Positions 1-64,000 of a stretch of 64,000 nt of DNA are shown piece by piece (positions within the stretch are counted from its first letter, which is position 1; each line of letters opens with the position of its first letter). The stretch lies in the sequence record NC_101842.1. One strand, written 5' to 3'. Made by a program: the position numbers and the translations under genes. A model generated the notes under the pieces. That model worked only from the letters and a program-made list of their open reading frames with translations. It had not been told where the DNA came from and did not search any database. The stretch comes from a phage.

Positions 1-2
1 TG

Positions 3-500
3 CACGATTTTGACAGCGGTATTATTTCTGACGCTATGGCCCGTGTTCTTCTACAAGGTGCTATTGGTCACACTGCAGCGGTAGAGATCTGGACTTACCA
101 CACCAAGAAACGTAATTTACCGGAAATCGGTCGGATTATGGCAGGTGGCTGCAAAGAATACGTAGGTCCTAAGCAGCCAGACATTTTGTGGATTCTTGGA
201 TCTGAAGGTTGTATCGCTATTCGCAATATGATGGAAAATGCAAGTATCTCAGACGAAGATCTTGTCAGCTGCGTGGCAAACTTCCTCGATTTCCTTTGGG
301 AAAACTTCAAGGACGAGAACCGAGATTTTGTATTCTCAGTCTTTATGGCGATGATGAAACCTAATGCCTTAGGAAATGCCTTGCTTATCGGTAAAGGGCG
401 TGACAAGATTGTTGCTCAGCTGATCAAAGCATACCCAAACCTGATGAAGATTGTAAAAGAGTTTGGTGAAGAGTTTAGCGCCATTTTGGCTAAAGCTTAA
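3..500 (+). CDS. hypothetical protein, 5'-partial (continues upstream of window)
   Basis: Frame is open from the window edge to the stop at 498-500; no RBS before the first ATG at 36. Confidence 0.4.
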   Translation, partial: HDFDSGIISDAMARVLLQGAIGHTAAVEIWTYHTKKRNLPEIGRIMAGGCKEYVGPKQPDILWILGSEGCIAIRNMMENASISDEDLVSCVANFLDFLWENFKDENRDFVFSVFMAMMKPNALGNALLIGKGRDKIVAQLIKAYPNLMKIVKEFGEEFSAILAKA

Positions 501-510
501 GGGGGGTTGT

Positions 511-891
511 ATGGCTAAAGTAGGTAAGCGGGGAAACTACCTGGTGGTATTGACCGAGGAGCCGGAGAAGGAGTATGAATGCAGCTCCACTTGCGTGATC
601 GATATCCGAGAAAAAGATGTAGATGAAGTCTGGTTTAAAATATTGGACGCTTGCGATAGCAGTGATTATTTCTTCATTTATGTCAACGATAAGGCTGGAT
701 TCTTCCATGACGACGGAGAGTTGCCGTATGAAATCTATGAACTTGTAGAGGCTTGCCATCGTGGAGATGCAGAGTTGTTTGGCCTACGGCTGAAAAGCGG
801 TAAATTCTTCTATCAAGATGAGTGCATGAATCTTCATAACTTTGTAGAGGGAACTTGCAACGATGGAGAGATTTTGGCACACTACGATTAA
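511..891 (+). CDS. hypothetical protein
   Basis: ATG at 511 preceded by GGGGGG RBS; followed by terminator hairpin; track ORF 463-891 trimmed to this start. Confidence 0.6.
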   Translation: MAKVGKRGNYLVVLTEEPEKEYECSSTCVIDIREKDVDEVWFKILDACDSSDYFFIYVNDKAGFFHDDGELPYEIYELVEACHRGDAELFGLRLKSGKFFYQDECMNLHNFVEGTCNDGEILAHYD

Positions 892-899
892 TTTCTAAG

Positions 900-930
900 A
901 CCTCCCCCGCTTCGGCGGGGATTTTCTATT
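900..930 (+). terminator. rho-independent terminator
   Basis: GC stem CCCCGC-TTCG-GCGGGG followed by ATTTTCTATTT. Confidence 0.6.
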
Positions 931-940
931 TGGAGTCATT

Positions 941-1441
941 GTGAAAATTAAGATCTTTGCTATTATTTTGAGCGCACTTTTATCGCTGCCTGTTGTTGCA
1001 GCACCAAAACAAAAAGTATATCATACTTGCAAGCCATCAGATACTAAGGAAAACATTCTGGCATGCAATATCTACAGGGAAGCTAGAGGAGATGGCACGA
1101 TGGGTATGCTGGCATCTGGGTTTGCCACACTAAACAGGAAATCCCACCCTAAATACCCAGACACTATAAGAAAGATTGTCTACCAACCTAACCAGTTTTC
1201 GTGGACAAACCACGGCAAAACTTTTAAGGTGACAGAAAAAGATTCATGGGATCACGCTAAAAGTCTTGCAAAGATGCTTCTAAAGGTCTATAATAACAAC
1301 CATGTTGCATACATGGCTATGGACATAACAGGTGGAGCAACACACTACCATACAACCAAAGTACGACCGAAATGGGCAAAAAAGATGCAGAGGACAGCTC
1401 AATTCGGGAGCCATATCTACTACAAGGAGCGCAATAAATGA
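941..1441 (+). CDS. secreted cell-wall hydrolase, SleB/CwlJ-like
   Basis: GTG start after GGAG; N-terminal signal peptide (MKIKIFAIILSALLSLPVVAA); motifs NIYREARGDG, ATLNR, VYQPNQFSW typical of the SleB/CwlJ hydrolase family. Confidence 0.65.
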   Translation: MKIKIFAIILSALLSLPVVAAPKQKVYHTCKPSDTKENILACNIYREARGDGTMGMLASGFATLNRKSHPKYPDTIRKIVYQPNQFSWTNHGKTFKVTEKDSWDHAKSLAKMLLKVYNNNHVAYMAMDITGGATHYHTTKVRPKWAKKMQRTAQFGSHIYYKERNK

Positions 1442-3420
1442 TTGTAAACAGTAATGAAACTAAAGCAGTGCTGACCGGAAATATGGAGGTCACCAGGGGC
1501 TCAATTTCTCTGAACAAAGAGACTTTTGGGCTAATCATTAAAGGGATTTACGAAGATAAGGTGCTGGCAAGCTGCCGTGAACCAATCTTCAATGCTGTGG
1601 ACTCCCATGTTGAGTCTGGACGGGGTGATGTACCGATCATCATTCACTCTCCTACAGACCTTGAACCATACTTCTTTGTGCAGGACGTTGGATTGGGCAT
1701 GTCAGAAGAGATGGTCCGCAACACTTTCATGAACCTCGGGGAGTCAACCAAGCGCAACAGCAACGCTCTGGTAGGTAATAAAGGTGTTGGTTCAAAGGCT
1801 CCGTTCAGCATGGTGGACACTTTCGATGTTATCAGTGTGCACAATGGTGTTGAAAGCACATATCTATTGTTCTTGGATCAGGGTATCCCAAACGTTACCA
1901 AGATCCGTGAGCGGAAGACTGAAGAGCACAACGGGGTAAAAGTTCAGTTCCATGTTAAGAAAGAGCATGTCCTGAAATATCGCACTGCTATTGCATCGTG
2001 CTTACGCTATGCGAAGTTTCCGTTCATCGTCACCGATCCTATGACCAGTAAGATGTTAGAAGGTGACAAGGTTGAGGCACAGTATCATTACGAGAAGGAT
2101 GGCTGGAAAATGACCATCCTGAAAGGTTATACCAGTTCTGATGAGAGCCGTGTTGTGATGGGTCACCAACCTTACCGCTCCAAGTTCCTGGAGACATTGA
2201 CCGATTACCCTGCAATCTGCGTGGAAATTCCTATTGGGGATTGCAATATTAACCCTGGGCGTGAATGGACCATAGAGGGCCATGACGACGGTGGATTCCA
2301 GGATCGCCTGGAGGCCTTTGTCAAAGAAGGTATACGTCTTCGCGGGGCAGAAGTTATTGCAGAACTGGAGACGGCAAAAACCTCCGCAGAAGCACGGGAA
2401 ATGATGAAGAATAGTGGAGTGTTCGGACACATCTTCGGCAAAAACTTTATGTGGAACCGTTGGGAAGAAACAGGGCTTGGCGACTTAGGCGATTGTGAAA
2501 TTTTCGCTGGCGGCTTAAATAAAGGCCGCATAGGCTATGCTCGTTACGGAAAGTCGGAGTTCTTACGAGGTGTATACCTTGTATTTAACGACGGAGATGG
2601 TAAATATAACCGAAATAAGTGTAACTACTTAAGCGAAATCACCGGACGCAACGTTTTCTATTGCCGGAACACGGATCTGGTGAAAGAGTTTAAAGAGGCG
2701 GCACACCATCCGTTCTTTGCAGATACTGTCAAATTGTTATCAGAGCTCCCTCGCCGACCTGCGAAGAAAGGTGAAACAAAAACTCATTACGAGCCAGGTT
2801 ATTGGGTTAAAAAGCTTGAGAAGGATGGTTACTTCCGTCGTGAACGTATTACTAAGGCAGAGTTCAAGAAGATTAAGCACTGCATTCCTTATGAGGGTGA
2901 TATCCAACGTGGAAGTTGTTGGCTGGGACAGCTGAGTAACATCTACCAGCAAAATTATGACCGTGTGCGTGCTGCACTCCAGATTCCTGAAGGTGAAGAT
3001 CTGTACTTGGTATCAGAATCTCGTCTGCTTTGGACTGATCCTGATTGCCAGTATGTTACAGAGAAGAATGTGGAACATCTGTTGAAAGAGGATGCTTGGA
3101 AATTCTTACTGACTCGCGCAGCAAATGAAACTTCATATGACAGCTTGTATAGACAATTAGGGAAAATTATCCCCATGCAGGATTTTGGAAATTATCGGCC
3201 ACATTTCCACAAGTGGGAAGGTAACACCGCGTGGAAGCACAGTGAGCTAAATCATCGTGCCAAAATCTTAATCGCCAACCGGGTTAAGTGCGGGAAGGCC
3301 TATATTGCAAGATTGGAAAAGAAATATCCACTTTTGAAGCATGTGGGCTTGAAATATTGGGACACCCCTGCTATGATTGAATACCGTGAGCTGATCGATA
3401 CAAAGAATAACATCAAATAA
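1438..3420 (+). CDS. rIIA: rIIA-like protein with GHKL-type ATPase domain
   Basis: Bergerat-fold motifs: N-box EPIFNAVDSH, G1 QDVGLGMS, G2 GNKGVGSKAPF; these match my recollection of T4 rIIA; AAGGAG RBS; ATGA overlap with upstream gene. Confidence 0.7.
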   Translation: MIVNSNETKAVLTGNMEVTRGSISLNKETFGLIIKGIYEDKVLASCREPIFNAVDSHVESGRGDVPIIIHSPTDLEPYFFVQDVGLGMSEEMVRNTFMNLGESTKRNSNALVGNKGVGSKAPFSMVDTFDVISVHNGVESTYLLFLDQGIPNVTKIRERKTEEHNGVKVQFHVKKEHVLKYRTAIASCLRYAKFPFIVTDPMTSKMLEGDKVEAQYHYEKDGWKMTILKGYTSSDESRVVMGHQPYRSKFLETLTDYPAICVEIPIGDCNINPGREWTIEGHDDGGFQDRLEAFVKEGIRLRGAEVIAELETAKTSAEAREMMKNSGVFGHIFGKNFMWNRWEETGLGDLGDCEIFAGGLNKGRIGYARYGKSEFLRGVYLVFNDGDGKYNRNKCNYLSEITGRNVFYCRNTDLVKEFKEAAHHPFFADTVKLLSELPRRPAKKGETKTHYEPGYWVKKLEKDGYFRRERITKAEFKKIKHCIPYEGDIQRGSCWLGQLSNIYQQNYDRVRAALQIPEGEDLYLVSESRLLWTDPDCQYVTEKNVEHLLKEDAWKFLLTRAANETSYDSLYRQLGKIIPMQDFGNYRPHFHKWEGNTAWKHSELNHRAKILIANRVKCGKAYIARLEKKYPLLKHVGLKYWDTPAMIEYRELIDTKNNIK

Positions 3421-3430
3421 GGAGACCAAG

Positions 3431-4636
3431 ATGATTTTCATCTACGAACATTTCAAAACCCGTAAAGAAGCACGAGACCGCCGTGCAGAACTTGAGAAGA
3501 AGGGTTTCACATGTGCCATTGAGAAAGGCGACACAACCTGGACACTGGCAGTTGGTGCCCCAGAGTTGTTCGATCCTGACCGTGACAGCGTCTGCTACAC
3601 CCGTGAGGATTTTGAAACCCGCGAAGAGGCCCGTTTATTTCGATACGGTCTGGAAGATAACGGTAAGTACGCTATGATCTTAGATTTAGGCGAAGGTTCC
3701 GTTAAACGTTGGGGCGTGGTATACCCACTGTGTGTTGTTCACGGTGTGGGGTTCACTGGGGTGGCAATCAAGTCAGAAGAACCTTTAGTAGAAGTCAAAG
3801 ATCCGGTGCTGGAGGTGGTGAGCAGTGTGTCTCAGCAACAGACTCGAAACATCGAGCCTTTGGTAGTTATTTGTGGGGAACTCCTCCAGATCACCTGCAA
3901 CGAAGGCATTTTTGAAATTCGCCGCAGCGAAAGTGAGGAAGTTTACCAGAAAGTCTTCGACCATATCTCTGTTCAGGAATATGACGAGGCAATTGGTGAA
4001 ATCCTTGTCTGGTTGGAACGCAAGAATGAGTTCACTACACTTGCAGACAACCTGATTATGAAAGATGGTAAGCTCTATTACTACGGTGTAGAGATGCAAT
4101 CTACCATTGCAAAGAAAATTGAGGAAGATTATATAGATGGAACACTGGACGACCGATATGTTAAATTCCTTGTCCGTCTGCTACGCAACCCGTCTGCAAA
4201 ATCTGTGAACATGCTCTACGATTTCATGCAGGCTAATGACATCCAGGTTGCAGAAGATGGTCGAATCATTTGCTATAAGGGGGTTCAGTTTAACGGAAGC
4301 AAGTGGGTGGATTGGCACAGCGGTAAAGTTCCACAATACCAGGGTGCTTTTGTATCCATGCCTCGTAACTTTGTAGAAGATGATCCGGAAGCTGCGTGTT
4401 CTTATGGCCTGCACTGCGCCAGCAAAGAGTATGCAGCGGGCTATGGCACCGTAATGATGGTTATGGTTGACCCTGCGGATGTGGTTAGTGTGCCATACCA
4501 ACACAACAGTGCTAAGTGCCGTGCATGCCGCTACGAAATCGTAGCAGCACCGGAATCACGCAAAGATGGCGATCCGATTGAATACGTGGTTGACCGTGAT
4601 GGTAACACTATCGACATTCTTTACGAGGAGGCGTAA
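3431..4636 (+). CDS. rIIB: rIIB-like protein (putative)
   Basis: Immediately downstream of the rIIA-like gene; C-terminal blocks (DFMQANDIQVAEDG, SMPRNFVEDDPEAACSYGLHCASKEY, VDPADVVSVP) resemble rIIB as I recall it; AAGGAG RBS. Confidence 0.5.
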   Translation: MIFIYEHFKTRKEARDRRAELEKKGFTCAIEKGDTTWTLAVGAPELFDPDRDSVCYTREDFETREEARLFRYGLEDNGKYAMILDLGEGSVKRWGVVYPLCVVHGVGFTGVAIKSEEPLVEVKDPVLEVVSSVSQQQTRNIEPLVVICGELLQITCNEGIFEIRRSESEEVYQKVFDHISVQEYDEAIGEILVWLERKNEFTTLADNLIMKDGKLYYYGVEMQSTIAKKIEEDYIDGTLDDRYVKFLVRLLRNPSAKSVNMLYDFMQANDIQVAEDGRIICYKGVQFNGSKWVDWHSGKVPQYQGAFVSMPRNFVEDDPEAACSYGLHCASKEYAAGYGTVMMVMVDPADVVSVPYQHNSAKCRACRYEIVAAPESRKDGDPIEYVVDRDGNTIDILYEEA

Positions 4637-6006
4637 TGGAAAAAGGGCAGTATGATGTAGGCACAGATGCTGCCCTCGTTGCAATCATGAGCGGTGAGAA
4701 TGTCTTCGTTTCAGGACCCGCAGGTTGTGGGAAGACGTACCTCATCAACATGATCCAGTCAATGTATGGAGACTCTTGCATAACGGTTGCCCCGACAGGG
4801 GTAGCCGCTTTAAACGTTAATGGAGCAACAGCACACCGAACCTTCGATCTTGCAGCAGGTGTGAGCATGGAGTCAGACTGGACCGCAATAAGGGCAAAAA
4901 CAGCAAAGCCTTTGAAGAGCAAGGCATTTACCATCCTAATTATCGATGAAATCTCTATGATCCGTGCTGATAAGTTTATAGAGATGGATAGGAAACTCCG
5001 CTTCCTTCGAAAAAATGACAAACCTTTCGGAGGCATACAGGTCATATTGTTTGGCGATTTTTACCAGGCACCTCCTGTTGTCTCTTCTATGGAGAAGGAA
5101 GCCTACTTCAACTTCTACCATACGGACTTGTGTTGCTATACCGAATCTTGGAAAGAGCTTGACCTCCACAACATAGCCCTAATAGATCAGTTCCGACAGG
5201 AGTCTATTCGATTTGCTACAATGCTCAACTGTGTTCGTGAGGGTCGTCGTATAAAAGAGGTTGTAGCAGAACTTAATGCTCGCTGTTACAAAGGAGGTGT
5301 ACCAACAGACGCTCTCACAATTTGCGCCACCAACAAACAAGCAGAGGAAGTGAACAGAAGGTTCTATGATGCCATCAACGCCCCAGAGAAGGTATACACT
5401 GGTGAAATGAAGGGTAAGTTTCCCTCCACCTTGCCAGTTGAGCAGGAGATGAAGTTGAAAATTGGCATGAAAGTTATGATAACCGCCAACGATGTTGACC
5501 CGACGCACAAAGTACCTTATTATGTTAACGGAACACGTGCCACAATTGTTAAATTTAAGAACAAGGCGGTGGTGGTGGAGCTTGAAGATGGAACACAGGT
5601 TGACATAGAACAAAGGTTGTGGGAGAATAACGAGTATAAGCCATCTCAAAGATACAACATTGCAGAAAGGAAGATGGAGAAGTTTATAGAGAGGGTAGTG
5701 ATTGGATCATACAAGCAACTCCCTCTGAAATCTGGGTACGCCGTAACATCTCATAAAAGTCAAGGACTTACGCTAGATTGTTACAACCTGGACCTTGGAA
5801 AGAACGGAGCTTTCTCTCCTGGGATGACGTATGTTGCTTTGAGTCGAGTTAAGACAATACAAGGAATAAACTTGTTGCGTCCACTAAGAGAAGTTGACAT
5901 TATTGTTGACCCGCGAGTAGTAGAGTTTTACAATACAACCTTTCCTGACTTAGACAAAATTGTCAGGAAAGATTTTGAAACCAGAGCAGAAGAGGGGGAC
6001 GTATGA
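4636..6006 (+). CDS. SF1B DNA helicase, Dda/RecD/Pif1-like
   Basis: Walker A GPAGCGKT; motifs IIDEISM, VTSHKSQGLT, TYVALSRV; start overlaps upstream stop (TAATG); GAGGAGG RBS. Confidence 0.85.
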   Translation: MEKGQYDVGTDAALVAIMSGENVFVSGPAGCGKTYLINMIQSMYGDSCITVAPTGVAALNVNGATAHRTFDLAAGVSMESDWTAIRAKTAKPLKSKAFTILIIDEISMIRADKFIEMDRKLRFLRKNDKPFGGIQVILFGDFYQAPPVVSSMEKEAYFNFYHTDLCCYTESWKELDLHNIALIDQFRQESIRFATMLNCVREGRRIKEVVAELNARCYKGGVPTDALTICATNKQAEEVNRRFYDAINAPEKVYTGEMKGKFPSTLPVEQEMKLKIGMKVMITANDVDPTHKVPYYVNGTRATIVKFKNKAVVVELEDGTQVDIEQRLWENNEYKPSQRYNIAERKMEKFIERVVIGSYKQLPLKSGYAVTSHKSQGLTLDCYNLDLGKNGAFSPGMTYVALSRVKTIQGINLLRPLREVDIIVDPRVVEFYNTTFPDLDKIVRKDFETRAEEGDV

Positions 6007-6344
6007 GTTTGTGGAGAAATATAGTTAACTACGTGTGTGGCAATCCAACTCCTGAAGAGAAGGATGTTGTGATTCACGATTTTACTAAAAGATCTCGTGA
6101 AAAAGATCTACTGCTGACAAAGGTGACTGATAAAGATCCTGCAGTAGGGGACTGGGCAGGTTTTGCGTTTACATCGGACAAATACACCTTTAACAAAGGT
6201 GACTATCTTGTTGTGGATTTTAACGAAGACATCGAGGGTGCTGAACCTTACTATCAGACCCTTATTGTTGCAGGGTGTGTCGATCTCTCTGCAGGCATGC
6301 ACAGTTTGATTCTTTTTGAGCTTGACTGTGAAGACCTTCAGTAG
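6003..6344 (+). CDS. hypothetical protein
   Basis: ATGA overlap with helicase stop; GGGGGA RBS; no recognisable domain. Confidence 0.6.
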   Translation: MSLWRNIVNYVCGNPTPEEKDVVIHDFTKRSREKDLLLTKVTDKDPAVGDWAGFAFTSDKYTFNKGDYLVVDFNEDIEGAEPYYQTLIVAGCVDLSAGMHSLILFELDCEDLQ

Positions 6345-6405
6345 TAAGATGTGAGTCTAAAGGGGAGGCACTCCTCCCCACAAAAACTAAGGAGAGCACC
6401 AAACT

Positions 6406-7731
6406 ATGAGCAAAACCAAATTAGAACTCACCTGGATAGGTAAAAACGAGCGCAAAAAGCTAGAGCCGCACACTTTGTTAGAAGATTCGAGCAAGTCTTA
6501 CCACAGCCAGAAAGTGACCGAAAACGATATTTTTGATAATAAGCTGATTTTTGGAGATAACTTATTAGCATTGAAGGCGCTAGAGCAAGAGTATGCAGGC
6601 AAAGTGAAGTGTGTTTACATAGACCCACCATTCAATACCGGAAGGGCTTTTGAGCACTACGATGATAGTCTGGAGCATTCCATTTGGCTGGGCTTAATGA
6701 GGGATAGGTTAGAAATAATTCGTAATCTTCTGAGTGATGATGGGGTAATATTCGTTCACTTAGATGGTTGCGAAATGGCGTATTTAAAAGTTTTGATGGA
6801 CGAGATTTTTGGTCGTGCAAATCAGTTAAATACCATATCGATGACCACAAATTCCCCTTCGGGATTTAAGGCAACAGGAGCCACAGTTTTCTCCACAGCA
6901 AACTTTTTGCTTGTATATGCAAAAGATCGCAACCAGAAACCGCTTAACAAAATCTATATAACTAAAGGGTATGATACAGGATATAACAAATACCTATTAA
7001 ACCCGGATGACCATTATAAAAATTGGACGTGGTGCGGTATTGCCGATGCGTTTGCAAAGGCCAATGGCTATAAAGATGCAAAAGAAGCTAAGAAAAAACT
7101 GCCTGACACATTCGATGATGAATTAGCACAATTCGCAATTGATAATGCAGAACGTGTATTTCAATCTGTTGCAATTGGTGGTGGCGCTAAAATAAAGAGA
7201 AAAGAAACTATCGAGAAGTCAAAGAAAGATAGGGATAAGGTTTATGTACATCCGAATGAGGATGTTGAAGGATTTTATATCGCAAATGGTAGGCAAATGG
7301 TCTTTTACTCCAACAGGCTTTTGGAAATTGACGGTGAGATGCAACCTGCGGAACTAATAACTGATGTTTGGACAGACATTAGTTGGAATGGAATAGCAAA
7401 TGAAGGCGGCGTTAGTTTCAAAAATGGAAAAAAACCAGAAGCGCTTTTGAAGCGGATTCTCGAAATGTGTACGCGAGAAGGTGATTTGGTATTGGATTCA
7501 TTCGGCGGTTCGGGAACTACTGCTGCTGTAGCCCACAAGATGAAAAGACGTTGGATCTTGATCGAACTGGGTGATCATTGTCATACCCATATTATCCCTC
7601 GCTTGCAAAAAGTGATTGATGGTGAAGATCAAGGTGGTATTTCTAAGTCTGCAAGCTGGCAAGGTGGCGGTGGCTTCCGCTATTACAAACTTACCCAGAC
7701 CTTAATTACGAAAGATAATTCTGATCAATAA
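6406..7731 (+). CDS. DNA methyltransferase, N6-adenine/N4-cytosine family (DPPF motif), orphan
   Basis: Catalytic motif IV VYIDPPFNTG and AdoMet motif DSFGGSGTT; AAGGAG RBS; no restriction endonuclease partner seen. Confidence 0.8.
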   Translation: MSKTKLELTWIGKNERKKLEPHTLLEDSSKSYHSQKVTENDIFDNKLIFGDNLLALKALEQEYAGKVKCVYIDPPFNTGRAFEHYDDSLEHSIWLGLMRDRLEIIRNLLSDDGVIFVHLDGCEMAYLKVLMDEIFGRANQLNTISMTTNSPSGFKATGATVFSTANFLLVYAKDRNQKPLNKIYITKGYDTGYNKYLLNPDDHYKNWTWCGIADAFAKANGYKDAKEAKKKLPDTFDDELAQFAIDNAERVFQSVAIGGGAKIKRKETIEKSKKDRDKVYVHPNEDVEGFYIANGRQMVFYSNRLLEIDGEMQPAELITDVWTDISWNGIANEGGVSFKNGKKPEALLKRILEMCTREGDLVLDSFGGSGTTAAVAHKMKRRWILIELGDHCHTHIIPRLQKVIDGEDQGGISKSASWQGGGGFRYYKLTQTLITKDNSDQ

Positions 7732-7744
7732 AGAGTACAATCAA

Positions 7745-8050
7745 ATGATGAAACGTTATAAACCATACACTTTTGAAATCGATTTCGAACTTGACGATAT
7801 GTTTACTGTGGAAGCTCAGGCAGTTGTTCAGTTGCCAGATCCGGAGTGCCGGGATTCTGATGTTGACTGTTACGGATTTAGACAAATCACCGATGTGCAT
7901 GTTTACCACAACGGTGAAGAGGTGGACTTCCACCAACTGCCAAACGATATGCGCCACTCAATTTACAAACGTGCAGCCCGTGAACTAGAGTCCTATCTGG
8001 ATGCAGCGACGACAGCAGCTGCATTTGCTGAAGAAGTGGGAGGTTTCTGA
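7745..8050 (+). CDS. hypothetical protein
   Basis: ORF in compact same-strand array; weak RBS. Confidence 0.5.
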   Translation: MMKRYKPYTFEIDFELDDMFTVEAQAVVQLPDPECRDSDVDCYGFRQITDVHVYHNGEEVDFHQLPNDMRHSIYKRAARELESYLDAATTAAAFAEEVGGF

Positions 8051-8445
8051 TGATTACAGGTGTGAAGATTATCCAATACCACTTAACCAAATTGGAAGAT
8101 GCTGAAAAAGAGCTTGCAGAAGTTCTGAATAGTGGATATACTTTGCTATCATGCGCCTGCTCAGACACATACGCTGTGTGGACACTTATCCGGAAGGAAG
8201 AGCCTGCGGGGATCTTGGTGCCAAACCCTAAGATCATTAGTGAGATGGATGACTACGCTCAGGACGGCCTGCCAGAAGGCTGGGAAGTATGGGAAGGTGG
8301 TGAAAACCCTGCACCAGGTAAGTGGGTAAAATACAAACTGCGTAGTGGCGCACAGTACGCTGACTATTCTGATGACCTGGACTGGAGTCATTCTTCACCA
8401 GAATCATCTGCAAGTTCCTATGATATCATAGCTTTTAAGGAATAA
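8050..8445 (+). CDS. hypothetical protein
   Basis: GGAGG RBS; start overlaps upstream stop. Confidence 0.6.
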   Translation: MITGVKIIQYHLTKLEDAEKELAEVLNSGYTLLSCACSDTYAVWTLIRKEEPAGILVPNPKIISEMDDYAQDGLPEGWEVWEGGENPAPGKWVKYKLRSGAQYADYSDDLDWSHSSPESSASSYDIIAFKE

Positions 8446-8457
8446 GGAGAAGGTGGT

Positions 8458-8940
8458 ATGTCAGATTTTATGTGGAAAGTTGGTTATTCCTCTCCTGAAA
8501 TGTGTAAGGCCTGTTTTGTGAAAATAGGTCGCGAGGATATCGACAAAGTGATTCTTAAGTTTCGTGATGTGGCTGTAATCGGCAACCGAGTGCTTAAGCA
8601 CTTAAAGAATCTGAAGCTCACCAAAAAGAAGTTCTTTGGACTTTTCGAAGAGAAGGTTGATGCTTGGACCCATTGCATTCAGGAAGCTAAATCTCACTAC
8701 AGTGCTATCATTACCCCAGAACGGGTAGCCAAGATGGAAGGATTCATCAACAGCACAGAGTTTGAGTGCCTGAAAGCTGCACTTGATAGTTATCCGAAAT
8801 GCCTCAAGCACTTGGACAAGTATGTAGAAAAGGATGGGGAAATGTATCTAACCCTGGACGCATATTATGAGATGCAAGAAATTTTAAATTTAGATTTGAC
8901 ATTGGTATCCACCGAGTATACAATAGGTATCCGGGTTTAA
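8458..8940 (+). CDS. hypothetical protein
   Basis: AAGGAGAAGG RBS; followed by terminator. Confidence 0.6.
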   Translation: MSDFMWKVGYSSPEMCKACFVKIGREDIDKVILKFRDVAVIGNRVLKHLKNLKLTKKKFFGLFEEKVDAWTHCIQEAKSHYSAIITPERVAKMEGFINSTEFECLKAALDSYPKCLKHLDKYVEKDGEMYLTLDAYYEMQEILNLDLTLVSTEYTIGIRV

Positions 8941-8945
8941 CACTA

Positions 8946-8974
8946 GGCCCTGCCCGAAAGGGTGGGGCTTTTTG
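8946..8974 (+). terminator. rho-independent terminator (repeated element, copy 1)
   Basis: Stem CCCTGCCC-GAAA-GGGTGGGG (with G-U pairs) then CTTTTTG; same 20-nt hairpin recurs at ~19083. Confidence 0.6.
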
Positions 8975-8991
8975 CATTAGGAGACAGCAAA

Positions 8992-9756
8992 TTGAAATTC
9001 ATCTACAAAGAACACTACCACAAAGGTGTTGTGTGGAGTCTATTTGACGGGTCTGGTGGTGCAGTTATTGACTGGGCAAAAGCTGGGTACCTGTGCCTGT
9101 GCTTTAATGCAGAAGGTGCTGACCACGGCAGTTATGCAGAGGTGATAACCGATCATCCTAACATTCACTATGTGGATTATTGGATTGACCCATGGTTCCC
9201 TCAGGAAACTTTTTGCATGTATCCAGCTCCAGACTTTATTCTTGCATTTCCTCCGTGCACGCATTTAGCGGTATCAGGTGCTGCACATTTTAAGAAAAAG
9301 CTGGCTAAGGATCCTTTGATCCAAATTAATGCTGTAAAGGATGCTCGGGTTGCGGAAGAGCTGGGAGAGATTTACGATTGCCCGTGGCATGTAGAGAATC
9401 CTGTTGGTGTTATGTCCACACTGTGGCGCAAACCTGATTACCGTTTTCATCCTTCTGACTATGGCGGGTATTTACCGGAGGATGATGTAAACCCCTGGTT
9501 TCCTGAATTTATAGCTCCACGTGATGCCTATCCAAAAATAACTTGCGGCTGGATAGGTAATGGATTTATAATCCCGGCCACAAAACCTGTCCCGCAAATA
9601 GTTGACGCGGTTAGCGGGTATTCCATGCAACACGCCAAGCTGGGTGGGAAGAGTGCAAGAACGAAGATGATCCGAAGCCTCACACCACGTGGCTGGGCAA
9701 AAGCTGTATTCTTAGCAAACGAGCCTGTAGTAAGGAGCAGAATTAATGGGAAGTAA
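8992..9756 (+). CDS. putative DNA (cytosine-5) methyltransferase-like protein
   Basis: C5-MTase-like motifs: I SLFDGSGG, IV FPPCTHLAVSG (Pro-Cys), VI HVENPVG; probable TTG start at ~8992 after AGGAGA; assignment tentative. Confidence 0.5.
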   Translation: MKFIYKEHYHKGVVWSLFDGSGGAVIDWAKAGYLCLCFNAEGADHGSYAEVITDHPNIHYVDYWIDPWFPQETFCMYPAPDFILAFPPCTHLAVSGAAHFKKKLAKDPLIQINAVKDARVAEELGEIYDCPWHVENPVGVMSTLWRKPDYRFHPSDYGGYLPEDDVNPWFPEFIAPRDAYPKITCGWIGNGFIIPATKPVPQIVDAVSGYSMQHAKLGGKSARTKMIRSLTPRGWAKAVFLANEPVVRSRINGK

Positions 9757-11824
9757 ATTTATGGCATCTGCATACAACCGTTTCGGTGAGCCAAACCCGA
9801 AAGCAACTAAGTATAAAAGTGGGGGAAGTGTGAAACGAGACTATCGTGATGAAAAAGAAGTTGAAACTGTAGAGACTGTTTTAGAAAATACTAAAATTGT
9901 CCCTGTCCCACAACAAAATATCGGTCTGATGGCTGCACAATATTTTGGTGTGCGATCAGCATTGTCCCAAGAAGACGGTGTGACAGTCACTGCAACATAT
10001 TTCCCATATTACGACCGCTACGGAAATCTGTCCGGTTTCAAAAAGCGCGACTGGACGATTCCTAAAGAGCAAAGGGGCCATTTCTCCGTTGTTGGCATCG
10101 TAAAGGCTAACTCCCAGATGTTTGGTCAAAAGCTGTGTGCATCTTCCAACAACCGTAAGCAGATTAACGTTTGCGAGGGAGAAGGTGATGTTATTGCAGC
10201 ATGGCAGGCTGCATATCAGATACAAGTAAAAGGGATTCTCACCAACGCTAAAGCCCCGGCAAAGGTGAAGCAGTGGGCTAAAGAGGTACAGGACGGGATC
10301 GATGCAGTTATCAACGGTGGTGATCTGGCAGGAAAACCCTGCCTACCTTTTGTTGGAATTAACTGCGGATGTGCAAACGCAGTAGATACTTTTGCAAACA
10401 ATGAGAAGTTTATCCGTAGCTATGGAACAGTTGTGCTGGCAATGGATAACGATGCAGCTAACGAGGTAGAGAAGCAAAAACACGTCATTAAAGGTGTTGA
10501 GGCTACGCACAATATCGCAGCATTTTTGATGGCTGATAACGTTTACCACGTAGAGTACCCTGGTGAAGTAAACGATCCTGACGGTGTAAAAGATATCCGT
10601 GACATGCTGAAGGCTAAAAAGCTGGAAGATATTGTAAACATGTTCCGGCATCCTGTTAAGTATGTACCGGATGCTGTATCGGATTTAGAAGACTTCTCTA
10701 TCGAATCTTTGCGGAAAAAGACTTCCAACGGGGTAGATATCAGCGCAGAGTTCCCAAAACTGCAAAAAATGCTAAAAGGCTTGCACAAAGGGACACTCGT
10801 AATGCTTACAGGTCCATCAGGAGGCGGTAAAACAACTGTAGCTAAAAAACTGGAACACTGTATTGCAAGATACCTAATGGACCCGACATGTCCAAAGGCT
10901 GATGATTACGAAGAGGATGATCGTCTATGCATGATTCATCTTGAGGAGGACCCAGAGGAAGCAATTAACTCCTTGTATGCAAACCAGTTAGGGTTTGATG
11001 TTAAAGAGTTTGTTGAAGATCCTAGCCAGTTTTTAACTGATCAAGAACACGCAGAGATTCACCAATCATGGGCAAAAGCTGGAAAAATCAAAGTGTTCAA
11101 ACATTTCGGGTCTATTCCAGTGGACGAGTTGATTACCAAGCTTAAGCAAATGGTTTGCCTGTACCATTGTCGTTATATTGTGCTGGATCACCTGTCCATG
11201 GTAATTTCAGGGCTTAATGTTAAGGATGAGCGAAAAGAACTGGACATGGCTATGACCCAACTGGCTGCGTTTTGTAAGCAGTTTAACGTGTTTATCTTGG
11301 TGATCGCTCACCTCAAACGTACAGAGATTGTGCCCCCTAAGGACAAGGATGGTAACCCATTACCTTTCTGGTATCCTGTGCGAAAAGAGAATTTGCGAGG
11401 ATCGGCTGGGCTTGAACAGTTGAGTTGGGTAGTCATAGGTGTCGAGGCCGAAGAAATGGTGGATCGTTCTCGTGGACGTGTCCGTCTGGTAGGTCTTAAA
11501 AACCGTCCAGCAAAAACTTTAGGTATTGCTGACACTTTAGTTATGGATCCGCATACAGGTAAGTTCCATGATGCCAGTAATTGGTACTGGGACAAAGAAA
11601 TGCAGATGTTTACAGACGGAGAAGGTGGGGAGGTTGTTTGGAGACCTCAGGCTATGTTTGAGGATCAGGAGCATGCAGTTGTAGAAACACCTATGGGCAA
11701 GGTTGTGGCTGATAAGGTTGTAACACCCACTGTCAAGCCTATTGACACGCAGGAAGACCTCCAATACGATGATCCATCCTCTGATCCGGTCCCTGGTTTT
11801 GAGGATGATGAAACACCTTTTTAA
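9746..11824 (+). CDS. bifunctional DNA primase-helicase
   Basis: TOPRIM-like VCEGEGDVIAAW and MDNDAANE; Walker A GPSGGGKTT, Walker B IVLDHL; acidic C-terminal tail ...FEDDETPF; AAGGAG RBS. Confidence 0.8.
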   Translation: MGSKFMASAYNRFGEPNPKATKYKSGGSVKRDYRDEKEVETVETVLENTKIVPVPQQNIGLMAAQYFGVRSALSQEDGVTVTATYFPYYDRYGNLSGFKKRDWTIPKEQRGHFSVVGIVKANSQMFGQKLCASSNNRKQINVCEGEGDVIAAWQAAYQIQVKGILTNAKAPAKVKQWAKEVQDGIDAVINGGDLAGKPCLPFVGINCGCANAVDTFANNEKFIRSYGTVVLAMDNDAANEVEKQKHVIKGVEATHNIAAFLMADNVYHVEYPGEVNDPDGVKDIRDMLKAKKLEDIVNMFRHPVKYVPDAVSDLEDFSIESLRKKTSNGVDISAEFPKLQKMLKGLHKGTLVMLTGPSGGGKTTVAKKLEHCIARYLMDPTCPKADDYEEDDRLCMIHLEEDPEEAINSLYANQLGFDVKEFVEDPSQFLTDQEHAEIHQSWAKAGKIKVFKHFGSIPVDELITKLKQMVCLYHCRYIVLDHLSMVISGLNVKDERKELDMAMTQLAAFCKQFNVFILVIAHLKRTEIVPPKDKDGNPLPFWYPVRKENLRGSAGLEQLSWVVIGVEAEEMVDRSRGRVRLVGLKNRPAKTLGIADTLVMDPHTGKFHDASNWYWDKEMQMFTDGEGGEVVWRPQAMFEDQEHAVVETPMGKVVADKVVTPTVKPIDTQEDLQYDDPSSDPVPGFEDDETPF

Positions 11825-11882
11825 TGTTTAACAAAGAGTGGGAGGGGTAGTACAACCGCCTCCCCTTTAAGGAGAACTGTAT

Positions 11883-14660
11883 ATGAGCATGTGGTCGTTC
11901 GACTTTGAGTCATCCGGTTTGCTGGAAGATCCAGATCTTTATTATCACTGCGGCCTGTTTAAAGAGCTGAATAAGAACCGTTTTATGCTGTTCCTTCCTC
12001 TAAATGACCGCACACACTACTCCGAAGAGGATATAGAGAAGGCTAAGAACTTTATTCTGGCAAAGAAAACTCTTCATAAAGATTTTGAAGTTCGCATAGC
12101 AGATTTTTCGGAGTTGGAAGGTTGGCTTACAGGCAATTCCGACTGGTCACCAACAGCTTTGAACTGCCATAACTGCTACAGTTATGACTTTATGCTGATA
12201 GAAAGATTATCCGGTATTCATTTTGATATGTTCCGTGATCCTAAATGCATGGGGACTATCAACGACCACCAGGTTAACCTGTTTGATACGTTGGCGATGA
12301 GCAGAATCTTGTGGCCTGATCGCCCTTTACCAAAAGGTTGTCCGGACTCTGTATTCAACCCGGTTACTAAGAAAATGCAGCCTGTTGGTCCTCACGGCCT
12401 TATGGCATGGGGCTACGCCCTTGGTAACCAGAAAGTTCAAATTGATGACTGGCGCGATCTTCCGTTGTGGAAGTATGTGGATCGTGTATTCGAGGACGTT
12501 ATCATCCAGGAGCTGCTCTGGAAAGAGCTGGTAGCGGAATCAAAAGGTGTATTCTACGGCAAATCTGACATGCAGAACTTTATGTACGATCCAGCCAAAG
12601 AGAAGCCGAAAGGGTTCAAGAAAATCACCTGGAAGAACGCATTACGCCGAGGCATGCTGCAGCACTTCCTGATGGAGCTGCAGGCCCGTCAGGGTGTGTA
12701 TTTCGACATAGATGGGGCTATTGCTTTACGTGACCGTTGCGATGCGTGGATGAAAGAGATCGCTGATCGTGTTGAACCTCAACTTCCTTTAAAAGAGTTG
12801 TCAATGTCTCAGCGGCCCAAGTTCCCTGAAAAGCCGTTTAACCAAGATGGGACAATCTCCAATAATGGTTGGAAATGGTTAAAAGATAAGCTTGGCTATC
12901 CTGTAGACATGAGCGCTTTAGAATTCAAAGCCCCGCCTAAGCGAGCATTTACCTCCACAGGAGATGTCAGCAAGATGGGGATAAAATGGTGCGAAGAGAT
13001 GGGCTGCAAAGACCCCGACAAGATGGCTGATTTCTTGAGAGGTTATATTAAGGGCACCTCCACACCACAACCTTTACCTAAAGAGCTGATGGATCAGGCA
13101 ATAAGTGATCTGCAGCAGAAGCGAATGCCTGACTGCAAGATACCTATGAAAATCAGCAATCAGGACGACATTAAGCGATACCTGATCAGTGCTGGTTGGC
13201 TTCCGACAATGTGGAGAACTAAGGATGTAACTAAGGACAGCAAGAAGAAAGCTCTACCTGATGCAGATGTTGATGCACGAGTATATGCATACATGGACGA
13301 GCTTTTAGAGTCAGAGTATTGTGACCTAATTATCAACTTCTGGAACAAAACTGATGCTAAGTTTCAGACAACAGTGCACAAGTTCCGAAGCTTTCCTAAC
13401 TCCGAAAGGATTAAAAAGGAAGTGTTCGGGAAAATACGCAGAAAAGCCAGGGCACTTATTACTTCTCCGCAACTGAAAGATACGTTTGGACACCTATGTC
13501 CGAATCTTGAAAAATTGAACGGAGAGATGGCTAAAGATATCGTCTTGTGGTTATCATTGCGAAACCGCAGATCGGTCCTTGATCCAATCAAGGAGGATAA
13601 GGTTGATACTGGTCTTCTTAATCACCCACGTTTGAAGATTGACCATAAGCTTCCTGCTAAAAGCTCTGGATTAACAAACACTTCCCGACAGAAACACAGT
13701 ATTTGTGCAAACATGCCTAAACCATCTCCTAAAGTGGTTATGGGTAAAGAGATGCGTAGCTTGTGGGGTGTTCCTCCTGGATACTTTGAGATCGGTATTG
13801 ACGGGTCCAACTTAGAGCAGCTTATCGGGGCTTGGGGTGCCTTTGAGTTCGACAACGGCTTGTACTATGATGTTGTAAGTAACGGGGACGCACACCAAAA
13901 CAATGCTGAGGCATATACAAAAGTAGCAGGCAGAGAGGTGTCTCGTAACGACGGTAAACCTATCACGTATGGGGTTATGTACGGGGCACAAAAAGATAAA
14001 GTTGCAGATATGCTGGATATCTCCCCAGAGTTGGGGCAAAGGGTGATCGATGCACTTTGGGATGCCAACCCCGGTCTTAAGGGGCGCAAAGAGGATCTGG
14101 AGAAATTCTGGGAAGCAACAGGTAAGAAGTTTATCTACTCTTTTGATGGTCATGCTATCTGGACCCGATCTAAACACTCTTTACTTAATGCATACCAACA
14201 AAATGGTGGTGCATCGCTGTGTGACTTAGTTGGGATACTCATGCACCACCAAATGGTGAAGCGTGGGTGGTACGATGAAGGTGTCCGTCGTATTATCTAT
14301 TACCATGACGAATATCAGCTTCAAGTGCCTGACACACCGAAGTATAAGACTGTGTACACCTTCGACACAATTGAAGAACTGGAAGCATTTAAGGCAGAGC
14401 AGGAAGCCAAACTTCATGTGTTCGACGGTCATAAGTACAAAAAGGCACGCAAGGATGAGGACGGAAACGAAGTGGTTGACAGAGACGGAAACACGGTGTA
14501 CGATCCTATCCTGAACGATGACGGAAAGCTTGAACTTATCTGGAGCCCTGTGGGTGAAATGGTGGTGCATTGCTTCTGGCAAGCTTCTAAAATGATGGGA
14601 GTCCCGTTCCAGATCACAGGTGAATACTTGTGTGGTCGTAACTGGGGTGATTGTCACTAA
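11883..14660 (+). CDS. DNA polymerase, family A, with N-terminal 3'-5' exonuclease motifs
   Basis: Exo I FDFESSG; pol motif A-like EIGIDGSNLEQL; motif B R...K...YGVMYG; motif C YYHDEY. Confidence 0.85.
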   Translation: MSMWSFDFESSGLLEDPDLYYHCGLFKELNKNRFMLFLPLNDRTHYSEEDIEKAKNFILAKKTLHKDFEVRIADFSELEGWLTGNSDWSPTALNCHNCYSYDFMLIERLSGIHFDMFRDPKCMGTINDHQVNLFDTLAMSRILWPDRPLPKGCPDSVFNPVTKKMQPVGPHGLMAWGYALGNQKVQIDDWRDLPLWKYVDRVFEDVIIQELLWKELVAESKGVFYGKSDMQNFMYDPAKEKPKGFKKITWKNALRRGMLQHFLMELQARQGVYFDIDGAIALRDRCDAWMKEIADRVEPQLPLKELSMSQRPKFPEKPFNQDGTISNNGWKWLKDKLGYPVDMSALEFKAPPKRAFTSTGDVSKMGIKWCEEMGCKDPDKMADFLRGYIKGTSTPQPLPKELMDQAISDLQQKRMPDCKIPMKISNQDDIKRYLISAGWLPTMWRTKDVTKDSKKKALPDADVDARVYAYMDELLESEYCDLIINFWNKTDAKFQTTVHKFRSFPNSERIKKEVFGKIRRKARALITSPQLKDTFGHLCPNLEKLNGEMAKDIVLWLSLRNRRSVLDPIKEDKVDTGLLNHPRLKIDHKLPAKSSGLTNTSRQKHSICANMPKPSPKVVMGKEMRSLWGVPPGYFEIGIDGSNLEQLIGAWGAFEFDNGLYYDVVSNGDAHQNNAEAYTKVAGREVSRNDGKPITYGVMYGAQKDKVADMLDISPELGQRVIDALWDANPGLKGRKEDLEKFWEATGKKFIYSFDGHAIWTRSKHSLLNAYQQNGGASLCDLVGILMHHQMVKRGWYDEGVRRIIYYHDEYQLQVPDTPKYKTVYTFDTIEELEAFKAEQEAKLHVFDGHKYKKARKDEDGNEVVDRDGNTVYDPILNDDGKLELIWSPVGEMVVHCFWQASKMMGVPFQITGEYLCGRNWGDCH

Positions 14661-14709
14661 TGTAAACTATCAGCACAGGGAGGTGCTGTTGAGCAAAGAG
14701 GAGACTTTT

Positions 14710-14994
14710 ATGGTAGTAGAGCCAACAAAAACATTTACATCCATGACCATTCCTGTTATTATGCAGGTGGAGTGTGTTCAGGTATCTCAAGTGTGGCCTG
14801 GCACCAAAATCCCAACAGGGCCTGATTTCTTTCAGGTTGGGAAAGTGTACAATGTCTGGAAGGCACCAGATTGTTACCCTTTCATTAAAGATGACCGTGG
14901 GATGCTGTGGTATCTTGGAAATGACTTGACACTGCACCTTGGGAATGCTATTATTGCAGTATTCAGACTTAACAAGAAGGAGACCGATCAATGA
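14710..14994 (+). CDS. hypothetical protein (tandem paralog family A, member 1)
   Basis: Internal ATG with AGAGGAG RBS; shares KDDRGMLWYLGND-type block with the next two ORFs. Confidence 0.55.
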   Translation: MVVEPTKTFTSMTIPVIMQVECVQVSQVWPGTKIPTGPDFFQVGKVYNVWKAPDCYPFIKDDRGMLWYLGNDLTLHLGNAIIAVFRLNKKETDQ

Positions 14995-15218
14995 CGACTT
15001 TGGTTAAAGCTACCTTTGTAGAAGAAAAGATGACAGACCTGTCATTCTTTAAAGAAGGAAAGACCTACGAGGTTTATTACGATAAAGCTCGTGCAAACAA
15101 AATGATTAAAGACGAGGAAGGGGTTGCCTGGTATATCTCTCACCTGGCAAACGGTGAGTATCATATCTACGGAACCACTTTGCTTGCCAAGTTTGTAGTT
15201 GTTGAAGAGGACCTATGA
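14991..15218 (+). CDS. hypothetical protein (paralog family A, member 2)
   Basis: ATGA overlap; block KDEEGVAWYISHLANG. Confidence 0.6.
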   Translation: MTTLVKATFVEEKMTDLSFFKEGKTYEVYYDKARANKMIKDEEGVAWYISHLANGEYHIYGTTLLAKFVVVEEDL

Positions 15219-15409
15219 AAGTAAAGTATCTTGCTGAAGGTATGAATAGGTATTTTACCCTTGGGGAAGAATATTGGCCCTTTACAAACAACGGTGATGT
15301 CTACGTGAAAGATAATTTCGGCACGCCGTGGTTTCTGCACTCTAATGGGCTGGGATACTCCATTTACTGCGGTGCAGTGAACAACACAACTCTTGCAGAG
15401 TTCGTTTAG
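15215..15409 (+). CDS. hypothetical protein (paralog family A, member 3)
   Basis: ATGA overlap; block KDNFGTPWFLHSNGLG. Confidence 0.6.
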   Translation: MKVKYLAEGMNRYFTLGEEYWPFTNNGDVYVKDNFGTPWFLHSNGLGYSIYCGAVNNTTLAEFV

Positions 15410-15419
15410 AGGAGGTAGG

Positions 15420-15791
15420 ATGTTAGTAAAAGGTACCCACACAGTCAAACAACGTATTGAAGTTGAGATTGATGATTGTGAGCTGAAGCATATTTTACGG
15501 TCATGCTCCAACGTTTTGCTCCTTAGTATTCTTCAGGAGCGAGCGGAGAACGAGTTCTTAAATGCATTGGCAGGCCGTCCCGGTGACTTCTGTGTGCGTA
15601 AGCGTGGTGACAACAAGTCATGGTTGTGGGAAATCGATGCCGACTGGGATTACCACAAAAATGAAGGTATAGATGAGCCTATTCGTGAACTGACTGACAA
15701 AGAGATTCAGATGTACAATGAAGTTTGTCATTGGGCAACACGCCAACAAATTTACCTAGACCCTGTGTGGCTGATTGAAAATAGCCATTGA
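15420..15791 (+). CDS. hypothetical protein
   Basis: ATG at 15420 after GAGGAGG RBS; track ORF 15393-15791 trimmed. Confidence 0.55.
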   Translation: MLVKGTHTVKQRIEVEIDDCELKHILRSCSNVLLLSILQERAENEFLNALAGRPGDFCVRKRGDNKSWLWEIDADWDYHKNEGIDEPIRELTDKEIQMYNEVCHWATRQQIYLDPVWLIENSH

Positions 15792-15816
15792 CAAGAAGTA
15801 AGATTAGATATAAGAT
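15788..15816 (+). promoter_or_regulatory. sigma70-like promoter
   Basis: TTGACA, 17-nt spacer, TAAGAT, upstream of the ORF at 15868. Confidence 0.45.
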
Positions 15817-15867
15817 GCTTCGCACAAACAGAGTGTTGATTTTTAAATAACTAAGGAGACTGCTAAG

Positions 15868-16122
15868 ATGAAAATTACTTTGAAGTCAGAATGCGTTGCA
15901 AATGACCGAGCTTTTAAAGATTGCACAGTCGGTGCAATTTATGAAGCAGAGTTTTGTGAGAACCCTCTGGTAAAAGCCCTCCTGGAAGAAGGGGCCCCTT
16001 TATCACAAGAAGAGATCGATGAGCTGGAAAACTCAGCACAGTGCCTTACCTTTAAAGATGATGAAGGAGACTCTGTATGGTGCACTGTTAATGAAGTAGT
16101 TTTTGTAAAACCTGAACATTAA
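15868..16122 (+). CDS. hypothetical protein (paralog family B, member 1)
   Basis: AAGGAG RBS; blocks DRAFKDCTVGAIYEAE and KDDEGDSVWCTV shared with the next ORF. Confidence 0.65.
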   Translation: MKITLKSECVANDRAFKDCTVGAIYEAEFCENPLVKALLEEGAPLSQEEIDELENSAQCLTFKDDEGDSVWCTVNEVVFVKPEH

Positions 16123-16125
16123 TAC

Positions 16126-16154
16126 TTGACAACAGTGATGGGGCCTAATATAAT
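16126..16154 (+). promoter_or_regulatory. sigma70 consensus promoter
   Basis: TTGACA, 17-nt spacer, TATAAT; lies inside the 5' extension of track ORF 16126-16446. Confidence 0.55.
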
Positions 16155-16185
16155 GGCCCTATCAAAACGAAAGGGGACCACAGCA

Positions 16186-16446
16186 ATGACCAAACAATAC
16201 CAACGAATTAAAGCCAAGGTTAAGCCAGACTATCTGGAGAAAGACTCTGCTTTTCGGGACTGCACAGCCGACAAAGTTTACACAGGGGCTGTCCTGTTGA
16301 ACGATAAACTTGAAGTAGATGTGCTGGGTAAAGAGGCCGTTATCGAGGATGACAACGGTGACTGTGTTTTCTGCACCACACGGGAGCTAGAAGTCTTAGA
16401 ATACTTCGGTGAAATCTTCAACTCTTTAGACGACGAGGAAGCGTGA
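16186..16446 (+). CDS. hypothetical protein (paralog family B, member 2)
   Basis: ATG downstream of the promoter; blocks DSAFRDCTADKVYTGA and EDDNGDCVFCTT. Confidence 0.6.
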   Translation: MTKQYQRIKAKVKPDYLEKDSAFRDCTADKVYTGAVLLNDKLEVDVLGKEAVIEDDNGDCVFCTTRELEVLEYFGEIFNSLDDEEA

Positions 16447-16835
16447 TGAAAAATATTTGGGATATTGATATCTTTGAAGCCTCTAAGCTTGACGGTGCTG
16501 ATGGAGTTATTATGGTGTCTGATGGCAAGGCAACACTAACTTCCGGAGATATCATCTATGCCTTGGACGAGCTGGCGCTTCTGAAATCTACCGGTAACAC
16601 TTTAGAGGAGCGTCTTCAAGGCTTCGCCTTCAAAGAAGGTACAAATACCGCCATGATGTGCACCACACGGACAGTTCAGGTTGGTAACGGTGTCTATATG
16701 ATCATTGCGGTGTGTCATAAATTCAGCAACGTCAATAAAGATGATGCTGACGCTGTCAACGATGTGGTTGTTCTCTTCGTAGGTGACGCTATGGCAGACC
16801 TGATGAATGCAGGAGAAGCGGCAAATGAAGACTGA
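16443..16835 (+). CDS. hypothetical protein
   Basis: ATGA overlap with upstream stop. Confidence 0.6.
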   Translation: MMKNIWDIDIFEASKLDGADGVIMVSDGKATLTSGDIIYALDELALLKSTGNTLEERLQGFAFKEGTNTAMMCTTRTVQVGNGVYMIIAVCHKFSNVNKDDADAVNDVVVLFVGDAMADLMNAGEAANED

Positions 16836-17127
16836 AAACATTACCCCAGCAGGGTTCTTAAAAGTATACCGTGAACTGCTATATACTACAGAGGACAGTG
16901 TTCTAGAGTATCCAGAATATCTTTTGCTGTATAAGTATCTGCAGGAGGCTGGTGAAAATCTGCCAGTTAGTGCAGAAGGTGGTCCGAACTGGATATACAG
17001 CGCATGGAGAAAGGTTGACATTCTCCCAGATCCAGGTAAAGATATGGTAGTTTGGCAGCTTATCAACAACATTGGGATTCCAATCTTTGATGAAGCTGTT
17101 AAAATCTATTTTGAACTTGACGATTAA
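16825..17127 (+). CDS. hypothetical protein
   Basis: ATG at 16825 after AGGAG; track ORF 16807-17127 trimmed. Confidence 0.5.
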   Translation: MKTENITPAGFLKVYRELLYTTEDSVLEYPEYLLLYKYLQEAGENLPVSAEGGPNWIYSAWRKVDILPDPGKDMVVWQLINNIGIPIFDEAVKIYFELDD

Positions 17128-17144
17128 TATCAGGAGACCTTAAG

Positions 17145-17390
17145 ATGACTGAAGTAGTTGCTCGCGCAGGACAGAAAGTACGTTGTGTTGAAGTAGGTTT
17201 TGGTGGCAAAGGGTGTCAAAACTTGACTCAAGGTAAGGAATACGCTGTTATTTCTGGTGGTGGCGACGAAAGTATTGTGTTCGAGGGCCACATCCTGGAT
17301 GCTGAAAACTTTGAAATCTTTGACGACGATGGGGATCCGATCACCTGCCTGCTGGACGGGAATTGGGGAACTTTCGAAGTGATTGGCTAA
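17145..17390 (+). CDS. hypothetical protein (DDDGD motif, related to paralog families A/B)
   Basis: CAGGAGA RBS; block FDDDGDPITCLLDGNWG. Confidence 0.6.
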   Translation: MTEVVARAGQKVRCVEVGFGGKGCQNLTQGKEYAVISGGGDESIVFEGHILDAENFEIFDDDGDPITCLLDGNWGTFEVIG

Positions 17391-17473
17391 CAAATACCTA
17401 TTGTAATTTGCAGAAGGGGATGCTAAAATAGTGTCTCCTTCTATGTTGTTCAAATAAAATCGGAGATTCCATA

Positions 17474-17839
17474 ATGGAACAAATGAACGATCAAGCGTCG
17501 GTTGCGATGAACGAGCAAGAACAACCTCAAGAATTTTTCTTAGGGTTAAGTAAAGATCAAGTGTCTCTTCTGCTAGTGCTTTCTTCTTTCATGGGAAGAC
17601 TTCAGGAGCTCACACAACAACCAGAGGCTGAACAATTATTTCAAGCTCTGCGTGAAGAAGAAAAATATCGTCGTTTGGACTATGCCTTAGGTTGGGTAGC
17701 TCAACAACGAGATATGCTGATGGCCCTCTCTGGGACCACAAGTTTTGCAATGGGGCTGTTGGCTCAAGTTCAGGACAAATTAATTCAAGCAGGGTTTGCA
17801 CACACGGCAAACACTAACGAAGAACAAGGAGACAAATAA
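17474..17839 (+). CDS. hypothetical protein
   Basis: GGAGA RBS; Q/E-rich. Confidence 0.6.
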   Translation: MEQMNDQASVAMNEQEQPQEFFLGLSKDQVSLLLVLSSFMGRLQELTQQPEAEQLFQALREEEKYRRLDYALGWVAQQRDMLMALSGTTSFAMGLLAQVQDKLIQAGFAHTANTNEEQGDK

Positions 17840-19065
17840 TGAGCGTTATTCAACAATTCGCTAACCCGATGAATCCGCGTGAAACTGTTTTACTGGCTCA
17901 CGGCATGATTAAACGTGTCAGCATCAAGCCTATCAAAGGTGCTGATCCTACAACAGGTATTAAAACCACTGTGTGGCAAGGTAAGAAAATTGAATCCAGC
18001 CACACCATCTCTTTACTGATTTCTGAACTGGATTCCTCTGATAACCTGCTTCAAAGTGGTGAAGAAGTTTGGATCAGCATGGGTGATAAGCTGCTTAAAC
18101 CTGGTCATCAAGACTCTGTCTCTGTTAAAATTGATGACAAGTGGGAAACCGTAACGCCGGGATGGATCGTAAATATCCCTTTGAAGGCAAACGAGCATAA
18201 CGGTAAGACCTATTACAAAGGCTCACTGGCTAAGATGGTCAAGCTGGGTGCAGGAGAGGCTCCAGCAGCGACTCAGCAGCAAAAACAGCAACAAGGTGCA
18301 CAATCACAAGGCCAGAAGCAGAAACCTCAGCAGAATGCCAATCAGGACGTTTTACGCATCTATGGCGATGTGACTCAGATTGTTGGCAACGTGGTTACTG
18401 TTAATGACCACAAGATTGGCGAAGGTGCTATGGTTGTAACTGATGAGCAGCTTAAAGACCTGGTGGTAGGTGGTCGTGTTGCAGCCATTGTTGACAAAGA
18501 CACCGGAAACATTATCAGTGGTTTCAAAGCCTATCCCCCTAAGGCAGAGAACGGCACTCAAGGCTCCGGTGGCAAGCGTAAATCCTCTTACGACCCTATC
18601 GGTGTGGAAACGGGGCATAGCATCAATGCGTTGCAGATCATCCTGGATCGCGGGTTTAAGGTAGACGACCCACTGGGCGTGGCTAAAACACTGCACGTAG
18701 TCACCATTGAGCTTAAGAAAGAGTATGCTCAAGCCACCAACCGAACTGAAGATGAAGTAGGTGCCAGTGTCGGTAATGCGGTGTTGAACGCTTGTCGCCG
18801 TATTGACAAGAAAACGAAAGTTGATGATTTTGCAGCGGCAATTACTGCAGAAGCAAAAGATGTCTTGACTAATCTGGCTGAACCGTTGTACGATTGGATC
18901 AAGAACGGTGCTGGGTCAACTGACTATCAAGAACCCCAGGCTGCCAAACAGGAAGCAGCTCCACAGCAAAACACTGTAGACGCTCCTCCTGTAAATGATG
19001 AGGAAGATGACCCAATGGATCAGAATCCAGCACAGTATACCTTTGATGATGACATCCCTTTTTAA
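17839..19065 (+). CDS. putative ssDNA-binding protein with SSB-like acidic C-terminal tip
   Basis: Ends ...FDDDIPF, identical in the last residues to E. coli SSB; Q-rich low-complexity linker; sits in the replication module; AAGGAGA RBS. Confidence 0.55.
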   Translation: MSVIQQFANPMNPRETVLLAHGMIKRVSIKPIKGADPTTGIKTTVWQGKKIESSHTISLLISELDSSDNLLQSGEEVWISMGDKLLKPGHQDSVSVKIDDKWETVTPGWIVNIPLKANEHNGKTYYKGSLAKMVKLGAGEAPAATQQQKQQQGAQSQGQKQKPQQNANQDVLRIYGDVTQIVGNVVTVNDHKIGEGAMVVTDEQLKDLVVGGRVAAIVDKDTGNIISGFKAYPPKAENGTQGSGGKRKSSYDPIGVETGHSINALQIILDRGFKVDDPLGVAKTLHVVTIELKKEYAQATNRTEDEVGASVGNAVLNACRRIDKKTKVDDFAAAITAEAKDVLTNLAEPLYDWIKNGAGSTDYQEPQAAKQEAAPQQNTVDAPPVNDEEDDPMDQNPAQYTFDDDIPF

Positions 19066-19080
19066 CATCTAGTTAACATA

Positions 19081-19110
19081 GCCCTGCCCGAAAGGGTGGG
19101 GCATTTTTGT
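19081..19110 (+). terminator. rho-independent terminator (repeated element, copy 2)
   Basis: Same CCCTGCCC-GAAA-GGGTGGGG hairpin followed by CATTTTTG. Confidence 0.6.
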
Positions 19111-19127
19111 ATAAGGAGATCTGAAAA

Positions 19128-19544
19128 ATGACATTAGAAGATATCATTGTTAAGCCTGAGAACTATGACCAATACAACCTGTCAACTCAATCTGTAGACC
19201 TTGGATGCGCCACGGTCAGTGCGTGGCTGGTTAACGGAAAAGAGCTGGATAAATGCTTAGAAGCTCACATGTCTATTAACAAGTTTCTGGATGAAAATAC
19301 TCACTGGCTTGAGGGTGCAGGCGTATATGCTTCATGGTTGGATAGTATGGGATTCGACTACCAATCTGAAGAGGGGTGGTGGAGCTATTTAGCTATCTGT
19401 CCAGAGACGCTACAATGCTTCATGAAATATTCTGAAGATTTGGAGTACCGGGCGGTGGTTGATAGTGCTATTGCCCGTTATAGCCGTAAACCTTTTTCCC
19501 ACGACATTAAAACTGTGGAAGAATTTGTTGAAGTTTTCTGTTGA
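19128..19544 (+). CDS. hypothetical protein
   Basis: AAGGAGA RBS. Confidence 0.6.
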   Translation: MTLEDIIVKPENYDQYNLSTQSVDLGCATVSAWLVNGKELDKCLEAHMSINKFLDENTHWLEGAGVYASWLDSMGFDYQSEEGWWSYLAICPETLQCFMKYSEDLEYRAVVDSAIARYSRKPFSHDIKTVEEFVEVFC

Positions 19545-19640
19545 CACAGATTGAAAGGTGTGCAATTATAACTTCATAGAACGGGAGGACGTGATGAACG
19601 AAGAAAACTGGGATGTATAACTAACAGGAGGCCACTGCCC

Positions 19641-19838
19641 ATGATTTATCGAATCCGTGTAAGAGAAGATGCACCAGGCTGTTACTTTGACTGGCGTGGG
19701 TGGTGGTTTATCCACCCAATGGATGGACTCACAGATAGAATGCTGGATGCTGCCCTTTACACAGATACCGACATAGAATATAATCTCTATCTGAAGGACG
19801 GTATAGATAACGGCCTGTTTGAAGCAATTCCTGTGTAA
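19641..19838 (+). CDS. hypothetical protein
   Basis: CAGGAGG RBS. Confidence 0.55.
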   Translation: MIYRIRVREDAPGCYFDWRGWWFIHPMDGLTDRMLDAALYTDTDIEYNLYLKDGIDNGLFEAIPV

Positions 19839-19906
19839 GAGACTGTGATAGCTATGTTTTATGATCTTCCTGTAGCGCCACCACCTGTTGAACCAGGAGA
19901 ACTAAG

Positions 19907-20332
19907 ATGATCTATGAAATGCCAAAACTGATTCGTGACGATGCCCAAAACGCTCACACCATTATTATGGGCAAACGCATGGATATTATTTGTCATAAAG
20001 ATTTCTGGGAAGGAAGTTACTTCACAGAGTATTTTGGTAAACTGGACAATGGTCTGCTGATCCAGTTCTACACCGATGCGGAAAACAACATTCCCTGGGA
20101 GTTCGAAACTGAAGATGTCTATAAACTTTTCACCTTCCTCGGTATTAAGGTTAAGGCCAAGTTTGAAGAAGGTGAGTGCGACGATTGTGGATTTTATGAG
20201 GTAACAGATTTCTACCTTCCTAGCGGTAAGAACCTTTACTATGAAAGCCACTTCGGTAACTCCAATATGCCACAGTGCTGGACTGAGTTTTTTGAAATTG
20301 CGGAAGAGGAGCTGGCTTACCGTGATTATTGA
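19907..20332 (+). CDS. hypothetical protein
   Basis: CAGGAGA RBS; directly upstream of, and overlapping, the macro-domain gene. Confidence 0.6.
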   Translation: MIYEMPKLIRDDAQNAHTIIMGKRMDIICHKDFWEGSYFTEYFGKLDNGLLIQFYTDAENNIPWEFETEDVYKLFTFLGIKVKAKFEEGECDDCGFYEVTDFYLPSGKNLYYESHFGNSNMPQCWTEFFEIAEEELAYRDY

Positions 20333-20780
20333 TACTGTAGAGGGAGATTTAATCTCCCTTTTTAAGAGCGGTGCTGGTCACCTGATCCACGGTTGTAACT
20401 GCTTCCACACAATGGGCAAGGGTATAGCAAAACAGATTGCCCGTGAGTTTCCTCAAGCACTGTCAGCCGACAAAGAGACTAGATACGGTTGCCTAAGTAA
20501 ACTGGGTGCGTTCTCCCGATGGGAGCACTTATCTCCGATAGGTATTGTCTACGGAATCAATCTATATACCCAGTTCTACCCAGGACCTAATGCTGAGTAT
20601 TTCTCAATCCTGAAAGGCTTTGAGCTAGTCAATGAAGTATTCAGCGGATCGACTTTACCATTCTACATCCCTAAGATCGGGTGCGGCATAGGCGGTTTGA
20701 AGTGGGAACACGTAGAGGACGTTATTAACCTTGCCACTTTCGACATAGATATTGTCGTGGTGGAGTACAAAAAGTGTTGA
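20322..20780 (+). CDS. macro-domain protein, TARG1/OARD1-like (putative ADP-ribose hydrolase)
   Basis: Motif HLIHGCNCFHTMGKGIAKQIAREF resembles the macro-domain fingerprint of the TARG1/DarG-type branch; probable GTG start at ~20322 overlapping upstream stop. Confidence 0.7.
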   Translation: MIIDTVEGDLISLFKSGAGHLIHGCNCFHTMGKGIAKQIAREFPQALSADKETRYGCLSKLGAFSRWEHLSPIGIVYGINLYTQFYPGPNAEYFSILKGFELVNEVFSGSTLPFYIPKIGCGIGGLKWEHVEDVINLATFDIDIVVVEYKKC

Positions 20781-21031
20781 CGACCATCTTCTGAGGTGAT
20801 ATAGTTTCCACGACAACTAAGAGAGGAGAGCACTGTGGAGACTAAAATCTTAATTCTTGCTGTGGTAGATACAACCGAAGGAGCTATATTCGAATCTGCA
20901 GGAGGGTATTTCTACCTACCATACGGAAAAAGAACTTCCGAGCCAAGTAAAGATTCAATCCTCAAAGTGTTCCCGTGTGCTTTCTGGCTGGAGATTTTGG
21001 TATAAGATTGCAGAGGATTTGGGAGAGAATT

Positions 21032-21226
21032 ATGAGAAACAAGAAAGAACTTTACTCCGGTGAGTGGATCAACGATCAACAGGTGGGAGAGGTAACCTGC
21101 TTCCGATGTTTTACCAGGTACAATCTTAAAACTGCACCAAAAAGTGTTCCAAAGACTGACGGTTACTACATAAAAGAACCTCATTGCCCAAAATGTAAAT
21201 GCCGATTGTACTGGAGCAATCTGTAA
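21032..21226 (+). CDS. small zinc-ribbon protein
   Basis: CxxC...CxxC (CFRC...CPKC); GGGAGAGAA RBS; track ORF 20975-21226 trimmed. Confidence 0.5.
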   Translation: MRNKKELYSGEWINDQQVGEVTCFRCFTRYNLKTAPKSVPKTDGYYIKEPHCPKCKCRLYWSNL

Positions 21227-21230
21227 GAGG

Positions 21231-21258
21231 TTGACATCTGAAAACTGCAGTGTATAAT
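21231..21258 (+). promoter_or_regulatory. sigma70 consensus promoter
   Basis: TTGACA, 16-nt spacer, TATAAT, upstream of the ORF at 21290. Confidence 0.55.
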
Positions 21259-21289
21259 ATACGCATAAACTAACAGAGGGTGATGTATT

Positions 21290-21481
21290 ATGGTAATTTT
21301 TAACCGGGATGGTATCATAGTTAGACAGCACCCGTTCCTTGAATACTATCAAATTGAGCAATGGTGCTACGGGGATTGCAGTCACTCCTATGGGCAAAGT
21401 TGGGGATATCGTACAGTTTTTGAATCCACAGACCTTGACAAAGTAAAACAGAAAGTTTTAGAACTTCTTAACAACAAGTGA
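21290..21481 (+). CDS. hypothetical protein
   Basis: AGAGGG RBS downstream of consensus promoter. Confidence 0.55.
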   Translation: MVIFNRDGIIVRQHPFLEYYQIEQWCYGDCSHSYGQSWGYRTVFESTDLDKVKQKVLELLNNK

Positions 21482-21491
21482 GTATCGTGCC

Positions 21492-21824
21492 ATGGTAACA
21501 TTGGAAAGACGTAAAGCTATTGCCGCCACACTGGCAGACATCTTTTGGGATTGTAATTTAAAATCTACCCGAAATTGTGGTGCATCTGTAGATGTATTAT
21601 TCCCACGGCCTACTATTGTTGCAATGGGCAACCTGCTCGATGTGGTATATGGAGCATGGGACAAGGAAGGTGGATTCTATATCTGGCAACCTGACTACGG
21701 GACTTGGAAAGAGGTTAGTGGTTCTTCGGACTTCACTCCTGCAGTGGCTAAAATGGATGGCTGGAAAATCTATGTCGGTAACGACATGGAACTGAAAGGC
21801 GAAATTGTTTACTGGTTACCTTAA
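21492..21824 (+). CDS. hypothetical protein
   Basis: ORF in same-strand array; weak RBS. Confidence 0.5.
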   Translation: MVTLERRKAIAATLADIFWDCNLKSTRNCGASVDVLFPRPTIVAMGNLLDVVYGAWDKEGGFYIWQPDYGTWKEVSGSSDFTPAVAKMDGWKIYVGNDMELKGEIVYWLP

Positions 21825-21845
21825 GAAAGTCCAGGAGATAAAGTT

Positions 21846-22091
21846 ATGAACAAAGGGTGGACATTTGTAGACGGCGTTAAAAACATGCCTCTAGGAAAGT
21901 ATATTGTAGCCATGGCAGATGAGAATGGCAAGGTTGATTTCGGAGTTTGCGAGGTTGTTCTTGCAGGATCTGGTGACTATGCTCACAAAACTGGGATAAT
22001 TAACGGTCATTTCTACTTTGATTACAACCCTGTTGTGGCGTATATGGCTATGCCAGAGTTCGAGCTCCCAAAGGAAGGTGCAGATGTTTAA
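21846..22091 (+). CDS. hypothetical protein
   Basis: CAGGAGA RBS. Confidence 0.6.
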   Translation: MNKGWTFVDGVKNMPLGKYIVAMADENGKVDFGVCEVVLAGSGDYAHKTGIINGHFYFDYNPVVAYMAMPEFELPKEGADV

Positions 22092-22156
22092 GCTTAAATC
22101 TGCATGGAACATCGCTGTGGGGGGACGAGATCCGTATCCCAGGTGGAAAGACCATT

Positions 22157-22282
22157 ATGAAAATATCTCGTATCGAGTACGAAGGTGATCGTGTATTTCA
22201 TATCTTTGCAGAAGATGGTCGAGAAATTTATATACAGGCAGGCTCTCACATCTATATTCGTAAGAAAGGGGAGGACAAATGA
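22157..22282 (+). CDS. small hypothetical protein (41 aa)
   Basis: Not in ORF track (<60 aa); GGTGGAAAG RBS; stop overlaps next start (ATGA). Confidence 0.4.
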   Translation: MKISRIEYEGDRVFHIFAEDGREIYIQAGSHIYIRKKGEDK

Positions 22283-22608
22283 CAGAGATCATCATTTCAA
22301 CTGCAGGGTATGTATTCCTGACAATCATTGCGCTGGCTATTCTGGTGGCGGTGTATGGATTTGTTATCCTTCCTATCCTTGAGACATTTAGTTTGTGTCG
22401 GTGTTGGAGAAAAGCTTACGGTCCACAACCATGGAAGGACTGGCCCCACCTGGTGCGCTTAGCGTTCTCTTATGCTTACGATCACTCCAGTAGTGCATGC
22501 ATAACCGGATACCACGCCCACAACTGGAGCTGGGAAGGGTTGAGGAAATGGAATGTTACAAAGACCATACCTCTGCGCATGTACAAACCTAAAAACAAAG
22601 ACAACTGA
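22279..22608 (+). CDS. membrane protein (hypothetical)
   Basis: N-terminal hydrophobic helix YVFLTIIALAILVAVYGFVILPIL; GGGGAGG RBS. Confidence 0.6.
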   Translation: MTEIIISTAGYVFLTIIALAILVAVYGFVILPILETFSLCRCWRKAYGPQPWKDWPHLVRLAFSYAYDHSSSACITGYHAHNWSWEGLRKWNVTKTIPLRMYKPKNKDN

Positions 22609-23220
22609 TACTTGAAAATTCCTGGCATATCAAGTATAAGGGGGATTTCTAAAATGGATTTCCTCCTTTTGATATTTCACCGGGCTGGATATTTTAAAAT
22701 TCTTAGAAAATCAGAAAATGGATCGAAAACTAAAATGGATTTTTCAGAGTAGGCGCGACAAGCTGAATAACTCATCCTATCGTTTGCACCATATTCCAGG
22801 CCACCATTATAGATTTCCCACACATGCTAACCTCCCTCTACTAGAACTTCCTCCACTTACCCTTGACCTTCTATGGTAACAATCTAACCGCTATCTTGAA
22901 GTTGCGGTGCAGCTTTCCAGGTACTCGATCTACTTTTCATTTCAGGGCTTGGATTTTCTGAAAATTTTTCTCGATAAATTTCTCAGTACTCGATCTGTTT
23001 TTCGTTTTCTGAATCGGATTTTCTGGAAATCGTTCCGGCTCTCAACCTGAAATTTTTGGGGACGAAATCGATTTTTCGTTTTCAGAAATGGATTTTTAAA
23101 ATTTCTATATGGGAATATTTTAGTGGATACTATTTTATAGTAAATTGTTACGGAGGGTAATTAGCGTGCTAATTAAATTTATTAAATGCGAGGAGTTCTC
23201 ATTTAGAATCTTGAATGATA
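22609..23220. repeat. non-coding repeat region: ~66-bp imperfect tandem duplication plus AAATGGAT motifs
   Basis: GTACTCGATCT at ~22921 and ~22987; GGATTTTCTGAAAAT / GGATTTTCTGGAAAT; AAATGGAT at ~22651, 22715, 22732, 23086; no ORFs. Confidence 0.6.
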
Positions 23221-23425
23221 ATCATTCTCGTTTGCAGAATAACGGGCAGGCCCGGTGATTGTCTCCCGGCCCCTGTTGCCCCGGCTTGTTATTATAGTAT
23301 CACACAGGACAAAGAAAGCAAGGATTTTTTTTGCATAAATTTTTAAATGATAATGATAACCGTTCTCATTTTATGCAGCGCTCATCCCTGGTGGTTGTCT
23401 CCCCCGTCACCGGTGCCTGCCGTCC
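23215..23425. repeat. two direct copies of a GC-rich element with GTCTCCC core
   Basis: GGCAGGCCCGGTGATTGTCTCCCGGCCCC (~23245) and GGTGGTTGTCTCCCCCGTCACCGGTGCCTGCCGT (~23390), each preceded by GATAATNATT...CTC. Confidence 0.5.
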
Positions 23426-23623
23426 TTTCGATAGGTATATTGTGCCACCTGTCGGGGCCGCTGTCAACACTTTTCAAAAAATTTTTCTAACCTGATGCGC
23501 TAACCGCTGCAACCTGGCAGGGCCAGCCTGGCAGGACCTAACTGACCAGGTGGGAGAGGGTGAAATCTTGCAAACCTGGTAGGCCCATGCTGTAGGGTAA
23601 ACAATTGAAGAGGAGGTACAAAA

Positions 23624-23656
23624 ATGAAAGGTAATGCTACTCACCTGGAAATGTAG
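23624..23656 (+). other. 10-codon mini-ORF with strong SD (possible leader peptide)
   Basis: GAAGAGGAGG, 7 nt, then ATG AAA GGT AAT GCT ACT CAC CTG GAA ATG TAG. Confidence 0.25.
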
Positions 23657-23756
23657 TGATTAATGATACAGAAGCGCGGGAACATAAAGAAGAGTACGAA
23701 AAAATGGTGGTTAACCTGGCGGGGGGCTCTATCATAAAAATAATTTAAAATAATCG

Positions 23757-23785
23757 TTGACAACAAGGTTAATCATGGTATTATT
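23757..23785 (+). promoter_or_regulatory. sigma70-like promoter
   Basis: TTGACA then TATTAT-like -10 with 16-17-nt spacing. Confidence 0.5.
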
Positions 23786-23834
23786 ACCCTACAAGGTGAA
23801 CAACACCGCACTAACCAGTAAAGAGGATAAATTT

Positions 23835-24032
23835 ATGAACGCATACGGGATCAAAGTACGTCGCAACACTCGCCAGGTGGTCACCGATCAAATGGTTTGC
23901 CAGGTGGACGTAACCATCAACAACGGGCAAGGCCTTTATAAATTCCGTCGCGGTCATAGCTATACCCTGCAACAGCTTAACCGTTGCGCCCTGACAAAAG
24001 GTCAGATCAACCACTGGTTTAATAAAAAATAA
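23835..24032 (+). CDS. small basic hypothetical protein
   Basis: ATG after AAGAGGATAAA RBS; track ORF 23757-24032 trimmed. Confidence 0.55.
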   Translation: MNAYGIKVRRNTRQVVTDQMVCQVDVTINNGQGLYKFRRGHSYTLQQLNRCALTKGQINHWFNKK

Positions 24033-24034
24033 TG

Positions 24035-24063
24035 TTGACATATGGTCTGACACAAAATACACT
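24035..24063 (+). promoter_or_regulatory. sigma70-like promoter
   Basis: TTGACA, 17-nt spacer, TACACT. Confidence 0.55.
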
Positions 24064-24095
24064 GAAATCGCAAAAGACACTAAGAGGATAAAATC

Positions 24096-24494
24096 ATGAA
24101 AACCACTACCTTTAATTTTGATAATGCGGACTTTTCTTTTTCTGATGTCAAGAACTGCCGCCGTGATCGTGGATTTTACAAGGCTTATAATCTGGTGGGC
24201 CTGGACGATGACAATAATTTGCACGAAGTAGCTGAGATCCGGTATTATGCCGCCGCCAGCGGGAACACTCACTACTGCGTGTTTTGGATTCACGACAACA
24301 AGAACAATAAGTACGGTTATACTGGCGGCAAGGCGAGCGGTCACGGTTACGATAAAGCTAACGCAGCACTTGAGAGCGCATTAAATGCTATGGGGATCAC
24401 TGCCGACGGCTGGATCTACGAAGAAGAGTTTTTGTCGGCACTTGCTGACCACCTGGGCTATAAAAAACACATTGTAACATGCGCCCACGAATAA
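24096..24494 (+). CDS. hypothetical protein
   Basis: AAGAGGATAAAATC RBS downstream of promoter. Confidence 0.65.
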   Translation: MKTTTFNFDNADFSFSDVKNCRRDRGFYKAYNLVGLDDDNNLHEVAEIRYYAAASGNTHYCVFWIHDNKNNKYGYTGGKASGHGYDKANAALESALNAMGITADGWIYEEEFLSALADHLGYKKHIVTCAHE

Positions 24495-24499
24495 AAATC

Positions 24500-24556
24500 A
24501 TTGACACGCTGCAAAATTTAAGTAAACTAGACACAAAAGGCGGGAATGTTTCCCGC
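24500..24556 (+). promoter_or_regulatory. sigma70-like promoter plus 5'-UTR GC hairpin
   Basis: TTGACA, 16 nt, TAAACT; then hairpin GGCGGGAATGTTTCCCGCC before the RBS. Confidence 0.5.
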
Positions 24557-24576
24557 CAGCACAAAGGAAAAAGATC

Positions 24577-24972
24577 ATGAATAAGAACGTACGCCGCATC
24601 ATGAACGAACTGGCAAACGATGAAAAAATTATTGATATGCATTTGGTCAACATTTGCCGCCGTTGTGTAACATATAACAACCGCGCCGCAAAAGCGCGTG
24701 AGATGAACGCAAAAGGCACCTTAAAGCCCTTTCAGGTGGTTGTAAAATCTATAACTAGCGCAGCAGGCCAGGCGCAGGACCACAACAACGAGAGCGCTAA
24801 TATTGATCCGTCTTACGTAATGAAACGGATCCGGACTTGCAAGAATAAAGAGCAGGTATATAACGTCATAGATTGGCTGGACTCCCTGGGCGATGTGGTT
24901 TACAATAGGTTTTCTGCAGCTATCGAGATCCAGCTTGACAGATTGGACGGGAAAGTGCTAAAAACTTATTGA
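24577..24972 (+). CDS. hypothetical protein
   Basis: AAAGGAAAAAG RBS. Confidence 0.65.
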   Translation: MNKNVRRIMNELANDEKIIDMHLVNICRRCVTYNNRAAKAREMNAKGTLKPFQVVVKSITSAAGQAQDHNNESANIDPSYVMKRIRTCKNKEQVYNVIDWLDSLGDVVYNRFSAAIEIQLDRLDGKVLKTY

Positions 24973-24973
24973 G

Positions 24974-25019
24974 TTTATTTTTAGATGGCCTTGACACCAG
25001 GGCCATCAATAAAGTAAAC
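24974..25019 (+). promoter_or_regulatory. repeated palindromic promoter element, copy 1
   Basis: TTTATTTTTAGATGGCC-TTGACACCAG-GGCCATCAATAAAGTAAAC; TTGACA sits in the loop of the GATGGCC/GGCCATC inverted repeat. Confidence 0.5.
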
Positions 25020-25052
25020 TAACCACAGTTGAGCGGAAAAGGAGGCTTAAAG

Positions 25053-25172
25053 ATGAGCACTACACGCCAGCACACAAAGGTAACCATCATCGTTTGCATC
25101 ATTGGGTACATCCTGGCGCAAATGTTGATGGGTAGCGCCAACGGTGTCGCAAAATTTTTCTTAAACTTTTAA
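25053..25172 (+). CDS. small hydrophobic peptide (39 aa)
   Basis: Not in ORF track; AAGGAGG RBS; MSTTRQHTKVTIIVCIIGYILAQMLMGSANGVAKFFLNF. Confidence 0.45.
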   Translation: MSTTRQHTKVTIIVCIIGYILAQMLMGSANGVAKFFLNF

Positions 25173-25225
25173 TTGACAAGCTAACTTAAATCGATATAAT
25201 AAGCACATAAACGGGAAAACTTCCC
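25173..25225 (+). promoter_or_regulatory. sigma70 consensus promoter plus 5'-UTR hairpin
   Basis: TTGACA, 16 nt, TATAAT; hairpin GGGAAAACTTCCC. Confidence 0.6.
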
Positions 25226-25251
25226 AGAACACACAAAAGGAGAAAAACACC

Positions 25252-25593
25252 ATGACTACTATGACCGCCTCAGAAAAAGCTATGCAGATCGCTGAACTGA
25301 AAAAACAGATCGCAGACCTTGAGAATAAGATCGATAACTTTGAAATCGACGAGGACAAGTACGACGAAAACTATGATGAATGGTTAGACGAGATCTACGG
25401 CGAAATTATGATCGGAAACATTTCTTTTCTTCCGTCGCGTATCCTCAAGGAGCTAGATCCTATCGCTTACCGCTGCGGATTTAGCGACTACATCGACAGC
25501 CTGGATATTGAGGACGATGAAGAATACCAGGAATTACAGACAGAGTTAGAAGAAGCAAAAGAAGAGCTTGCGGAGCTGGAAGAAAACGAGTAA
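25252..25593 (+). CDS. acidic coiled-coil hypothetical protein
   Basis: AAAAGGAGAAAA RBS; D/E-rich. Confidence 0.65.
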   Translation: MTTMTASEKAMQIAELKKQIADLENKIDNFEIDEDKYDENYDEWLDEIYGEIMIGNISFLPSRILKELDPIAYRCGFSDYIDSLDIEDDEEYQELQTELEEAKEELAELEENE

Positions 25594-25595
25594 GC

Positions 25596-25640
25596 TTATT
25601 TTTAGATGGCCTTGACACCAGGGCCATCAATAAAGTAAAC
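25596..25640 (+). promoter_or_regulatory. repeated palindromic promoter element, copy 2
   Basis: Near-identical to copy 1. Confidence 0.5.
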
Positions 25641-25682
25641 TTTATACTGTTAACACTGAACTAATGCATAGGAGTTAAAACC

Positions 25683-25928
25683 ATGGCAGCACTAATCACC
25701 AAATATTATGCCCCTACCAACACCAAAAGCGCCCGTATCATGGTAAAAGGCTTCGGACGTAAAAAGGTGTACACCTGGGATTATGCCTTAGACACGGAAG
25801 ACAACTACACCAACGCAATGACCGATTTTATTAATGAACTAAATAAGCAGATCTTGACAAGTTATAAAGTGACCGATATTGCTTATATAGGTGAAGGCGG
25901 GATCTGTTTTGTAGGCATTGTGAAATAG
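25683..25928 (+). CDS. hypothetical protein
   Basis: TAGGAGTTAAAACC RBS. Confidence 0.6.
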   Translation: MAALITKYYAPTNTKSARIMVKGFGRKKVYTWDYALDTEDNYTNAMTDFINELNKQILTSYKVTDIAYIGEGGICFVGIVK

Positions 25929-25976
25929 TTATTTTTTCGGTGGTCCTGGCTGCAGGGCCATCTATAAAGATAATTT
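25929..25976 (+). promoter_or_regulatory. degenerate fourth copy of the palindromic element
   Basis: TTATTTTTTCGGTGGTCC-TGGCTGCA-GGGCCATCTATAAAGATAATTTA. Confidence 0.35.
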
Positions 25977-26002
25977 ATCAACACCATGAAAGGAGAAAGT
26001 AC

Positions 26003-26356
26003 ATGATCAGCGGGGCTAGTTTTATTATTGGCGCTATTGCTACGGCTTTAATTGTAAACAAGATCCAATCTAAAAACGAAAAAGATAGCAACGCGCTCAC
26101 AGAATACCCATTTTGGGTATTCAACGACAACGAAGACTACATAATCAAGTACAAAGATGAGAGAGGCGACCAGGTAACACCGCGACCGATCCCAGCTTAC
26201 AAGATGCAGGAAACACTATACCGCCTAAAGGCCGGAGGCGCAAAGATCGTAGACTTTTGGGGATATGATTGCAAGGATCAGGAGGTCATAAAACGTCGTA
26301 TCCGGGCGATTCAGGCAAATATTGAAATTAGTAAAGGGGAAATTTATGAAAATTAA
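26003..26356 (+). CDS. membrane-anchored hypothetical protein
   Basis: AAAGGAGAAAG RBS; N-terminal helix MISGASFIIGAIATALIV; track ORF trimmed. Confidence 0.55.
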   Translation: MISGASFIIGAIATALIVNKIQSKNEKDSNALTEYPFWVFNDNEDYIIKYKDERGDQVTPRPIPAYKMQETLYRLKAGGAKIVDFWGYDCKDQEVIKRRIRAIQANIEISKGEIYEN

Positions 26357-26543
26357 TTTCGAAAAAATTGTAAAGCGCCCCCACGATTCCGAAGAGCTGC
26401 CGGAACGCCGCCAGCGTAACAATAAACTGAATAAACCGAAAAGGTTCGGGAAGATCTGGAGGAATCACTATGATCGCAAATTACCGGGCCTGCTTTTGGA
26501 ACGTGAACGACAGGCGGAACGATACCGCCACAAAGGCAAATAA
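26346..26543 (+). CDS. small Arg/Lys-rich basic protein
   Basis: ATG after AAAGGGGAAA; overlaps upstream stop. Confidence 0.5.
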   Translation: MKINFEKIVKRPHDSEELPERRQRNNKLNKPKRFGKIWRNHYDRKLPGLLLERERQAERYRHKGK

Positions 26544-26550
26544 CAACCAA

Positions 26551-26580
26551 CGCCCCGCCATTGTGCGGGGCTTTTTATTT
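26551..26580 (+). terminator. rho-independent terminator
   Basis: CCCCGC-CATTGT-GCGGGG then CTTTTTATTT. Confidence 0.65.
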
Positions 26581-26713
26581 CTATCCTACGAATAGCGCCC
26601 CTGGTTGGCCCCACAAACGCCACAAAAGCCCCTACCTATGCAATCCCCTTTCTTAGCCTGAAAACATCACCCAGGACCGTTTTATGGTGTTAAAAATATC
26701 TTTTATTTAAAGC

Positions 26714-26742
26714 TTGACACCTTGGAATCGCCTGGATATACT
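26714..26742 (+). promoter_or_regulatory. sigma70-like promoter
   Basis: TTGACA, 17 nt, TATACT. Confidence 0.5.
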
Positions 26743-26777
26743 AACCACATCAAAGCAAGAAGAAAGGAGTAAACGCC

Positions 26778-27038
26778 ATGCGTAAATTAAAAAATTTTGA
26801 TAAAGTCGATGTTGTCCTGAATAATTTTTACTACTGCAATAATAAGGCCGTTTGGTGGCGTGATAGTTCCACCGATAAAGTTAAAGCGCGCTTTCTCCAG
26901 GGGCACTGGCAAGGCCGCCCAGTGATTAAGATCCGGGGGCAATTGGTAGCGTTTAAAAATTGCCGCCGTGTTGATGACGTTGAAGAGATTCTAAACATTT
27001 TACGCCACAATAATTTAAAAAATAGTGTTGACAAGTAA
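26778..27038 (+). CDS. hypothetical protein
   Basis: AAAGGAG RBS. Confidence 0.6.
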   Translation: MRKLKNFDKVDVVLNNFYYCNNKAVWWRDSSTDKVKARFLQGHWQGRPVIKIRGQLVAFKNCRRVDDVEEILNILRHNNLKNSVDK

Positions 27039-27055
27039 GCCTCAATAAGTATACT
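27028..27055 (+). promoter_or_regulatory. sigma70-like promoter
   Basis: TTGACA, 16 nt, TATACT; followed by 5' hairpin GGCTGGAAAACTTCCCGCC. Confidence 0.5.
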
Positions 27056-27112
27056 TAAACACACAGGCTGGAAAACTTCCCGCCACTAACAAAGAAAATA
27101 GGAGAAAATATC

Positions 27113-27736
27113 ATGACCACCGTTAACATTACCGCAGGTTACAATTTATCTTTCGACGTGCTGACCGACGAACAAAAAGAAAAAGCCGTTGAAATGGTCC
27201 GCGAAAGAGAAGAACACAGCGGGGATAACTTTTTTGCAGAAAGTGTAATTGAATACTATAAAGAATATGTTTTTCCAGAGTATGGCCTTGAAGATACCGA
27301 AGTACATTGGTCAGGCTTTTGGTGCCAGGGTGACGGCGCGTCAATCAGTGCTGAAAACGTGGATTTAGAAAAATTTTTGCGTAAAGTAAAGGCCCTGACC
27401 AAGTTCCGATCAATTCGTCACTTGTTCGGCACAATGCACGATGGCGAGTTATCAGCCAGTGTTGAGCGTGATCCATATAGCCGCTATAGTCACGAAAACA
27501 CTGTAAGCGGATACATTGATACCACCTGGCTAGATCTGACCGCCAAACAAGAAAACAAAGTGGAAGACCTGGAAGAGCTGATCACCGAGACGGTACGGGA
27601 GCTATCCCGCAAGGTTTACGTAGACCTGGAGGAGGCCTATCTTGAACAGTTTACTACCGAAAACCTGATCGGCCTTATTGAGGCCAATGATTGGCGGTTT
27701 GATGTGGATGAATATGGCGAGATGACTTTTTCATAA
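27113..27736 (+). CDS. acidic hypothetical protein
   Basis: TAGGAGAAAA RBS; 207 aa; no confident family. Confidence 0.65.
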   Translation: MTTVNITAGYNLSFDVLTDEQKEKAVEMVREREEHSGDNFFAESVIEYYKEYVFPEYGLEDTEVHWSGFWCQGDGASISAENVDLEKFLRKVKALTKFRSIRHLFGTMHDGELSASVERDPYSRYSHENTVSGYIDTTWLDLTAKQENKVEDLEELITETVRELSRKVYVDLEEAYLEQFTTENLIGLIEANDWRFDVDEYGEMTFS

Positions 27737-27744
27737 ATAAAGTG

Positions 27745-27801
27745 TTGCAATAACCTAAAAACCTGCTATATTAAAACTCAAGGGGGCAAGACGTTTGCCC
27801 C
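27745..27801 (+). promoter_or_regulatory. sigma70-like promoter plus 5'-UTR hairpin
   Basis: TTGCAA, 16 nt, TATATT; hairpin GGGGGCAAGACGTTTGCCCC. Confidence 0.45.
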
Positions 27802-27825
27802 ACACAAAACAAAGAGGAAAACATT

Positions 27826-28206
27826 ATGAAAAACACTACCAAGGCTATTGACACCGTTATGTTTAACCTGGTTACATTCCGTGAAGATATGAAAGATCTT
27901 CCACGTGAAACAGTGTGCGATCACATTGAAAACTATCGCAAACTAATCAAAGAGTTGCCCCTAAAACGTGACCAGTATGCGGCTAACGCTATGCTCAACG
28001 CCATGATCAAAAAGATGATCCAGTGTGATTTAACCCTGGCCTATGACTATGCGGGTGGTCGTTTTGCAGTATACAATCAGCCCGTGCCCGGTATGGGCAC
28101 CACCGAAGAATTGCACGCGCTCAATCTAAAACAAGACGTATGGGATAACATGCCCCGCGTGGTGGTGTGGGCAGAAAGCGGAAAGATTTACGGCGATAAT
28201 TTTTAA
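27826..28206 (+). CDS. hypothetical protein
   Basis: AAAGAGGAAAA RBS. Confidence 0.65.
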   Translation: MKNTTKAIDTVMFNLVTFREDMKDLPRETVCDHIENYRKLIKELPLKRDQYAANAMLNAMIKKMIQCDLTLAYDYAGGRFAVYNQPVPGMGTTEELHALNLKQDVWDNMPRVVVWAESGKIYGDNF

Positions 28207-28270
28207 TCAGGTAACAGGCGGCATATTTGCCGCCTTATTATTAAACAGAACTGCAAAAGAGGTACATAGA

Positions 28271-28642
28271 ATGGAATTTATTATTTTGGCTGTAGTAGTT
28301 GCCTTGTTCAACGCCTGGATCGCTGGCAAGATGGGTAGATCCTCCTTTTTATGGTTTATTATATCTATTTTCCTGGGGGTGGTTGCAACTATTGTACTTG
28401 TTATCCTTGCAATTGTTGACAAGGGGAATAATAGAAAGGGTAAAGTATTTTCAGACCTGTACGACGCTCAAACGTTTGTCAACGCCTATTATAGTGATCT
28501 TCCAGTCTCCCTACGCTGCAGCCTGGCACAACAAGTTTTCGATGAGGCTAAAACCAGAGATCAAGCCCATGAGATATGTTTAACTGAGGCGGATCGCCTA
28601 TTTGAGAGGAATAGAAAATATGTGGGCCAACCGTTTAAATAA
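28271..28642 (+). CDS. membrane protein (two predicted TM helices)
   Basis: AAGAGG RBS; hydrophobic stretches IILAVVVALFNAWIAG and FLWFIISIFLGVVATIVLVILAIV. Confidence 0.6.
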   Translation: MEFIILAVVVALFNAWIAGKMGRSSFLWFIISIFLGVVATIVLVILAIVDKGNNRKGKVFSDLYDAQTFVNAYYSDLPVSLRCSLAQQVFDEAKTRDQAHEICLTEADRLFERNRKYVGQPFK

Positions 28643-28841
28643 TGCCACGTTAATTAATCCCTTTAGTGAAGATTTGAAGCCAGCCGCCTGGCGTGATGGA
28701 TTCAATAACGAACGCTTTATTTTCAAGCCTGATCTTGAGGAATTTTATAACAATGGATCGAACAACGACAGAGATAATTTTTCTTGTGGTGTGCGTAGTG
28801 ATGGTACTCCTGGTGGCCATTGTAAACCACGTCACTACTAA
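28620..28841 (+). CDS. hypothetical protein
   Basis: ATG after GAGAGGA; overlaps upstream gene by ~23 nt in another frame. Confidence 0.4.
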   Translation: MWANRLNNATLINPFSEDLKPAAWRDGFNNERFIFKPDLEEFYNNGSNNDRDNFSCGVRSDGTPGGHCKPRHY

Positions 28842-28862
28842 CAGGGGGGAAAGGGGGAGACG

Positions 28863-28982
28863 ATGACACCCAAGGATAAGCCCCGCACCGATAAGGCGCG
28901 CCGTGTTATGGTATGGCTTGAGATCATCGCCCTTGAAATATTGTTAGGGGTAGGGATGTACTTTATCGCTGTAAGTAACTAA
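28863..28982 (+). CDS. small membrane peptide (39 aa)
   Basis: Not in ORF track; GGGGGAG RBS; MTPKDKPRTDKARRVMVWLEIIALEILLGVGMYFIAVSN. Confidence 0.45.
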   Translation: MTPKDKPRTDKARRVMVWLEIIALEILLGVGMYFIAVSN

Positions 28983-28986
28983 GAAC

Positions 28987-29015
28987 GGCCCCCCGATCAT
29001 GGGGGCCTATCTTTT
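28987..29015 (+). terminator. rho-independent terminator
   Basis: GGCCCCCC-GATCAT-GGGGGCC then TATCTTTT. Confidence 0.6.
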
Positions 29016-29030
29016 AAAAAAAAAAAAAAA
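29016..29030. repeat. A15 homopolymer
   Basis: 15 consecutive A directly after the terminator. Confidence 0.9.
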
Positions 29031-29043
29031 TTCTTCCGGGGTG

Positions 29044-29096
29044 TTGCAATCCGGTCCGGAATGTGGATAATAACAATCAACGGGGAGCTAATCCCC
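29044..29096 (+). promoter_or_regulatory. sigma70-like promoter plus 5'-UTR hairpin
   Basis: TTGCAA, 17 nt, ATAATA; hairpin GGGGAGCTAATCCCC. Confidence 0.45.
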
Positions 29097-29127
29097 ACCA
29101 CCACAAAAACCAGAAAGGAGAAACAAA

Positions 29128-29328
29128 ATGAGCAACAATATCCGCGTTATTAACTTCAAAAAAGAAGAAAAAATTGCCGTGCTGATTGACGGTCAAGAAA
29201 TCTTCAAGGGCGACTATGAAGATCATCAAACGGCGATTAGTATCACTCGCGTGATTGGTTACCATAATTTTTACCCCCAAGGCGCTGAGGCAGCGGTTAA
29301 ACGAATCAAAGAGATTGTAGGCCTGTAA
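29128..29328 (+). CDS. hypothetical protein
   Basis: AAAGGAGAAA RBS. Confidence 0.6.
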   Translation: MSNNIRVINFKKEEKIAVLIDGQEIFKGDYEDHQTAISITRVIGYHNFYPQGAEAAVKRIKEIVGL

Positions 29329-29330
29329 AA

Positions 29331-29376
29331 TTTATTTTTAGATGGCCTTGACTCCAGGGCCATCAATAAAGTAAAT
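29331..29376 (+). promoter_or_regulatory. repeated palindromic promoter element, copy 3
   Basis: TTTATTTTTAGATGGCC-TTGACTCCAG-GGCCATCAATAAAGTAAAT. Confidence 0.5.
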
Positions 29377-29422
29377 TTAAACCCTGTTAAATATACCACG
29401 CAGTTAACAAGGAGTGATAGAC

Positions 29423-29722
29423 ATGTTTATCCAGGCTAATAATCTTTATTTCTTTGATGGTCAGATCGTAGACGGTGTGGAAGTGGAGATCACCGGGTGC
29501 CCTGGCGGTCAGGCTATGACTTTTCGGAATAATGCCTTTGATGATTCTCATATCGTTATGAGAATGGAAGTTACGAAGCTGGACGACAAGAAAACACTTA
29601 TTGACTATTCTGTGAAAGATCATCCAGACTACCGCATGATCCATGGCGATTTGTGCATTGTTGACCGTGACAAGGTGGGCGGCATTGTGATCGCTATTGT
29701 GAACGATGTTTTCTCAAACTAA
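29423..29722 (+). CDS. hypothetical protein
   Basis: AAGGAGTGATAGAC RBS; track ORF trimmed. Confidence 0.6.
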   Translation: MFIQANNLYFFDGQIVDGVEVEITGCPGGQAMTFRNNAFDDSHIVMRMEVTKLDDKKTLIDYSVKDHPDYRMIHGDLCIVDRDKVGGIVIAIVNDVFSN

Positions 29723-29739
29723 TTTCAGCAGGTGATTTT

Positions 29740-30090
29740 ATGAAAGTCAAACTATATTACCTTAATGAGCTTAACCCCCTTGCCCAGGTCCGCGCCCTAG
29801 CTAATACCTTGATTTGTGAGAAATCTGCATATTGTGTTGAGCTTAACGCCATGCGTGAACGTCTCAAAGGGGGTTACTTTGACATCCATGCTGCAATCAA
29901 CGGCCTGAATATGGAATTTATACGCTTACGTAACAGCCGCCGGAATCTGGCAAGAATGGAACAAGATCCGGCCCACCTTCGTAAGCTGGTTATTGAAAAT
30001 CATCTGATGTTTAATGCCGAGGGTGATTATTACCATTTTCACCGCAAACGCTGGTACCGTGGCGGCAATACAGGCAAGAATGCAAAATAA
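29740..30090 (+). CDS. hypothetical protein
   Basis: ORF in array; basic C-terminus. Confidence 0.55.
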   Translation: MKVKLYYLNELNPLAQVRALANTLICEKSAYCVELNAMRERLKGGYFDIHAAINGLNMEFIRLRNSRRNLARMEQDPAHLRKLVIENHLMFNAEGDYYHFHRKRWYRGGNTGKNAK

Positions 30091-30128
30091 GGCCCCAGGC
30101 AGGGCCTGCAGCGATATAATCACATAAA

Positions 30129-30160
30129 GGCTATGCGGTTGCATGGCCTTTATTATTTTA
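30129..30160 (+). terminator. rho-independent terminator
   Basis: GGCTATGC-GGTT-GCATGGCC then TTTATTATTTTA. Confidence 0.55.
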
Positions 30161-30291
30161 GCGTTACAGCGGCCCCAAGGCGCTTAAAAAATTTTTAAAG
30201 AAGTACTTGCATCAAGTCCTACAATATGGATAATAGGACGTGTCAGGGGGGCGGCCCCCAATCATTAACCGGATAGATAGGAGTTAAAATC

Positions 30292-30576
30292 ATGGCTATT
30301 GTCACCGTTGGCGATGTAGTGGAAATGGAAGCAAAATACTTAAAAGCGGGTATGCATATCCTACGGAATGATCAAGAATTGTTATTAACGATGGTAGACT
30401 ATAATCCCGGCCAGGATTATCCAAGCATCGACTACTTTTTTGAGTATGTTGATGAAGAATTGAAAGAGGATGAGGCTTATCAGGGTGAATTCTGCAATTT
30501 CTTTTGCCCTGATGAGGTTGTAAAAGTTATCTATCAACCTGGAGTACCTTTCCCGCTGCACGCTATCAATAAATAA
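30292..30576 (+). CDS. hypothetical protein
   Basis: TAGGAGTTAAAATC RBS; upstream hairpin GGGGGCGGCCCCC. Confidence 0.6.
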   Translation: MAIVTVGDVVEMEAKYLKAGMHILRNDQELLLTMVDYNPGQDYPSIDYFFEYVDEELKEDEAYQGEFCNFFCPDEVVKVIYQPGVPFPLHAINK

Positions 30577-30630
30577 ACCTGGCGGGGCCGAAAAGGCCCC
30601 AATTATGAAAATAAAGAGAGGTAAATCATC

Positions 30631-30864
30631 ATGATGGAACAAATTAAACGCGCTGAGGCTATTAATGGCAATGTGATCTATTTTGTCAGCAAAAACGAAA
30701 AAGGCGTACCATATGCGGCGGTAATAGTACAACCTGACGGCGATTATTGGTTTACTGTATACGGATCTTATTCTTTCGGGCGTCCGGTTCATGATAGAAT
30801 TTTGAAAGTAGCAAATCCGACCGGGAAAAATATCACAGCAGAAAAATTTTTTGAAAATAGTTGA
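30631..30864 (+). CDS. hypothetical protein
   Basis: AGAGAGG RBS. Confidence 0.55.
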   Translation: MMEQIKRAEAINGNVIYFVSKNEKGVPYAAVIVQPDGDYWFTVYGSYSFGRPVHDRILKVANPTGKNITAEKFFENS

Positions 30865-30916
30865 CATGACCATATAAGACTGTAATATATAAATCAAAAG
30901 GGGGGCAACAAGCCCC
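30861..30916 (+). promoter_or_regulatory. sigma70-like promoter plus 5'-UTR hairpin
   Basis: TTGACA, 16 nt, TAATAT; hairpin GGGGGGCAACAAGCCCC. Confidence 0.55.
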
Positions 30917-30941
30917 ACCAACCACAAAGAGGATAAAAATC

Positions 30942-31121
30942 ATGGCTATTATTGCAAAGACTGAGATCGTAGGCTTAGATTCTATTCTCCTCGCATATGA
31001 GGAAGCTATAGAAATGTATGTGGTTTCCTATGGTGAATATATCCGTGAATATAAATCTATTGATCTAGCTTTTGAATGTTATATTCGCCAGGTCAATAAA
31101 GCATATGATGATTATCGTTAA
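30942..31121 (+). CDS. small hypothetical protein (59 aa)
   Basis: Not in ORF track; AAAGAGGATAAAAATC RBS behind promoter and hairpin. Confidence 0.5.
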   Translation: MAIIAKTEIVGLDSILLAYEEAIEMYVVSYGEYIREYKSIDLAFECYIRQVNKAYDDYR

Positions 31122-31203
31122 AATAGTTTGACAATAGTCAACAATCTGGTAAAGTGTACTACATAGCGCGGGAATACTTCCCGCCATTAATGAGGGTAAT
31201 TTA

Positions 31204-31341
31204 ATGAAAACTTTCAACGCAACAGCCTCGACAATTGGTTATATTATTACAGTACAAGCCGTGGATCTGGTAGCAGCAGCAAACAAGATTAAAAAGATGA
31301 TTCCGCCAGGTAGTGAATTTTCCGTTTGGGAAGTAAAATAA
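31204..31341 (+). CDS. small hypothetical protein (45 aa)
   Basis: Not in ORF track; promoter-hairpin-RBS cassette nearly duplicated at the next gene. Confidence 0.45.
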   Translation: MKTFNATASTIGYIITVQAVDLVAAANKIKKMIPPGSEFSVWEVK

Positions 31342-31424
31342 ATCTTGACAATAGTTTATTACTTGATAGGCTGTATTTCGTAGGGCGGGGCAATAAGGCA
31401 ACGCCCATTAATGAGGGTAGAATC

Positions 31425-31529
31425 ATGTTAGAGAAAATTTTCACGGTTGTAGTAGTTGGCCTGGCATTATCGGTTGGAGTGGTTGCAACTATGGCTAACA
31501 TGATCCTATCTTCCCACGGTATCGGTTAA
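31425..31529 (+). CDS. small hydrophobic peptide (34 aa)
   Basis: MLEKIFTVVVVGLALSVGVVATMANMILSSHGIG behind a duplicated cassette (TTGACAATAGT...hairpin...AATGAGGGTA). Confidence 0.45.
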   Translation: MLEKIFTVVVVGLALSVGVVATMANMILSSHGIG

Positions 31530-31530
31530 G

Positions 31531-31755
31531 GTGAATCAAATGATCACGAATAAGACAGGTAAAACAGAATTTTTACGCGGCTTGCAAATAGGTAAGCCTG
31601 AGATCTGGCATTGCACTAAAACACCACGTGACGAAATGAAAGACTTCACCGCCACGCTGCAACGGGTAAAGATATCCATCGCGCAGAAAAAGGCCTTGAT
31701 AGTGGTGGAAGGTGAGATCCCTCAAACCGTTGTTATAGTTGAGCGTACAGCATAG
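31531..31755 (+). CDS. hypothetical protein
   Basis: GTG start directly after upstream stop. Confidence 0.5.
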   Translation: MNQMITNKTGKTEFLRGLQIGKPEIWHCTKTPRDEMKDFTATLQRVKISIAQKKALIVVEGEIPQTVVIVERTA

Positions 31756-31846
31756 TTTAATTTATAGCGATACCTGAAAATTAACCAATAAATCATAAAC
31801 AGGCGGTTACCGCCGCCTTAAACGTAGCAGAAAGAGGATAGACACA

Positions 31847-32131
31847 ATGAAAAAGATGATCGCAGTAGTTGCCCTGGTTGTTGGACTTAATGCGCCTGTA
31901 ATGGCTAAAGAGCTGGCAAAAGAGGTTGATCTAACGGATATCCATGCCGTCAATCAAATCGGGGTTACTTATCGCTTATGCCTTGCCGCTAAAACTTTTA
32001 ATGACGGTACAACAGAGTACTACGGATTCGAGGGTATCCGGTGCGGTGAGCTTGCTCGCGACCTTAAGGAAGATCCAGACCTGGAGGATCTACCCATAAC
32101 CGTGAACGGTAAAGCTTACGTTAACCGTTAA
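31847..32131 (+). CDS. secreted/periplasmic small protein
   Basis: AAAGAGGATAGAC RBS; signal peptide MKKMIAVVALVVGLNAPVMA. Confidence 0.65.
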   Translation: MKKMIAVVALVVGLNAPVMAKELAKEVDLTDIHAVNQIGVTYRLCLAAKTFNDGTTEYYGFEGIRCGELARDLKEDPDLEDLPITVNGKAYVNR

Positions 32132-32133
32132 CC

Positions 32134-32268
32134 GTGAAAAAGATAATCATTACCTTGGGGATTGTGGCGGGATCGCTGGCGCTCTTTCCCCTTATGGTTA
32201 GATATGTGCTGATCAGTATTGTCCTGGTGGTCAGTGATCTACTAGAAACGGTTGGCACCTTGTTTTAA
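32134..32268 (+). CDS. possible small membrane peptide (44 aa, GTG start)
   Basis: Hydrophobic ORF; no clear RBS. Confidence 0.3.
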   Translation: MKKIIITLGIVAGSLALFPLMVRYVLISIVLVVSDLLETVGTLF

Positions 32269-32280
32269 AGAGCGATAAAA

Positions 32281-32472
32281 ATGAATGTTGAACAAGTTAG
32301 AAAGGTATTGGCGGTACTGCGTTATCATAATCATAGAAAGGTCATAGACGATCCTGATTATGTTGATTCAAGTCTGGAAGAGGATACACTACAAGCCATA
32401 AGTAACATGCAAGAATTGCTAAAGCGCATGACAGAGAAAAACCGACCGGACTACATAGGCGAAAAAATATAA
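32281..32472 (+). CDS. hypothetical protein
   Basis: ORF followed by terminator. Confidence 0.55.
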   Translation: MNVEQVRKVLAVLRYHNHRKVIDDPDYVDSSLEEDTLQAISNMQELLKRMTEKNRPDYIGEKI

Positions 32473-32487
32473 TCCTTATTAACTAGA

Positions 32488-32518
32488 AAACAGGGCTTGC
32501 AATGGTCCTGTTTTTTGT
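32488..32518 (+). terminator. rho-independent terminator
   Basis: AAACAGG-loop-CCTGTTT then TTTTGTTA. Confidence 0.5.
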
Positions 32519-32530
32519 TATACTTATTAC

Positions 32531-32578
32531 ACGGCAGGCACCTGGCGACGGGGGGAGACAATCACCGGGCCTGCCTGT
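32531..32578. repeat. inverted copy of the GC-rich GTCTCCC element seen at 23.2-23.4 kb
   Basis: GGGAGACAATCACCGGGCCTGCC is the reverse complement of GGCAGGCCCGGTGATTGTCTCCC at ~23245; the left half matches the second 23.4-kb copy. Confidence 0.6.
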
Positions 32579-32601
32579 CATATAAGAACTATAAAAACCG
32601 T

Positions 32602-32660
32602 TGACATCTGCCAGGTGGTGGGGTAACATTTATCTTGAAGGGGCAAAAGTGCCCACACAA
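32602..32660 (+). promoter_or_regulatory. sigma70-like promoter plus 5'-UTR hairpin
   Basis: TTGACA ... TAACAT; hairpin GGGCAAAAGTGCCC. Confidence 0.45.
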
Positions 32661-32683
32661 CAACCAGAAGAGAGGAAAACATT

Positions 32684-32956
32684 ATGTCAAGCTGGATTAA
32701 TCAAGAAGTCGAATCACGTTTTAATGCTATTTGGGATCTCATCGAAAAAGAGGACGGAACATCAAGCCCTTATCTCAATAATCTTGAATTCCATTTCGTG
32801 GAAGCGATGAACGCAGAACATGATCACGAAGGTGGTGCGGATGAGTTCGCTAAATGGTATGGCTTCAACAATGCCAACGAAATGATCGAGGCGGTTGTAC
32901 TCCAGGCTGAGGAAGATTATCAATTAAAAACGCTTGAATTCTGCCGCCGTAAGTAA
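32684..32956 (+). CDS. acidic hypothetical protein
   Basis: AGAGAGGAAAAC RBS. Confidence 0.6.
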   Translation: MSSWINQEVESRFNAIWDLIEKEDGTSSPYLNNLEFHFVEAMNAEHDHEGGADEFAKWYGFNNANEMIEAVVLQAEEDYQLKTLEFCRRK

Positions 32957-33018
32957 TAAGATAATGACACGGGCCAAAAGGCCCACTAAACAAAAACCAC
33001 ATAAAGAGGAAAAACATC

Positions 33019-33282
33019 ATGAAACGTCTTGACCAGCTCAAACTAGTTCAATATATGGCTTATCGTGTTCTGGAAGTCCAGAAAGGTAGCAAAAAAGAGG
33101 TTTGCGAGAAAGCTTATAAGATCTTTACCCGCAAAAAAGATGACTGGATGCTACGCCAGACCAAAAAGGCTGACATCTTGGGGTACCTGGAAGAAGAGAT
33201 CCGACTTGAAGAACAAGAAGAGATCCGCCGTAGTGAGGCAGATTATCAGGCAGCTTGGGAAAACTGGATGAGCAACAAATAA
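33019..33282 (+). CDS. hypothetical protein
   Basis: AAAGAGGAAAAAC RBS after hairpin GGGCCAAAAGGCCC. Confidence 0.6.
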   Translation: MKRLDQLKLVQYMAYRVLEVQKGSKKEVCEKAYKIFTRKKDDWMLRQTKKADILGYLEEEIRLEEQEEIRRSEADYQAAWENWMSNK

Positions 33283-33301
33283 TACAACAAGATGAACGGT
33301 C

Positions 33302-33327
33302 AGGGGCTTAAAGCCCCTTTCTTTTTG
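33302..33327 (+). terminator. rho-independent terminator (end of + strand island)
   Basis: AGGGGC-TTAAA-GCCCCT then TTCTTTTTG. Confidence 0.7.
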
Positions 33328-33929
33328 TCTTCTCTTTTCCTACCATAAACGGCCCTACCTGGCAAGTGGAATAATTGACGAGCCATCAATCCCACACACT
33401 GTACAAATATACATGGAAAATAACTATTGCATAATTTTTCATTGTGTGGTAGCAAGGCCATTTTTACCCGTTTTACCTTCCAAAATTGCACGTAATGCCG
33501 CTATTGCACAAATTTTAACCTGATGCACATCTCCAATATCTTGTCAACAACTAAAAATCTTTATAAGTCATGCACTTACATAACCACAAAAGCGTGTTCT
33601 ACGTGAAAAATCGAGTATAACTATAGCCGCCAGATCTCAGAATTTACGTACGCTCACCAGTCTATAGCCTGCTAAGTATTTATTCCAACCATAGAATAAC
33701 GGAATAGTCAATACCTGCATAAAATAATTATTCGTGTAAACTGCATAACATAAATCGGCTAGGATGTCAACATTTTTCGTAAACAGCTCGAAATTATAAC
33801 GGTGAGTTATAATAAACAGAGAAATCTTTAGTCGTCTAATGTTTACTGTACATTACTATACTGACTGGAATCATTAGATGACTAAGAGAAAGATAAGAAA
33901 TCATTAACAATGCAATTGTTTTATTCGTA

Positions 33930-34115
33930 ACAATAAGGCAACTATGCAAACGAATGGCATGGCGCGACGGAGTCGCGACATAATATAAAAGCAGTAACCA
34001 TCACCCCCGTGATAGTTTGTCTGCAAACTATTAATCAGATCATAGTTGCCTTGTATTTAGTTAATCATGACATAACAAGCAAGGCAACTATAGATCTGCT
34101 AATAGTTGCCCTGCT
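33930..34115. repeat. iteron cluster: AAGGCAACTAT motif x4 (two direct, two inverted)
   Basis: Sites at ~33935 (+), 34042 (-), 34081 (+), 34102 (-); the last two form a 9-bp-arm palindrome around AGATCT. Confidence 0.6.
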
Positions 34116-34194
34116 TTTATATTATGTCATGCTAATTATAATCAGTGCGATTATTGTCATGTATAATTATTGTCATGCAAACGAATGGCATGGC
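33944..34194. repeat. 20-nt exact direct repeat ATGCAAACGAATGGCATGGC
   Basis: Copies at ~33944-33963 and ~34175-34194. Confidence 0.65.
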
Positions 34195-34199
34195 TGATT

Positions 34200-34295
34200 A
34201 TCGGTGTGTAAACAGTCAATCATGTAAATGGTTAGCATGTGAACAATCAGGAATGTAAACAATCCAGTGTGTAAACTAATAGGTGTGTAAAAGTG
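34200..34295. repeat. array of GTGTAAAC-like motifs
   Basis: Six copies (GTGTGTAAACAG, CATGTAAATGG, CATGTGAACAA, GAATGTAAACAA, GTGTGTAAACTA, GTGTGTAAAAG) at 11-22-bp spacing; more copies at ~33731, 34546, 35195, 35270. Confidence 0.6.
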
Positions 34296-34849
34296 TCATG
34301 TTGTGTCAGTTAGGTCACATTATGTCAGACAAGTTTTTCCCCTCTTTGTCAAGTGCTGCATGAAAAATTTACAAGCTTGTATGGTAGCATTTTTGCGGCC
34401 CTGTTTACATTCAGGAGTGTATGTATAATCCTTGGTGTGTGGGCGTTTAGACGTCTAGACGGTTGGAAGTATGCAGGTCAATATCTAATCTATTGGCTGC
34501 TAACTATATCCCACACAAATGATAAGAAATATAATTGTTATATGCGTAAACTGTAACTCATGTTATCAATCCCTGTATGTATCGCCAGTGGTGCGCATAA
34601 TGGGTATTATGTTAAATTGCCCGTAATGATAACTATTCTCACAATGATAGGTATTCTCATTCACCCCCACAAGATAGGTTGCAAATGTTGTGCCACTGTG
34701 TGAACGGCCTAGCCTATTAATTTGCCTCACTGCCTTGATATTTGAGAATTGTTATAAGAATGAGAAGTATTCCCATTTCGTCCGCCTGGCAGCACTCCTG
34801 TAGGTCAGGTCAAAATCGTGGTAGAATTGGGCCTGTTCAGATATTTCTG

Positions 34850-35065
34850 GCTGACTCTTCAGGTCTGTGTGGGAAAAGCCAACCTCTCCGGCGGGGCATG
34901 GGGTCATGACGGGAAAATTGCAGGTCAATTAAAAAATTTACGTGGTGTATGAAGCGCTCTTCAGGTAAGGCATGTATTATGGGATGAAACCCTCTTCAGG
35001 CAATGATATTTGTGGGTGTGATATTTGCTGGAAAGCCAGATATGACGGGACTCCCGGCGGGGCAG
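34850..35065. repeat. degenerate ~140-bp tandem repeat with CTCTTCAGG and CCGGCGGGGCA motifs
   Basis: CTCTTCAGG at ~34855, 34957, 34992 (also 35406, 36056); CCGGCGGGGCA(T/G)GGG at ~34888 and ~35055; GCAGGTCAAT at ~34473 and ~34920. Confidence 0.5.
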
Positions 35066-35766
35066 GGGTAGTACAGACAGGGAAAATATGGAGGATGTGG
35101 TTGGGTAAATTGATCAGGCAGGTAGAGTATGGAATATGTTACAGGTATGTTAAATAGGGAGGCTGAATATCTGTAGGATTTGTGTGTAAAATCAAAGACT
35201 TAAGTGGTGTTGTGGTATTTTCTATAAATAATTCAAGTTTAATAGGTAATATTTGTCTCTATTCGCTTTGTGTGGTAAACAGATTCAGATGAGATTGGTT
35301 TACAAGTGTATACATAATATACAAATTAAAGATACAAGAAACCCCCCTCCCCCTTCGGCTACCATTCACCTTTTCCTCTGACTGGTACTTAAACACTTAT
35401 TCAGACTCTTCAGGTTATCACCCATATATCATATGGCAGTGACTGGTGTCCTCCGGCCCCTCTTTCGTCACCCGTCCGCTTCGCCATGCTAATGCCATAG
35501 CCAATGGTTCGGTTGTTCACCCTGCTCACTCAGGTGTATCTCCATACCCCTTCAAACCGAAGAGAACAGAAAACCCGAATTACTCGGTAAAAGAAAAGAG
35601 AAGAACTTAATTTTATCAGGATAGGCAAGAATGTCAAGGCATGACTGCTCACTAAACAAGCAAACAGTCATGTGTGGGAGGTAAGTGATTGTGGTGGTGG
35701 GAAATTTAGTTGAAAGATGTGCTACAGGTGCGCTTCCAGCACTTTAGCAGGGCAGCTAATTGTGTG

Positions 35767-35982
35767 TCAGTCCAGCGGTTCATCCTCTACTTCACTGAAA
35801 TCAATGTTCATGGTCTCTTCCCAACCATCGATCTCAGCACAAGAGTGGAGTTCTTTAGGACTTACTCCCAAAGCATCAGCAACAGAGTCCATATTTAACA
35901 CCTCTGGCAGGTATGATTCATCGAATTCAAGGTAAATCAGGCCACGAGTGTTGTCAGCTCCACCAAATATTTCTATCTTCAT
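35767..35982 (-). CDS. acidic hypothetical protein
   Basis: First gene (lowest coordinate) of the - strand array. Confidence 0.55.
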   Translation of the reverse strand: MKIEIFGGADNTRGLIYLEFDESYLPEVLNMDSVADALGVSPKELHSCAEIDGWEETMNIDFSEVEDEPLD

Positions 35983-36103
35983 GAAATCTCCTCTGGAAAT
36001 GAGAGTGTGAACAGGGTTTTATACGTTCCGATGCACAGGAATTATGCACGTTTGCCTCTTCAGGTCATGCTTTAGCATGAGGAACCTGTGTGGGCTCGGT
36101 GCT

Positions 36104-36316
36104 TCATAGTCTACCACCCCTGAACTCTTCGTGCTCAGGCATAATAGAGAACCAGATATCTACGATGTCCTCCCACGTCAGGTCATCAGCCTCAGGATCT
36201 GTCTGGGACGAAGATGAAGAGTCCTCAGAATATAAGTTTTCCTCTTTAACTGGCTCATCCAAGGGACATATGGTCACTCCTTCGGATGTCTCTTCAGATA
36301 CATGTGTGTTGATCAT
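36104..36316 (-). CDS. acidic hypothetical protein
   Basis: ORF in - strand array. Confidence 0.55.
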   Translation of the reverse strand: MINTHVSEETSEGVTICPLDEPVKEENLYSEDSSSSSQTDPEADDLTWEDIVDIWFSIMPEHEEFRGGRL

Positions 36317-36414
36317 GTTCCACCCGTGAGTATTCCGGCAACAGCCGCTATGGAAGTAATGATCATCAGGATCACCACTAAAACTTCAGACAATGTTCTC
36401 ATTGTGTATTCCAT
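36313..36414 (-). CDS. small hydrophobic peptide (33 aa)
   Basis: Not in ORF track; MEYTMRTLSEVLVVILMIITSIAAVAGILTGGT; stop overlaps downstream start (ATGA). Confidence 0.4.
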   Translation of the reverse strand: MEYTMRTLSEVLVVILMIITSIAAVAGILTGGT

Positions 36415-36619
36415 ATTCTCCAAACTGTGTGGATACTATCACGGTAGCGGTAATGTGTCAACAGAAACGCCGCGAGGGTTTGGTTAAAATCCGAGCGTAT
36501 GGTGATTTGGGTCAAAACGGACGTGCGTTCTCGCTACGCTCGAAAGAGAGATTTGTTTGTAGGAAGCTCTTAAACGCTCTGTAATGAGATTATCTGTCCA
36601 AGGTATGCAATCGTGCACC

Positions 36620-36650
36620 AGATAAAGAAAAGGACGCCACAGAGCGTCCT
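36620..36650 (-). terminator. rho-independent terminator on - strand
   Basis: GGACGC-loop-GCGTCC followed on the - strand by TTTTCTTTATC. Confidence 0.55.
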
Positions 36651-36674
36651 AGGTGTCTTAAATTTGATATTTTG

Positions 36675-36986
36675 CTATACCCATGAGGGCTTATCAAGGT
36701 TGGAGTAGCTGAAAGGTGTCAAAAGGTGACTGTCAAAATCTCTCAAACTATCTAAATCTTTTTCCTCGTCCTGACACCATCTGTGCCTACATTTATTGTT
36801 GTAGTGCATAGAATGCATAGCGTTCTGCAATTTAACAGGCACAAGTGATTCAGGAGTAGATAGTATTGTTGGGTATGCCAGAACCACCTCAAACAGTGGA
36901 AACACATCGAAACTAAAGTCTACCTCTGCAGAGGTTGATGGCATGTAAGAGTATTTAGCCGCCTTTGTAGACATAATCCACCTCAC
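36675..36986 (-). CDS. hypothetical protein
   Basis: ORF in - strand array. Confidence 0.55.
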   Translation of the reverse strand: MRWIMSTKAAKYSYMPSTSAEVDFSFDVFPLFEVVLAYPTILSTPESLVPVKLQNAMHSMHYNNKCRHRWCQDEEKDLDSLRDFDSHLLTPFSYSNLDKPSWV

Positions 36987-37309
36987 ACAGGTTTGATAAT
37001 ACCTTTACCGAATAACTCTTCGTATCTAATCTTATCCGGATCCCACTCCTGGATAATTTCGAAGACAATATCCAACCCTGGGATAATCACTTCTCCAGTG
37101 TCGAGCTTAGCAAGAACAAAACCGGAAGGTTGAATGGTTTCCCAGTTGCGCCGATTGGAATAGAAGACCTCGAAAATATCGCCGACCTTTATCTGTTGAT
37201 CAAGATGTTCAAGATTCTCTTTCATATAGACGCAGCGGATTTTTCGTGCAGGCCATAGACCACCTGCATCACGTTCATTTAGCTCTTTTACAGTAATCGG
37301 TATACCCAT
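36983..37309 (-). CDS. hypothetical protein
   Basis: ATGA overlap with neighbour. Confidence 0.6.
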   Translation of the reverse strand: MGIPITVKELNERDAGGLWPARKIRCVYMKENLEHLDQQIKVGDIFEVFYSNRRNWETIQPSGFVLAKLDTGEVIIPGLDIVFEIIQEWDPDKIRYEELFGKGIIKPV

Positions 37310-37365
37310 CTCAAATCTCCTTCATAGATAGTAAAAAGAGGGGCCCAAGCCCCCCCTCTTTGTCA

Positions 37366-37671
37366 TTATTCTACAGAGCGTTTGAACAGAATGTCTGCCT
37401 CAGACATGTGCTCAACCTCTTCTTCGATTTTAGCGCGACGTTTTTCAGCCTCATAGCGAATATCGAACTCGGTAGCCACCAGAGATTTGATGAATTTAGG
37501 AGAATACAGGTGATCCTGCTTCTCAACGAGAATGATATCCTTAATGGCATCTTTCAGATCTTTAATCTGAAGTTGGAGTTCTACCAGTTCTTCGATTGTT
37601 TTGCGAAGGCGATCACGCTCTGCAGTGTCAGAAGGAAGAGAGGTGAACAGTTCAACTTTAGATTTAGCCAT
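37366..37671 (-). CDS. coiled-coil hypothetical protein
   Basis: ORF in array; charged helical sequence. Confidence 0.6.
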   Translation of the reverse strand: MAKSKVELFTSLPSDTAERDRLRKTIEELVELQLQIKDLKDAIKDIILVEKQDHLYSPKFIKSLVATEFDIRYEAEKRRAKIEEEVEHMSEADILFKRSVE

Positions 37672-37699
37672 AGTAAGAGTCTCCTTATATTGTTTTAAA

Positions 37700-37951
37700 T
37701 TAACGTTCTACAAAAATACCGTTCAGTTCAATAACCAGGAATTTCTGGTCTTCACTATCGTCTCGTGCCAGCACCTCACAGACGTATCGGTCATCCCCAT
37801 CATCATCGCAGTCAAATACAAGACTGAGGACTTTATCATGGTAAACCTTCGCCACTACCGCCTCGTAAGTATTGCCGATTGTGAATCCAAGATAATCTCC
37901 GATGCATTTGACAACAACATGGTCTCCAGCATTTAAGTCAATCTTCGTCAT
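37700..37951 (-). CDS. hypothetical protein (DDDGDD motif)
   Basis: ATG (MTKIDLNAGDH) after AAGGAG; track ORF 37700-38017 trimmed. Confidence 0.55.
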   Translation of the reverse strand: MTKIDLNAGDHVVVKCIGDYLGFTIGNTYEAVVAKVYHDKVLSLVFDCDDDGDDRYVCEVLARDDSEDQKFLVIELNGIFVER

Positions 37952-38106
37952 TACTGCGCTCCTTGGGTAATAATACTGTATGTAAAACTTTAACCAGAGA
38001 TGTGAATAACGCCCCAAAACACACCGATAGCGCTAAAACAGACAAGGCCATCATTAAAGCTTCAGTAAAATCAGTCATTCCTCACCTCTTGTTAGTCACT
38101 ATACTA

Positions 38107-38370
38107 TCATTTATCCTTGTCGTCAAGAACTTTTTTAAATCTTTCAGGGATATCTCCCGTTCTTAGATAGTTCATGACCTCGCAAGGTTCCCACTTGAAT
38201 TTCTTACAGAGCAGGGCGGCTGAGATTGTTTCATTGCGAAAAGAAAGGATATTAATATCCCACTCTGAGAACCCCAACTTCCGAAGGGTAGCTACAGAAA
38301 TCCTCACCGCAACCCAGCAGCAAAAACATGCAACAAACGCCACTGCTACAACCCACATCAGGATGTTCAT
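38107..38370 (-). CDS. membrane-anchored hypothetical protein
   Basis: N-terminal helix MNILMWVVAVAFVACFCCWVAV. Confidence 0.55.
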   Translation of the reverse strand: MNILMWVVAVAFVACFCCWVAVRISVATLRKLGFSEWDINILSFRNETISAALLCKKFKWEPCEVMNYLRTGDIPERFKKVLDDKDK

Positions 38371-38459
38371 ATAAGCACCTTACTGAAATACAAGACACAG
38401 TGTTAAGGTTACTGACCAGCAAATAATTAGCAGGACCATTGCAACCTTGGCAAGATTTA

Positions 38460-38747
38460 TCATAGTGCCTCTAAGATTTCATATCCTTCAGGTCGAAATA
38501 CAAGCCACTCCGTGGCTCCGTTTGGTCGATACGCTTTATACAGAACAACCTGATCTCGGCACATGCACATGGCTACATAGTTTTCATCCACACCTGCAGC
38601 CTGCATTGCATCTTCTTCTCCGGCAACTGCTTTGCTTACAACTTCCTTGGTAGGCAGGTGTGCGATCAGCTCGTCACCATCATTAATTCCAAAATGACTG
38701 AGTTCTCCATTGGTATCTTTAATCTTAATCTTAACCAGATCTTTCAT
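38460..38747 (-). CDS. hypothetical protein
   Basis: ORF in array. Confidence 0.6.
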   Translation of the reverse strand: MKDLVKIKIKDTNGELSHFGINDGDELIAHLPTKEVVSKAVAGEEDAMQAAGVDENYVAMCMCRDQVVLYKAYRPNGATEWLVFRPEGYEILEAL

Positions 38748-39076
38748 TAGTCTTTCTCCAGGTTCAAAGGTCCTAAGATTTCATATGCCAGATTAGAAGT
38801 TACCAGAGGGTCTTCTGCATCTTTAGTATTGTACCACCCGTGAATAACCAGAGTCCCACTTTGTTTCATATCCAACTGGAACTGTTCTGCAGTTTCCTCA
38901 TCCAGCTCCAAGATTTCCATAAGGTATTTGATGTTAGGAAGGTATGCAGCTGTTACAGTTCCCTCCACCAAACCTTCGGGCCAACCTACATCCGGATGAC
39001 AAGTAGGAACCAGGTTGGTCAACTTAATGGTGTACGCTTTTTCTGCACGAGCCTTCAGTAACGGGTCAATCTTCAT
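38747..39076 (-). CDS. hypothetical protein
   Basis: Start/stop overlap with neighbours. Confidence 0.6.
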   Translation of the reverse strand: MKIDPLLKARAEKAYTIKLTNLVPTCHPDVGWPEGLVEGTVTAAYLPNIKYLMEILELDEETAEQFQLDMKQSGTLVIHGWYNTKDAEDPLVTSNLAYEILGPLNLEKD

Positions 39077-39426
39077 TATTCGTCCTCCTCTTCGGTGCCT
39101 GCTTCCAGTAATAAGTTAAGAATATCTTCTGCACAAGGCTCATAGAACTCTTGGCCTTCATTATCGATGATTTTGTAGTCATCTCCACGAATAATCAGGG
39201 GATCACTCTCAAAATTATCGAGACCTTTAACAACGACAACACGATCGATTGCCATCATTGTAAGAACTTTATCGACATCTTCCTCTGCTACACCATACTG
39301 CAGCAGAATGTCTTTGGTAGGAGGAACAGCATCCACCACAACGCCGTTACCAAAACCTTCTGGAAGTTTAGCTAAAATATCTTCCGGAACCACATTCACA
39401 TCAAAACCGGTAATTTCTACTTTCAT
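39076..39426 (-). CDS. acidic hypothetical protein
   Basis: ORF in array. Confidence 0.6.
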   Translation of the reverse strand: MKVEITGFDVNVVPEDILAKLPEGFGNGVVVDAVPPTKDILLQYGVAEEDVDKVLTMMAIDRVVVVKGLDNFESDPLIIRGDDYKIIDNEGQEFYEPCAEDILNLLLEAGTEEEDE

Positions 39427-39687
39427 TTACAGCACCTCTTCGTCAACTACTTCATAAAAATGGCCTGGGATTGCAATAGCGTTCTCACCTTCACCTACAA
39501 ACACAGTTCCGTCAAGAATCAACATCATAAGAATTTCTGTAATATCCTCTTCCGGAACGTTGCCAAAACCTTTAATCAGCTCGTAGGTTGGAATATTTAC
39601 CTCTAAGATGTCACCATCTTTAGAACGGAAATCAACACCGTCCTGAATCTCTGCCGTTTCAAGGTTTTTCAATTTAATCTTCATCAA
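39427..39687 (-). CDS. hypothetical protein (MKIK-type N-terminus)
   Basis: ORF in array. Confidence 0.6.
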   Translation of the reverse strand: MMKIKLKNLETAEIQDGVDFRSKDGDILEVNIPTYELIKGFGNVPEEDITEILMMLILDGTVFVGEGENAIAIPGHFYEVVDEEVL

Positions 39688-39763
39688 TCGGTCTCCTGTC
39701 TTGTTAAGATGAAGGTATTATTTCACACAGGGTTGGCGTTGTCAACACCTGTGTGCAAGAAAA

Positions 39764-40159
39764 TTACTGAAACAGTGCGGATAAATTACCTTCTGGTGGG
39801 AACTTATCTGCCAAAAACGGTGTTAGCACAGTAGCCTTCTGAAGATCTGGGGTCCACTCGTTGTTCAGAACATCCCAGTAGTACGCAATGTTGCTGTGTG
39901 GGTGCCGCATTACGAACTTTTTCCCTTCGTAGTCGTCTGAAACCTCTACAGAAGAAATAACAACAGAATCTTCAAGGGTTTCTTCATAGAAAGATCCCCC
40001 TTCAAATTTCCAACGAGATGCAAGAGCCCCTGCCTTGAACGCTGCAGATAACGGACTGTCGGCAAGAACATACATTTCTTGCACTCTGTCGCTGCGATCT
40101 TTGCTTCTTACGTTGTATACAGTATCTGAGCTATACTCAACACGGTATAGGCTTACCAT
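39764..40159 (-). CDS. hypothetical protein (paralog of 41966-42364)
   Basis: Shared block HPHSNIAYYWDVLNNEWTP vs HPDSRVKHYWNARTKTWTP. Confidence 0.6.
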   Translation of the reverse strand: MVSLYRVEYSSDTVYNVRSKDRSDRVQEMYVLADSPLSAAFKAGALASRWKFEGGSFYEETLEDSVVISSVEVSDDYEGKKFVMRHPHSNIAYYWDVLNNEWTPDLQKATVLTPFLADKFPPEGNLSALFQ

Positions 40160-40491
40160 TACCGCACCTCCTCAATAACTTCCACATCTGAACCTACCAC
40201 AAATGCAAAAGGACAGGTTTCATGAAAGACATCTGGATCGCCGCCAAGCTTGCTAACAATCTCTCCACCACTAATAAACACAAGCTCACCGATATTCATC
40301 AGATTGCTGAAATAGTACCCATAATGATTAAAGAATGCAGCAGGGTCAGGTAGACTGGTAGCCTCAAGCACTACATCGGTTGAGGTTACTTTCTTATCAT
40401 AACCTCTCGCCTTTTGAGATGCAAGATCTGCAGAATCCTCAGGAGACCGGAGATGCACAGGAATTGTTTCACCAATAAAGCGTACTTTCAT
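40159..40491 (-). CDS. hypothetical protein
   Basis: Start at internal ATG (MKVRFIGE); track ORF trimmed. Confidence 0.55.
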   Translation of the reverse strand: MKVRFIGETIPVHLRSPEDSADLASQKARGYDKKVTSTDVVLEATSLPDPAAFFNHYGYYFSNLMNIGELVFISGGEIVSKLGGDPDVFHETCPFAFVVGSDVEVIEEVR

Positions 40492-40495
40492 ATTA

Positions 40496-40759
40496 TCACC
40501 CAACAACCATAGCTTCAAAAGGAGTCATGAACGAATAAACGGCATCATCATCTGCTTCAGGGAATGCTCCCAAAGACTTCATATCTGAACCCTTGACAAA
40601 TACAAGGTTTTGATCAAAGGCTTCTTGGGGGTCAATCCGATACATATTTCGTAGAATATCGCTTACCTCCTCATCAAGAGGTGAGTATGCTGTGCACGTT
40701 TTTCCGATCAAGCTTTGAGAATCAGGGTATCCACCTGAAGTTTTAAAATAAACAATCAT
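40496..40759 (-). CDS. hypothetical protein
   Basis: ORF in array. Confidence 0.55.
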   Translation of the reverse strand: MIVYFKTSGGYPDSQSLIGKTCTAYSPLDEEVSDILRNMYRIDPQEAFDQNLVFVKGSDMKSLGAFPEADDDAVYSFMTPFEAMVVG

Positions 40760-40850
40760 ATAGTATCACCTCTGGTAAGAGATTGGGATTCCTTTCCCAC
40801 AAATAATTACAAATCTTCCTTATCGAGGAAGTATGCTAATCCAAGCAGGA

Positions 40851-41120
40851 TTATTCCTCTACAATCTCATACACATCAGGAGTTACAATCAATTCTTCTC
40901 CGTTACCCGGTGCAACAAACACCACCAAACCTTCAGGTGTGTGCTTTTTAGCCATCTCGATAACATCTTCTCGCAGAGCTGGCTCCATCAGATCAAAACC
41001 TTCACCCAGGGCATCACGAACCACCTTCATATAGTCCACTGGTTGTGCTTCAACAATCATGCCTTCAACCAGTCCACAGTTTTTGTCTGCCAGCTCAGTT
41101 TTGAATAATTTAATTTTCAT
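40851..41120 (-). CDS. hypothetical protein (MKIK-type N-terminus)
   Basis: ORF in array. Confidence 0.6.
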   Translation of the reverse strand: MKIKLFKTELADKNCGLVEGMIVEAQPVDYMKVVRDALGEGFDLMEPALREDVIEMAKKHTPEGLVVFVAPGNGEELIVTPDVYEIVEE

Positions 41121-41150
41121 TTAGAGGTCTCCTCAATTATTTGATATTAA

Positions 41151-41252
41151 TAGCCGTAACCTAACACATTAACTACAACTGCGATTGCAAACATAATTTC
41201 AAAGCATGCAATCTCTACATTTGGGACTAATTTCTTAATCACACCCATTGTA
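41151..41252 (-). CDS. small hydrophobic peptide (33 aa)
   Basis: Not in ORF track; MGVIKKLVPNVEIACFEIMFAIAVVVNVLGYGY; GAGG RBS. Confidence 0.4.
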
Positions 41253-41257
41253 GCACC

Positions 41258-41575
41258 TCATTCTCCAAAGTCAATCTTTACTTTGCCTTTCCCCTTACCT
41301 TTCTTTCCACCGCATTTAGCCAGCTGACGTGCTGCAACATCTACCATACGGTCAGTTGCCTCGTAAGCATCACTACCTTTAGCCTTGGCAATAACTTCTT
41401 TTCCAGAATTGTCAAAAATGAACGCCATAACTTCCTGGTGATCATTTTCAACTTTTACACTCACACGTGCATAGTTGGCAGAGGGGTGCAAACGCTCCAG
41501 TTTAGACATTTTGTTGGAAATGAAAGACACCATACCTTCAGTGATTTCTACGTTGCCAGTGATTTCAATTTGCAT
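41258..41575 (-). CDS. hpf: ribosome hibernation promoting factor / RaiA-family protein
   Basis: Aligns along its length to E. coli HPF as I recall it: MQIEITGNVEITEG...KLE...VKVE...AKAKGSDAYEATDRMVDVAARQLAK; own promoter and 5' hairpin. Confidence 0.8.
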   Translation of the reverse strand: MQIEITGNVEITEGMVSFISNKMSKLERLHPSANYARVSVKVENDHQEVMAFIFDNSGKEVIAKAKGSDAYEATDRMVDVAARQLAKCGGKKGKGKGKVKIDFGE

Positions 41576-41594
41576 AACGTGTTCCTTTTAAAGA

Positions 41595-41651
41595 AGAGGG
41601 AACCAAACCCTCTTTGAAAACAATGATACTAAATCTGAAGCGTTGTGTCAA
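41595..41651 (-). promoter_or_regulatory. sigma70-like promoter plus 5'-UTR hairpin for hpf
   Basis: On - strand: TTGACA (41651-41646), 17 nt, TATCAT (41628-41623); hairpin AGAGGG-loop-CCCTCT at ~41595-41613. Confidence 0.55.
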
Positions 41652-41657
41652 CAGTTT

Positions 41658-41948
41658 TTACAGATTGTTGTCGATAGTTTTTAAAATATCCACAGCAAGA
41701 TCTGCCATTTTTCGAACATACTCTGCAAACTCAACAGGATCCTTGATCAAAGAATTCACAGGGTCGTACCCTAGAGCGTTCAAAATGGCTGCAGCATCTA
41801 CAACCTTCTCATCATTTGCGAAGATCTCTCCATCAAACTTGTAGGTCCATTTTGAGTCAATCTTGGCAGGGAAGGATTGGTCAACGCTTGTTACACCATC
41901 CTTTTTAAACGCTCCGGTGTTATCAGTGTCCAGAACTAAATCCATCAT
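41658..41948 (-). CDS. hypothetical protein
   Basis: ORF in array. Confidence 0.6.
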   Translation of the reverse strand: MMDLVLDTDNTGAFKKDGVTSVDQSFPAKIDSKWTYKFDGEIFANDEKVVDAAAILNALGYDPVNSLIKDPVEFAEYVRKMADLAVDILKTIDNNL

Positions 41949-41965
41949 GTTAGTACCCCACTGTT

Positions 41966-42364
41966 TCAGTTTAGCTTTTCTTCAACAACCCCATAGCTCG
42001 GGACAGAGTCAAGAGCTTTCTGGTTTAAAAGTGGTGTAGCAGAATCTGCAAACGGTGTCCAAGTTTTTGTTCTGGCATTCCAGTAATGCTTCACTCTGGA
42101 ATCTGGATGCACTATAACAAAAACTTTTTCACTTGTCAACACATTAATTTCTTCTACACCCTTGCTGATAATTTCTCCGTCATAGCCCCCAGTCTGGTAT
42201 CCTTCGTACCAGGTTCTTGCATAGGCATAGCCAGCTTGCCAGCATGCAGCCTCCTCCGAGGTGGAGACTACGTAGAAGTCTTTCTCAAATTCTGGAATAC
42301 GCCCTTGCTTTATGCTCCAAGCTCCGCGAATTTTCATTGTAACTTTGAACAGTTTATTTTTCAC
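41966..42364 (-). CDS. hypothetical protein (paralog of 39764-40159)
   Basis: Shared blocks with 39764-40159. Confidence 0.6.
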   Translation of the reverse strand: MKNKLFKVTMKIRGAWSIKQGRIPEFEKDFYVVSTSEEAACWQAGYAYARTWYEGYQTGGYDGEIISKGVEEINVLTSEKVFVIVHPDSRVKHYWNARTKTWTPFADSATPLLNQKALDSVPSYGVVEEKLN

Positions 42365-42376
42365 AACGGTTACCCA

Positions 42377-42631
42377 TCACAGCTCTACAATATCTGCATC
42401 TGACCCTACCCCAAAGGCATAATAGGACTCTTCCCCGAAATAATATTCAGGTGCACCAGCGGTGATCAGGTCTGCTCCTAAGATAAACACTACGTTGTGG
42501 CCTACATAACTGTGATGTTGCCGAACAGGATCATCCCACGGCAACCCTTCAAAGTATACCGCAGGAACGACCTTTCCCTTCAGGAAGGATTGTCCCAAGT
42601 AGACGTTAGAATCAAGAATTTTAACCTTCAT
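42377..42631 (-). CDS. hypothetical protein (MKVK paralog family, member 1)
   Basis: MKVKILDS...GADLITAGA. Confidence 0.6.
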   Translation of the reverse strand: MKVKILDSNVYLGQSFLKGKVVPAVYFEGLPWDDPVRQHHSYVGHNVVFILGADLITAGAPEYYFGEESYYAFGVGSDADIVEL

Positions 42632-42848
42632 GATTGTCCTCCACTATCTCTACATCCTCACCTAGGGCAAAGTTGTAGGTCCACTGACTGTCAAAGCATT
42701 CCTGAGATGCACCAGCGGCAATAAGATCTGCCCCTTTTATTTTTAAAAGGTCGGGGTAATCTTCGTTAGGGACAGCAGTAAACACTTTCCCCACTAAGGG
42801 CTCCTGACCAATATAGAAGCTTGAATCTAAAACTTTAACTTTCATCAA
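42621..42848 (-). CDS. hypothetical protein (MKVK paralog family, member 2)
   Basis: MKVKVLDS...GADLIAAGA; tandem with member 1. Confidence 0.6.
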   Translation of the reverse strand: MMKVKVLDSSFYIGQEPLVGKVFTAVPNEDYPDLLKIKGADLIAAGASQECFDSQWTYNFALGEDVEIVEDNHEG

Positions 42849-43132
42849 CGGTCTCCATCAGGTGGTTGTGGGACGTAAACACTGTTACGAATATCGTCCG
42901 CAGTATAGTAATAAGTGTCTCCAACCCTATCTCTGGCTGCAATGTACTCTGCTATACCAATAAGTGCCATTGATTTGGTGGCGTATCTTCCCCACTCGTT
43001 AGCTCCCCAGTAGAATTTAGACCAGTAAGGAATAAGACCGAACAAATATACCTTTTGACGAACTTCCCAGTAAGTGCCTTTTCCGACAAGTTTAAACTCG
43101 ACTTCACTACTGTTAATCTTTTTCATTATCAA
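42845..43132 (-). CDS. hypothetical protein
   Basis: ATGA overlap. Confidence 0.6.
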   Translation of the reverse strand: MIMKKINSSEVEFKLVGKGTYWEVRQKVYLFGLIPYWSKFYWGANEWGRYATKSMALIGIAEYIAARDRVGDTYYYTADDIRNSVYVPQPPDGDR

Positions 43133-43425
43133 TCTCCCTCTACCGTGGTAGGATTGTCAGTAAGAAATTGAGCATTGGCTGGAGGCACGCCTGACATTTT
43201 CCACACAACCATAAGTTTGTAACCAGGCACTCTATTAAGTGCAGATCGAGTAGAGTTTGTGCACGTATACTTTCGCTTTCCAAACCCGTTCTCCATCATA
43301 ATCCAGTACCCAGTATCTTTGTCACCAGGTATCGGTAGACCACCTTCATCAACCCACTGAATGGACCACGGCACGATGGCTACAGCTTTATATTTAAACT
43401 TTTTAAACCACTCAAAAAGTTTCAT
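43129..43425 (-). CDS. hypothetical protein
   Basis: ORF in array. Confidence 0.6.
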   Translation of the reverse strand: MKLFEWFKKFKYKAVAIVPWSIQWVDEGGLPIPGDKDTGYWIMMENGFGKRKYTCTNSTRSALNRVPGYKLMVVWKMSGVPPANAQFLTDNPTTVEGD

Positions 43426-43432
43426 AATTCAG

Positions 43433-43522
43433 CCTCGCATAGACATAATCACTATAAACAGGCAAACAATGAATCCGAATGCCACGCCACCCATAAACGT
43501 TAATATTGATGCAATCATAGTC
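43433..43522 (-). CDS. possible small hydrophobic peptide (~29 aa)
   Basis: Not in ORF track; MIASILTFMGGVAFGFIVCLFIVIMSMRG; coordinates approximate. Confidence 0.3.
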
Positions 43523-43706
43523 AATCAGCCTCGCTTGGCAACTCTTCTACCTTAACATGCCGAAAAGTGTTACCGTAATGGTTGATCCATGACATCAGCT
43601 CGCTTTCTTGCTCTTCCTCTGGGATGAACTCTCGAATGCTGACAAGTTTTAAGAAAACCCAATCACAATCTGCACCCATTCTACCAGACAGGCAATAGTG
43701 CTTCAT
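43521..43706 (-). CDS. hypothetical protein
   Basis: ORF in array. Confidence 0.5.
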   Translation of the reverse strand: MKHYCLSGRMGADCDWVFLKLVSIREFIPEEEQESELMSWINHYGNTFRHVKVEELPSEAD

Positions 43707-43724
43707 AAAACCCTCCCGCCTGGT

Positions 43725-43919
43725 TTAGAATATTGCTTCTTCCATTGCGCCTGAGAGCAACAAAGAGGTGATCTGGCTAACATTCATCTCAGACTCTACT
43801 TCCTCCCCTTTGAAAGGTTCGCGGCAGAATAGGACTGTTTCAGGACTTTTACTTCGAACAATATAATACAAATCATTCAATGTGTTGTAGTAATAAGTGT
43901 TAAAACGTAAGTTTTTCAT
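43725..43919 (-). CDS. hypothetical protein
   Basis: ORF in array. Confidence 0.5.
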   Translation of the reverse strand: MKNLRFNTYYYNTLNDLYYIVRSKSPETVLFCREPFKGEEVESEMNVSQITSLLLSGAMEEAIF

Positions 43920-44203
43920 TTTCTAGTCCTCTTCTTAGATTTTTGGGGAGAAACGCTTTCTGCAATACGAGACAGACGTTCTTCTGAAGCCTTACCTACT
44001 CCAGGTTTTTTGAGTGGATTATCTTTATGACCACAATCCAACTGGATATTGGATACCTCTCCAACTTTGTAAGTCAATTCTAGCAAAAGGTTGTCGTCCT
44101 TGTCAAATGTTTTTACGATAAATTTTTTATCGTTCTCCTGAACTTCATATCTGGTACCTGCAGTATACAGCATGGTGCCATCAGCATAGGATATCCAAAT
44201 CAT
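43916..44203 (-). CDS. hypothetical protein
   Basis: ATGA overlap. Confidence 0.6.
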   Translation of the reverse strand: MIWISYADGTMLYTAGTRYEVQENDKKFIVKTFDKDDNLLLELTYKVGEVSNIQLDCGHKDNPLKKPGVGKASEERLSRIAESVSPQKSKKRTRK

Positions 44204-44547
44204 TGAGCCTCCTTTTGCTGCAACAGCATTAACTCTTTGTTAGAAATCTTTACTGCTGTTTTTATTGTTCCATCTTCACGAAACCACGACCAGAACTCTA
44301 CAGTGTCACCACTATCAAGTAAAGCATGCCCATGGTAAAAATCTTTGTCCTTAGACAGTTTCTCATCTATATCTGCATCAACACATTCGTGATCCATAGC
44401 ATTTTGCCTGAACGCATCGGTTATGCCAATGCACGCCTTGCTCTCAAGACTGGTATATCCGATATCTTTTAATTCAGTTTCCCAAGTCCAGTACCCTATA
44501 AAAGCTAAAACAGCTACCCACAGTAATAACGTTTTAATCTTTGGCAT
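44200..44547 (-). CDS. membrane-anchored or secreted hypothetical protein
   Basis: N-terminal hydrophobic segment LLLWVAVLAFIGYWTW. Confidence 0.6.
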   Translation of the reverse strand: MPKIKTLLLWVAVLAFIGYWTWETELKDIGYTSLESKACIGITDAFRQNAMDHECVDADIDEKLSKDKDFYHGHALLDSGDTVEFWSWFREDGTIKTAVKISNKELMLLQQKEAQ

Positions 44548-44609
44548 TCTCTCTACCTCTTTCTTAGTTTATTTCACTATGGCACATCCTTTGTGCCATA
44601 TCTCAACTA

Positions 44610-45080
44610 CTATTTAAATAGTAGTTCAAAATAGTGCAAAATTAACAGAAGTTGAACTACACCTAGTGCAACGGCGAGTATGTTAATCTTAGAATCGAAA
44701 AACTTCTTAACTTTTACTCTAAAAGGTTCCTTAATGTCCTTTACGATCCTATCTATAGATGACCTCATATCTCTGATTACCATCCTGAACATTAAAGACG
44801 GATGCTCCCCCATCTCTGTAACGGAATCGAAAACATACTCTCTTCGGTCATAAGGGCCGCCAGCTCTGCGTATTAACCTCTCCACAGAGACCTCGAACGT
44901 CACACCTGTAACGTAATCATCTATAACAAGTCGTGACGGGTCTTTACCTTTACTATCAAGAGGTATCAAAGTTATCTTTCCAGATTTTGTTAAAATTTCC
45001 CCTTTTTCAAGCAAGGTGTACCAATGCTCTCTGCCAAGACTGTTGAGGCACGTTTTTACATATTTAACAAACATCGTCAC
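44610..45080 (-). CDS. hypothetical protein with C-terminal TM helix
   Basis: C-terminal ILAVALGVVQLLLILHYF. Confidence 0.6.
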   Translation of the reverse strand: MTMFVKYVKTCLNSLGREHWYTLLEKGEILTKSGKITLIPLDSKGKDPSRLVIDDYVTGVTFEVSVERLIRRAGGPYDRREYVFDSVTEMGEHPSLMFRMVIRDMRSSIDRIVKDIKEPFRVKVKKFFDSKINILAVALGVVQLLLILHYFELLFK

Positions 45081-45262
45081 CCCTCATCGCACGTCTGATA
45101 TAACCACTCTATAAAATCTTGATACCATTCGCCCTCTGAGCGCTCCGTAGGCCAATAATCTTCACCCTCTCGTGCATTAAAATCTGAGTATTCAACTTTC
45201 CACTCCTTTACCAGCTCGTGGAGAAGGTTTTCAGCCTGCTCTAAAGATTTATTTTTTACCAT
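45077..45262 (-). CDS. hypothetical protein
   Basis: ATG (MVKNK) after AAGGAG; track ORF 45077-45280 trimmed. Confidence 0.5.
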   Translation of the reverse strand: MVKNKSLEQAENLLHELVKEWKVEYSDFNAREGEDYWPTERSEGEWYQDFIEWLYQTCDEG

Positions 45263-45354
45263 TGCTGTCTCCTTTTTCAAGATAGTTATACATCAGAACT
45301 GCACCACCTAAGATGGCTACCAGTAACAATACCCCAGATAGCATCTCAATAAAC
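45247..45354 (-). CDS. possible small hydrophobic peptide (~35 aa)
   Basis: Not in ORF track; MFIEMLSGVLLLVAILGGAVLMYNYLEK...; overlaps downstream start; coordinates approximate. Confidence 0.3.
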
Positions 45355-45481
45355 ATGGCTTGAAACACTGGAAGGCCTCCCTAAATTAACGCACCATTTT
45401 AAATACATGCTCTTTTCCCATAAAGGTGCCTGGCTAAGATCTGCGTAGAACGCAATCTCTTTAAGAACAGTATAAACAGTT

Positions 45482-45718
45482 TTAGGTGCGGTCTCCATCC
45501 CTACCCTCCTTTTTCTCCTTACGGATATTCTTGTAGTAATCAACCAGGCACATTATCACGATGAAGATAACAACAGGCCAAAAAGGTGCAGCAGTGATGA
45601 TGGTGATAAAATCATCAAACTTCACCCTTCGTCTGGACACGATGCATACACCTGTCAAGAATACCGCTGTTATAACGGACATTACCAGGTAACCTATTAG
45701 CACAACATTTATACTCAT
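45482..45718 (-). CDS. membrane protein (two TM helices)
   Basis: VVLIGYLVMSVITAVFLTGVCIV and FWPVVIFIVIMCLV. Confidence 0.55.
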   Translation of the reverse strand: MSINVVLIGYLVMSVITAVFLTGVCIVSRRRVKFDDFITIITAAPFWPVVIFIVIMCLVDYYKNIRKEKKEGRDGDRT

Positions 45719-45748
45719 TGGTCCTCCCTTTGTAGGTTAAATTGTATA

Positions 45749-46282
45749 CTACAAATGGCAACTGAGGGTGTCAAGAAAATTATCCCGTTCTTTCTCAGAG
45801 TTTTCATGGGTGTAGCTGAAAAACATATCGAGAATAACCTTATTGATATATTCCAGCTCCTCTGTGTTCAGATGCTTAGCAGGATCTACAATGACATCCC
45901 AAATATCATACAGACCACACTCATGATACCCATAACGCCACTCAATTGTCAAGCTGAGCGGCAAATCTTTACCGTCACAAACAACCTTCCATCTACATAT
46001 GTTGGTATCTGGTCGTATCTGTGCACGGTACACCTGTACAAAATCCAATTTGAATTTGAGGTACTCGTCATACAATTTAAGCACAAAGCTCTCGATTTGT
46101 GGAGACACTTTTGCAGCAAACTGTGCGTATTTGTACTTGCACTGGATGATCTTTCTGCGTTTTGCAGTTAAATTTTTTGCCGCCAGTTGTTCTTCAGTGT
46201 ATCTCCACCTACGATCAACAAACGCAACAGGGTCTTTGTCCCCATAGAGGTCTTCCCAGTTAATCAGAAGCATACCTGTCAC
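45749..46282 (-). CDS. hypothetical protein
   Basis: ORF in array. Confidence 0.6.
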   Translation of the reverse strand: MTGMLLINWEDLYGDKDPVAFVDRRWRYTEEQLAAKNLTAKRRKIIQCKYKYAQFAAKVSPQIESFVLKLYDEYLKFKLDFVQVYRAQIRPDTNICRWKVVCDGKDLPLSLTIEWRYGYHECGLYDIWDVIVDPAKHLNTEELEYINKVILDMFFSYTHENSEKERDNFLDTLSCHL

Positions 46283-46512
46283 TCCTCCACAACTTCAAGG
46301 CCTTTACCGCCTCGCTCTGGCAGATTACTTAAAGATAGGTAATACATATAATCAGGAGAGATCCTGCCAGACTCTGCACCTGCAGCTAGTAAATCCTTCC
46401 CTTTAACCAGGACAACATTCTCGTTTGCAGATAGCTGTTTTGCTTCCACAATTTTACCAACACAGTCAACCAAGGAAGGGTACCCTAAATCTGTAAGAAA
46501 TTTAACTTTCAT
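46279..46512 (-). CDS. hypothetical protein (MKVK paralog family, member 3)
   Basis: MKVKFLTD...GKDLLAAGA. Confidence 0.6.
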   Translation of the reverse strand: MKVKFLTDLGYPSLVDCVGKIVEAKQLSANENVVLVKGKDLLAAGAESGRISPDYMYYLSLSNLPERGGKGLEVVEE

Positions 46513-46551
46513 GCTACCTCCTGCTTCTACCGTCCCTGGTAAGATAAATTA

Positions 46552-46953
46552 TTACTGAACAGAGCGCGGGGCTAGGAAGGATAACTCTTCTAAAGAGAAG
46601 ATTTCATTTCCTACCACCCAAGTTGCTGGATCATCTGGGTCAACAGGCTGGATAATCATTACCTCATCCGCCTCGCACACACGTTTCCCACCTATAGTAG
46701 CGGAGTCAGCCACTAGCATACGAGGCTCTTCAGAAATGCACAGGTAACCTCCTCGGCCCACTGTTCCTTCCACAGGATCCTGCCCTTTGACCACAATGAA
46801 TACCTTCTCTCCTGTGGCGATATTACTTTGCACACTAACAGTTTGACCAACTTTAGATGTACCGATCTTGGTGGCTTCAAACATTAAATCCCGAATTACT
46901 GTTGCATAGTTGCCGGACACTTTCTTACCTTCTTTAGTAATCTCAATCTTCAT
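46552..46953 (-). CDS. hypothetical protein
   Basis: ORF in array. Confidence 0.6.
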   Translation of the reverse strand: MKIEITKEGKKVSGNYATVIRDLMFEATKIGTSKVGQTVSVQSNIATGEKVFIVVKGQDPVEGTVGRGGYLCISEEPRMLVADSATIGGKRVCEADEVMIIQPVDPDDPATWVVGNEIFSLEELSFLAPRSVQ

Positions 46954-47225
46954 AATCTAGGCTCCTTAAATGAATCTATGTAATCAATTAAATCCCAAGC
47001 ATCGCGATGGGCTGTCAGAGGGTATACTTCTCCGAGAGGGATCATAGCAATAAGTCTATCAAAAACCCAGTCTGGACGCAACATTTTATGGTGATATTCC
47101 CACTCACCTTCCACAGATTTTTTCTGAGTGATCAGGATCTCTGTGTAGTGTTTCGACTGTCTTGAGTAGATTGAAAATGACTTGTACATAAATGACCCCC
47201 TCTTGTTGAAAACAACAATACACAA
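46950..47225 (-). CDS. hypothetical protein
   Basis: ATGA overlap. Confidence 0.6.
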   Translation of the reverse strand: MCIVVFNKRGSFMYKSFSIYSRQSKHYTEILITQKKSVEGEWEYHHKMLRPDWVFDRLIAMIPLGEVYPLTAHRDAWDLIDYIDSFKEPRL

Positions 47226-47540
47226 CTACCAGGTTACTGTCAAGTAGGCAACCGTATTATTTTTCTCTGGGGAGATGCCAACAACATCTACCTGCAGACC
47301 TCCTGCCCTTAAATCTCCAACAATGTGCGGGAAGTAATCTGAGAGATGCGATGGTAGATTTATCGAAAATCCGCACCCCAGAAAGCCTGCTAACGCTTTA
47401 TTTTGTATCTCCCCTACAATCGCATCATAAATAGAGTTAAGCTCGTCAGGAAGCGTTACAGGACGTTTTAGCGCTAACTGGTGTAATTTGTCCTTAGCAC
47501 TCATTTTCATTTCAGGTCTACCTCTGGAGGTGCCAACCAC
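47226..47540 (-). CDS. hypothetical protein
   Basis: ORF in array. Confidence 0.55.
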   Translation of the reverse strand: MVGTSRGRPEMKMSAKDKLHQLALKRPVTLPDELNSIYDAIVGEIQNKALAGFLGCGFSINLPSHLSDYFPHIVGDLRAGGLQVDVVGISPEKNNTVAYLTVTW

Positions 47541-48040
47541 ATAAATGGCGGCAAGTCTAAACGGTTTTTCTTATCCCAGACAAAATATGCATATGCTTGC
47601 CCGTCAGTTCTGCCATTTGATTGAAAAGATGGACGCTTAGATATTGTGATCACAGTGGTAGGTGCATTATCAAGCCACCATTCAAATCTGGCTTTGCTTT
47701 CCAGAAAATTAAGACGCAAAAGCATAATAACTACGTCAGCATCTTTCAACGCCTTGTCTACAAACTCACGAGCCAAACTGTATGGTGGGTTGGTGATAAT
47801 ACAGTCAACATGGTTGTATTCTGTATTCAGATAGTCAACACCTTCTTGGATTTCTCCCCATGCAGATCCTAACGGCATACGTGAGTAGAACACACCTGAG
47901 GCACTATTCCTGCAAGGCTCTAAATAGGTCCAGTCTTCTGGGAACGTAATAAGGTCATACAGCCCTTCTGCACACCACTCCGGTGTCACATACTCATCGT
48001 AAGCGTTACGTTGTTCATCAGGTTTTCTAGCACAAGTCAT
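47507..48040 (-). CDS. phage-type DNA N6-adenine methyltransferase (Dam-like, NPPY motif)
   Basis: Catalytic motif DCIITNPPY; N-terminal YVTPEWCAEG typical of small phage Dam-family MTases. Confidence 0.75.
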   Translation of the reverse strand: MTCARKPDEQRNAYDEYVTPEWCAEGLYDLITFPEDWTYLEPCRNSASGVFYSRMPLGSAWGEIQEGVDYLNTEYNHVDCIITNPPYSLAREFVDKALKDADVVIMLLRLNFLESKARFEWWLDNAPTTVITISKRPSFQSNGRTDGQAYAYFVWDKKNRLDLPPFMWLAPPEVDLK

Positions 48041-48091
48041 GCAAATCTCCAGATCATAAAAGCCCTCCGAAGAGGGCTTTAGAATTAATGT

Positions 48092-49138
48092 TTAAGCTTC
48101 TTCGACAATTCCTGCACCCAGGATTTTTTCATTGAGCTCTTTTGCTGTTTTAATAATATTGTCCACCAGACGCTTGCGAGTCTTATCTTTTACCTTAACC
48201 TCTTCACCGCCGTTCAGGGTTGTCTTCAATTGGGACAGAATGTCTTGAAGTTCAACGACAGAGAATCGCTGCAGATCTTCTGAGGTAATCTCACCTAAGG
48301 CAATCTTAATGGTCTCACCACTTTCCATCTGCAGATTTAGGAACACAGTGTGAACATCACCTTTCGAACCAACCGCTTTCGCAGATTCAACAGCATGAAC
48401 TAGCTCATCTAAAGAGGTGCACTGGTGAATCTCAGGAAGACCTGCTTCACCTAACACGCCTTCATCACCTTTTGCCAGAAGCTTTTTAGGTTTTTGTCCG
48501 TTCTGGATGCGCTGTATGTTACCTTCATCCAGAATGATGGCTCCAGTTCGAGCTGCCAGCTCCTCTCCGTCCAACCACACTTCACCACCAGCTGTGATGG
48601 ATGCGATCTCATCTTCTGTCAGCACCCCACCGTAGTATTTTTCGATCAGGCGTTCAAAACGTTTTTTCCAGTAGCTGACCTGAGTATTCATGTTCACACC
48701 GTTACCATAAGTGCCACCTTGATAGTAGTGGAACATAAATTCTGTGTCCGGAGCCACAGTGCGTTCTTTACAACCCAGCCATAAGATTGTTCCCGCAGAG
48801 CAGCACATCCCTTCAGCATGTGCAACAACGCTTGCCTGAGACTCGCGGAATGCCTGTAGATAAGCCATTGCAATGTGCACGCAACCACCAGGGCTATTGA
48901 TGATCACCCGAATGCTTTCTTCCGGCTGAGCCATACGGATCGTCTGCAGACGAGACATATGATCCTGCAGGTCTTCCAAATCGTCGATATAAAGAACGTG
49001 GTCAACAACAGGTGTTGGGTAGCTGTATGTTTCCATGATACCGCCCGGCATACCAAACATTTTATTACTCATAGGTTCGAAACCGTTCTGTTTTTCTTTC
49101 ATGCCGTGTACCATGGTGCTGCGAGGTGTTAAATTCAT
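48092..49138 (-). CDS. ClpP-family serine peptidase with N- and C-terminal extensions
   Basis: INSPGG motif, Ser-containing GMCCSAGT, His in EFMFHYY, in ClpP-like order; 348 aa. Confidence 0.7.
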   Translation of the reverse strand: MNLTPRSTMVHGMKEKQNGFEPMSNKMFGMPGGIMETYSYPTPVVDHVLYIDDLEDLQDHMSRLQTIRMAQPEESIRVIINSPGGCVHIAMAYLQAFRESQASVVAHAEGMCCSAGTILWLGCKERTVAPDTEFMFHYYQGGTYGNGVNMNTQVSYWKKRFERLIEKYYGGVLTEDEIASITAGGEVWLDGEELAARTGAIILDEGNIQRIQNGQKPKKLLAKGDEGVLGEAGLPEIHQCTSLDELVHAVESAKAVGSKGDVHTVFLNLQMESGETIKIALGEITSEDLQRFSVVELQDILSQLKTTLNGGEEVKVKDKTRKRLVDNIIKTAKELNEKILGAGIVEEA

Positions 49139-49198
49139 GAGAAATCCTTAATATTGGAAGTTGAAAGCTATTTATTTAAACCTGATTCACATTTACCT

Positions 49199-49510
49199 TT
49201 ATTTAGCAATCACTATGGAATACTTACGATTGTCAGAAGCATCACAACTCAATGATTGCCAGTCTACCACATACCACGTATCATTGTCAACAATTACTTT
49301 ATCGCCTGTTCTGTAGCAGGTGCTGCTTTCAATAATTCGAGACTCGATAAAGAATCTGTGTCGGCGCTCACGTAGCAACGCTAAGTTGATTATATTACCA
49401 CCACTGTCCTTGATCCACACATTCTTGGATCCTTTATTTGCCAAAATTGTCTCACCGTTGTAGACGAACAGGCAGTATATTTTATTCAGTCTCTCTTGTA
49501 TTGTAGCCAT
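49199..49510 (-). CDS. hypothetical protein
   Basis: ATG (MATIQERL) after AAGGAGAAGGAG; track ORF 49199-49636 trimmed. Confidence 0.5.
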   Translation of the reverse strand: MATIQERLNKIYCLFVYNGETILANKGSKNVWIKDSGGNIINLALLRERRHRFFIESRIIESSTCYRTGDKVIVDNDTWYVVDWQSLSCDASDNRKYSIVIAK

Positions 49511-49614
49511 ACTATCTCCTTCTCCTTGTTTTGTCCGATGATAATATCTAAAGCTTACCTGTTTGTCAACAACTGTTTTAGATATTTTAAGGGTGGAATA
49601 ACCACCCTTCTGTA

Positions 49615-50403
49615 TTACTCGGAAACAGGGGTCCAAATATGATTTGCACGATCTTCAATAAGATTGAGTGCAATCTGACGACCCAACCCGGAACGAACGA
49701 CATCGTCTGGACTATCAAAGCTAATCATTCCAACCTCAGGATCTGGATGACGAGTAAAGAAATCCGTCACCCATGCGAGGCCAGATTTACCAGGGATGTC
49801 ACGTTGGCTATTATCACCCATAATTACAAGGGTGGCTTGATCAGAGATCCTTGTGATAATTGACAACATTTCTTCAGGGTTAGTTTGCTGTGCCTCGTCA
49901 ATCAGGACAAAGCATCGCTCATCGAAACTACGACCACGAATGCTTTCAACTTCACAAATCTCGATACGACTGTTCTGACCGTCTCCCAGCATTGCGGTAA
50001 AAGCACCTTTGCCAACACGACGACAAATCGTGTCCATCATGCTTCGAAGATAGGGCCACAGTTTCTGCATTGCATTTCCGGGTTTAAATCCTGAAGTCTT
50101 TCCTGTCTGGACGTAAGGACGTGCAACAATGATCTTATCAATCTCGTTCTTACGCAGAAGATCACCTGCATATGCAGATGCCATAAATGTCTTACCGGAT
50201 CCAAACACACCGTTTACAATAATAATCTTACGTGACCCTAGATAATCAAGATACTTTTGCTGCTTCTTATTCATTGGTCGGAGAGCTGGAGCGGTGTGCT
50301 CTCTTTCGTCAGCAAATTTCTCAGCAGCCTTACGCAGGCGATCAGATTTGCGAGCCTCTCTAGCTTCATCACGCATGCGTTTTGTTTCTTTAGCTCGACC
50401 CAT
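49615..50403 (-). CDS. phoH: PhoH-like ATPase
   Basis: Walker A GVFGSGKTF; blocks VARPYVQTGKTSGFKPG, IRGRSF, IDEAQQT, MGDNSQRD. Confidence 0.85.
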   Translation of the reverse strand: MGRAKETKRMRDEAREARKSDRLRKAAEKFADEREHTAPALRPMNKKQQKYLDYLGSRKIIIVNGVFGSGKTFMASAYAGDLLRKNEIDKIIVARPYVQTGKTSGFKPGNAMQKLWPYLRSMMDTICRRVGKGAFTAMLGDGQNSRIEICEVESIRGRSFDERCFVLIDEAQQTNPEEMLSIITRISDQATLVIMGDNSQRDIPGKSGLAWVTDFFTRHPDPEVGMISFDSPDDVVRSGLGRQIALNLIEDRANHIWTPVSE

Positions 50404-50441
50404 GTTGGGACTCCTTTCAGATTGAGATGTGCCAAGTACTT

Positions 50442-50792
50442 TTACTGCAACAGTTTTTCAATAGCCGCTTCCATGCTGCTTGCAACAGCCTGAACTCGGA
50501 TATTCATCTCTTCTTGGTGGATCAGCTCCTTAAGCTCTTTAATGGTAAATTCTTTAGAGAAACCTTCCACCATAATCTTGTGCAAGGCTTCTTGCGTGTC
50601 TACTTGCAAGAACTTTTCCAGTTTGTTGGCAGAGGCTTCTAAATCAGCCCGAATACGAGGGTCATCTGTGCGATTCAGCATTAGGCGTAAGCCATCAAGA
50701 TTAGTAGAAATAGCATCTGCATGTTGAGTAACTAACCGTGGCAAAATGAGATCTACAAACTTATTAGCCAAATCGATACGTTCTTGTGTCAC
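50442..50792 (-). CDS. hypothetical protein
   Basis: GTG start overlapping upstream stop. Confidence 0.55.
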   Translation of the reverse strand: MTQERIDLANKFVDLILPRLVTQHADAISTNLDGLRLMLNRTDDPRIRADLEASANKLEKFLQVDTQEALHKIMVEGFSKEFTIKELKELIHQEEMNIRVQAVASSMEAAIEKLLQ

Positions 50793-50902
50793 TGTTGCAC
50801 CCCCTCTTCATCTTCATGATGTTTATTTTCACGCTTGTGTTTTTTCTTAAGCTCAAGCGCAATCTCTTTCTTGTACGCCTTCTTCAAGGCTTTTTTAGCC
50901 AT
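50789..50902 (-). CDS. small Lys-rich basic protein (37 aa)
   Basis: Not in ORF track; GAGGAGG RBS; MAKKALKKAYKKEIALELKKKHKRENKHHEDEEGVQQ. Confidence 0.45.
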   Translation of the reverse strand: MAKKALKKAYKKEIALELKKKHKRENKHHEDEEGVQQ

Positions 50903-50964
50903 TTGGCACCTCCTCTGCTTTCATTACGACAATTATAACCGACTTAACAAAGCTTTGTCAACGA

Positions 50965-51438
50965 TTAGTCAACCTGAACCCAACCATCTGCTACCTTTTT
51001 AAACATTCTTTGGTTATCACTGCCTCTAAAGGGTTTTTTGGTGGGGTTATCTTTTTCGTACTTACCGTCCATAATGTAATCAACACTATCTTTAATGTAA
51101 TCGGGGACTTCTTCAAACAAATACCCTGTGTACACCCAGATAGTTTTTGTGTTGCCGAAGCGTTCACGGATAGCGCAAATGATTGAATACATACCATCAA
51201 TATTGTAAGGTGCTAAAGGCTCTCCACCGCATAATGTAACGCCGGTAATATGGTTTGGTTCTATAGAGCTAAGTATGCTCTCGATTGTGTCATTTGTTAA
51301 CGGTTCCCCTTTAGCGGGGGACCAAACACTTTTGTTTTGGCAACCGACGCAGTGATGTGGACAACCAGAACAGAACACCGTTGTCCTGATACCTGGGCCG
51401 TCAACCATGCTACACTCTATAATATTGACAACATTCAT
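50965..51438 (-). CDS. nrdG: anaerobic ribonucleotide reductase activating protein (radical SAM)
   Basis: Cys cluster CSGCPHHCVGC near N-terminus; adjacent to nrdD. Confidence 0.8.
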   Translation of the reverse strand: MNVVNIIECSMVDGPGIRTTVFCSGCPHHCVGCQNKSVWSPAKGEPLTNDTIESILSSIEPNHITGVTLCGGEPLAPYNIDGMYSIICAIRERFGNTKTIWVYTGYLFEEVPDYIKDSVDYIMDGKYEKDNPTKKPFRGSDNQRMFKKVADGWVQVD

Positions 51439-51671
51439 TCCTTACCCTCTTTGAGATAGGGATATTCAGGCCCACAATAAGCTCTATCTAAGAAAACAGC
51501 TTCTTCCCCTCTGGAATCAGTAGATCTATAATACCCATCACCCTGGTAACTAACGAACCAGTAGCACCCATCATTACTTTCTACTGTTGTGGCTCTGTCC
51601 GAATGAAAGATAATTTCGTAATCCTTACCGAATGTAAACCATCTGTTAGCTTTTACACAGACACCTATCAT
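51435..51671 (-). CDS. hypothetical protein
   Basis: ATGA overlap with nrdG. Confidence 0.55.
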   Translation of the reverse strand: MIGVCVKANRWFTFGKDYEIIFHSDRATTVESNDGCYWFVSYQGDGYYRSTDSRGEEAVFLDRAYCGPEYPYLKEGKE

Positions 51672-51822
51672 AAGGAACCTCTCTTCTGTGGTGTGCTTCT
51701 ATTCAAGATAAACTTATAAAAGTCCATTTGATGAAGCCGTATAACTTTTTATACTTACGCTTCAGTGCTAACAATTTTATCTTGATTTTCTTGATAGATT
51801 TCCGCATTTCGACCCCTTATGC

Positions 51823-51939
51823 TTATAAGTACTCCGCATCGCATTCAGGGCAATGCCAAATAAAATCGTCCAGTGCCTTGCACCAACGAAGATTGCAATG
51901 ACAGCCGCACTTGCAAATTTTATAAATACCTGTAGACAT
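51823..51939 (-). CDS. small Cys-rich zinc-finger-like peptide (38 aa)
   Basis: Not in ORF track; GGAGG RBS; MSTGIYKICKCGCHCNLRWCKALDDFIWHCPECDAEYL. Confidence 0.45.
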   Translation of the reverse strand: MSTGIYKICKCGCHCNLRWCKALDDFIWHCPECDAEYL

Positions 51940-52008
51940 ACTGCACCTCCTACTCCTAGCTCACTGTGTGTCAATAATATGCCACATCCTTGTGGCTTTT
52001 GTCAAGTA

Positions 52009-54132
52009 TCAGCAACCACAACTTCCGTAGTGCTTAACTCGCTCGATAACTTCCGCTTGCTTACCTTTATTGTAAGGACGAGAGTTAGGACTGGAAAGGT
52101 ATCCAGACACACGTCGAATTACGCTGATCGTTCCCTCTTCATGGTTTCCACACTCTGGGCATACAAAGCCTTTAGCTGTTGCACTGAACTCACCAGAGAA
52201 ACCACACTTGAGACATTTATCCACAGGCTGGTTGATACCAAAATACATAATGTGTTTATATCCGAAATCAACAAGAGCTTCCAAAGCATCTAAGTTGTTT
52301 TTCAGATTTGGTGTCTCTACGTATCCGATGTTGCCACCAGAGGAGATCATAGCAAAACCTTCCTCATACTCCCACTTATCAAAAGGAGAGCTATTGATCC
52401 ATACTGGCTGATGGAAACTGTTGGTGAGATATTCATGCTCGTGCTTCAACACTTCAGGATATTCACGATCCAGACAGGTTGCAGCTTTATAGCATAGACT
52501 CTCAGAAGGGGTGCCGTACAAGCTAAACGCTAGTCTACTTTCCTTCTTGTATCTCTCACAAGCATCTCTCATGTGCTGAAGTATTCCAAGAGCTAAAGCC
52601 TTGTCACCCTCCCTGCCCAAAATCTGACAGGTTTCATACACACCAATATACCCAATACTGATGGAAGCGTACCCGTCGTAGAAGAGTTTATCAATACTCT
52701 CTTCAGGGTCCAGGCGAGCAAGAGCGCCTTCACACCACATGATAGGGTTCTGCCCTGCCTTTGTCCCTTTTAGACGATTAACCCTTACAAGGTGAGCCTC
52801 GTATGCAAGATCCAGGTATTCGTCAAGAACTGCAAAGAAATCAACACCTTCCGTTTTAGCTTTTGCCGCAATCATTGGCAGATTAAGGCTAACAACGCCT
52901 AAGTTAAATCTGCCAAGGTATTTCTCCTCGCCTGTTTCCAAGTCATTGTATTTGCTAAGAAAACTCCGGCAACCCATGCTCGTTACTTTACCATCTGTCG
53001 AGCCTGTCACTTTACGATTTAGTGGAACAGAAACAAAGTCAGGATAAATCCGCTCTGCAGAGCATTCCAGAGCTAATCGTTTCAAATCATAGTTAGGATC
53101 TCCAGGGTTCATGTTGACACCCTCTTCTAGGAAGAACAACACTTTAGGGAACACAGGTGTGATACGTTCTTCACCAAGACCCATTTTGTGGACTTTCAAG
53201 TAGTTTTTGGTAATCATTCTACCAAAGACTGAGGTGTCCAGACCTAAACTTAATGTGATGAATGGGGTTTGCCCGTTGACAGAAGTTAACGTATTGATTT
53301 GATAGAGTAAAGTCTGCATGCTGTCAAATACGTCTTTATCTGTCATCTGCATTGCAACAGTCTCAGCATCTGGCAACCAATGTTCCTGGCAAAATTTAAG
53401 GTTCTTCTCATAAGTCGCCTCAGCATACTGTGCCAGATAATGATCAATATGGCTCATAGTCTGACCCCCATATTGAGCACTAGCTACCGCACTAGAGATT
53501 TGGCTAAGGATTGTTGTTGCAACCCCTATTGACTTCGGCTTACTGACATGGGCGTTACCAATGTTGAATCCGTTTTCCAACATATCTGGATAATTTACCA
53601 AACAACAGTTTGTTAACGGACTGATCAAGTAGTCAAGATCATGCACATGGATGAAGCCTTTATTGTGCTCTTCTGAGACACGGTCTGGCAGGATCTGTGT
53701 TGATGCAAGGTGTTTGCTAAGGATGCCTGCAAGCAGGTCACGATGAGTGTGTACATGATTGGTAGGCTTATTTGCGTTTTCTTTTGTAAATTCATCACAA
53801 GTTCGATCCAAGAAGCCACTAATATCTGCAAGCAGTTTTCCACCTGCCTCTCTGTTATTATCTCTTGTCTGTCTATACTGGATGTATTCTCTGGCTGCAC
53901 ATTTTAAACCCATATCCATAAGAGCATCTTCAACAAGGATATGGATATTTTTTACAGAGATCGTGCACTGGTCGGTTGGTAGATTGTTAGCAACAACTTC
54001 ATTAACCGCACAAGCGATCCGGTAAGCTTCTTCTTCAGTATGTCCAGACTCAAGTAAGGCGGACTCTGCCGCCTTGATCACCTTAATTCCGTTATAGAAC
54101 TCTTCTCTACCGTCCCGTTTTACAACTTTCAC
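52009..54132 (-). CDS. nrdD: anaerobic ribonucleoside-triphosphate reductase (class III)
   Basis: C-terminal glycyl-radical motif RRVSGYL; Zn ribbon CLKCG...CPECG; 707 aa. Confidence 0.9.
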   Translation of the reverse strand: MKVVKRDGREEFYNGIKVIKAAESALLESGHTEEEAYRIACAVNEVVANNLPTDQCTISVKNIHILVEDALMDMGLKCAAREYIQYRQTRDNNREAGGKLLADISGFLDRTCDEFTKENANKPTNHVHTHRDLLAGILSKHLASTQILPDRVSEEHNKGFIHVHDLDYLISPLTNCCLVNYPDMLENGFNIGNAHVSKPKSIGVATTILSQISSAVASAQYGGQTMSHIDHYLAQYAEATYEKNLKFCQEHWLPDAETVAMQMTDKDVFDSMQTLLYQINTLTSVNGQTPFITLSLGLDTSVFGRMITKNYLKVHKMGLGEERITPVFPKVLFFLEEGVNMNPGDPNYDLKRLALECSAERIYPDFVSVPLNRKVTGSTDGKVTSMGCRSFLSKYNDLETGEEKYLGRFNLGVVSLNLPMIAAKAKTEGVDFFAVLDEYLDLAYEAHLVRVNRLKGTKAGQNPIMWCEGALARLDPEESIDKLFYDGYASISIGYIGVYETCQILGREGDKALALGILQHMRDACERYKKESRLAFSLYGTPSESLCYKAATCLDREYPEVLKHEHEYLTNSFHQPVWINSSPFDKWEYEEGFAMISSGGNIGYVETPNLKNNLDALEALVDFGYKHIMYFGINQPVDKCLKCGFSGEFSATAKGFVCPECGNHEEGTISVIRRVSGYLSSPNSRPYNKGKQAEVIERVKHYGSCGC

Positions 54133-54407
54133 TTTTTCTCTCCAAAACCATTCTTAACAAAAGAGATGAAATCGTCGGCACCGCCTATATGGATACTGTC
54201 AAGATCGCTTTCTAAGAAGATCTGCGGCAACGTTCTGGGGACGATTGGACTACACTTCTCAATAAGCTCTTCTTTTGTGTATCCCTCGCCAAGTGTCTTA
54301 TATACAAAAGGCAGACCTTTGCTGATTGCAAATTCTTTTGCTCTGACACAATGTGGGCAGTTATCCTTACCGTAAATGATGATGAAAAAAGATTTTTCGC
54401 AGCTCAT
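54129..54407 (-). CDS. glutaredoxin-like protein
   Basis: CPHC active site in IIIYGKDNCPHCVRAKEF; sits between nrdD and nrdB. Confidence 0.8.
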   Translation of the reverse strand: MSCEKSFFIIIYGKDNCPHCVRAKEFAISKGLPFVYKTLGEGYTKEELIEKCSPIVPRTLPQIFLESDLDSIHIGGADDFISFVKNGFGEKK

Positions 54408-54410
54408 ATA

Positions 54411-55499
54411 TTAAAACTCCCAAATTTCTTCTTCAGCGTCGTTAACAGTTGTGTTGACGCGGTAGTCAGTGTTCGACATTTCTTGGTTCGCCGTCTGTTG
54501 CAATGAAGGTTTCATCCACACCTGCATAAACGGTAGCGGGTCCTTTGTTGGCGGCACAAAGTCTTTGTCGATGTCGTAGTAATCATAAATCGGTGAACAG
54601 TTATAGTCAACCCATTCTTTAAGCAACGGTGAGTTAAGACCTATAATCGCTCTTCCTTCGCTGAAAATATAGTCACTCCAACCGTACTCTTTGGTTCGTA
54701 CTTCATCAAGAATCTCTTTTAACTCCCCTTTTATCTCCAGGAAGCTTTTCTCCCATGCGGGATCGTTAAGCAAGATATCAATGATGGCAAAATCACCTTT
54801 CGAATGTAGCATTTCGTCAAGCATGATTTTTTGAACAAGCTGCGCCACCTGAACAAAAATACCCTGTTCAGCTACTGCGAAAGTGCATGCAAAACTTGCA
54901 ATAAACTCAATACTTTCCAGGGCTAAAAGTGCAAAAAGCGCTCTAAGAATGCATTTCCGCACAATATCTTCTTCAACACTAGAAGGATCCAGTCGGTATT
55001 TTGCACCAATAACCTCAAGCTCTTGCATGTATTTGACAATAACGCCAGATCTGCTCAGAACGTTTTGGTTTTCCTGAATCTCTTCTATAATCTCACGGGC
55101 ATTGGGGAGGCATTGTCTAACAATCTCTGAGTAAGTTAGTGCGTGAAGAACTTCAATCTCTGACTGTTTCATCAATAGAGTGAAAAGCTCACTATTAGTG
55201 ATGAATGGTGAAAAGAGGCAGATGATCGATCTTGCCGCAACGCTATCAGCCTCCCATTGCCACATCAAGGTCTGCACCATCACGTCATAAGTTGACTTTG
55301 AGCATGTTACAAAATCTGAAATAGATTGCGACAAATCCACTTCATCCTCTGCCCAATCTTGCTCTTTTTGTTTTTTGTATAGTTCAAACAGTTGTGGATA
55401 TTTTTTGTTGATAGAGTCGTACATACCCATTTGCTGTCCCAGAAACAGCGGATAGTCACCAGTTTTATGAGCGGTGTTCTCAGCATTAAATACAGCCAT
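54411..55499 (-). CDS. nrdB: ribonucleotide reductase class Ia beta subunit
   Basis: Probable start MAVFNAENT after AGAGG RBS (track ORF 54411-55559 trimmed); GC hairpin GGGGCTTCGGCCCC in the nrdA-nrdB spacer. Confidence 0.8.
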   Translation of the reverse strand: MAVFNAENTAHKTGDYPLFLGQQMGMYDSINKKYPQLFELYKKQKEQDWAEDEVDLSQSISDFVTCSKSTYDVMVQTLMWQWEADSVAARSIICLFSPFITNSELFTLLMKQSEIEVLHALTYSEIVRQCLPNAREIIEEIQENQNVLSRSGVIVKYMQELEVIGAKYRLDPSSVEEDIVRKCILRALFALLALESIEFIASFACTFAVAEQGIFVQVAQLVQKIMLDEMLHSKGDFAIIDILLNDPAWEKSFLEIKGELKEILDEVRTKEYGWSDYIFSEGRAIIGLNSPLLKEWVDYNCSPIYDYYDIDKDFVPPTKDPLPFMQVWMKPSLQQTANQEMSNTDYRVNTTVNDAEEEIWEF

Positions 55500-55537
55500 T
55501 ATTCTACCTCTAAAATGGGGCCGAAGCCCCTTTAAAA

Positions 55538-57853
55538 TTATAGTGCACAGCTTTCGCAATACGGATCTTCAACTGAACTATCTGCAATCAAAGGATAGTT
55601 CTTTCTGGTTTCATCTTCAGCCTGTTTCTTGGCATGAAGTTCCTCTGCCAAGGAGTCACCAGCACCAACCCTAGAGTTTAAATAATACCATGTCTTCATC
55701 CCGAATTTAGTGGCACGGATAAGGTACCCTAGCTGCTCCTTCATTGAAATTTTACCATCTTTCAACTTGGTGTAGTCTATGTATAAATCCGCGCTGATTG
55801 CCTGACCTGTGAATTTTTGAATCACAGCATACATATCGATCATGTCGTTAGTATCAACGTCCCAAGCCGAAGTGTAATACTCTTTCAACTCATCGTATTC
55901 AGGAACGATAAACAGCACCTGCCCTTGTGGCGACTTTTTAAAGATAATGTGCTCACGGACAGGATAAACCCCGTTAGTGGTGTTTGTTGCCAGCGAAGAG
56001 CTTTCATTAGGCATATATGCTTCAAGAACGCTATTACGTAGCCCACCATTTTCAATGATTTCTTTACGTAACCCTTCCCAATCCTGTTTAAGAGAAGGAT
56101 CTTTCACCACACTATCGACCTCTTTGTTATAAGTGTCGATTGGTAACCAACCTTCTGGATATTTTGTTTTATACATCCACTCGCAGACACCACGCTCTTT
56201 TGCCAACCGTAAACTTGCCTTATGCAAGCTGTAGCTGTGAAGTTCTGCAAGATCGTGAACAAGCTGTTTACTTTCAGGAGATCCGTAAGTAACCTTGTGG
56301 CTGGCAATAAAATGTGCAACATTGGTAAGGCCAACCCCGATGGATCTGCGTTTTTTAACAGTACTCTCCATGTTTTCATACGGATATGTCATGATTTCCA
56401 TAACATTGTCAATCATAAGCACCGTGTAGTATGCAACATCCTCATACTCCTCTGGGGTAACCCTTCCAGCTACAAGAGATGACAGGAAGCACAATGCAAC
56501 CTCACCATCATCAACATCGTACTTGAAGATATTACGCATATCTGAATAGCCTTTTGTCGGGAGGGCTATTTCTGCACACAGGTTGCTTGAATAGATCACA
56601 TCTTTAAAAGGTGTATGTCTATTCATCTCATCTGTCCAGTATACGTACAGCCTTCCCACCTCAGTACGCTGCGTGATCAGCTCAACAGCAAGATCTCTAG
56701 CCCGGATCCATGTCTTAGGAATACTGTCATCTTTAGCAATACGCTCAACCTCTGCATCGAACTCCTCCATAGACATGGTGAAGATACCCTCATGCAGTTG
56801 AGGAGCGTGCTTATAAGAAACAAGCATCCAATCTAAATTCTTAGCCACACGGTTGATAAACGACCTATTAATACCGATGGAGTAGTCCATGGTGTTGATT
56901 CTTTTTGAAGCAACAGTCATAGGGTTTCTCAAACGGATTAGCTCATCAATCTGCGGGTCCAGTGCAAGGAATGATACTGTTGCAGAACCGCCACGTGATT
57001 GTTGTCTGTTCTCCTTAACACCAGCATCAATACCTCGATAATATGGAATCTTACCCATGTGTTTAATAGTGTTACCGCGAACACCATCACCTGCAGATCT
57101 TGATGATAAATAGTAGCCGATACCTGCTTGGTTAACCGTCATTGTGTACGCAACTTCACGTGCCACACCAATAGATTTTGCTGTATCGTCAGCTTTTATT
57201 ACACAACAAGATGCATACCCTGTCTTACCTGTGCGCAGCCCGTTTAAGTACGGTGTCGGGGCATTGATCTTTAAGTCGGACAGATAAGTGTATAATTTTA
57301 CAACATCGTTGATACGACGTTCTTTCGGCATATTCTTCATGACAGCCATTGCTATCCCCATAAACATCATCTGGGGAGATTCAAACAAGGTGTCTTTAAG
57401 AGTATCCTTGATCCCGTATTTGTCGCGAAACTGTTTAAGGACTGCATAGCCATAACCGAGATCTTTACTGTGGTCAATAACAGCGTCTAAAGTGTTTAGC
57501 TCGGTAAAGCTATATCCCATATCCTCCCAATACCCTTTCTCAACCATGTCGTTGTAAAATGATGGTAAGGAAGGGATCTTTGTAAACCCTCCAAAAGCCT
57601 CTTTATAAATCTGACCAATAAGAACACGACCAGCCATACGGGAATGTGCTTCGTCTTTACGGCTAACACAGGAGTCTATGATAGCTTGGTTAACTTCTTT
57701 GGTTGTACATCCATCATACAGTCGTTTGTATGCATCCAGTGCAATATGTGACCAATTGCCGTTACCGTCGTCACCGAAAATAGCTGCCTTATTTAAACGT
57801 TCTGGATCGAATGCCACTTCACATCCGTTGCTTTTAATTACCTTGGTGATCAA
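55538..57853 (-). CDS. nrdA: ribonucleotide reductase class Ia alpha subunit
   Basis: Catalytic NLCAEI block; C-terminal CESC pair; 771 aa. Confidence 0.9.
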   Translation of the reverse strand: MITKVIKSNGCEVAFDPERLNKAAIFGDDGNGNWSHIALDAYKRLYDGCTTKEVNQAIIDSCVSRKDEAHSRMAGRVLIGQIYKEAFGGFTKIPSLPSFYNDMVEKGYWEDMGYSFTELNTLDAVIDHSKDLGYGYAVLKQFRDKYGIKDTLKDTLFESPQMMFMGIAMAVMKNMPKERRINDVVKLYTYLSDLKINAPTPYLNGLRTGKTGYASCCVIKADDTAKSIGVAREVAYTMTVNQAGIGYYLSSRSAGDGVRGNTIKHMGKIPYYRGIDAGVKENRQQSRGGSATVSFLALDPQIDELIRLRNPMTVASKRINTMDYSIGINRSFINRVAKNLDWMLVSYKHAPQLHEGIFTMSMEEFDAEVERIAKDDSIPKTWIRARDLAVELITQRTEVGRLYVYWTDEMNRHTPFKDVIYSSNLCAEIALPTKGYSDMRNIFKYDVDDGEVALCFLSSLVAGRVTPEEYEDVAYYTVLMIDNVMEIMTYPYENMESTVKKRRSIGVGLTNVAHFIASHKVTYGSPESKQLVHDLAELHSYSLHKASLRLAKERGVCEWMYKTKYPEGWLPIDTYNKEVDSVVKDPSLKQDWEGLRKEIIENGGLRNSVLEAYMPNESSSLATNTTNGVYPVREHIIFKKSPQGQVLFIVPEYDELKEYYTSAWDVDTNDMIDMYAVIQKFTGQAISADLYIDYTKLKDGKISMKEQLGYLIRATKFGMKTWYYLNSRVGAGDSLAEELHAKKQAEDETRKNYPLIADSSVEDPYCESCAL

Positions 57854-58080
57854 TTTGCTTCCTCCACTTCATCAACGTATTTATCAAGGCAGGTATCAGT
57901 ATCTTGCTGGATAAAGGTATCCTCTTCTACAGAGATATTTATAATTTTGCCTGTATACTCGTCATAATAAACATCATCATACATTTTAATATCGTTTGTC
58001 AGGCCGTTGAACCAAAGCCAACCAACATACTCTGACCGACTTGCAAAACCAAGATCCTTCCACTTGGAGTTATGACTCAT
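57850..58080 (-). CDS. hypothetical protein
   Basis: Internal ATG (MSHNSKWKDLGF); track ORF trimmed. Confidence 0.5.
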   Translation of the reverse strand: MSHNSKWKDLGFASRSEYVGWLWFNGLTNDIKMYDDVYYDEYTGKIINISVEEDTFIQQDTDTCLDKYVDEVEEAN

Positions 58081-58090
58081 CTTCACCACC

Positions 58091-58552
58091 TTAGCTTTCA
58101 ATACCGAATAATTTTTCCAGGCGATGCAGATCTTCAAAATTGAAAGGTTCATCAACAATATGAATATCTTCAGCCTTTTCAGATTGTTTTGTATACTTTC
58201 TTACATTAACACGATCCTCTACAGGAATATCATACGGAAGATCTTGAACAAGCATTGCCTCACCAGGTGCTTTATCCACATCTAAAATATCTACACCGTT
58301 ATACATTTGCGGGTATCTAAAGTCTGCACGCATGACACCAGCAAATACATCTGCCTTTCGATAATGTGTTGGCTTATTTTTGCATCGAACGTTTTTTCCA
58401 CGAAGAACATCAATACTTTTTAAATCAAACCCTACGGCAAAGAGTGCAGCTCGGAGACCGTTTCGTGTGCGAACGTTAAACCCGGGAACGGTAGATAGGA
58501 AATCCAAAGTAACTGAAATAAATGTCTTTTTAGGAATCATAACATTACTCAT
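58091..58552 (-). CDS. hypothetical protein
   Basis: Internal ATG (MSNVMIPKK) after GGAGA; between nrdA and ThyX-like gene. Confidence 0.5.
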   Translation of the reverse strand: MSNVMIPKKTFISVTLDFLSTVPGFNVRTRNGLRAALFAVGFDLKSIDVLRGKNVRCKNKPTHYRKADVFAGVMRADFRYPQMYNGVDILDVDKAPGEAMLVQDLPYDIPVEDRVNVRKYTKQSEKAEDIHIVDEPFNFEDLHRLEKLFGIES

Positions 58553-58650
58553 ATCTGTCTCCATTTCTGGCTCACCAACAAAGTGAGCCATTATTATAGA
58601 TTATCTAATACTATTAGTCAACACAAAAGTTACCTATCGCTGTGATAGGA

Positions 58651-59634
58651 TTAACCTTTCACGAAGTGGTTATTAAGCAGTTGTCTGTGCTGAACCCACC
58701 CACAAAAGTTGGCAGACCAGAATTTACCATCACGGTCTTGATGGGTTACACCTTCCTGCCAAGTACTGATGTCTTGTGTGATTTCACATGAAGACAGGTA
58801 GTAGTTTAAACGTTCCATTGCGTTATCGTGATCCATAGGTGTTGCCTGGTGCTCGTAAGGGCTTGCATGAATACGATCCCCACCAATCAATTTTTTAGCC
58901 ACACTGTCTGCCTTTTCAAACGTGCTGTCAATATTTCGATAAGATACTTGTGCACAGCAACTAGCACTGATAGACAGAGCTTCTTTAGTATCGAGAATGC
59001 AGAGCTTTCCTTCTGTGTCACGTACAGCGTAGTTAAACTCCCCGTCCAAATAAACGTGCTCTACATATGGAGTGTGCCATTGACCCGGTTTAAGGATTTC
59101 AGGAGTGCTATTCACAAGAGCCTCCCACATACAATTAGCTAACATCTGAATCGTAGGATCCGCATCGTGCCAGCAACGGAGGTGGAAAAAATTATTCCAC
59201 TCGGTGCTTGTTACAACTGTTTTCATGCGCTGAAAAGGCTCCACTAAGCGGTTACATACTTGCTTATGGTAACCAGCAAGGGCAAACTTCTCTGCATGCC
59301 AAGCGGCGTTTTTTGCAGCTTCTTTCCAAAACTCTTCCGGAGTTAGCTCCATATCAGTGTACTCTACACGGATCTTTTGATCGTGTTCCCCACCATCTTC
59401 CATTCCTCGCTTATTTACACCGAAGCGAACTGGCATTGCCGGATTCTCCACAATCTGTTGCAGCATCTTTCCGACAGGCACTGCACGGGAAGACATGGCG
59501 TTTCGGCTGAACACTCGGTGCGTCATAAGCTCTGAGTGAATAATTCGAGGATACTCTAGCTCAAAAGTGGTGATGCGCTTACCTTTCTCGGAAATGCTGT
59601 CAGCAATGATCTTTGCAGTGCACAGTTTTAGCAT
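58651..59634 (-). CDS. thyX: flavin-dependent thymidylate synthase (ThyX-like)
   Basis: ThyX-like signature HRVFSRNAMSSRA; nucleotide-metabolism context; longer than typical ThyX. Confidence 0.6.
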   Translation of the reverse strand: MLKLCTAKIIADSISEKGKRITTFELEYPRIIHSELMTHRVFSRNAMSSRAVPVGKMLQQIVENPAMPVRFGVNKRGMEDGGEHDQKIRVEYTDMELTPEEFWKEAAKNAAWHAEKFALAGYHKQVCNRLVEPFQRMKTVVTSTEWNNFFHLRCWHDADPTIQMLANCMWEALVNSTPEILKPGQWHTPYVEHVYLDGEFNYAVRDTEGKLCILDTKEALSISASCCAQVSYRNIDSTFEKADSVAKKLIGGDRIHASPYEHQATPMDHDNAMERLNYYLSSCEITQDISTWQEGVTHQDRDGKFWSANFCGWVQHRQLLNNHFVKG

Positions 59635-59834
59635 TATTTAGCTCTCCTTGTTTTAATTTTGGAAATTTCGTCTGGGTTTATGTTGGCCTTAAATGCAAGG
59701 TATCTGTTGAACATATCGGAGCACATGTCTTGGGTGATCCTGGAGGCATACACCAGCTTACCTCCCAGATCATACACCTCTAGCCAGTCACCGTATCTGA
59801 CTACAGGATCGCCACCTTTAGAACATCTGCCCAT
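59634..59834 (-). CDS. hypothetical protein
   Basis: Start/stop overlap. Confidence 0.55.
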   Translation of the reverse strand: MGRCSKGGDPVVRYGDWLEVYDLGGKLVYASRITQDMCSDMFNRYLAFKANINPDEISKIKTRRAK

Positions 59835-59835
59835 T

Positions 59836-60429
59836 TCAAATACCTTCTAAAAACTTTCCTATTTTATACCAGCTATTAGCGGTATAGTCAACACTGACCT
59901 TTAACTCCTCAAATTGCTCATAAGGCGTATCTTTTAGGATTTTAATAACTTCAGGGCGTGAAGCGAATTGGTTCAGGTATTCATGCCTGTCGTCAATTAT
60001 AACATCTACAGCCACATTTCCCTTGAAATGCGTGGCGTAGAAGCCGTGACCCTGGGTGTGATCGTCCAGATCCATAAAATCACTAGTCCAACGCTTTAAG
60101 AACCTTGATTTAGATGCAAGGTGACCTTTCTTGCATACCGAGATAAATGCAAGCTTGTGACCACGAGCCACCAAATCTTTCATAACCTCAATAGCCCCCT
60201 CTTCAGGCTTAAGAAAGTCGTAGAGGAACGGGTCACTCCAGAAATCAAAAGGCCCTATGATGTTTTCTTTGGGGCGATCAGGCCAATACTTTGACAGATC
60301 GTAATACATTAACCCATTAGAAGGTTTAGTGACTGTCTTACTGGCTGGACCATATAAACGCTCCAACCACTCCCACCATGCTGTTCCTGAATCTACCAGT
60401 GTCAAATCTACATCAATACCGATTAACAT
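59836..60429 (-). CDS. HAD-superfamily 5'(3')-deoxyribonucleotidase-like protein
   Basis: HAD motif I IGIDVDLTLVDS (DxDxT). Confidence 0.55.
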   Translation of the reverse strand: MLIGIDVDLTLVDSGTAWWEWLERLYGPASKTVTKPSNGLMYYDLSKYWPDRPKENIIGPFDFWSDPFLYDFLKPEEGAIEVMKDLVARGHKLAFISVCKKGHLASKSRFLKRWTSDFMDLDDHTQGHGFYATHFKGNVAVDVIIDDRHEYLNQFASRPEVIKILKDTPYEQFEELKVSVDYTANSWYKIGKFLEGI

Positions 60430-61040
60430 TCTTCTTGGGCCTCTTTAGCATCAATATACTTGCACACAATCTCCGATGCACATTCCCAAGGTGCACCTTC
60501 AGGGTTTACAACATCGAACTCAATTCCTTTTATTCCGTTCTTTTCCAGACTTAGATAGGTTCTGGAATCATTTCCCCAGTCATATCCGACACGGTGAATA
60601 CGGAACAACAACAGATCTCCACCTGTGCTGTACGCGTACTCGCTAAGGCATGCCAGCTCCTCTTTGAATCCACCATCGGAGTAAACAACAACCCCTTTAC
60701 CTTTAGGGAAATCTTTCTTCAAAGATGCGACTGCGGCTTTACCGAAAGCATCTTCACCAAAGATAGGTTTAATCAGATTTTCACTACAATGGATCATCCA
60801 TTCTCGCGGAGAAACATGCTTGCCGTCTATCATTAAGAAAGGGCAAGGCTCTTCTTTGTAGTGGCGGTCATAAAGTGCATTCCAGAGTTGAGGAGTTACA
60901 CCAGCTGCCTTAATTGCCACACTGAAGAGCATCTCCTTAACCTCACGGTGGTGTGAGTTAGGAATAGCTTCCAACAAGAGATCTGCAATGTGATCCTTAC
61001 CACTGCTGGGTGGGGCGTTAAGAACAATAATATCCATCAA
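60423..61040 (-). CDS. P-loop kinase, putative deoxynucleoside monophosphate kinase
   Basis: N-terminal P-loop LNAPPSSGKD resembling T4 gp1-type dNMP kinases. Confidence 0.5.
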   Translation of the reverse strand: MMDIIVLNAPPSSGKDHIADLLLEAIPNSHHREVKEMLFSVAIKAAGVTPQLWNALYDRHYKEEPCPFLMIDGKHVSPREWMIHCSENLIKPIFGEDAFGKAAVASLKKDFPKGKGVVVYSDGGFKEELACLSEYAYSTGGDLLLFRIHRVGYDWGNDSRTYLSLEKNGIKGIEFDVVNPEGAPWECASEIVCKYIDAKEAQEEC

Positions 61041-61240
61041 AAACCTCCGTGGTATTCTTCAACTGCATCAATAATACTTTTACACTTATCTACCAGCTCG
61101 TTAGCCACTACAGCATCGTCTTCCCAAACAGCTTCCTCGATCTGATCAAGCAATGATCGCATCTTACCCATCATTTCTGGGATAAAGTCTTCTGAAAAGC
61201 TGTCTGGAATTGTTAACTTTAGTGTCATTGCGTTCTCCAA
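61037..61240 (-). CDS. hypothetical protein
   Basis: ATGA overlap. Confidence 0.55.
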   Translation of the reverse strand: MENAMTLKLTIPDSFSEDFIPEMMGKMRSLLDQIEEAVWEDDAVVANELVDKCKSIIDAVEEYHGGF

Positions 61241-61255
61241 TCATACTATGCGTTA

Positions 61256-61714
61256 TTAGAAGTTTGTTTTTACACGTCCCTTTTCATCAACCTCGTTGTT
61301 GGCTAGAAGCGTTACAAAGTCTGTGAAACGGACATGAAGAACTCTTTTCTTATCAAGGTATCCTAAAGCCACCCCTGAGAAATTTAGCATCAAAGGGGCT
61401 AAAGAAGCTCTGGCACTGAAATGCTGTTGTTCTACCCTTCCAACACCCTTAGTGTAGGATGGGTTAAGATTGTAAGTTCTGAATCCCAGTTTTGTTGGAG
61501 CTTTAGAATTAAAAACAACTTTATAGCGTTTCTTACTCAACTTATGCTCCAGGATAAGCATTCCCTTATCACCCTTGATAAGTTGAAAATCTGTAAAGTG
61601 CTCTTTTAATACGAAAGGTAGTGCCAGTCCCATCGCCTGCCCCCTTTGTACCGCTGTCTCACCAAAAGCTTTTGCATCAGTAAGTTCTTTGGTCAAGTCT
61701 ATGCTTTTGATCAT
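61256..61714 (-). CDS. hypothetical protein
   Basis: ORF in array. Confidence 0.55.
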   Translation of the reverse strand: MIKSIDLTKELTDAKAFGETAVQRGQAMGLALPFVLKEHFTDFQLIKGDKGMLILEHKLSKKRYKVVFNSKAPTKLGFRTYNLNPSYTKGVGRVEQQHFSARASLAPLMLNFSGVALGYLDKKRVLHVRFTDFVTLLANNEVDEKGRVKTNF

Positions 61715-62525
61715 ACCTAGTCTCCAAAATGTATTGTAGTTCTTTCTTACCTATACTCTTCATTCCGGCAGTCTTACCTGCTTCTTCTTGAAAAGAAGAA
61801 TAGCATTCAGCAAACACTCTGTCAACACCGTCAACTAAAGATTTTATGAAATATGTTGATTCTTCAGATTTTGGGTCATCCTCCCCCAATACTTTTCCAG
61901 CATTATACCCAACACGTCTTACACAGAAGTCGTAGTCATCTGGAGTGCTAAAAGAAAATAACTTATTCTCCCCAATCTCTACAGGATCCCTGTTGCACGC
62001 CTTTTTCTCCCAAATTTGGAAAACACACGGCACGTCATAAGGTTTGCCATTAAGTAGAAACGAGTTCTTAGGGCACCTTTCACTGTAGACAAGGTGCATC
62101 GACATGTCCAGTTTGTTTGCAAAAAATATTTTTTCAAATGTCCGTGGCAAGATGAAGGCTATAGCCCCTCCAAGCTCTAGCAATGATGCACAATGGTTAA
62201 AGAATTTGCAAGCTAAAGATGAATTCTTGCCAAATGGTGGGTTACCTATGAAGACATCTGCCTTGGGATGCACCTCCAAGAAGTTTGCCTGAATGCACGG
62301 TGTTGGTCCTTCAAATTCAGGATCTGGTACTAGATCGTAAGACAGTATCTCTGAAAATAGTTTTGAAAAAGAACCCCTTCCAGCAGAAGGCTCAACGTAT
62401 GCACAATTTCCATACTTATCTTTTACTTTACCAACAAGATATTCTGCATACTCAGGGTTTGTGTAATATTTGTCGTTGGACTCTTTCTTGCTCAAAGTGC
62501 CTCCAAAAGGAAAAGGGAGGCGCAA
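61677..62525 (-). CDS. DNA N6-adenine methyltransferase (NPPF motif)
   Basis: Motif I EPSAGRGSF and motif IV FIGNPPFG; N-terminal KYYTNPEYAEYL. Confidence 0.75.
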   Translation of the reverse strand: MRLPFPFGGTLSKKESNDKYYTNPEYAEYLVGKVKDKYGNCAYVEPSAGRGSFSKLFSEILSYDLVPDPEFEGPTPCIQANFLEVHPKADVFIGNPPFGKNSSLACKFFNHCASLLELGGAIAFILPRTFEKIFFANKLDMSMHLVYSERCPKNSFLLNGKPYDVPCVFQIWEKKACNRDPVEIGENKLFSFSTPDDYDFCVRRVGYNAGKVLGEDDPKSEESTYFIKSLVDGVDRVFAECYSSFQEEAGKTAGMKSIGKKELQYILETRYDQKHRLDQRTY

Positions 62526-62541
62526 GCCTCCCTATACTTGA

Positions 62542-63531
62542 TTAGATTATCTGAATCAGGGTGTTTTTCATTTCTTCTCTGGTACGGATGTTGTTACGGT
62601 CACGAACAACAGATCCACAACCTTCGCAGCGATATGTTTTAAATGCACTCAGTTGAGTATACGCCAAAGCTTCTTCCTCGTGAAGGTGTTCTCCACCGCA
62701 GCGTGGGCAACGAACTTTTGGCTCCTCATCCTGGTAGTACAATGACATGTTGGGGTGCTGCTTAGCAAACGGGCGTGCCAGCAAATACAGGCCTTCCAGA
62801 GATAGGATATCACCAACATTGTACTCCCGCATCTGTTTAAACGCCTCAAGATCACCATGAACACACTTGATCCACATTTCAAATGTGTGGTCAATCAGTT
62901 TCTGTCGGGCAAGTTGGAAGTATTTGCATGCATACTCCAAAGTGTTTGCATTCAAACGGAATGCCTTCTTGATCATTTTAAGGGTGTCAACCTCTTTGTA
63001 TGGGCTTGTTGGAGGCAACCCGTGAAATGCAAATCGTTGGTTTGCCCACCCACAGTCAAAACCTGAATTGTGGGCTACTGCGACATCACATTTATCCAGA
63101 TAATACCACAAGTCCTGAATCAATTCGAGGTCATTGTGAATATCCTCATCCCACATTTTGTAATCGGGAAGAGCGCAGTCAACCACACTAGGACTGTCTA
63201 ACCACTTACCTGCGAAAGTTAGCATATAGGGCATAATTTCAATACCGCAGGTTTGAATGTTGGTCTTATAGTGCCCAAAGAACCAGCCGTTTGTTGGTGA
63301 TGTTTCTGTATCATACACCCAAACTTTAGCTCCTTTGTGTTCTTCAAGGAAGCGCTCCGTTGCTTCTCCTACAATCTCTGACATATTCTCTTGTGCACGT
63401 TTAAGCTGTAGTCGGATCCAACTCTCACGTGACTCACGGCCTAAAAATTCACGAGCAATTTGTCTATTAGTGTATCCCTGCTGCTTTAGTGTTAAAATTT
63501 GCTCAAGAGTTAACTTTGTCATCATCGTCAA
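62542..63531 (-). CDS. DEDDh 3'-5' exonuclease with N-terminal HTH and C-terminal zinc ribbon
   Basis: Exo I VWVYDTETSP, Exo II VAHNSGFDCGW, Exo III YNVGD; HTH-like LTLKQQGYTNRQIAREF; CPRCGG...CEGCG. Confidence 0.7.
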   Translation of the reverse strand: MTMMTKLTLEQILTLKQQGYTNRQIAREFLGRESRESWIRLQLKRAQENMSEIVGEATERFLEEHKGAKVWVYDTETSPTNGWFFGHYKTNIQTCGIEIMPYMLTFAGKWLDSPSVVDCALPDYKMWDEDIHNDLELIQDLWYYLDKCDVAVAHNSGFDCGWANQRFAFHGLPPTSPYKEVDTLKMIKKAFRLNANTLEYACKYFQLARQKLIDHTFEMWIKCVHGDLEAFKQMREYNVGDILSLEGLYLLARPFAKQHPNMSLYYQDEEPKVRCPRCGGEHLHEEEALAYTQLSAFKTYRCEGCGSVVRDRNNIRTREEMKNTLIQII

Positions 63532-63537
63532 AATTCC

Positions 63538-63759
63538 TTAGTAAAACTGAAGAATGTCTTTTAAAGCGAAGTCACGATATTCGCCCTTGTCTACATCAAA
63601 GGCATGCATCAACCACTGCTCTTCTTTATGATACTCTGTAGAGCCAAACCATAAATTAGGCTCAGTAACGCAGCGATCTGCAACAACACCTTTCCAGTTA
63701 CGGTATTTCATCCTGATCAGGACTGAGTCGCAAGGATTGAATACCTTTTTCATCCCCAT
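63538..63759 (-). CDS. hypothetical protein
   Basis: GGAGAG RBS before ATG. Confidence 0.5.
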   Translation of the reverse strand: MGMKKVFNPCDSVLIRMKYRNWKGVVADRCVTEPNLWFGSTEYHKEEQWLMHAFDVDKGEYRDFALKDILQFY

Positions 63760-63976
63760 AGAAATCTCTCTCCTCAGTTTTCTTTATAAACTCCTGCATG
63801 TAGGACTCAATAGCCTCATGCTTGGTGCACTCTGGATTAATGACAAGATTGAGATCTGATTCTGCTCGTGCAATAATCGTAGCTTTAGAGCATCTCCTCA
63901 AGAACTTTGTCATATCATCTCTGTAGTTTTTGTGGAGCGGGAAGTCGCTGTAGTCTTTCTCCAGATAGTCAGCCAT
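63698..63976 (-). CDS. hypothetical protein
   Basis: Probable ATG start MADYLEKDY (track start is a TTG); 3' end overlaps next gene. Confidence 0.4.
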   Translation of the reverse strand: MADYLEKDYSDFPLHKNYRDDMTKFLRRCSKATIIARAESDLNLVINPECTKHEAIESYMQEFIKKTEERDFYGDEKGIQSLRLSPDQDEIP

Positions 63977-64000
63977 CCGGCGCAACGCCTCTGATAAACT

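Follow-up and report, generated by a model that had tools for sequence, protein, structure and literature searches.

A promoter-dense block of small-gene cassettes with conserved GC-rich hairpins beside the genome end of an rV5-like coliphage

Why should a phage supply one small gene after another with its own promoter, GC-rich hairpin and ribosome-binding site? The question is raised by an island at 23.8–33.3 kb of the window, that is, the whole 64,000-nt stretch analysed (NC_101842.1), which is a Vequintavirus (rV5-like) coliphage genome with 98.4% identity to phage HdK5. The island adjoins the physical genome end and has the replication-gene arm upstream. That end is a direct terminal repeat of 458 bp (34329–34786, terminus at 34786). 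The terminal repeats measure 458/459 bp, and positions 1–458 of the HdK5 record align to 34329–34786; in five records (HdK5, EdH4, Gotham, YN3, and ECP2309) the repeat segment stands at record positions 1–458 and matches two places, and in Pr121LW and ECP2303 it occurs as a single copy at one record end. An AT-rich non-coding spacer (33330–34328) with perfect 20-nt direct repeats and 18-nt inverted repeats precedes the terminal repeat, and a left non-coding control region (22880–23756) lies between the replication-gene arm and the island.

Twenty-eight small plus-strand genes with Shine–Dalgarno sites are found between 23835 and 33282, in good agreement with the approximately 27 of a preliminary description. 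All 28 proteins belong to PHROG families of unknown function; the sole Pfam match is to T7 gp1.1, and for the largest protein, whose fold is predicted with confidence, a solved structural relative was not found. The mixture of acidic, basic, secreted and membrane products noticed earlier is also present: four acidic proteins have net charges of −12 to −27, and basic, membrane and signal-peptide proteins occur. Host takeover or anti-defence is a plausible function for these products.

The island contains 17 sigma70-like promoters, mostly TTGACA-16/17-TAnnnT with A/T-rich tracts upstream, together with six intrinsic terminators and 13–14 GC hairpins; eight of these promoters and four terminators have been predicted independently in rV5. 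In 10–11 cassettes, the hairpin starts 10–13 nt past the −10 box (at 24539, 25213, 27066, 27783, 29082, 30247, 30902, 31168, 31383, and 32641, and weakly at 23795), corresponding to about +4 of the predicted transcript if the usual 7 nt separate the −10 box and the start site. Each cassette hairpin is followed by a CA-rich spacer and then by an AAGAGGA or AAGGAG site. When the 32 nt after the −10 box were folded, the median energy was −8.4 kcal/mol at the island promoters versus −1.9 at the 15 promoters compared from the rest of the window (Mann–Whitney p = 0.002), and folds reaching −7 kcal/mol were found at 9/17 and 2/15 promoters, respectively (Fisher p = 0.022). Against dinucleotide shuffles, z-scores are near or under −3 in 7–9 cassettes. 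The cassette is real, but the earlier view that most of the genes possess it does not hold, since it is complete for only 10–11 of the 28. Seven genes are operonic and have neither a promoter nor a hairpin of their own, the two strong promoters at 24035 and 26714 have no hairpin, hairpins 30584 and 31801 have no good promoter, and that at 32971 has only a weak one.

Along the plus strand, the series begins with a cassette at 23757–24032, in which the promoter (23757–23784) is followed by a weak hairpin (23795–23807) and a gene for a basic 65-aa protein (23835–24032). The next unit (24035–24494) has a promoter (24035–24063) and the 132-aa rV5 P195 gene (24096–24494) without a hairpin. Full cassettes are located at 24501–24972 (promoter 24501–24528, hairpin 24539–24557 with z = −4.4, rV5 P194 gene 24577–24972) and at 25173–25593 (consensus promoter 25173–25200, hairpin 25213–25225, gene 25252–25593 for a 113-aa protein of charge −27). 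After a second promoter without hairpin (unit 26714–27038, promoter 26714–26742, rV5 P186 gene 26778–27038), the cassette at 27028–27736 (promoter 27028–27055, hairpin 27066–27084, gene 27113–27736, 207 aa, charge −25) has its −35 box within the end of the upstream gene, and its hairpin, with one mismatch in the window, is perfect in seven relatives. Then come a full cassette with a terminator at 27745–28235 (promoter 27745–27772, hairpin 27783–27801, gene 27826–28206, terminator 28216–28235), a three-gene operon without cassette promoters at 28271–29007 (genes 28271–28642, 28620–28841, and 28863–28982, terminator 28987–29007), and full cassettes at 29044–29328 (promoter 29044–29071, hairpin 29082–29096, gene 29128–29328) and 30207–30576 (promoter 30207–30234, hairpin 30247–30259, gene 30292–30576). 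A hairpin without a good promoter (30584–30600) precedes the gene 30631–30864 in the unit 30584–30864, and in the full cassette 30861–31121 (promoter 30861–30888, hairpin 30902–30916, rV5 P174 gene 30942–31121) the −35 box overlaps the stop codon of the upstream gene.

The following two cassettes, 31128–31341 (promoter 31128–31155, hairpin 31168–31184, gene 31204–31341) and 31345–31755 (promoter 31345–31372, hairpin 31383–31406, genes 31425–31529 and 31540–31755), had been taken for an almost verbatim duplication; they are indeed paralogous, but with 77% identity, and the shared blocks are only TTGACAATAGT and CCATTAATGAGGGTA. Downstream, a hairpin without promoter (31801–31818) heads the unit 31801–32472 with genes 31847–32131 (signal peptide), 32134–32268 (membrane), and 32281–32472. 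A full cassette at 32601–32956 (promoter 32601–32629, hairpin 32641–32654, rV5 P168 gene 32684–32956) and a last unit at 32934–33318 (weak promoter 32934–32962, hairpin 32971–32984, gene 33019–33282) complete the series, and a plus-strand terminator at 33302–33318 ends the island.

Another arrangement is provided by D1, a 49-nt repeat whose hairpin encloses the −35 box, with promoters at four copies (24984, 25605, 25939, and 29341). The −35 box is spanned by its inverted repeat, GATGGCC-N9-GGGCCATC, which has an invariant stem and a variable loop. Copy 1 (24972–25172; hairpin 24984–25007, −35 at 24991) precedes a gene for a 39-aa membrane protein (25053–25172). Copies 2 and 3 (25593–26571; hairpins 25605–25628 and 25939–25962) serve genes 25683–25928, 26003–26356, and 26346–26543 (T7 gp1.1-like), and this segment is closed by an intrinsic terminator at 26552–26571. 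Copy 4 (29329–30153; hairpin 29341–29364) is followed by genes 29423–29722 and 29740–30090 and a terminator at 30124–30153. All of these are on the plus strand.

Comparison with other phages revealed that the structure of the hairpins is conserved rather than their sequence. Hairpins persist in all seven relatives despite sequence change, which is limited to loops, stem length or structure-preserving positions. The 29 hairpins compared, from five phages, comprise 27 different arm pairs; folded with their own arms they average −12.9 kcal/mol, compared with −8.9 for swapped-arm chimeras. In the equivalent block of Mt1B1_P17 (Phapecoctavirus), promoters are found for 23 of 35 genes and hairpins in 17 of those 23; the first paired base lies 10–11 nt past the −10 box in 10 of the 17, and in the others pairing starts earlier where the fold adds flanking pairs. 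The cassette is more stereotyped in this Phapecoctavirus than in the window. As had been anticipated, gene content varies across a conserved architecture, because only 8 of the 28 island proteins recur in the Phapecoctavirus block, in shuffled order; two of the eight are 97–98% identical to Mt1B1_P17, and one of them is 100% identical in ESCO13. Within Vequintavirus, at least 20 of the 28 genes are present in all seven relatives examined, and therefore the description of a fast-evolving accessory region applies mainly between subfamilies. Within the genus there are 5–6 indel hot spots, the main one being the paralogous pair 31128–31755. Junctions are located at cassette 31128, at a composite terminator/promoter described below, and at terminator 33302, where four relatives have a 545-nt insertion flanked by a duplicated terminator; others are inside genes (31474) or at gene ends, so that only some are in cassettes.

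Probably, the island is an immediate-early, promoter-dense accessory block of composite cassettes with protective or insulating 5′ hairpins and recombining modules. From its position 1 kb inside one virion-DNA end, transcription would run toward that end: unmodified host RNA polymerase may fire the approximately 17 promoters upon DNA entry, and the nested transcripts would be cut into units by the six intrinsic terminators. In a cassette, an A/T-rich, UP-like tract contains the stop codon of the preceding gene. A sigma70 promoter close to consensus comes next, then a GC stem-loop about 10 nt past the −10 box, an unstructured CA-rich leader, and finally a strong Shine–Dalgarno sequence and the ATG. 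Lying at the 5′ end or close to it, the hairpin may shield the message from 5′-end-dependent decay (RppH/RNase E) and keep the leader and ribosome site unpaired whatever sequence is upstream, and the outcome would be high, context-independent expression of each small gene. Since the cassettes are repeated sequence, they may also be homology patches, and recombination in them could swap, duplicate or delete gene-plus-cassette modules. Two or three hairpins without a promoter speak against 5′ protection; being internal to transcripts, they would fit a processing, 3′-end or attenuator role better. The two strong promoters without hairpin also count against this reading.

Stem-loops at the 5′ terminus, as in the ompA 5′ UTR, are reportedly mRNA stabilisers, a finding said to rest on work by Emory, Bouvet and Belasco in 1992 and on later RppH/RNase E work. 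Like the island cassettes, the ompA type has a stable hairpin a few nucleotides from the 5′ end, an unstructured leader and a ribosome site, whereas in the island more than 10 adjacent genes bear the device one after another and the 5′ tail of 3–6 nt is predicted only; an unpaired tail of this length is said to be at the edge of the protection observed for ompA.

Among known systems, the island cassette comes closest to the PeSL cassette and is of the same, already described kind: PeSLs are the promoter-early stem-loops of the T4-like phages phi1/RB49, PST, and nt-1 (Arbiol et al. 2010, PMC2839356; Comeau et al. 2014, PMC4122927). Both combine an A/T-rich tract that holds the stop of the gene before, a sigma70 promoter of consensus type, a stem-loop with a G-run and a C-run, and the SD/ATG of a small ORFan. 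In both, the cassettes cluster in a plastic region and coincide with junctions of the indels or replacements that distinguish related phages, for which recombination of cassette-borne modules has been proposed in T4-like phages (PMC2839356; PMC4122927). In some PeSL variants the stem-loop covers the −35 box, as it does in D1 and in the composite terminator below, and in others it follows the −10 box. The lineages are different, the island phages being Vequintavirinae and Stephanstirmvirinae. Furthermore, in phi1/RB49 the stem most commonly lies between the two promoter boxes or on the −10 box, whereas in the dominant class of the island it follows the −10 box at a constant 10–13 nt, within the transcript and without a U tract.

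Blocks of small genes by the genome terminus are also found in the host-takeover module of the Bacillus phage SPO1 and the class I region of T7. These regions and that of T5 resemble the island in placing at the terminus numerous small genes whose functions are unknown or directed at the host, with strong host-type promoters and ribosome sites. Around the T5 pre-early region lie non-coding repeats, palindromes and inverted elements whose conservation exceeds that of the genes they enclose (Davison 2020, bioRxiv 10.1101/866236), and the island is likewise flanked. However, the terminal repeat is 458 bp here, not 10–13 kb, and thus the island is not itself repeated; homologues of A1/A2, gp44, and Ocr and a DnaA-box cluster were not found here. 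Lambdoid morons are single accessory genes with their own promoter and sometimes a terminator. They resemble the island in this, but are prophage-expressed, usually single insertions without a shared flanking repeat. Morons have been contrasted with PeSLs (PMC2839356).

The original reading of PeSLs was as transcription attenuators or terminators, and in a reporter, where this role was measured, one from phi1/RB49 caused termination (PMC2839356). It is conceivable, though we consider it unlikely, that the island hairpins are attenuators or terminators that damp read-through from the many promoters upstream or stop antisense transcription rather than 5′ protectors. The HdK5 annotators labelled two of them, 24539–24557 and 30902–30916, as terminators, T-rich runs follow several hairpins on the minus strand with terminator-scan matches at 24557, 27801, 30916, 25226, and 31818, and the promoterless hairpins 30584 and 31801 suit this role. 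On the sense strand, however, A/C-rich sequence follows the cassette hairpins and none has a T tract, against six canonical terminators in the same island, and a terminator at +4 to +22 would hit the transcript of its own promoter. Nor is minus-strand T-richness conserved, as Mt1B1 cassettes have CACGTA/CACATA ahead of the stem, and minus-strand promoters are few inside the island.

Many hairpins belong to a GGCGG...GAAU(A/G)GU...CCGCC sequence family, which could reflect protein recognition rather than a generic structural role. That the hairpins are specific RNA or DNA-cruciform binding sites for a phage-encoded protein, such as a translational repressor, an early-message shut-off nuclease or a cassette-moving recombination factor, is rather improbable. 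The idea was raised by the PeSL authors as well (PMC2839356); GGGCGG(C)..GAAU(A/G)GU..CCGCC recurs in 4–5 window hairpins and in the majority of the 17 from Mt1B1, and the D1 inverted repeat, with its invariant stem around the −35 box, is operator-like. More than half of the window hairpins, however, have unrelated stems and loops and therefore no common recognition motif, paralogy or gene conversion between the repeated cassettes would likewise produce shared sequence, and family searches found no candidate RNA-binding protein among the island proteins.

Apart from the cassettes, a 23-nt core, GGCAGGCCCGGTGATTGTCTCCC, is found exactly at 23245–23267 (+) and inverted at 32553–32575 (−). None of 100 shuffles had such a pair, which lengthens to 29 nt at 93% identity, and a third, diverged copy is at 23388–23403. 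In copy A (23239–23321, minus strand), a TTGCTT-19-TATAAT promoter (23291–23321) is followed by the conserved motif GGGAGACAATCACCGGGCCTGCC with the core 23245–23267. In copy B (23388–23488, minus strand), a TTGACA-17-CACAAT promoter (23439–23467), preceded by an UP-element whose tract reaches 23488, is followed by GGGAGACAACCACCAG (23388–23403). Copy C (32484–32581, plus strand) is a composite terminator/promoter: the loop of a terminator hairpin (32484–32517) holds the −35 TTGCAA, the promoter (32497–32524) has an extended −10, and 8 nt on, a 43-nt hairpin (32533–32575) bears GGGAGACAATCACC. This composite is an indel junction in nimi, isim, and D#. A conserved sigma70 promoter stands about 30 nt upstream of every copy, and the core is kept at syntenic positions in other genera. 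The core is a conserved promoter-proximal motif in three copies and not a mobile-element bracket; of the earlier proposal that it brackets the island, the exact inverted pair stands and the bracketing does not, the right-hand copy being about 750 nt inside the island, ahead of the last two genes. A discrete mobile or invertible segment bounded by these repeats is very hard to credit: the exact copies are 9.3 kb apart and the same inverted pair occurs 7.7–10.6 kb apart in Phapecoctavirus genomes, but, besides the third copy, the two genes beyond copy C and the promoter near each core, protein family searches found no recombinase in the island or its vicinity, all seven relatives are colinear across both copies, A/B and C match the window in strand and order in at least eight records, there is no visible target-site duplication, and no inversion or excision between the copies occurs among the relatives examined.

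The left control region, in which no SD-led ORF was found, harbors three 65–74-nt direct repeats (22911–23096) and three palindromes in addition to core copies A and B, and its layout is kept in PVP-SE1, Mt1B1_P17, and CR3. The palindromes (23185–23203, 23214–23232, and 23352–23370) are Fur-box-like, of the family AATGAkAAyNrTTCTCATT, which gives 12 strand-matches at six sites versus 0.62 expected. The family is confined to 23185–23370 in this region and to 34625–34777 in the terminal repeat (34625–34643, 34643–34661, 34743–34757, and 34759–34777), and palindromes of the kind found beside the cores also mark the genome terminus.

The small-gene block on the + strand at 23.8-33.3 kb, referred to here as the island, contains 28 genes for proteins of 34-207 aa, each with a Shine-Dalgarno (SD) site. 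Among them, 17 sigma70-like promoters were found, 12 of which match at least 10 of the 12 consensus positions. UP-like tracts are common to several of these promoters, and the upstream stop codon falls inside the -35 box or immediately ahead of it at 24035, 24501, 25173, 27028, 30861, 31128, and 31345 (cassettes are named by promoter start). In 10-11 cassettes, a GC hairpin starts 10-13 nt 3′ of the -10 box, and each such hairpin is followed by a CA-rich spacer and then by a ribosome-binding site, AAGAGGA or AAGGAG. Hairpins of another class belong to D1, a 49-nt repeat found in the island only, in four copies (hairpins at 24984, 25605, 25939, and 29341): its GATGGCC...GGGCCATC hairpin encloses the -35 box. 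In a third arrangement, the loop of the terminator at 32484-32517 is the -35 box of the following promoter, that of core copy C (see below). The preliminary description had assigned promoter, hairpin, and ribosome-binding site to most of the genes; the cassette is real, but its full form is present in about 40% of them, and the cassettes at 31128 and 31345, regarded there as almost verbatim duplicates, are 77% identical.

Promoters and hairpins are associated more closely than chance would allow. For the 32 nt that follow the -10 box, the median folding energy is -8.4 kcal/mol at island promoters versus -1.9 kcal/mol (p = 0.002) at 15 promoters elsewhere in the window that likewise precede an SD site and a start codon. 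A value of -7 kcal/mol is reached by 9/17 island promoters versus 2/15 of the others (p = 0.022), and the z-score against shuffled sequences is near or below -3 in 7-9 cassettes. Canonical intrinsic terminators, with hairpin and U tract, are located at six sites (26552, 28216, 28987, 30124, 32484, and 33302), while the sense-strand U tract is absent directly after the stems of the cassette hairpins. Eight of these promoters and four of these terminators were predicted earlier in Table S4 of the rV5 paper, which makes no mention of hairpins downstream of promoters (PMC3606486). A search against Rfam 15 gave a sole, sub-threshold match at 27758-27828 (36.8 bits vs. a gathering score of 94.4), due to chance. 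In the record of phage HdK5, two cassette hairpins are labeled “transcription terminators” (L001 4549-4567 and 10922-10936 in its own numbering, 24539-24557 and 30902-30916 in the window). Given their position 10-13 nt past a -10 box and the A/C-rich sequence that comes next, these are probably 5′-leader hairpins. Annotation would be corrected for at least these two “terminators” and also for several ORFs annotated across the non-coding boundary region of the island, which are probably not genes.

Judged from its sequence, the closest described thing to this cassette is the promoter-early stem-loop (PeSL), a repeated cassette of the T4-like phages phi1/RB49, PST, and nt-1, and all sequence-level features of the PeSL are present. 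A PeSL combines an A/T-rich tract, which holds the upstream stop codon, with a sigma70 consensus promoter, a stem-loop, and an ORFan's SD and ATG; its GGGG...CCCC stem-loop occupies any of five positions, and PeSLs, which cluster where the genome is hyperplastic, have been linked to modular shuffling (PMC2839356, PMC4122927). Likewise, the island promoters are strong, sigma70-consensus promoters with an A/T-rich tract ahead of the -35 box and the upstream stop codon in it, and the 3′ end of the motif is the SD and start codon of a small ORFan. The stems are found at several positions as well: 10-11 after the -10 box, four enclosing the -35 box (D1), and one terminator with the -35 box in its loop (C). 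Furthermore, the motif family is repeated and concentrated in a plastic region, with 17 stereotyped copies in the Phapecoctavirus Mt1B1_P17. The main difference from PeSLs concerns the dominant island class, whose stem forms part of the transcript, at a fixed distance, and lacks a following U tract. No report of PeSLs outside the T4-like phages, and no Vequintavirus transcriptome or description of 5′ hairpins, was found in the searchable literature. The island displays a real, conserved, and tidy PeSL-like architecture in a phage group for which it had no earlier description.

The hairpins are conserved: every cassette hairpin is kept in 7/7 Vequintavirus relatives. Changes among the relatives affect loops or the length of G/C runs, or preserve pairing, such as those at 27783 in WalterGehring, at 24539 in isim, and in several alternative stems at 30247; a mismatch in the window's hairpin 27066 is absent from all relatives. 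The architecture is also found in ESCO13, CR3, and PVP-SE1, which belong to other genera. In Mt1B1_P17, the first 12.5 kb of the record harbor 35 small genes, 23 with promoters and 17 with hairpins; the first paired base is 10-11 nt after the -10 box in 10/17 hairpin cassettes, and a near-stereotyped unit, TTGACA-16-TAAnnT-gtatcacatAGGGCGGC..AATGGT..GCCGCC-..AGAGAGA..ATG, can be recognized. A MAFFT alignment of the hairpins for formal pair counting was not structurally consistent, and an arm-swap control was used in its place. The 29 hairpins compared, taken from five phages, comprise 27 distinct arm pairs, and native hairpins nevertheless fold better than swapped-arm chimeras (mean -12.9 vs. 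-8.9 kcal/mol), indicating that structure is what is maintained.

What would the stems do? A stabilizer hairpin is one whose stem starts about 0-4 unpaired nt from the primary 5′ end. With a transcription start 7 nt 3′ of the -10 box, the 10-13-nt gap of the island cassettes would leave a 5′ tail of 3-6 nt, and, like in 5′-terminal stabilizer hairpins, structure rather than sequence is kept. The overall cassette model is rather probable; within it, the stems would have a protective or insulating role at the 5′ end. This role is favored, with less assurance than the model as a whole, because the stem is in the transcript at a fixed distance without a U tract, alongside six real terminators. Less probably, the stems are transcription attenuators or, with slightly lower probability still, sites of specific protein recognition. 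For E. coli, the island offers more than 10 natural expression cassettes that are compact, strong, and apparently insulated.

The preliminary description also took the island for a fast-evolving accessory region. This holds mainly between subfamilies: only 8/28 island proteins have homologues in the Mt1B1_P17 block, in shuffled order. Within the genus Vequintavirus, the majority of island genes is shared, with exceptions at indel hot spots. At cassette 31128/31345, one paralogue is deleted or another gene is in its place; at the C terminator/promoter, there is a 346-nt gene insertion or a 1.3-kb replacement; at terminator 33302, a 545-nt gene is flanked by the duplicated terminator; and indels are also found at 29715-30080 and 32127-32268. 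Among the seven relatives, junctions are located in motifs, namely cassette 31128 (31134, 31147, and 31175), the C terminator/promoter (32481-32513), and terminator 33302-33319, and at other places (31474, 29715-30080, and 32127-32268); the coincidence of indel junctions with cassette motifs is suggestive. The proteins encoded at 31204-31341 (45 aa) and 31425-31529 (34 aa) are 97-98% identical in Mt1B1_P17, and the former is 100% identical in ESCO13. Since the remaining shared proteins are 67-86% identical to their Mt1B1_P17 homologues, recent exchange of these two between subfamilies is suggested. Both near-identical proteins coincide with the main indel hot spot. The idea formed on PeSLs, that cassettes both express and shuffle accessory genes, may be extended from T4-like phages, the only ones for which it had been described, to rV5-like phages in two subfamilies. 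This occurrence suggests that large virulent phages organize their plastic early regions by a general design.

All 28 island proteins fall into PHROG families of unknown function. The sole Pfam match is Phage_1_1 (T7 gene 1.1 protein, E = 1e-10), by a basic protein of 65 aa (26346-26543). By charge, four products are strongly acidic (net charge -12 to -27) and four basic; hydrophobic segments occur in six, and a signal peptide in one. AlphaFold2 modeled the 207-aa acidic protein with confidence (pLDDT 87.6), and no solved structural relative was found for it. Judging from their position and timing, these proteins might reasonably be guessed to serve host takeover or anti-defence.

By Megablast, the window is from a Vequintavirus (rV5-like myovirus), and phage HdK5 shows 98.4% identity across 100% of the query; the region is matched by 259 related records, 67 of them nearly full-length. 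Upstream of the island, 1-22.9 kb on the + strand is the replication arm according to the HdK5 annotation, with genes for a helicase-primase subunit, methylase, primase, DnaB-like helicase, DNA polymerase I, and a macro-domain protein. On the 3′ side of the island, 2.3 kb are gene-free, and then converging genes on the - strand follow. Vequintaviruses have defined ends with terminal repeats of 458/459 bp (Korf 2019, Dias 2020; PMC6563267, PMC7471380). Window 34786-34329 aligns to positions 1-458 of the HdK5 record; five independent records carry the same 458-bp segment at position 1-458, matching it at two places, and two further records have one copy at the record end. Because of this mapping to record starts and ends, 34329-34786 is the direct terminal repeat of virion DNA; with its terminus at 34786, the window extends across the physical end of the genome. 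A distance of 1.0 kb separates this repeat from the final terminator of the island, and island transcription runs toward the terminus. The intervening non-coding kilobase (33330-34328) is AT-rich and contains a perfect 20-nt direct repeat, ATGCAAACGAATGGCATGGC, at 33944 and 34175 and a perfect 18-nt inverted repeat at 33977 and 34111.

The 23-nt core is indeed exact at both positions previously noted, 23245-23267 (copy A, - strand) and 32553-32575 (copy C, in the + strand promoter element 32484-32581). As a bracket of two elements it does not hold, since a third, diverged copy (B, - strand) exists at 23388-23403 and all relatives are colinear. The aligned copies represent one element type: in every copy and every genus, the GGGAGACAAyCACC strand is accompanied by a sigma70 promoter, which is TTGCAA-16-TGtTATACT for C, an UP-element with TTGACA-17-CACAAT for B, TTGCTT-19-TATAAT for A, TTGACT-17-TATTCT and TATCCT in CR3 and FKP3, TTGCTT-16-TATTCT in Mt1B1, and TTGATC-16-TATTAT in PVP-SE1. 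The core starts 29-32 nt after the -10 box in most copies, the exceptions being A (25 nt) and B (38 nt). The conserved motif extends over ~35 nt, GGGAGACAAwCACCGrrCCTGCCyGyyATTC, and its conservation at the nucleotide level is found in unannotated intergenic DNA of Phapecoctavirus, Justusliebigvirus, Mydovirus, Seunavirus, Certrevirus, and one Aeromonas phage. Copies A and B are directed leftward, off the island, at an array of 65-74-nt repeats, and C is directed rightward, with the last two island genes coming after it; the inverted A...C layout, 7.7-10.6 kb apart, is also present in Phapecoctavirus. A search of 5,426 E. coli genomes gave no counterpart to the core, so that a reading as host mimic fails, and a scan of IMG/VR with a degenerate 16-mer gave mostly chance matches.

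The same boundary carries a family of Fur-box-like palindromes, AATGAkAAyNrTTCTCATT, which form only two clusters in the 64-kb window: three sites at 23185-23370, beside copies A and B, and three to four sites at 34625-34777, inside the terminal repeat and 10-160 bp from the terminus. In total, 12 strand-matches were observed in the window versus 0.62 expected, and all palindromes fit TGAkAAyNrTTmTCA. The E. coli Fur box consensus is a 19-bp 9-1-9/7-1-7 inverted repeat, GATAATGATAATCATTATC (TGATAATnATTATCA); counted by hand, it is matched at 16/19 positions at 23350-23368 and 15/19 at 23212-23230. Host Fur, the terminase, or some other protein may bind these palindromes. The same pairing is found in Mt1B1_P17, with palindromes at record nt 57-75 and beside an A-like core at 13305 (13.3 kb), and a perfect palindrome adjoins the core in PVP-SE1. 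Sites of one family thus lie on both sides of a segment made up of the island and 1.5 kb of non-coding DNA: at the terminus and 11.4 kb (8%) from it. Palindromes apart, zero similarity was found between the left and right non-coding regions. Both the conservation of the core across genera and the palindromes common to the terminus and the inner border of the island were unexpected by-products.

It is conceivable, though improbable, that the island forms a well-defined “terminal early domain”, bordered by cis-acting sites that two subfamilies have conserved. These sites, namely palindromes 10-160 bp from the terminus and 11-13 kb inside, the latter beside the promoter-proximal GGGAGACAAnCACCGrnCCTGCC, might be bound by Fur of the host or by a protein of the phage, and the binding might gate stepwise genome entry, as in the first-step transfer of T5; shut-off of the early block, or replication priming by G-rich transcripts toward the repeat arrays, would be alternatives. 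The first-step-transfer region of T5 comprises the terminal ~8% of the genome, pre-early genes, a non-coding repeat/palindrome border, a long terminal repeat, A1/A2, and a DnaA-box cluster, and conserved non-coding repeat regions frame its poorly conserved pre-early genes (bioRxiv 10.1101/866236). Similarly, the island border is 11.4 kb (8%) from the terminus, with a conserved non-coding boundary. Nonetheless, the island is not a region of the T5 type: unlike in T5, the terminal repeat is 458 bp, no A1/A2 homologues are found among island proteins, and DnaA boxes, clustered in the T5 iss region, are not enriched. In any case, the island is placed 1 kb from the packaged genome end, and its boundary sites (palindromes and core) outlast the genes, the core being more strongly conserved than the genes flanking it; these sites offer concrete targets for how these therapeutic-candidate phages start infection.

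Other readings of the boundary fail. The core is a linear sequence motif rather than a structured RNA, because the flanking arms differ among copies, only copy C forms a long hairpin, and RNAalifold gave zero consensus pairs for 12 diverse copies. A Fur-regulated antisense sRNA is out: antisense promoters are poor and broken by a ~35-nt insertion in CR3 and FKP3, while the sense promoter is good and conserved in every genus, although the antisense fold of C is slightly better (-27.3 vs. -25.2 kcal/mol). A micro-ORF across core A or B (MIIILVCRITGRPG...) is rejected, with a stop at codon 7 in Mt1B1_P17, differing A and B frames, and no SD. The island itself is not a long terminal repeat like those of T5 or SPO1, since the 458/459-bp repeats map to 34329-34786; that idea had started from two records beginning beside palindrome clusters. 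A mobile, invertible, or transposon-like element is dismissed, given three core copies (one internal), no recombinase domain among island proteins, and no inversion or loss of the A-C segment in the relatives compared.

Several minor observations were also made, mostly in the boundary region. A 92-aa ORF across A and B (23215-23490), annotated in HdK5 and other records and split in two here, is probably not a gene, because it lacks a ribosome site and its frame is not maintained from copy to copy or from genus to genus. Position 1 of the phiWec189 record (LC739538) corresponds to window 23371, exactly at the edge of palindrome 23352-23370 and far from the terminal repeat where other records begin; the assembly could have broken at the palindrome here, or the DNA could have a second site of cutting or nicking. 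The ribosome site at 28853-28861 of the gene for a 39-aa membrane peptide (28863-28982) is GGGGGAGAC, a 9-mer shared with the G-rich part of the core. An antisense core transcript could in principle pair with it, or the match may be a coincidence. Finally, three direct repeats of 65-74 nt with CTCGATC/TCGAT motifs and T-rich runs are located at 22911-23096, just 3′ of the replication arm, where promoters A and B aim at them. Comparable repeats are present in PVP-SE1 (L002, ~2380-2450), and those of the window are possibly iterons or an origin.

What the first reader, a model, noticed from the sequence alone, without database searches (positions are those of the whole stretch)
22609..23220. Repeat-rich non-coding spacer with a ~66-bp tandem duplication and AAATGGAT motifs
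About 600 bp without ORFs separate the core-replication block from the small-gene island. They contain a two-copy imperfect tandem repeat (GTACTCGATCT...GGATTTTCTGRAAAT) and four AAATGGAT motifs. This is a candidate regulatory or protein-binding region, or a recombination/module-boundary scar.
Basis: seen in the sequence. Interest (0 to 1): 0.45.

Follow-up and report, generated by a model that had tools for sequence, protein, structure and literature searches.

The report
Conserved essential non-coding repeat module
The repeat-rich gap in this rV5-like E. coli phage genome is not junk: it belongs to a roughly 0.9-kb non-coding module that is conserved across phage genera, does not tolerate transposon insertions in a close relative, and looks most like the phage's unmapped replication origin.

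Summary
The window comes from a Vequintavirus, an rV5-like, ~137-kb E. coli myovirus.

**Observation.** It holds up. No conserved ORF lies in the spacer. Four of the window's five AAATGGAT copies are in it. The "two-copy" repeat is really a three-copy array, with units at 22919, 22985 and 23059.

**Conservation.** The repeats evolve 3-8 times slower than synonymous sites. The sequence between the two repeat blocks evolves freely but keeps its length. The same layout recurs in three other genera (Seunavirus, Certrevirus, Mydovirus):
- GATATTT/AAATGG block
- about 236-bp spacer
- three 63-78-bp units
- AT-rich stretch
- palindromic boxes
- leftward promoter

**Supporting evidence.**
- The least stable 100 bp of the whole 64 kb (23087-23186) abuts the third repeat.
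- Published transposon data for phage Bas54 (93% identical) show 0 of 11 TA sites hit there, among dozens of dispensable genes.

**Rejected.**
- The physical genome end maps elsewhere, to about 34328-34786.
- A neutral scar.
- A ToxI-like RNA mimic.

**Best reading** (about 0.4): an iteron-plus-unwinding-element replication origin activated by transcription.

**Rivals.**
- A T5-like DNA-entry stop signal.
- An early-gene regulatory hub.
- An essential micro-ORF.

Nothing here shows function directly.

The parts
22605..22640 (+). Hairpin directly after the stop codon of the upstream CDS (arms 22605-22615 and 22630-22640). The loop is variable and no T-run follows. Role uncertain.
   Evidence: Inverted repeat I13. 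pi = 0.22. The terminator scan did not call it.
22641..22746 (+). U block, a conserved motif cluster: GGGGGATTTC, AAATGGAT at 22652, 22716 and 22733, and GATATTT at 22671 and 22688.
   Evidence: pi = 0.055, against 0.176 at synonymous sites. Conservation profile. GATATTT x2-4 followed by AAATGG(A/T)TTT-type motifs recurs in Seunavirus, Certrevirus and Mydovirus; Phapecoctavirus keeps the GATATTT pair. Motif clustering.
22747..22918 (.). Fast-evolving spacer that is constrained in length. It holds the U block and the repeat array at a fixed distance.
   Evidence: pi = 0.25, above synonymous sites. No ORF survives on either strand. The stretch 22640-22925 is 286-287 nt in 20 of 21 sequences. The last GATATTT lies 236-239 bp from the first repeat core in four genera.
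22919..22984 (+). Repeat unit R1 (core CTCGATCTACTTTTC ... TTGGATTTTCTG).
   Evidence: pi = 0.10.
22985..23058 (+). Repeat unit R2 (core CTCGATCTGTTTTTC ... TCGGATTTTCTG).
   Evidence: pi = 0.07.
23059..23122 (+). ATGGATTTTT). It is the most conserved unit.
   Evidence: Family D1. Cross-genus alignment A1. pi = 0.023. It is closer to CR3 R3 (72%) than to its own R1 (63%).
23087..23186 (.). AT-rich, least stable 100-bp stretch of the whole 64-kb window. Candidate DNA-unwinding element. It contains the perfect palindrome AATTAGCGTGCTAATT at 23159-23174.
   Evidence: Nearest-neighbour stability z = 3.9, GC 0.23, rank 1 of the window. In Bas54, 0 of 11 TA sites in bas54_0101 (about window 23097-23158) carry insertions.
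23185..23232 (.). Two 19-bp palindromic boxes 29 bp apart (AATGCGAGGAGTTCTCATT and AATGATAATCATTCTCGTT). They resemble a Fur box. They straddle the right edge of the reported interval.
   Evidence: the boxes occur only here, at 23352-23370, and inside the terminal repeat. pi = 0.02. Other genera carry 2-4 boxes at 29-bp spacing.
23239..23267 (.). Conserved GC-rich core (…CCCGGTGATTGTCTCCC). A second copy lies at 23387-23403 and an inverted copy at 32553-32581, at the far end of the small-gene island.
   Evidence: DNA-level conservation across genera. No consensus RNA fold was found.
23294..23321 (-). Weak leftward sigma-70-like promoter (TTGCTT-N16-TACTAT). It is inferred mainly from its homologous position to better sites in other genera.
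   Evidence: By eye in the window; it is below the scan threshold. Homologous sites do pass the scan in GAP31, CR3 and KpS8.
23352..23370 (.). Third palindromic box (AATGATAACCGTTCTCATT). The overlapping 19-mer at 23349-23367 matches the Fur consensus at 16 of 19 positions.
23439..23488 (-). Strong leftward sigma-70-like promoter (TTGACA-N17-TG-CACAAT) preceded by an A/T-rich UP-like element. It points towards the boxes, the AT-rich stretch and the repeats.
   Evidence: 10 of 12 matches, with TG. The UP-like element matches those of island promoters (I2).

Best explanation
The spacer is the left two-thirds of a roughly 0.9-kb, cis-acting, essential non-coding module (about 22640-23490). I think the module is most likely the phage's internal origin of replication.

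**Proposed mechanism (inferred, not shown).**
1. A phage or host initiator binds the duplex repeats: the AAATGG(A/T)TTT and GATATTT sites of the U block, and the three ~65-74-bp R units, each with a ~40-bp core of the form GGnnCTCGATCnnnTTTTC...G(G/T)ATTT.
2. The two protein-bound blocks sit a fixed ~236 bp apart, separated by a spacer whose length matters but whose sequence does not. This suggests a looped or wrapped nucleoprotein complex.
3. The complex melts the adjacent, exceptionally unstable AT-rich stretch (23087-23186).
4. Leftward host-RNAP promoters at 23467-23439 and about 23321-23294 transcribe through the palindromic boxes into this stretch. They give transcriptional activation or a primer, as at lambda, T7 or T4 origins.

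**What is shown.** Non-coding status, selection, cross-genus architecture, lowest duplex stability, and insertion intolerance in a relative.

**What is inferred.** Protein binding, melting, priming, and that replication starts here.
For: 1. **Identity.** The window is a Vequintavirus. The spacer is 82-100% identical in 116 phage records.
2. **Non-coding.**
3. **Selection.** pi is 0.055 in the U block, 0.067 in the R array and 0.023 in R3. It is 0.176 at codon position 3 of the flanking CDS and 0.25 in the intervening spacer.
4. **Conserved architecture.**
   - Exactly three 63-78-bp units with the same core occur in Seunavirus GAP31, Certrevirus CR3 and Mydovirus KpS8.
   - Some cross-genus unit pairs are more alike than units within one genome, so the triplication is ancient.
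   - The U-block-to-R1 distance is 236-239 bp in all four genera.
   - Phapecoctavirus keeps the GATATTT pair, the boxes and the GC core, but has a different AT-rich repeat array. That is what iteron/initiator co-evolution would produce.
5. **Unwinding element.** The least stable 100-bp window of the 64 kb is 23087-23186, directly beside R3.
6. **Essentiality in Bas54 (HIDEN-SEQ, 10.1101/2025.11.20.689424, Extended Data Table 8).**
   - The annotated 'ORFs' over R1-R2 have 1 of 3 TA sites hit, with mean reads of 5 against about 200 in neighbours.
   - Those over R3 and the AT-rich stretch have 0 of 11 hit and are called 'Essential'.
   - Those over the boxes and GC cores have 5 of 15 hit and are called 'strong fitness defect'.
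   - All nine upstream genes (bas54_0091-0099) tolerate insertions (eight called non-essential, one 'reduced fitness'). So do six of the seven downstream (bas54_0104-0109, non-essential); the first downstream gene, bas54_0103, is called 'intermediate' (12 of 14 TA sites hit).
7. **Promoters.** All promoter-like sites in the module point leftward, and they sit at homologous positions in three other genera.
8. **Duplex motifs.** The repeat units have no significant single-strand fold, which fits protein-binding sites on duplex DNA.
9. **Packaging is elsewhere.** The other essential cis function, termini and packaging, maps to the terminal repeat at 34328-34786.
Against: - No replication data exist for this phage group: no marker-frequency analysis, 2D gels or origin-cloning assays. 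The rV5 authors could not find an origin by skew.
- No initiator was identified.
- There are no DnaA boxes in the module.
- The position of lowest stability is not strictly conserved in other genera. It falls in the U block or R1 in some of them.
- A/T-tract phasing is only marginal.
- Insertion intolerance is equally expected for any essential cis element or for an essential micro-ORF.
- Per-site transposon counts for the U block and spacer were not available.
- The palindromic boxes and GATATTT clusters also occur in or near the terminal repeat. So the binding factors may serve a function shared with the genome ends rather than initiation.
- The Bas54 data come from a 93%-identical relative, not from this phage.
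Confidence: 0.4

Rival explanations
1. A T5-like 'injection stop' or DNA-entry control signal. The module marks the inner border of a first-entering terminal segment, about 8% of the genome, that carries the small host-takeover genes. It pauses or restarts genome internalisation. The leftward promoters might pull in the rest of the DNA by transcription, as in T7.
For: - The module lies 11.3-12.2 kb from the physical end at 34786, about 8.2-8.9% of a 137-kb genome.
[quoted passage not shown] It holds a conserved order of direct repeats (including 66-bp ones), inverted repeats and palindromes, and is better conserved than the neighbouring ORFs.
- The island between the module and the end consists of small genes with individual sigma-70 promoters, and nearly all are dispensable.
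- Vequintavirinae share daunorubicin hypersensitivity with T5-like phages. This is circumstantial.
Against: - Two-step transfer has never been reported for rV5-like phages, and which end enters first is unknown.
- The paired DnaA boxes that characterise the T5 iss are absent.
- The module is not inside a long terminal repeat; the repeat here is only about 459 bp.
- The island genes are transcribed towards the end, not inward.
- This reading does not explain the extreme AT-rich minimum next to the repeats.
Confidence: 0.15
2. A transcription-control hub or insulator. The repeats and boxes are operator arrays for a phage or host repressor or activator (for example Fur on the palindromic boxes). 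This factor governs the leftward promoters and the boundary between the upstream operon and the early small-gene island. Disrupting it would deregulate toxic early genes or antisense transcription.
For: - Promoter-like sites are conserved.
- Palindromic boxes sit downstream of promoters and have Fur-like sequence.
- The same boxes and GATATTT motifs occur at the other flank of the island, in and near the terminal repeat.
- The GC-rich core is repeated, inverted, at the far end of the island next to a promoter.
Against: - Eight of the nine genes upstream (bas54_0091-0099) and six of the seven downstream (bas54_0104-0109) are individually non-essential in Bas54, and the other two still take insertions at most TA sites. 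So losing control of any one of them should not be lethal.
- Island genes have their own promoters.
- A purely regulatory role does not predict three long units held at a fixed ~236-bp distance from another block, with an unwinding-prone stretch beside them.
Confidence: 0.2
3. An essential small protein or proteins. The 34-codon ORF annotated as bas54_0101 (window 23056-23160) and/or the SD-preceded ORF at 22654 are real micro-genes, and they explain both the conservation and the essentiality.
For: - bas54_0101 is called 'Essential' in HIDEN-SEQ.
- A frame stays open across R3 in four genera.
- ATG 22654 has an AGGAGG/AGGGGG box 9 nt upstream, and its first 30 codons are kept in 18 of 21 sequences.
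Against: - The bas54_0101-like ORF starts with TTG, has no SD, and carries premature stops in 6 of 21 genomes.
- Its conserved part is the repeat core that also occurs in R1 and R2, where it is read in other, broken frames.
- The C-terminal halves are unrelated between genera, and no start codon is conserved there.
- The 22654 ORF is truncated in 3 genomes, varies from 32 to 84 codons, and its variable sites show no third-position excess (9:5:10).
Confidence: 0.08
4. A non-coding RNA locus. One form would be a repeat-encoded decoy like the pseudo-ToxI antitoxin mimic of the related phage phiTE. Another would be a structured sRNA transcribed from the leftward promoters.
For: - Leftward promoters face the region, and no terminator lies between them and the repeats.
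- A relative, phiTE, does encode a repeat-based RNA mimic.
Against: - Rfam finds nothing.
- The repeat units do not fold better than shuffles, and the GC core has no consensus fold.
- There is no similarity to ToxI or pseudo-ToxI. The period is 65-74 nt rather than 36 nt, and phiTE's locus sits beside tRNAs and the terminase gene, which is a different place.
- Copy number is fixed at three in four genera, unlike an expandable decoy.
Confidence: 0.07
5. A neutral spacer or recombination scar, or the physical end of the genome.
For: The spacer lies between gene blocks, and its middle part (22747-22918) evolves at or above the neutral rate.
Against: - Strong purifying selection on the repeats, conserved geometry, and insertion intolerance.
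- The termini map to about 34328-34786.
Confidence: 0.02

Closest known systems
Iteron-plus-DUE replication origins of phages and plasmids (lambda ori; P1 oriR)
   Same: - Several direct repeats and palindromic sites lie next to a markedly AT-rich, easily melted stretch.
- The region is required in cis.
- Nearby transcription is directed at the region.
- Repeat sequence changes with lineage while the layout stays the same.
   Different: - Units are long (63-78 bp, ~40-bp core), and there are only three.
- A second motif block is held about 236 bp away by a length-constrained spacer.
- No DnaA boxes are present.
- No initiator gene overlaps or adjoins the site.
- There is no sequence similarity to any known origin.
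- Origin activity is untested.
Transcription-primed origins (T7 primary origin; T4 oriF/oriG; ColE1)
   Same: Promoter-like sites lie 100-350 bp from an AT-rich unwinding-prone stretch and point at it. The transcript's 5' part would be G-rich.
   Different: - The promoters are host sigma-70 type.
- Repeat arrays and palindromic boxes are interposed between promoter and AT-rich stretch.
- No RNA-DNA junction data exist.
Injection stop signal (iss) region of phage T5 and relatives
   Same: - It is an essential, cis-acting, ~1-kb non-coding region with a conserved order of direct repeats (about 66 bp among them), inverted repeats and palindromes.
- It is better conserved than the adjacent ORFs.
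- It lies about 8% from a genome end, bordering a block of small takeover genes.
   Different: - There are no paired DnaA boxes.
- The module is not inside a ~10-kb terminal repeat.
- No A1/A2-type system was identified.
- Two-step entry is unknown in this group.
pseudo-ToxI repeat locus of Pectobacterium phage phiTE (same subfamily)
   Same: It is a short, non-coding, tandemly repeated element in an rV5-like phage.
   Different: The phiTE repeats are 36 nt, similar to ToxI, variable in copy number, and sit beside tRNA genes near the terminase gene. There is no sequence similarity to the repeats here.

Membership tests
Iteron-type replication origin | Array of direct repeats (iterons) | tested here: met
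   Three R units plus AAATGGAT and GATATTT clusters, all beyond chance and conserved across genera.
Iteron-type replication origin | Adjacent AT-rich DNA-unwinding element | tested here: met
   23087-23186 is the least stable 100-bp window of the 64 kb (z = 3.9, GC 0.23) and abuts R3. In other genera the minimum also lies inside the module, but not always at this spot.
Iteron-type replication origin | Required in cis for phage growth | tested here: inconclusive
   Published Tn-seq on the 93%-identical Bas54 shows 0 of 11, 1 of 3 and 5 of 15 TA sites hit across the homologous DNA, amid genes that nearly all tolerate insertions. Cis versus trans action was not separated, and this exact phage was not tested.
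Iteron-type replication origin | Replication initiates at the site (marker frequency, 2D gels, autonomous or infection-dependent replication of the cloned fragment) | not testable with these tools
   No such data were found in the literature searches.
Iteron-type replication origin | Cognate initiator protein binds the repeats | not testable with these tools
   No initiator was identified. The nearby essential 408-aa protein looks SSB-like rather than initiator-like.
Iteron-type replication origin | DnaA boxes (a feature of many, not all, such origins) | tested here: not met
   No TTWTNCACA in 22600-23520.
Transcription-primed origin (T7/T4/ColE1 type) | Promoter directed into an unwinding-prone stretch | tested here: met
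   Leftward site 23467-23439 matches 10 of 12 positions, with TG. Homologous leftward sites occur in GAP31, CR3 and KpS8. These are consensus matches only.
Transcription-primed origin (T7/T4/ColE1 type) | RNA-to-DNA transition points or R-loop at the site | not testable with these tools
   No transcript or junction mapping is available.
T5-type injection stop signal | Conserved essential non-coding region of ordered direct and inverted repeats about 8% from the entering end | tested here: inconclusive
   The distance to the mapped terminus is 8.2-8.9% and the repeat order is conserved. Which end enters first is unknown.
T5-type injection stop signal | Paired DnaA boxes in inverted-repeat units | tested here: not met
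   No DnaA box in the module (feature as described).
T5-type injection stop signal | Located within a long (~10 kb) terminal repeat; A1/A2 proteins needed for second-step transfer | tested here: not met
   The terminal repeat is about 459 bp and the module lies outside it. A1/A2 homologues were not searched for.
ToxI / pseudo-ToxI antitoxin-mimic repeats | 36-nt tandem repeats similar to ToxI | tested here: not met
   The period is 65-74 nt and there is no significant similarity. The phiTE locus is not syntenic.
Known RNA families (Rfam) | Covariance-model match | tested here: not met
   No hit at E <= 1 in window 21000-26000. Only one chance-level hit appeared in four related loci.
Fur box (palindromic boxes at the edge of the interval) | 19-bp match to GATAATGATAATCATTATC | tested here: inconclusive
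   16 of 19 positions match at 23349-23367, with 0.03 expected by chance. The phage consensus AATGAGAAnnnTTCTCATT differs at one symmetric position per half-site. Binding is untested.

The most novel reading that the evidence does not exclude
The repeat module and the terminal-repeat region share binding motifs: the Fur-box-like palindromes and the GATATTT clusters. Together they bracket the ~11-kb island of dispensable small genes. The most novel reading that the evidence does not exclude is that Vequintavirinae use a T5-like staged genome entry or commitment checkpoint. In that model the module, 8-9% from the end, halts or licenses internalisation. A host metalloregulator (Fur) or a phage factor bound at both sites would couple entry, replication start and end processing.
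Probability: 0.12. Interest if true: 0.8.

Novelty: new member of a known kind. Interest (0 to 1): 0.58.

Why it matters
Vequintavirinae and their relatives (rV5, FV3, PVP-SE1, CR3, phiTE and the phAPEC8-like phages) are widely used as candidates for therapy and biocontrol. Their origin of replication and their early-phase cis elements are nevertheless unknown.

- **Testable locus.** This analysis points to a defined ~0.9-kb non-coding module, with base-level landmarks, that is conserved across genera and experimentally intolerant to insertion.
- **Re-reading of published calls.** It suggests that at least one published 'essential gene of unknown function' (bas54_0101) and one 'strong fitness defect' gene (bas54_0102) are probably cis-acting DNA rather than genes.
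- **Phage engineering.** It tells engineers where not to insert payloads.
- **Experiments.** It gives a concrete target for origin mapping, for origin-based plasmid or satellite tools, and for asking whether these phages stage their DNA entry.

Tried and rejected
- **Physical genome end or coverage break.** Rejected. The terminal repeat maps to about 34328-34786.
- **Known RNA family.** None found. No tRNA or tmRNA.
- **Structured RNA or ssDNA hairpins in the repeats.** z-scores range from +0.6 to -2.0, which is not convincing.
- **Consensus fold of the GC-rich core across seven copies.** Only 4 weak pairs.
- **Protein-coding ORFs on either strand.** Broken in several genomes.
- **ToxI / pseudo-ToxI mimic.** No similarity, and a different locus.
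- **DnaA boxes.** None in the module.
- **A-tract phasing or curvature.** Marginal only.
- **Tandem Repeats Finder.** It missed the array because the copies are too diverged.
- **IMG/VR scan with the flanking protein.** Only 2 loci returned, so relatives were fetched one by one from GenBank records.
- **Per-TA-site HIDEN-SEQ counts for the spacer.** The stored table is cut before 81 kb.
- **Initiator search among upstream ORFs.** No Pfam or PHROG function. The essential 408-aa protein is SSB-like.
- **Literature on origins or transcriptomes of this phage group.** Nothing specific found.
Full report
**What the window is.** The region 22400-23400 matches 121 phage records at 80-100% identity. 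Nearly all are Vequintavirus, the rV5-like E. coli myoviruses of about 137 kb. The best match is phage nomine, 100% identical over the spacer. Sixteen matching records labelled "Campylobacter phage" are near-identical to these coliphages.

**Checking the observation.**
- The spacer starts right after the stop codon of a 109-codon CDS (22279-22608).
- Records annotate different tiny ORFs in it, on different strands.
- I translated each candidate ORF across 21 aligned Vequintavirus sequences. All show lost start codons, frameshifts or internal stops in several genomes. The flanking CDS is intact in 20 of 20.
- One SD-preceded ATG at 22654 keeps about 30 codons in 18 of 21 sequences. However, it is truncated in three, varies from 32 to 84 codons, and shows no third-position excess of variable sites.
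- The repeat is real: GTACTCGATCT occurs at 22921 and 22986, in 57-nt copies that are 74% identical.
- There is a third copy at about 23050-23096, so the array has three units with periods of 65 and 73 nt. TRF missed it.
- AAATGGAT occurs 5 times in the 64 kb, on both strands. Four of these lie in the 612-bp spacer, as do all three exact AAATGGATTT copies.

**Not the genome end.** Two papers report short terminal repeats for vequintaviruses: 459 bp in Gotham and 458 bp in HdK5 and EdH4. Gotham's annotated repeat_region 1-459 and the start of the HdK5 record align to window 34786 running downwards. The terminal repeat is therefore at about 34328-34786, 11-12 kb from the spacer.

**Selection.** Nucleotide diversity over 20 aligned genomes:

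| Segment | pi |
|---|---|
| Flanking CDS, codon position 3 | 0.176 |
| Flanking CDS, codon position 2 | 0.047 |
| U block (22641-22746) | 0.055 |
| Middle segment (22747-22918) | 0.252 |
| Repeat array (whole) | 0.067 |
| R3 | 0.023 |
| Palindromic boxes just to the right | 0.020 |

The sequence between them is free, yet 22640-22925 is 286-287 nt long in 20 of 21 genomes.

**Conservation beyond the genus.**
- The stretch just right of the spacer (about 23169-23331) finds 250 records by blastn. These include Phapecoctavirus, Seunavirus, Certrevirus, Mydovirus and other Klebsiella, Salmonella, Cronobacter, Pectobacterium and Enterobacter phages.
- I fetched four of these loci. Each has a 0.7-1.3-kb stretch at the syntenic place that is ORF-free or carries only short ORFs of doubtful standing.
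- In GAP31, CR3 and KpS8 there are exactly three 63-78-bp direct repeats. They share the core GGnnCTCGATCnnnTTTTC...CG(T/G)ATTT with the window's units.
- Some cross-genus unit pairs are more alike than units within one genome. Examples are GAP31_R2-KpS8_R2 at 88%, and window_R3-CR3_R3 at 72% against window_R3-R1 at 63%. The triplication is therefore old and maintained.
- Upstream, all have 2-4 GATATTT repeats followed by AAATGG(A/T)TTT-type motifs.
- The distance from the last GATATTT to the first repeat core is 236, 238, 236 and 236 bp in the four genera, although the intervening DNA cannot be aligned.
- To the right come 2-4 palindromic boxes (AATGAGAAnnnTTCTCATT) at 29-bp spacing, a GC-rich core, and a leftward sigma-70-like promoter at a homologous position.
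- Phapecoctavirus keeps the GATATTT pair, boxes, core and promoter, but has a different AT-rich repeat array.

**Physical properties.**
- The least stable 100-bp duplex window in the whole 64 kb is 23087-23186 (GC 0.23, z = 3.9). It lies directly beside R3.
- The repeat units do not fold significantly as single strands.
- A/T-tract phasing at 11 bp is only marginal.
- No DnaA box lies in the module.

**Experimental evidence from a relative.** A 2025 preprint (10.1101/2025.11.20.689424) reports saturating Himar1 mutagenesis of Bas54, which is phage MaxBurger. Bas54 is 93% identical over the spacer, and window coordinate equals record coordinate minus 58571. Extended Data Table 8 gives the following:

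| Bas54 feature | Window equivalent | TA sites hit | Call / mean reads |
|---|---|---|---|
| bas54_0099 | flanking CDS | 18 of 21 | non-essential |
| bas54_0100 | 22904-23050 (R1-R2) | 1 of 3 | 5 reads, against about 200 in neighbours |
| bas54_0101 | 23056-23160 (R3 + AT-rich stretch) | 0 of 11 | "Essential" |
| bas54_0102 | 23215-23493 (boxes, GC cores, promoters) | 5 of 15 | "strong fitness defect", 12.7 reads |
| bas54_0103 | about 23630-23806 | 12 of 14 | "Intermediate" |
| bas54_0091-0098 | upstream genes | mostly hit | seven non-essential; bas54_0095 (11 of 15) "reduced fitness" |
| bas54_0104-0109 | downstream genes | mostly hit | non-essential |

Because the three "ORFs" are not conserved as ORFs, the simplest reading is an essential cis-acting element. 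The authors did not comment on this locus. [quoted passage not shown] Per-site counts for the U block and spacer were not in the stored part of the table.

**Interpretation.** The evidence combines:
- direct repeats with conserved number and geometry;
- a sequence-free but length-fixed spacer;
- the most easily melted DNA of the window immediately adjacent;
- palindromic sites;
- promoters aimed at the region;
- a cis-type essentiality signal.

With packaging signals mapped elsewhere, this fits a replication origin best, of the iteron-plus-unwinding-element kind with transcriptional activation (lambda, P1, T7 and T4 are the models). I put this at about 0.4. No step of initiation is shown. The rV5 paper found no origin by skew analysis, and I found no replication mapping for this group.

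**Rivals.**
- **T5-like injection stop signal.** That signal is also an essential, highly conserved non-coding repeat region at 7.9% from the left end. Here the module sits 8.2-8.9% from the mapped end and borders an island of dispensable small genes. But DnaA boxes and a long terminal repeat are lacking, and staged entry is unknown for these phages.
- **Regulatory hub.** This is plausible because the palindromic boxes and GATATTT clusters recur in or next to the terminal repeat. The GC-rich core also recurs, inverted, at the far end of the island. It explains the lethality of insertions less well.
- **Micro-ORF and ncRNA readings.** These are weakened.
- **Neutral scar or genome end.** Excluded.

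**Novelty.** I found no description of this module in the papers held. The rV5 map merely marks a "non-coding" box, which I did not locate in the sequence. If it is the origin, it is a new member of a known kind, with unusual features: long units, a fixed 236-bp spacer, and motifs shared with the terminal repeat.

Noticed in passing
window 34328-34786: By homology to Gotham's annotated 459-bp repeat_region and to the start of the HdK5 record, the physical genome terminus and direct terminal repeat lie here. They sit inside a ~1.5-2-kb non-coding region. Bas54 Tn-seq reports an insertion-free ~2-kb intergenic region that probably corresponds to it.
   Followed up: partly
window 23185-23203, 23214-23232, 23352-23370; 34625-34641, 34643-34659, 34759-34775: 19-bp palindromic boxes (AATGAKAAnnnTTCTCA) occur in only two places in the 64 kb: beside the repeat array, and inside the terminal repeat, where the last box is about 11 nt from the terminus. 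They resemble the E. coli Fur box (16 of 19 positions at 23349-23367). In other genera they appear as 2-4 copies at 29-bp spacing.
   Followed up: partly
window 23239-23267, 23383-23423 (+) and 32553-32581 (-): A conserved GC-rich element (CCYGGTGRTTGTCTCCC) has three copies, each just downstream of a promoter-like site. The third copy is inverted and lies at the far end of the small-gene island, so the island is bracketed by inverted copies. No consensus RNA fold was found.
   Followed up: partly
window 34737-35026: GATATTT motifs, the U-block motif, cluster again at and just beyond the terminal repeat (34737, 34840, 35005, 35020). GATATTT is over-represented in the window as a whole: 27 copies against 12.4 expected.
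   Followed up: no
window 17839-19065 (+): A 408-aa protein of unknown function (phrog_4477). It corresponds by position and length to bas54_0087, which is essential in Bas54; the link was inferred through the same-numbered CarlMeissner gene and not checked by alignment. It has a Gln/Gly/Pro-rich linker and ends in DFDDDIPF, the C-terminal tip of E. coli SSB. It is probably the phage's single-stranded-DNA-binding protein, mimicking the host SSB interaction tail.
   Followed up: partly
window 20241-20780 (+): A 179-aa ORF with a weak Macro-domain match and a strong match to a PHROG annotated as phosphatase.
   Followed up: no
window 24972-25020, 25593-25641, 25927-25975, 29329-29377: A 49-nt element is repeated four times in the small-gene island. 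It combines a GC-rich hairpin with a TTGACA promoter box (AGTTTATTTTTAGATGGCCTTGACACCAGGGCCATC...). It looks like a reused terminator/promoter cassette between early genes.
   Followed up: no
L023 2660-2760; L024 2640-2735; L025 2675-2765; L022 2695-2790: Other genera carry a further highly conserved GC-rich non-coding element right of the module (…CCGGCGATCCACCTTCC…GCCCCGCCTTTTCGCCGTGGGGTGGCG…), ending in a terminator-like hairpin. It has no Rfam match, and I saw no obvious counterpart in the window.
   Followed up: no
GenBank records MG0656xx (hits): Sixteen or more records named 'Campylobacter phage' with host C. jejuni are 94-99% identical to E. coli vequintaviruses over this region. They are unannotated and look mislabelled or contaminated.
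   Followed up: no
window 22654-22752 (+): A small ORF (MDFLLLIFHRAGYFKILRKSENGSKTKMDFSE) with an AGGGGG/AGGAGG box 9 nt upstream overlaps the U-block motifs. Its length varies from 7 to 84 codons among relatives. It is probably spurious, but this is not excluded.
   Followed up: yes
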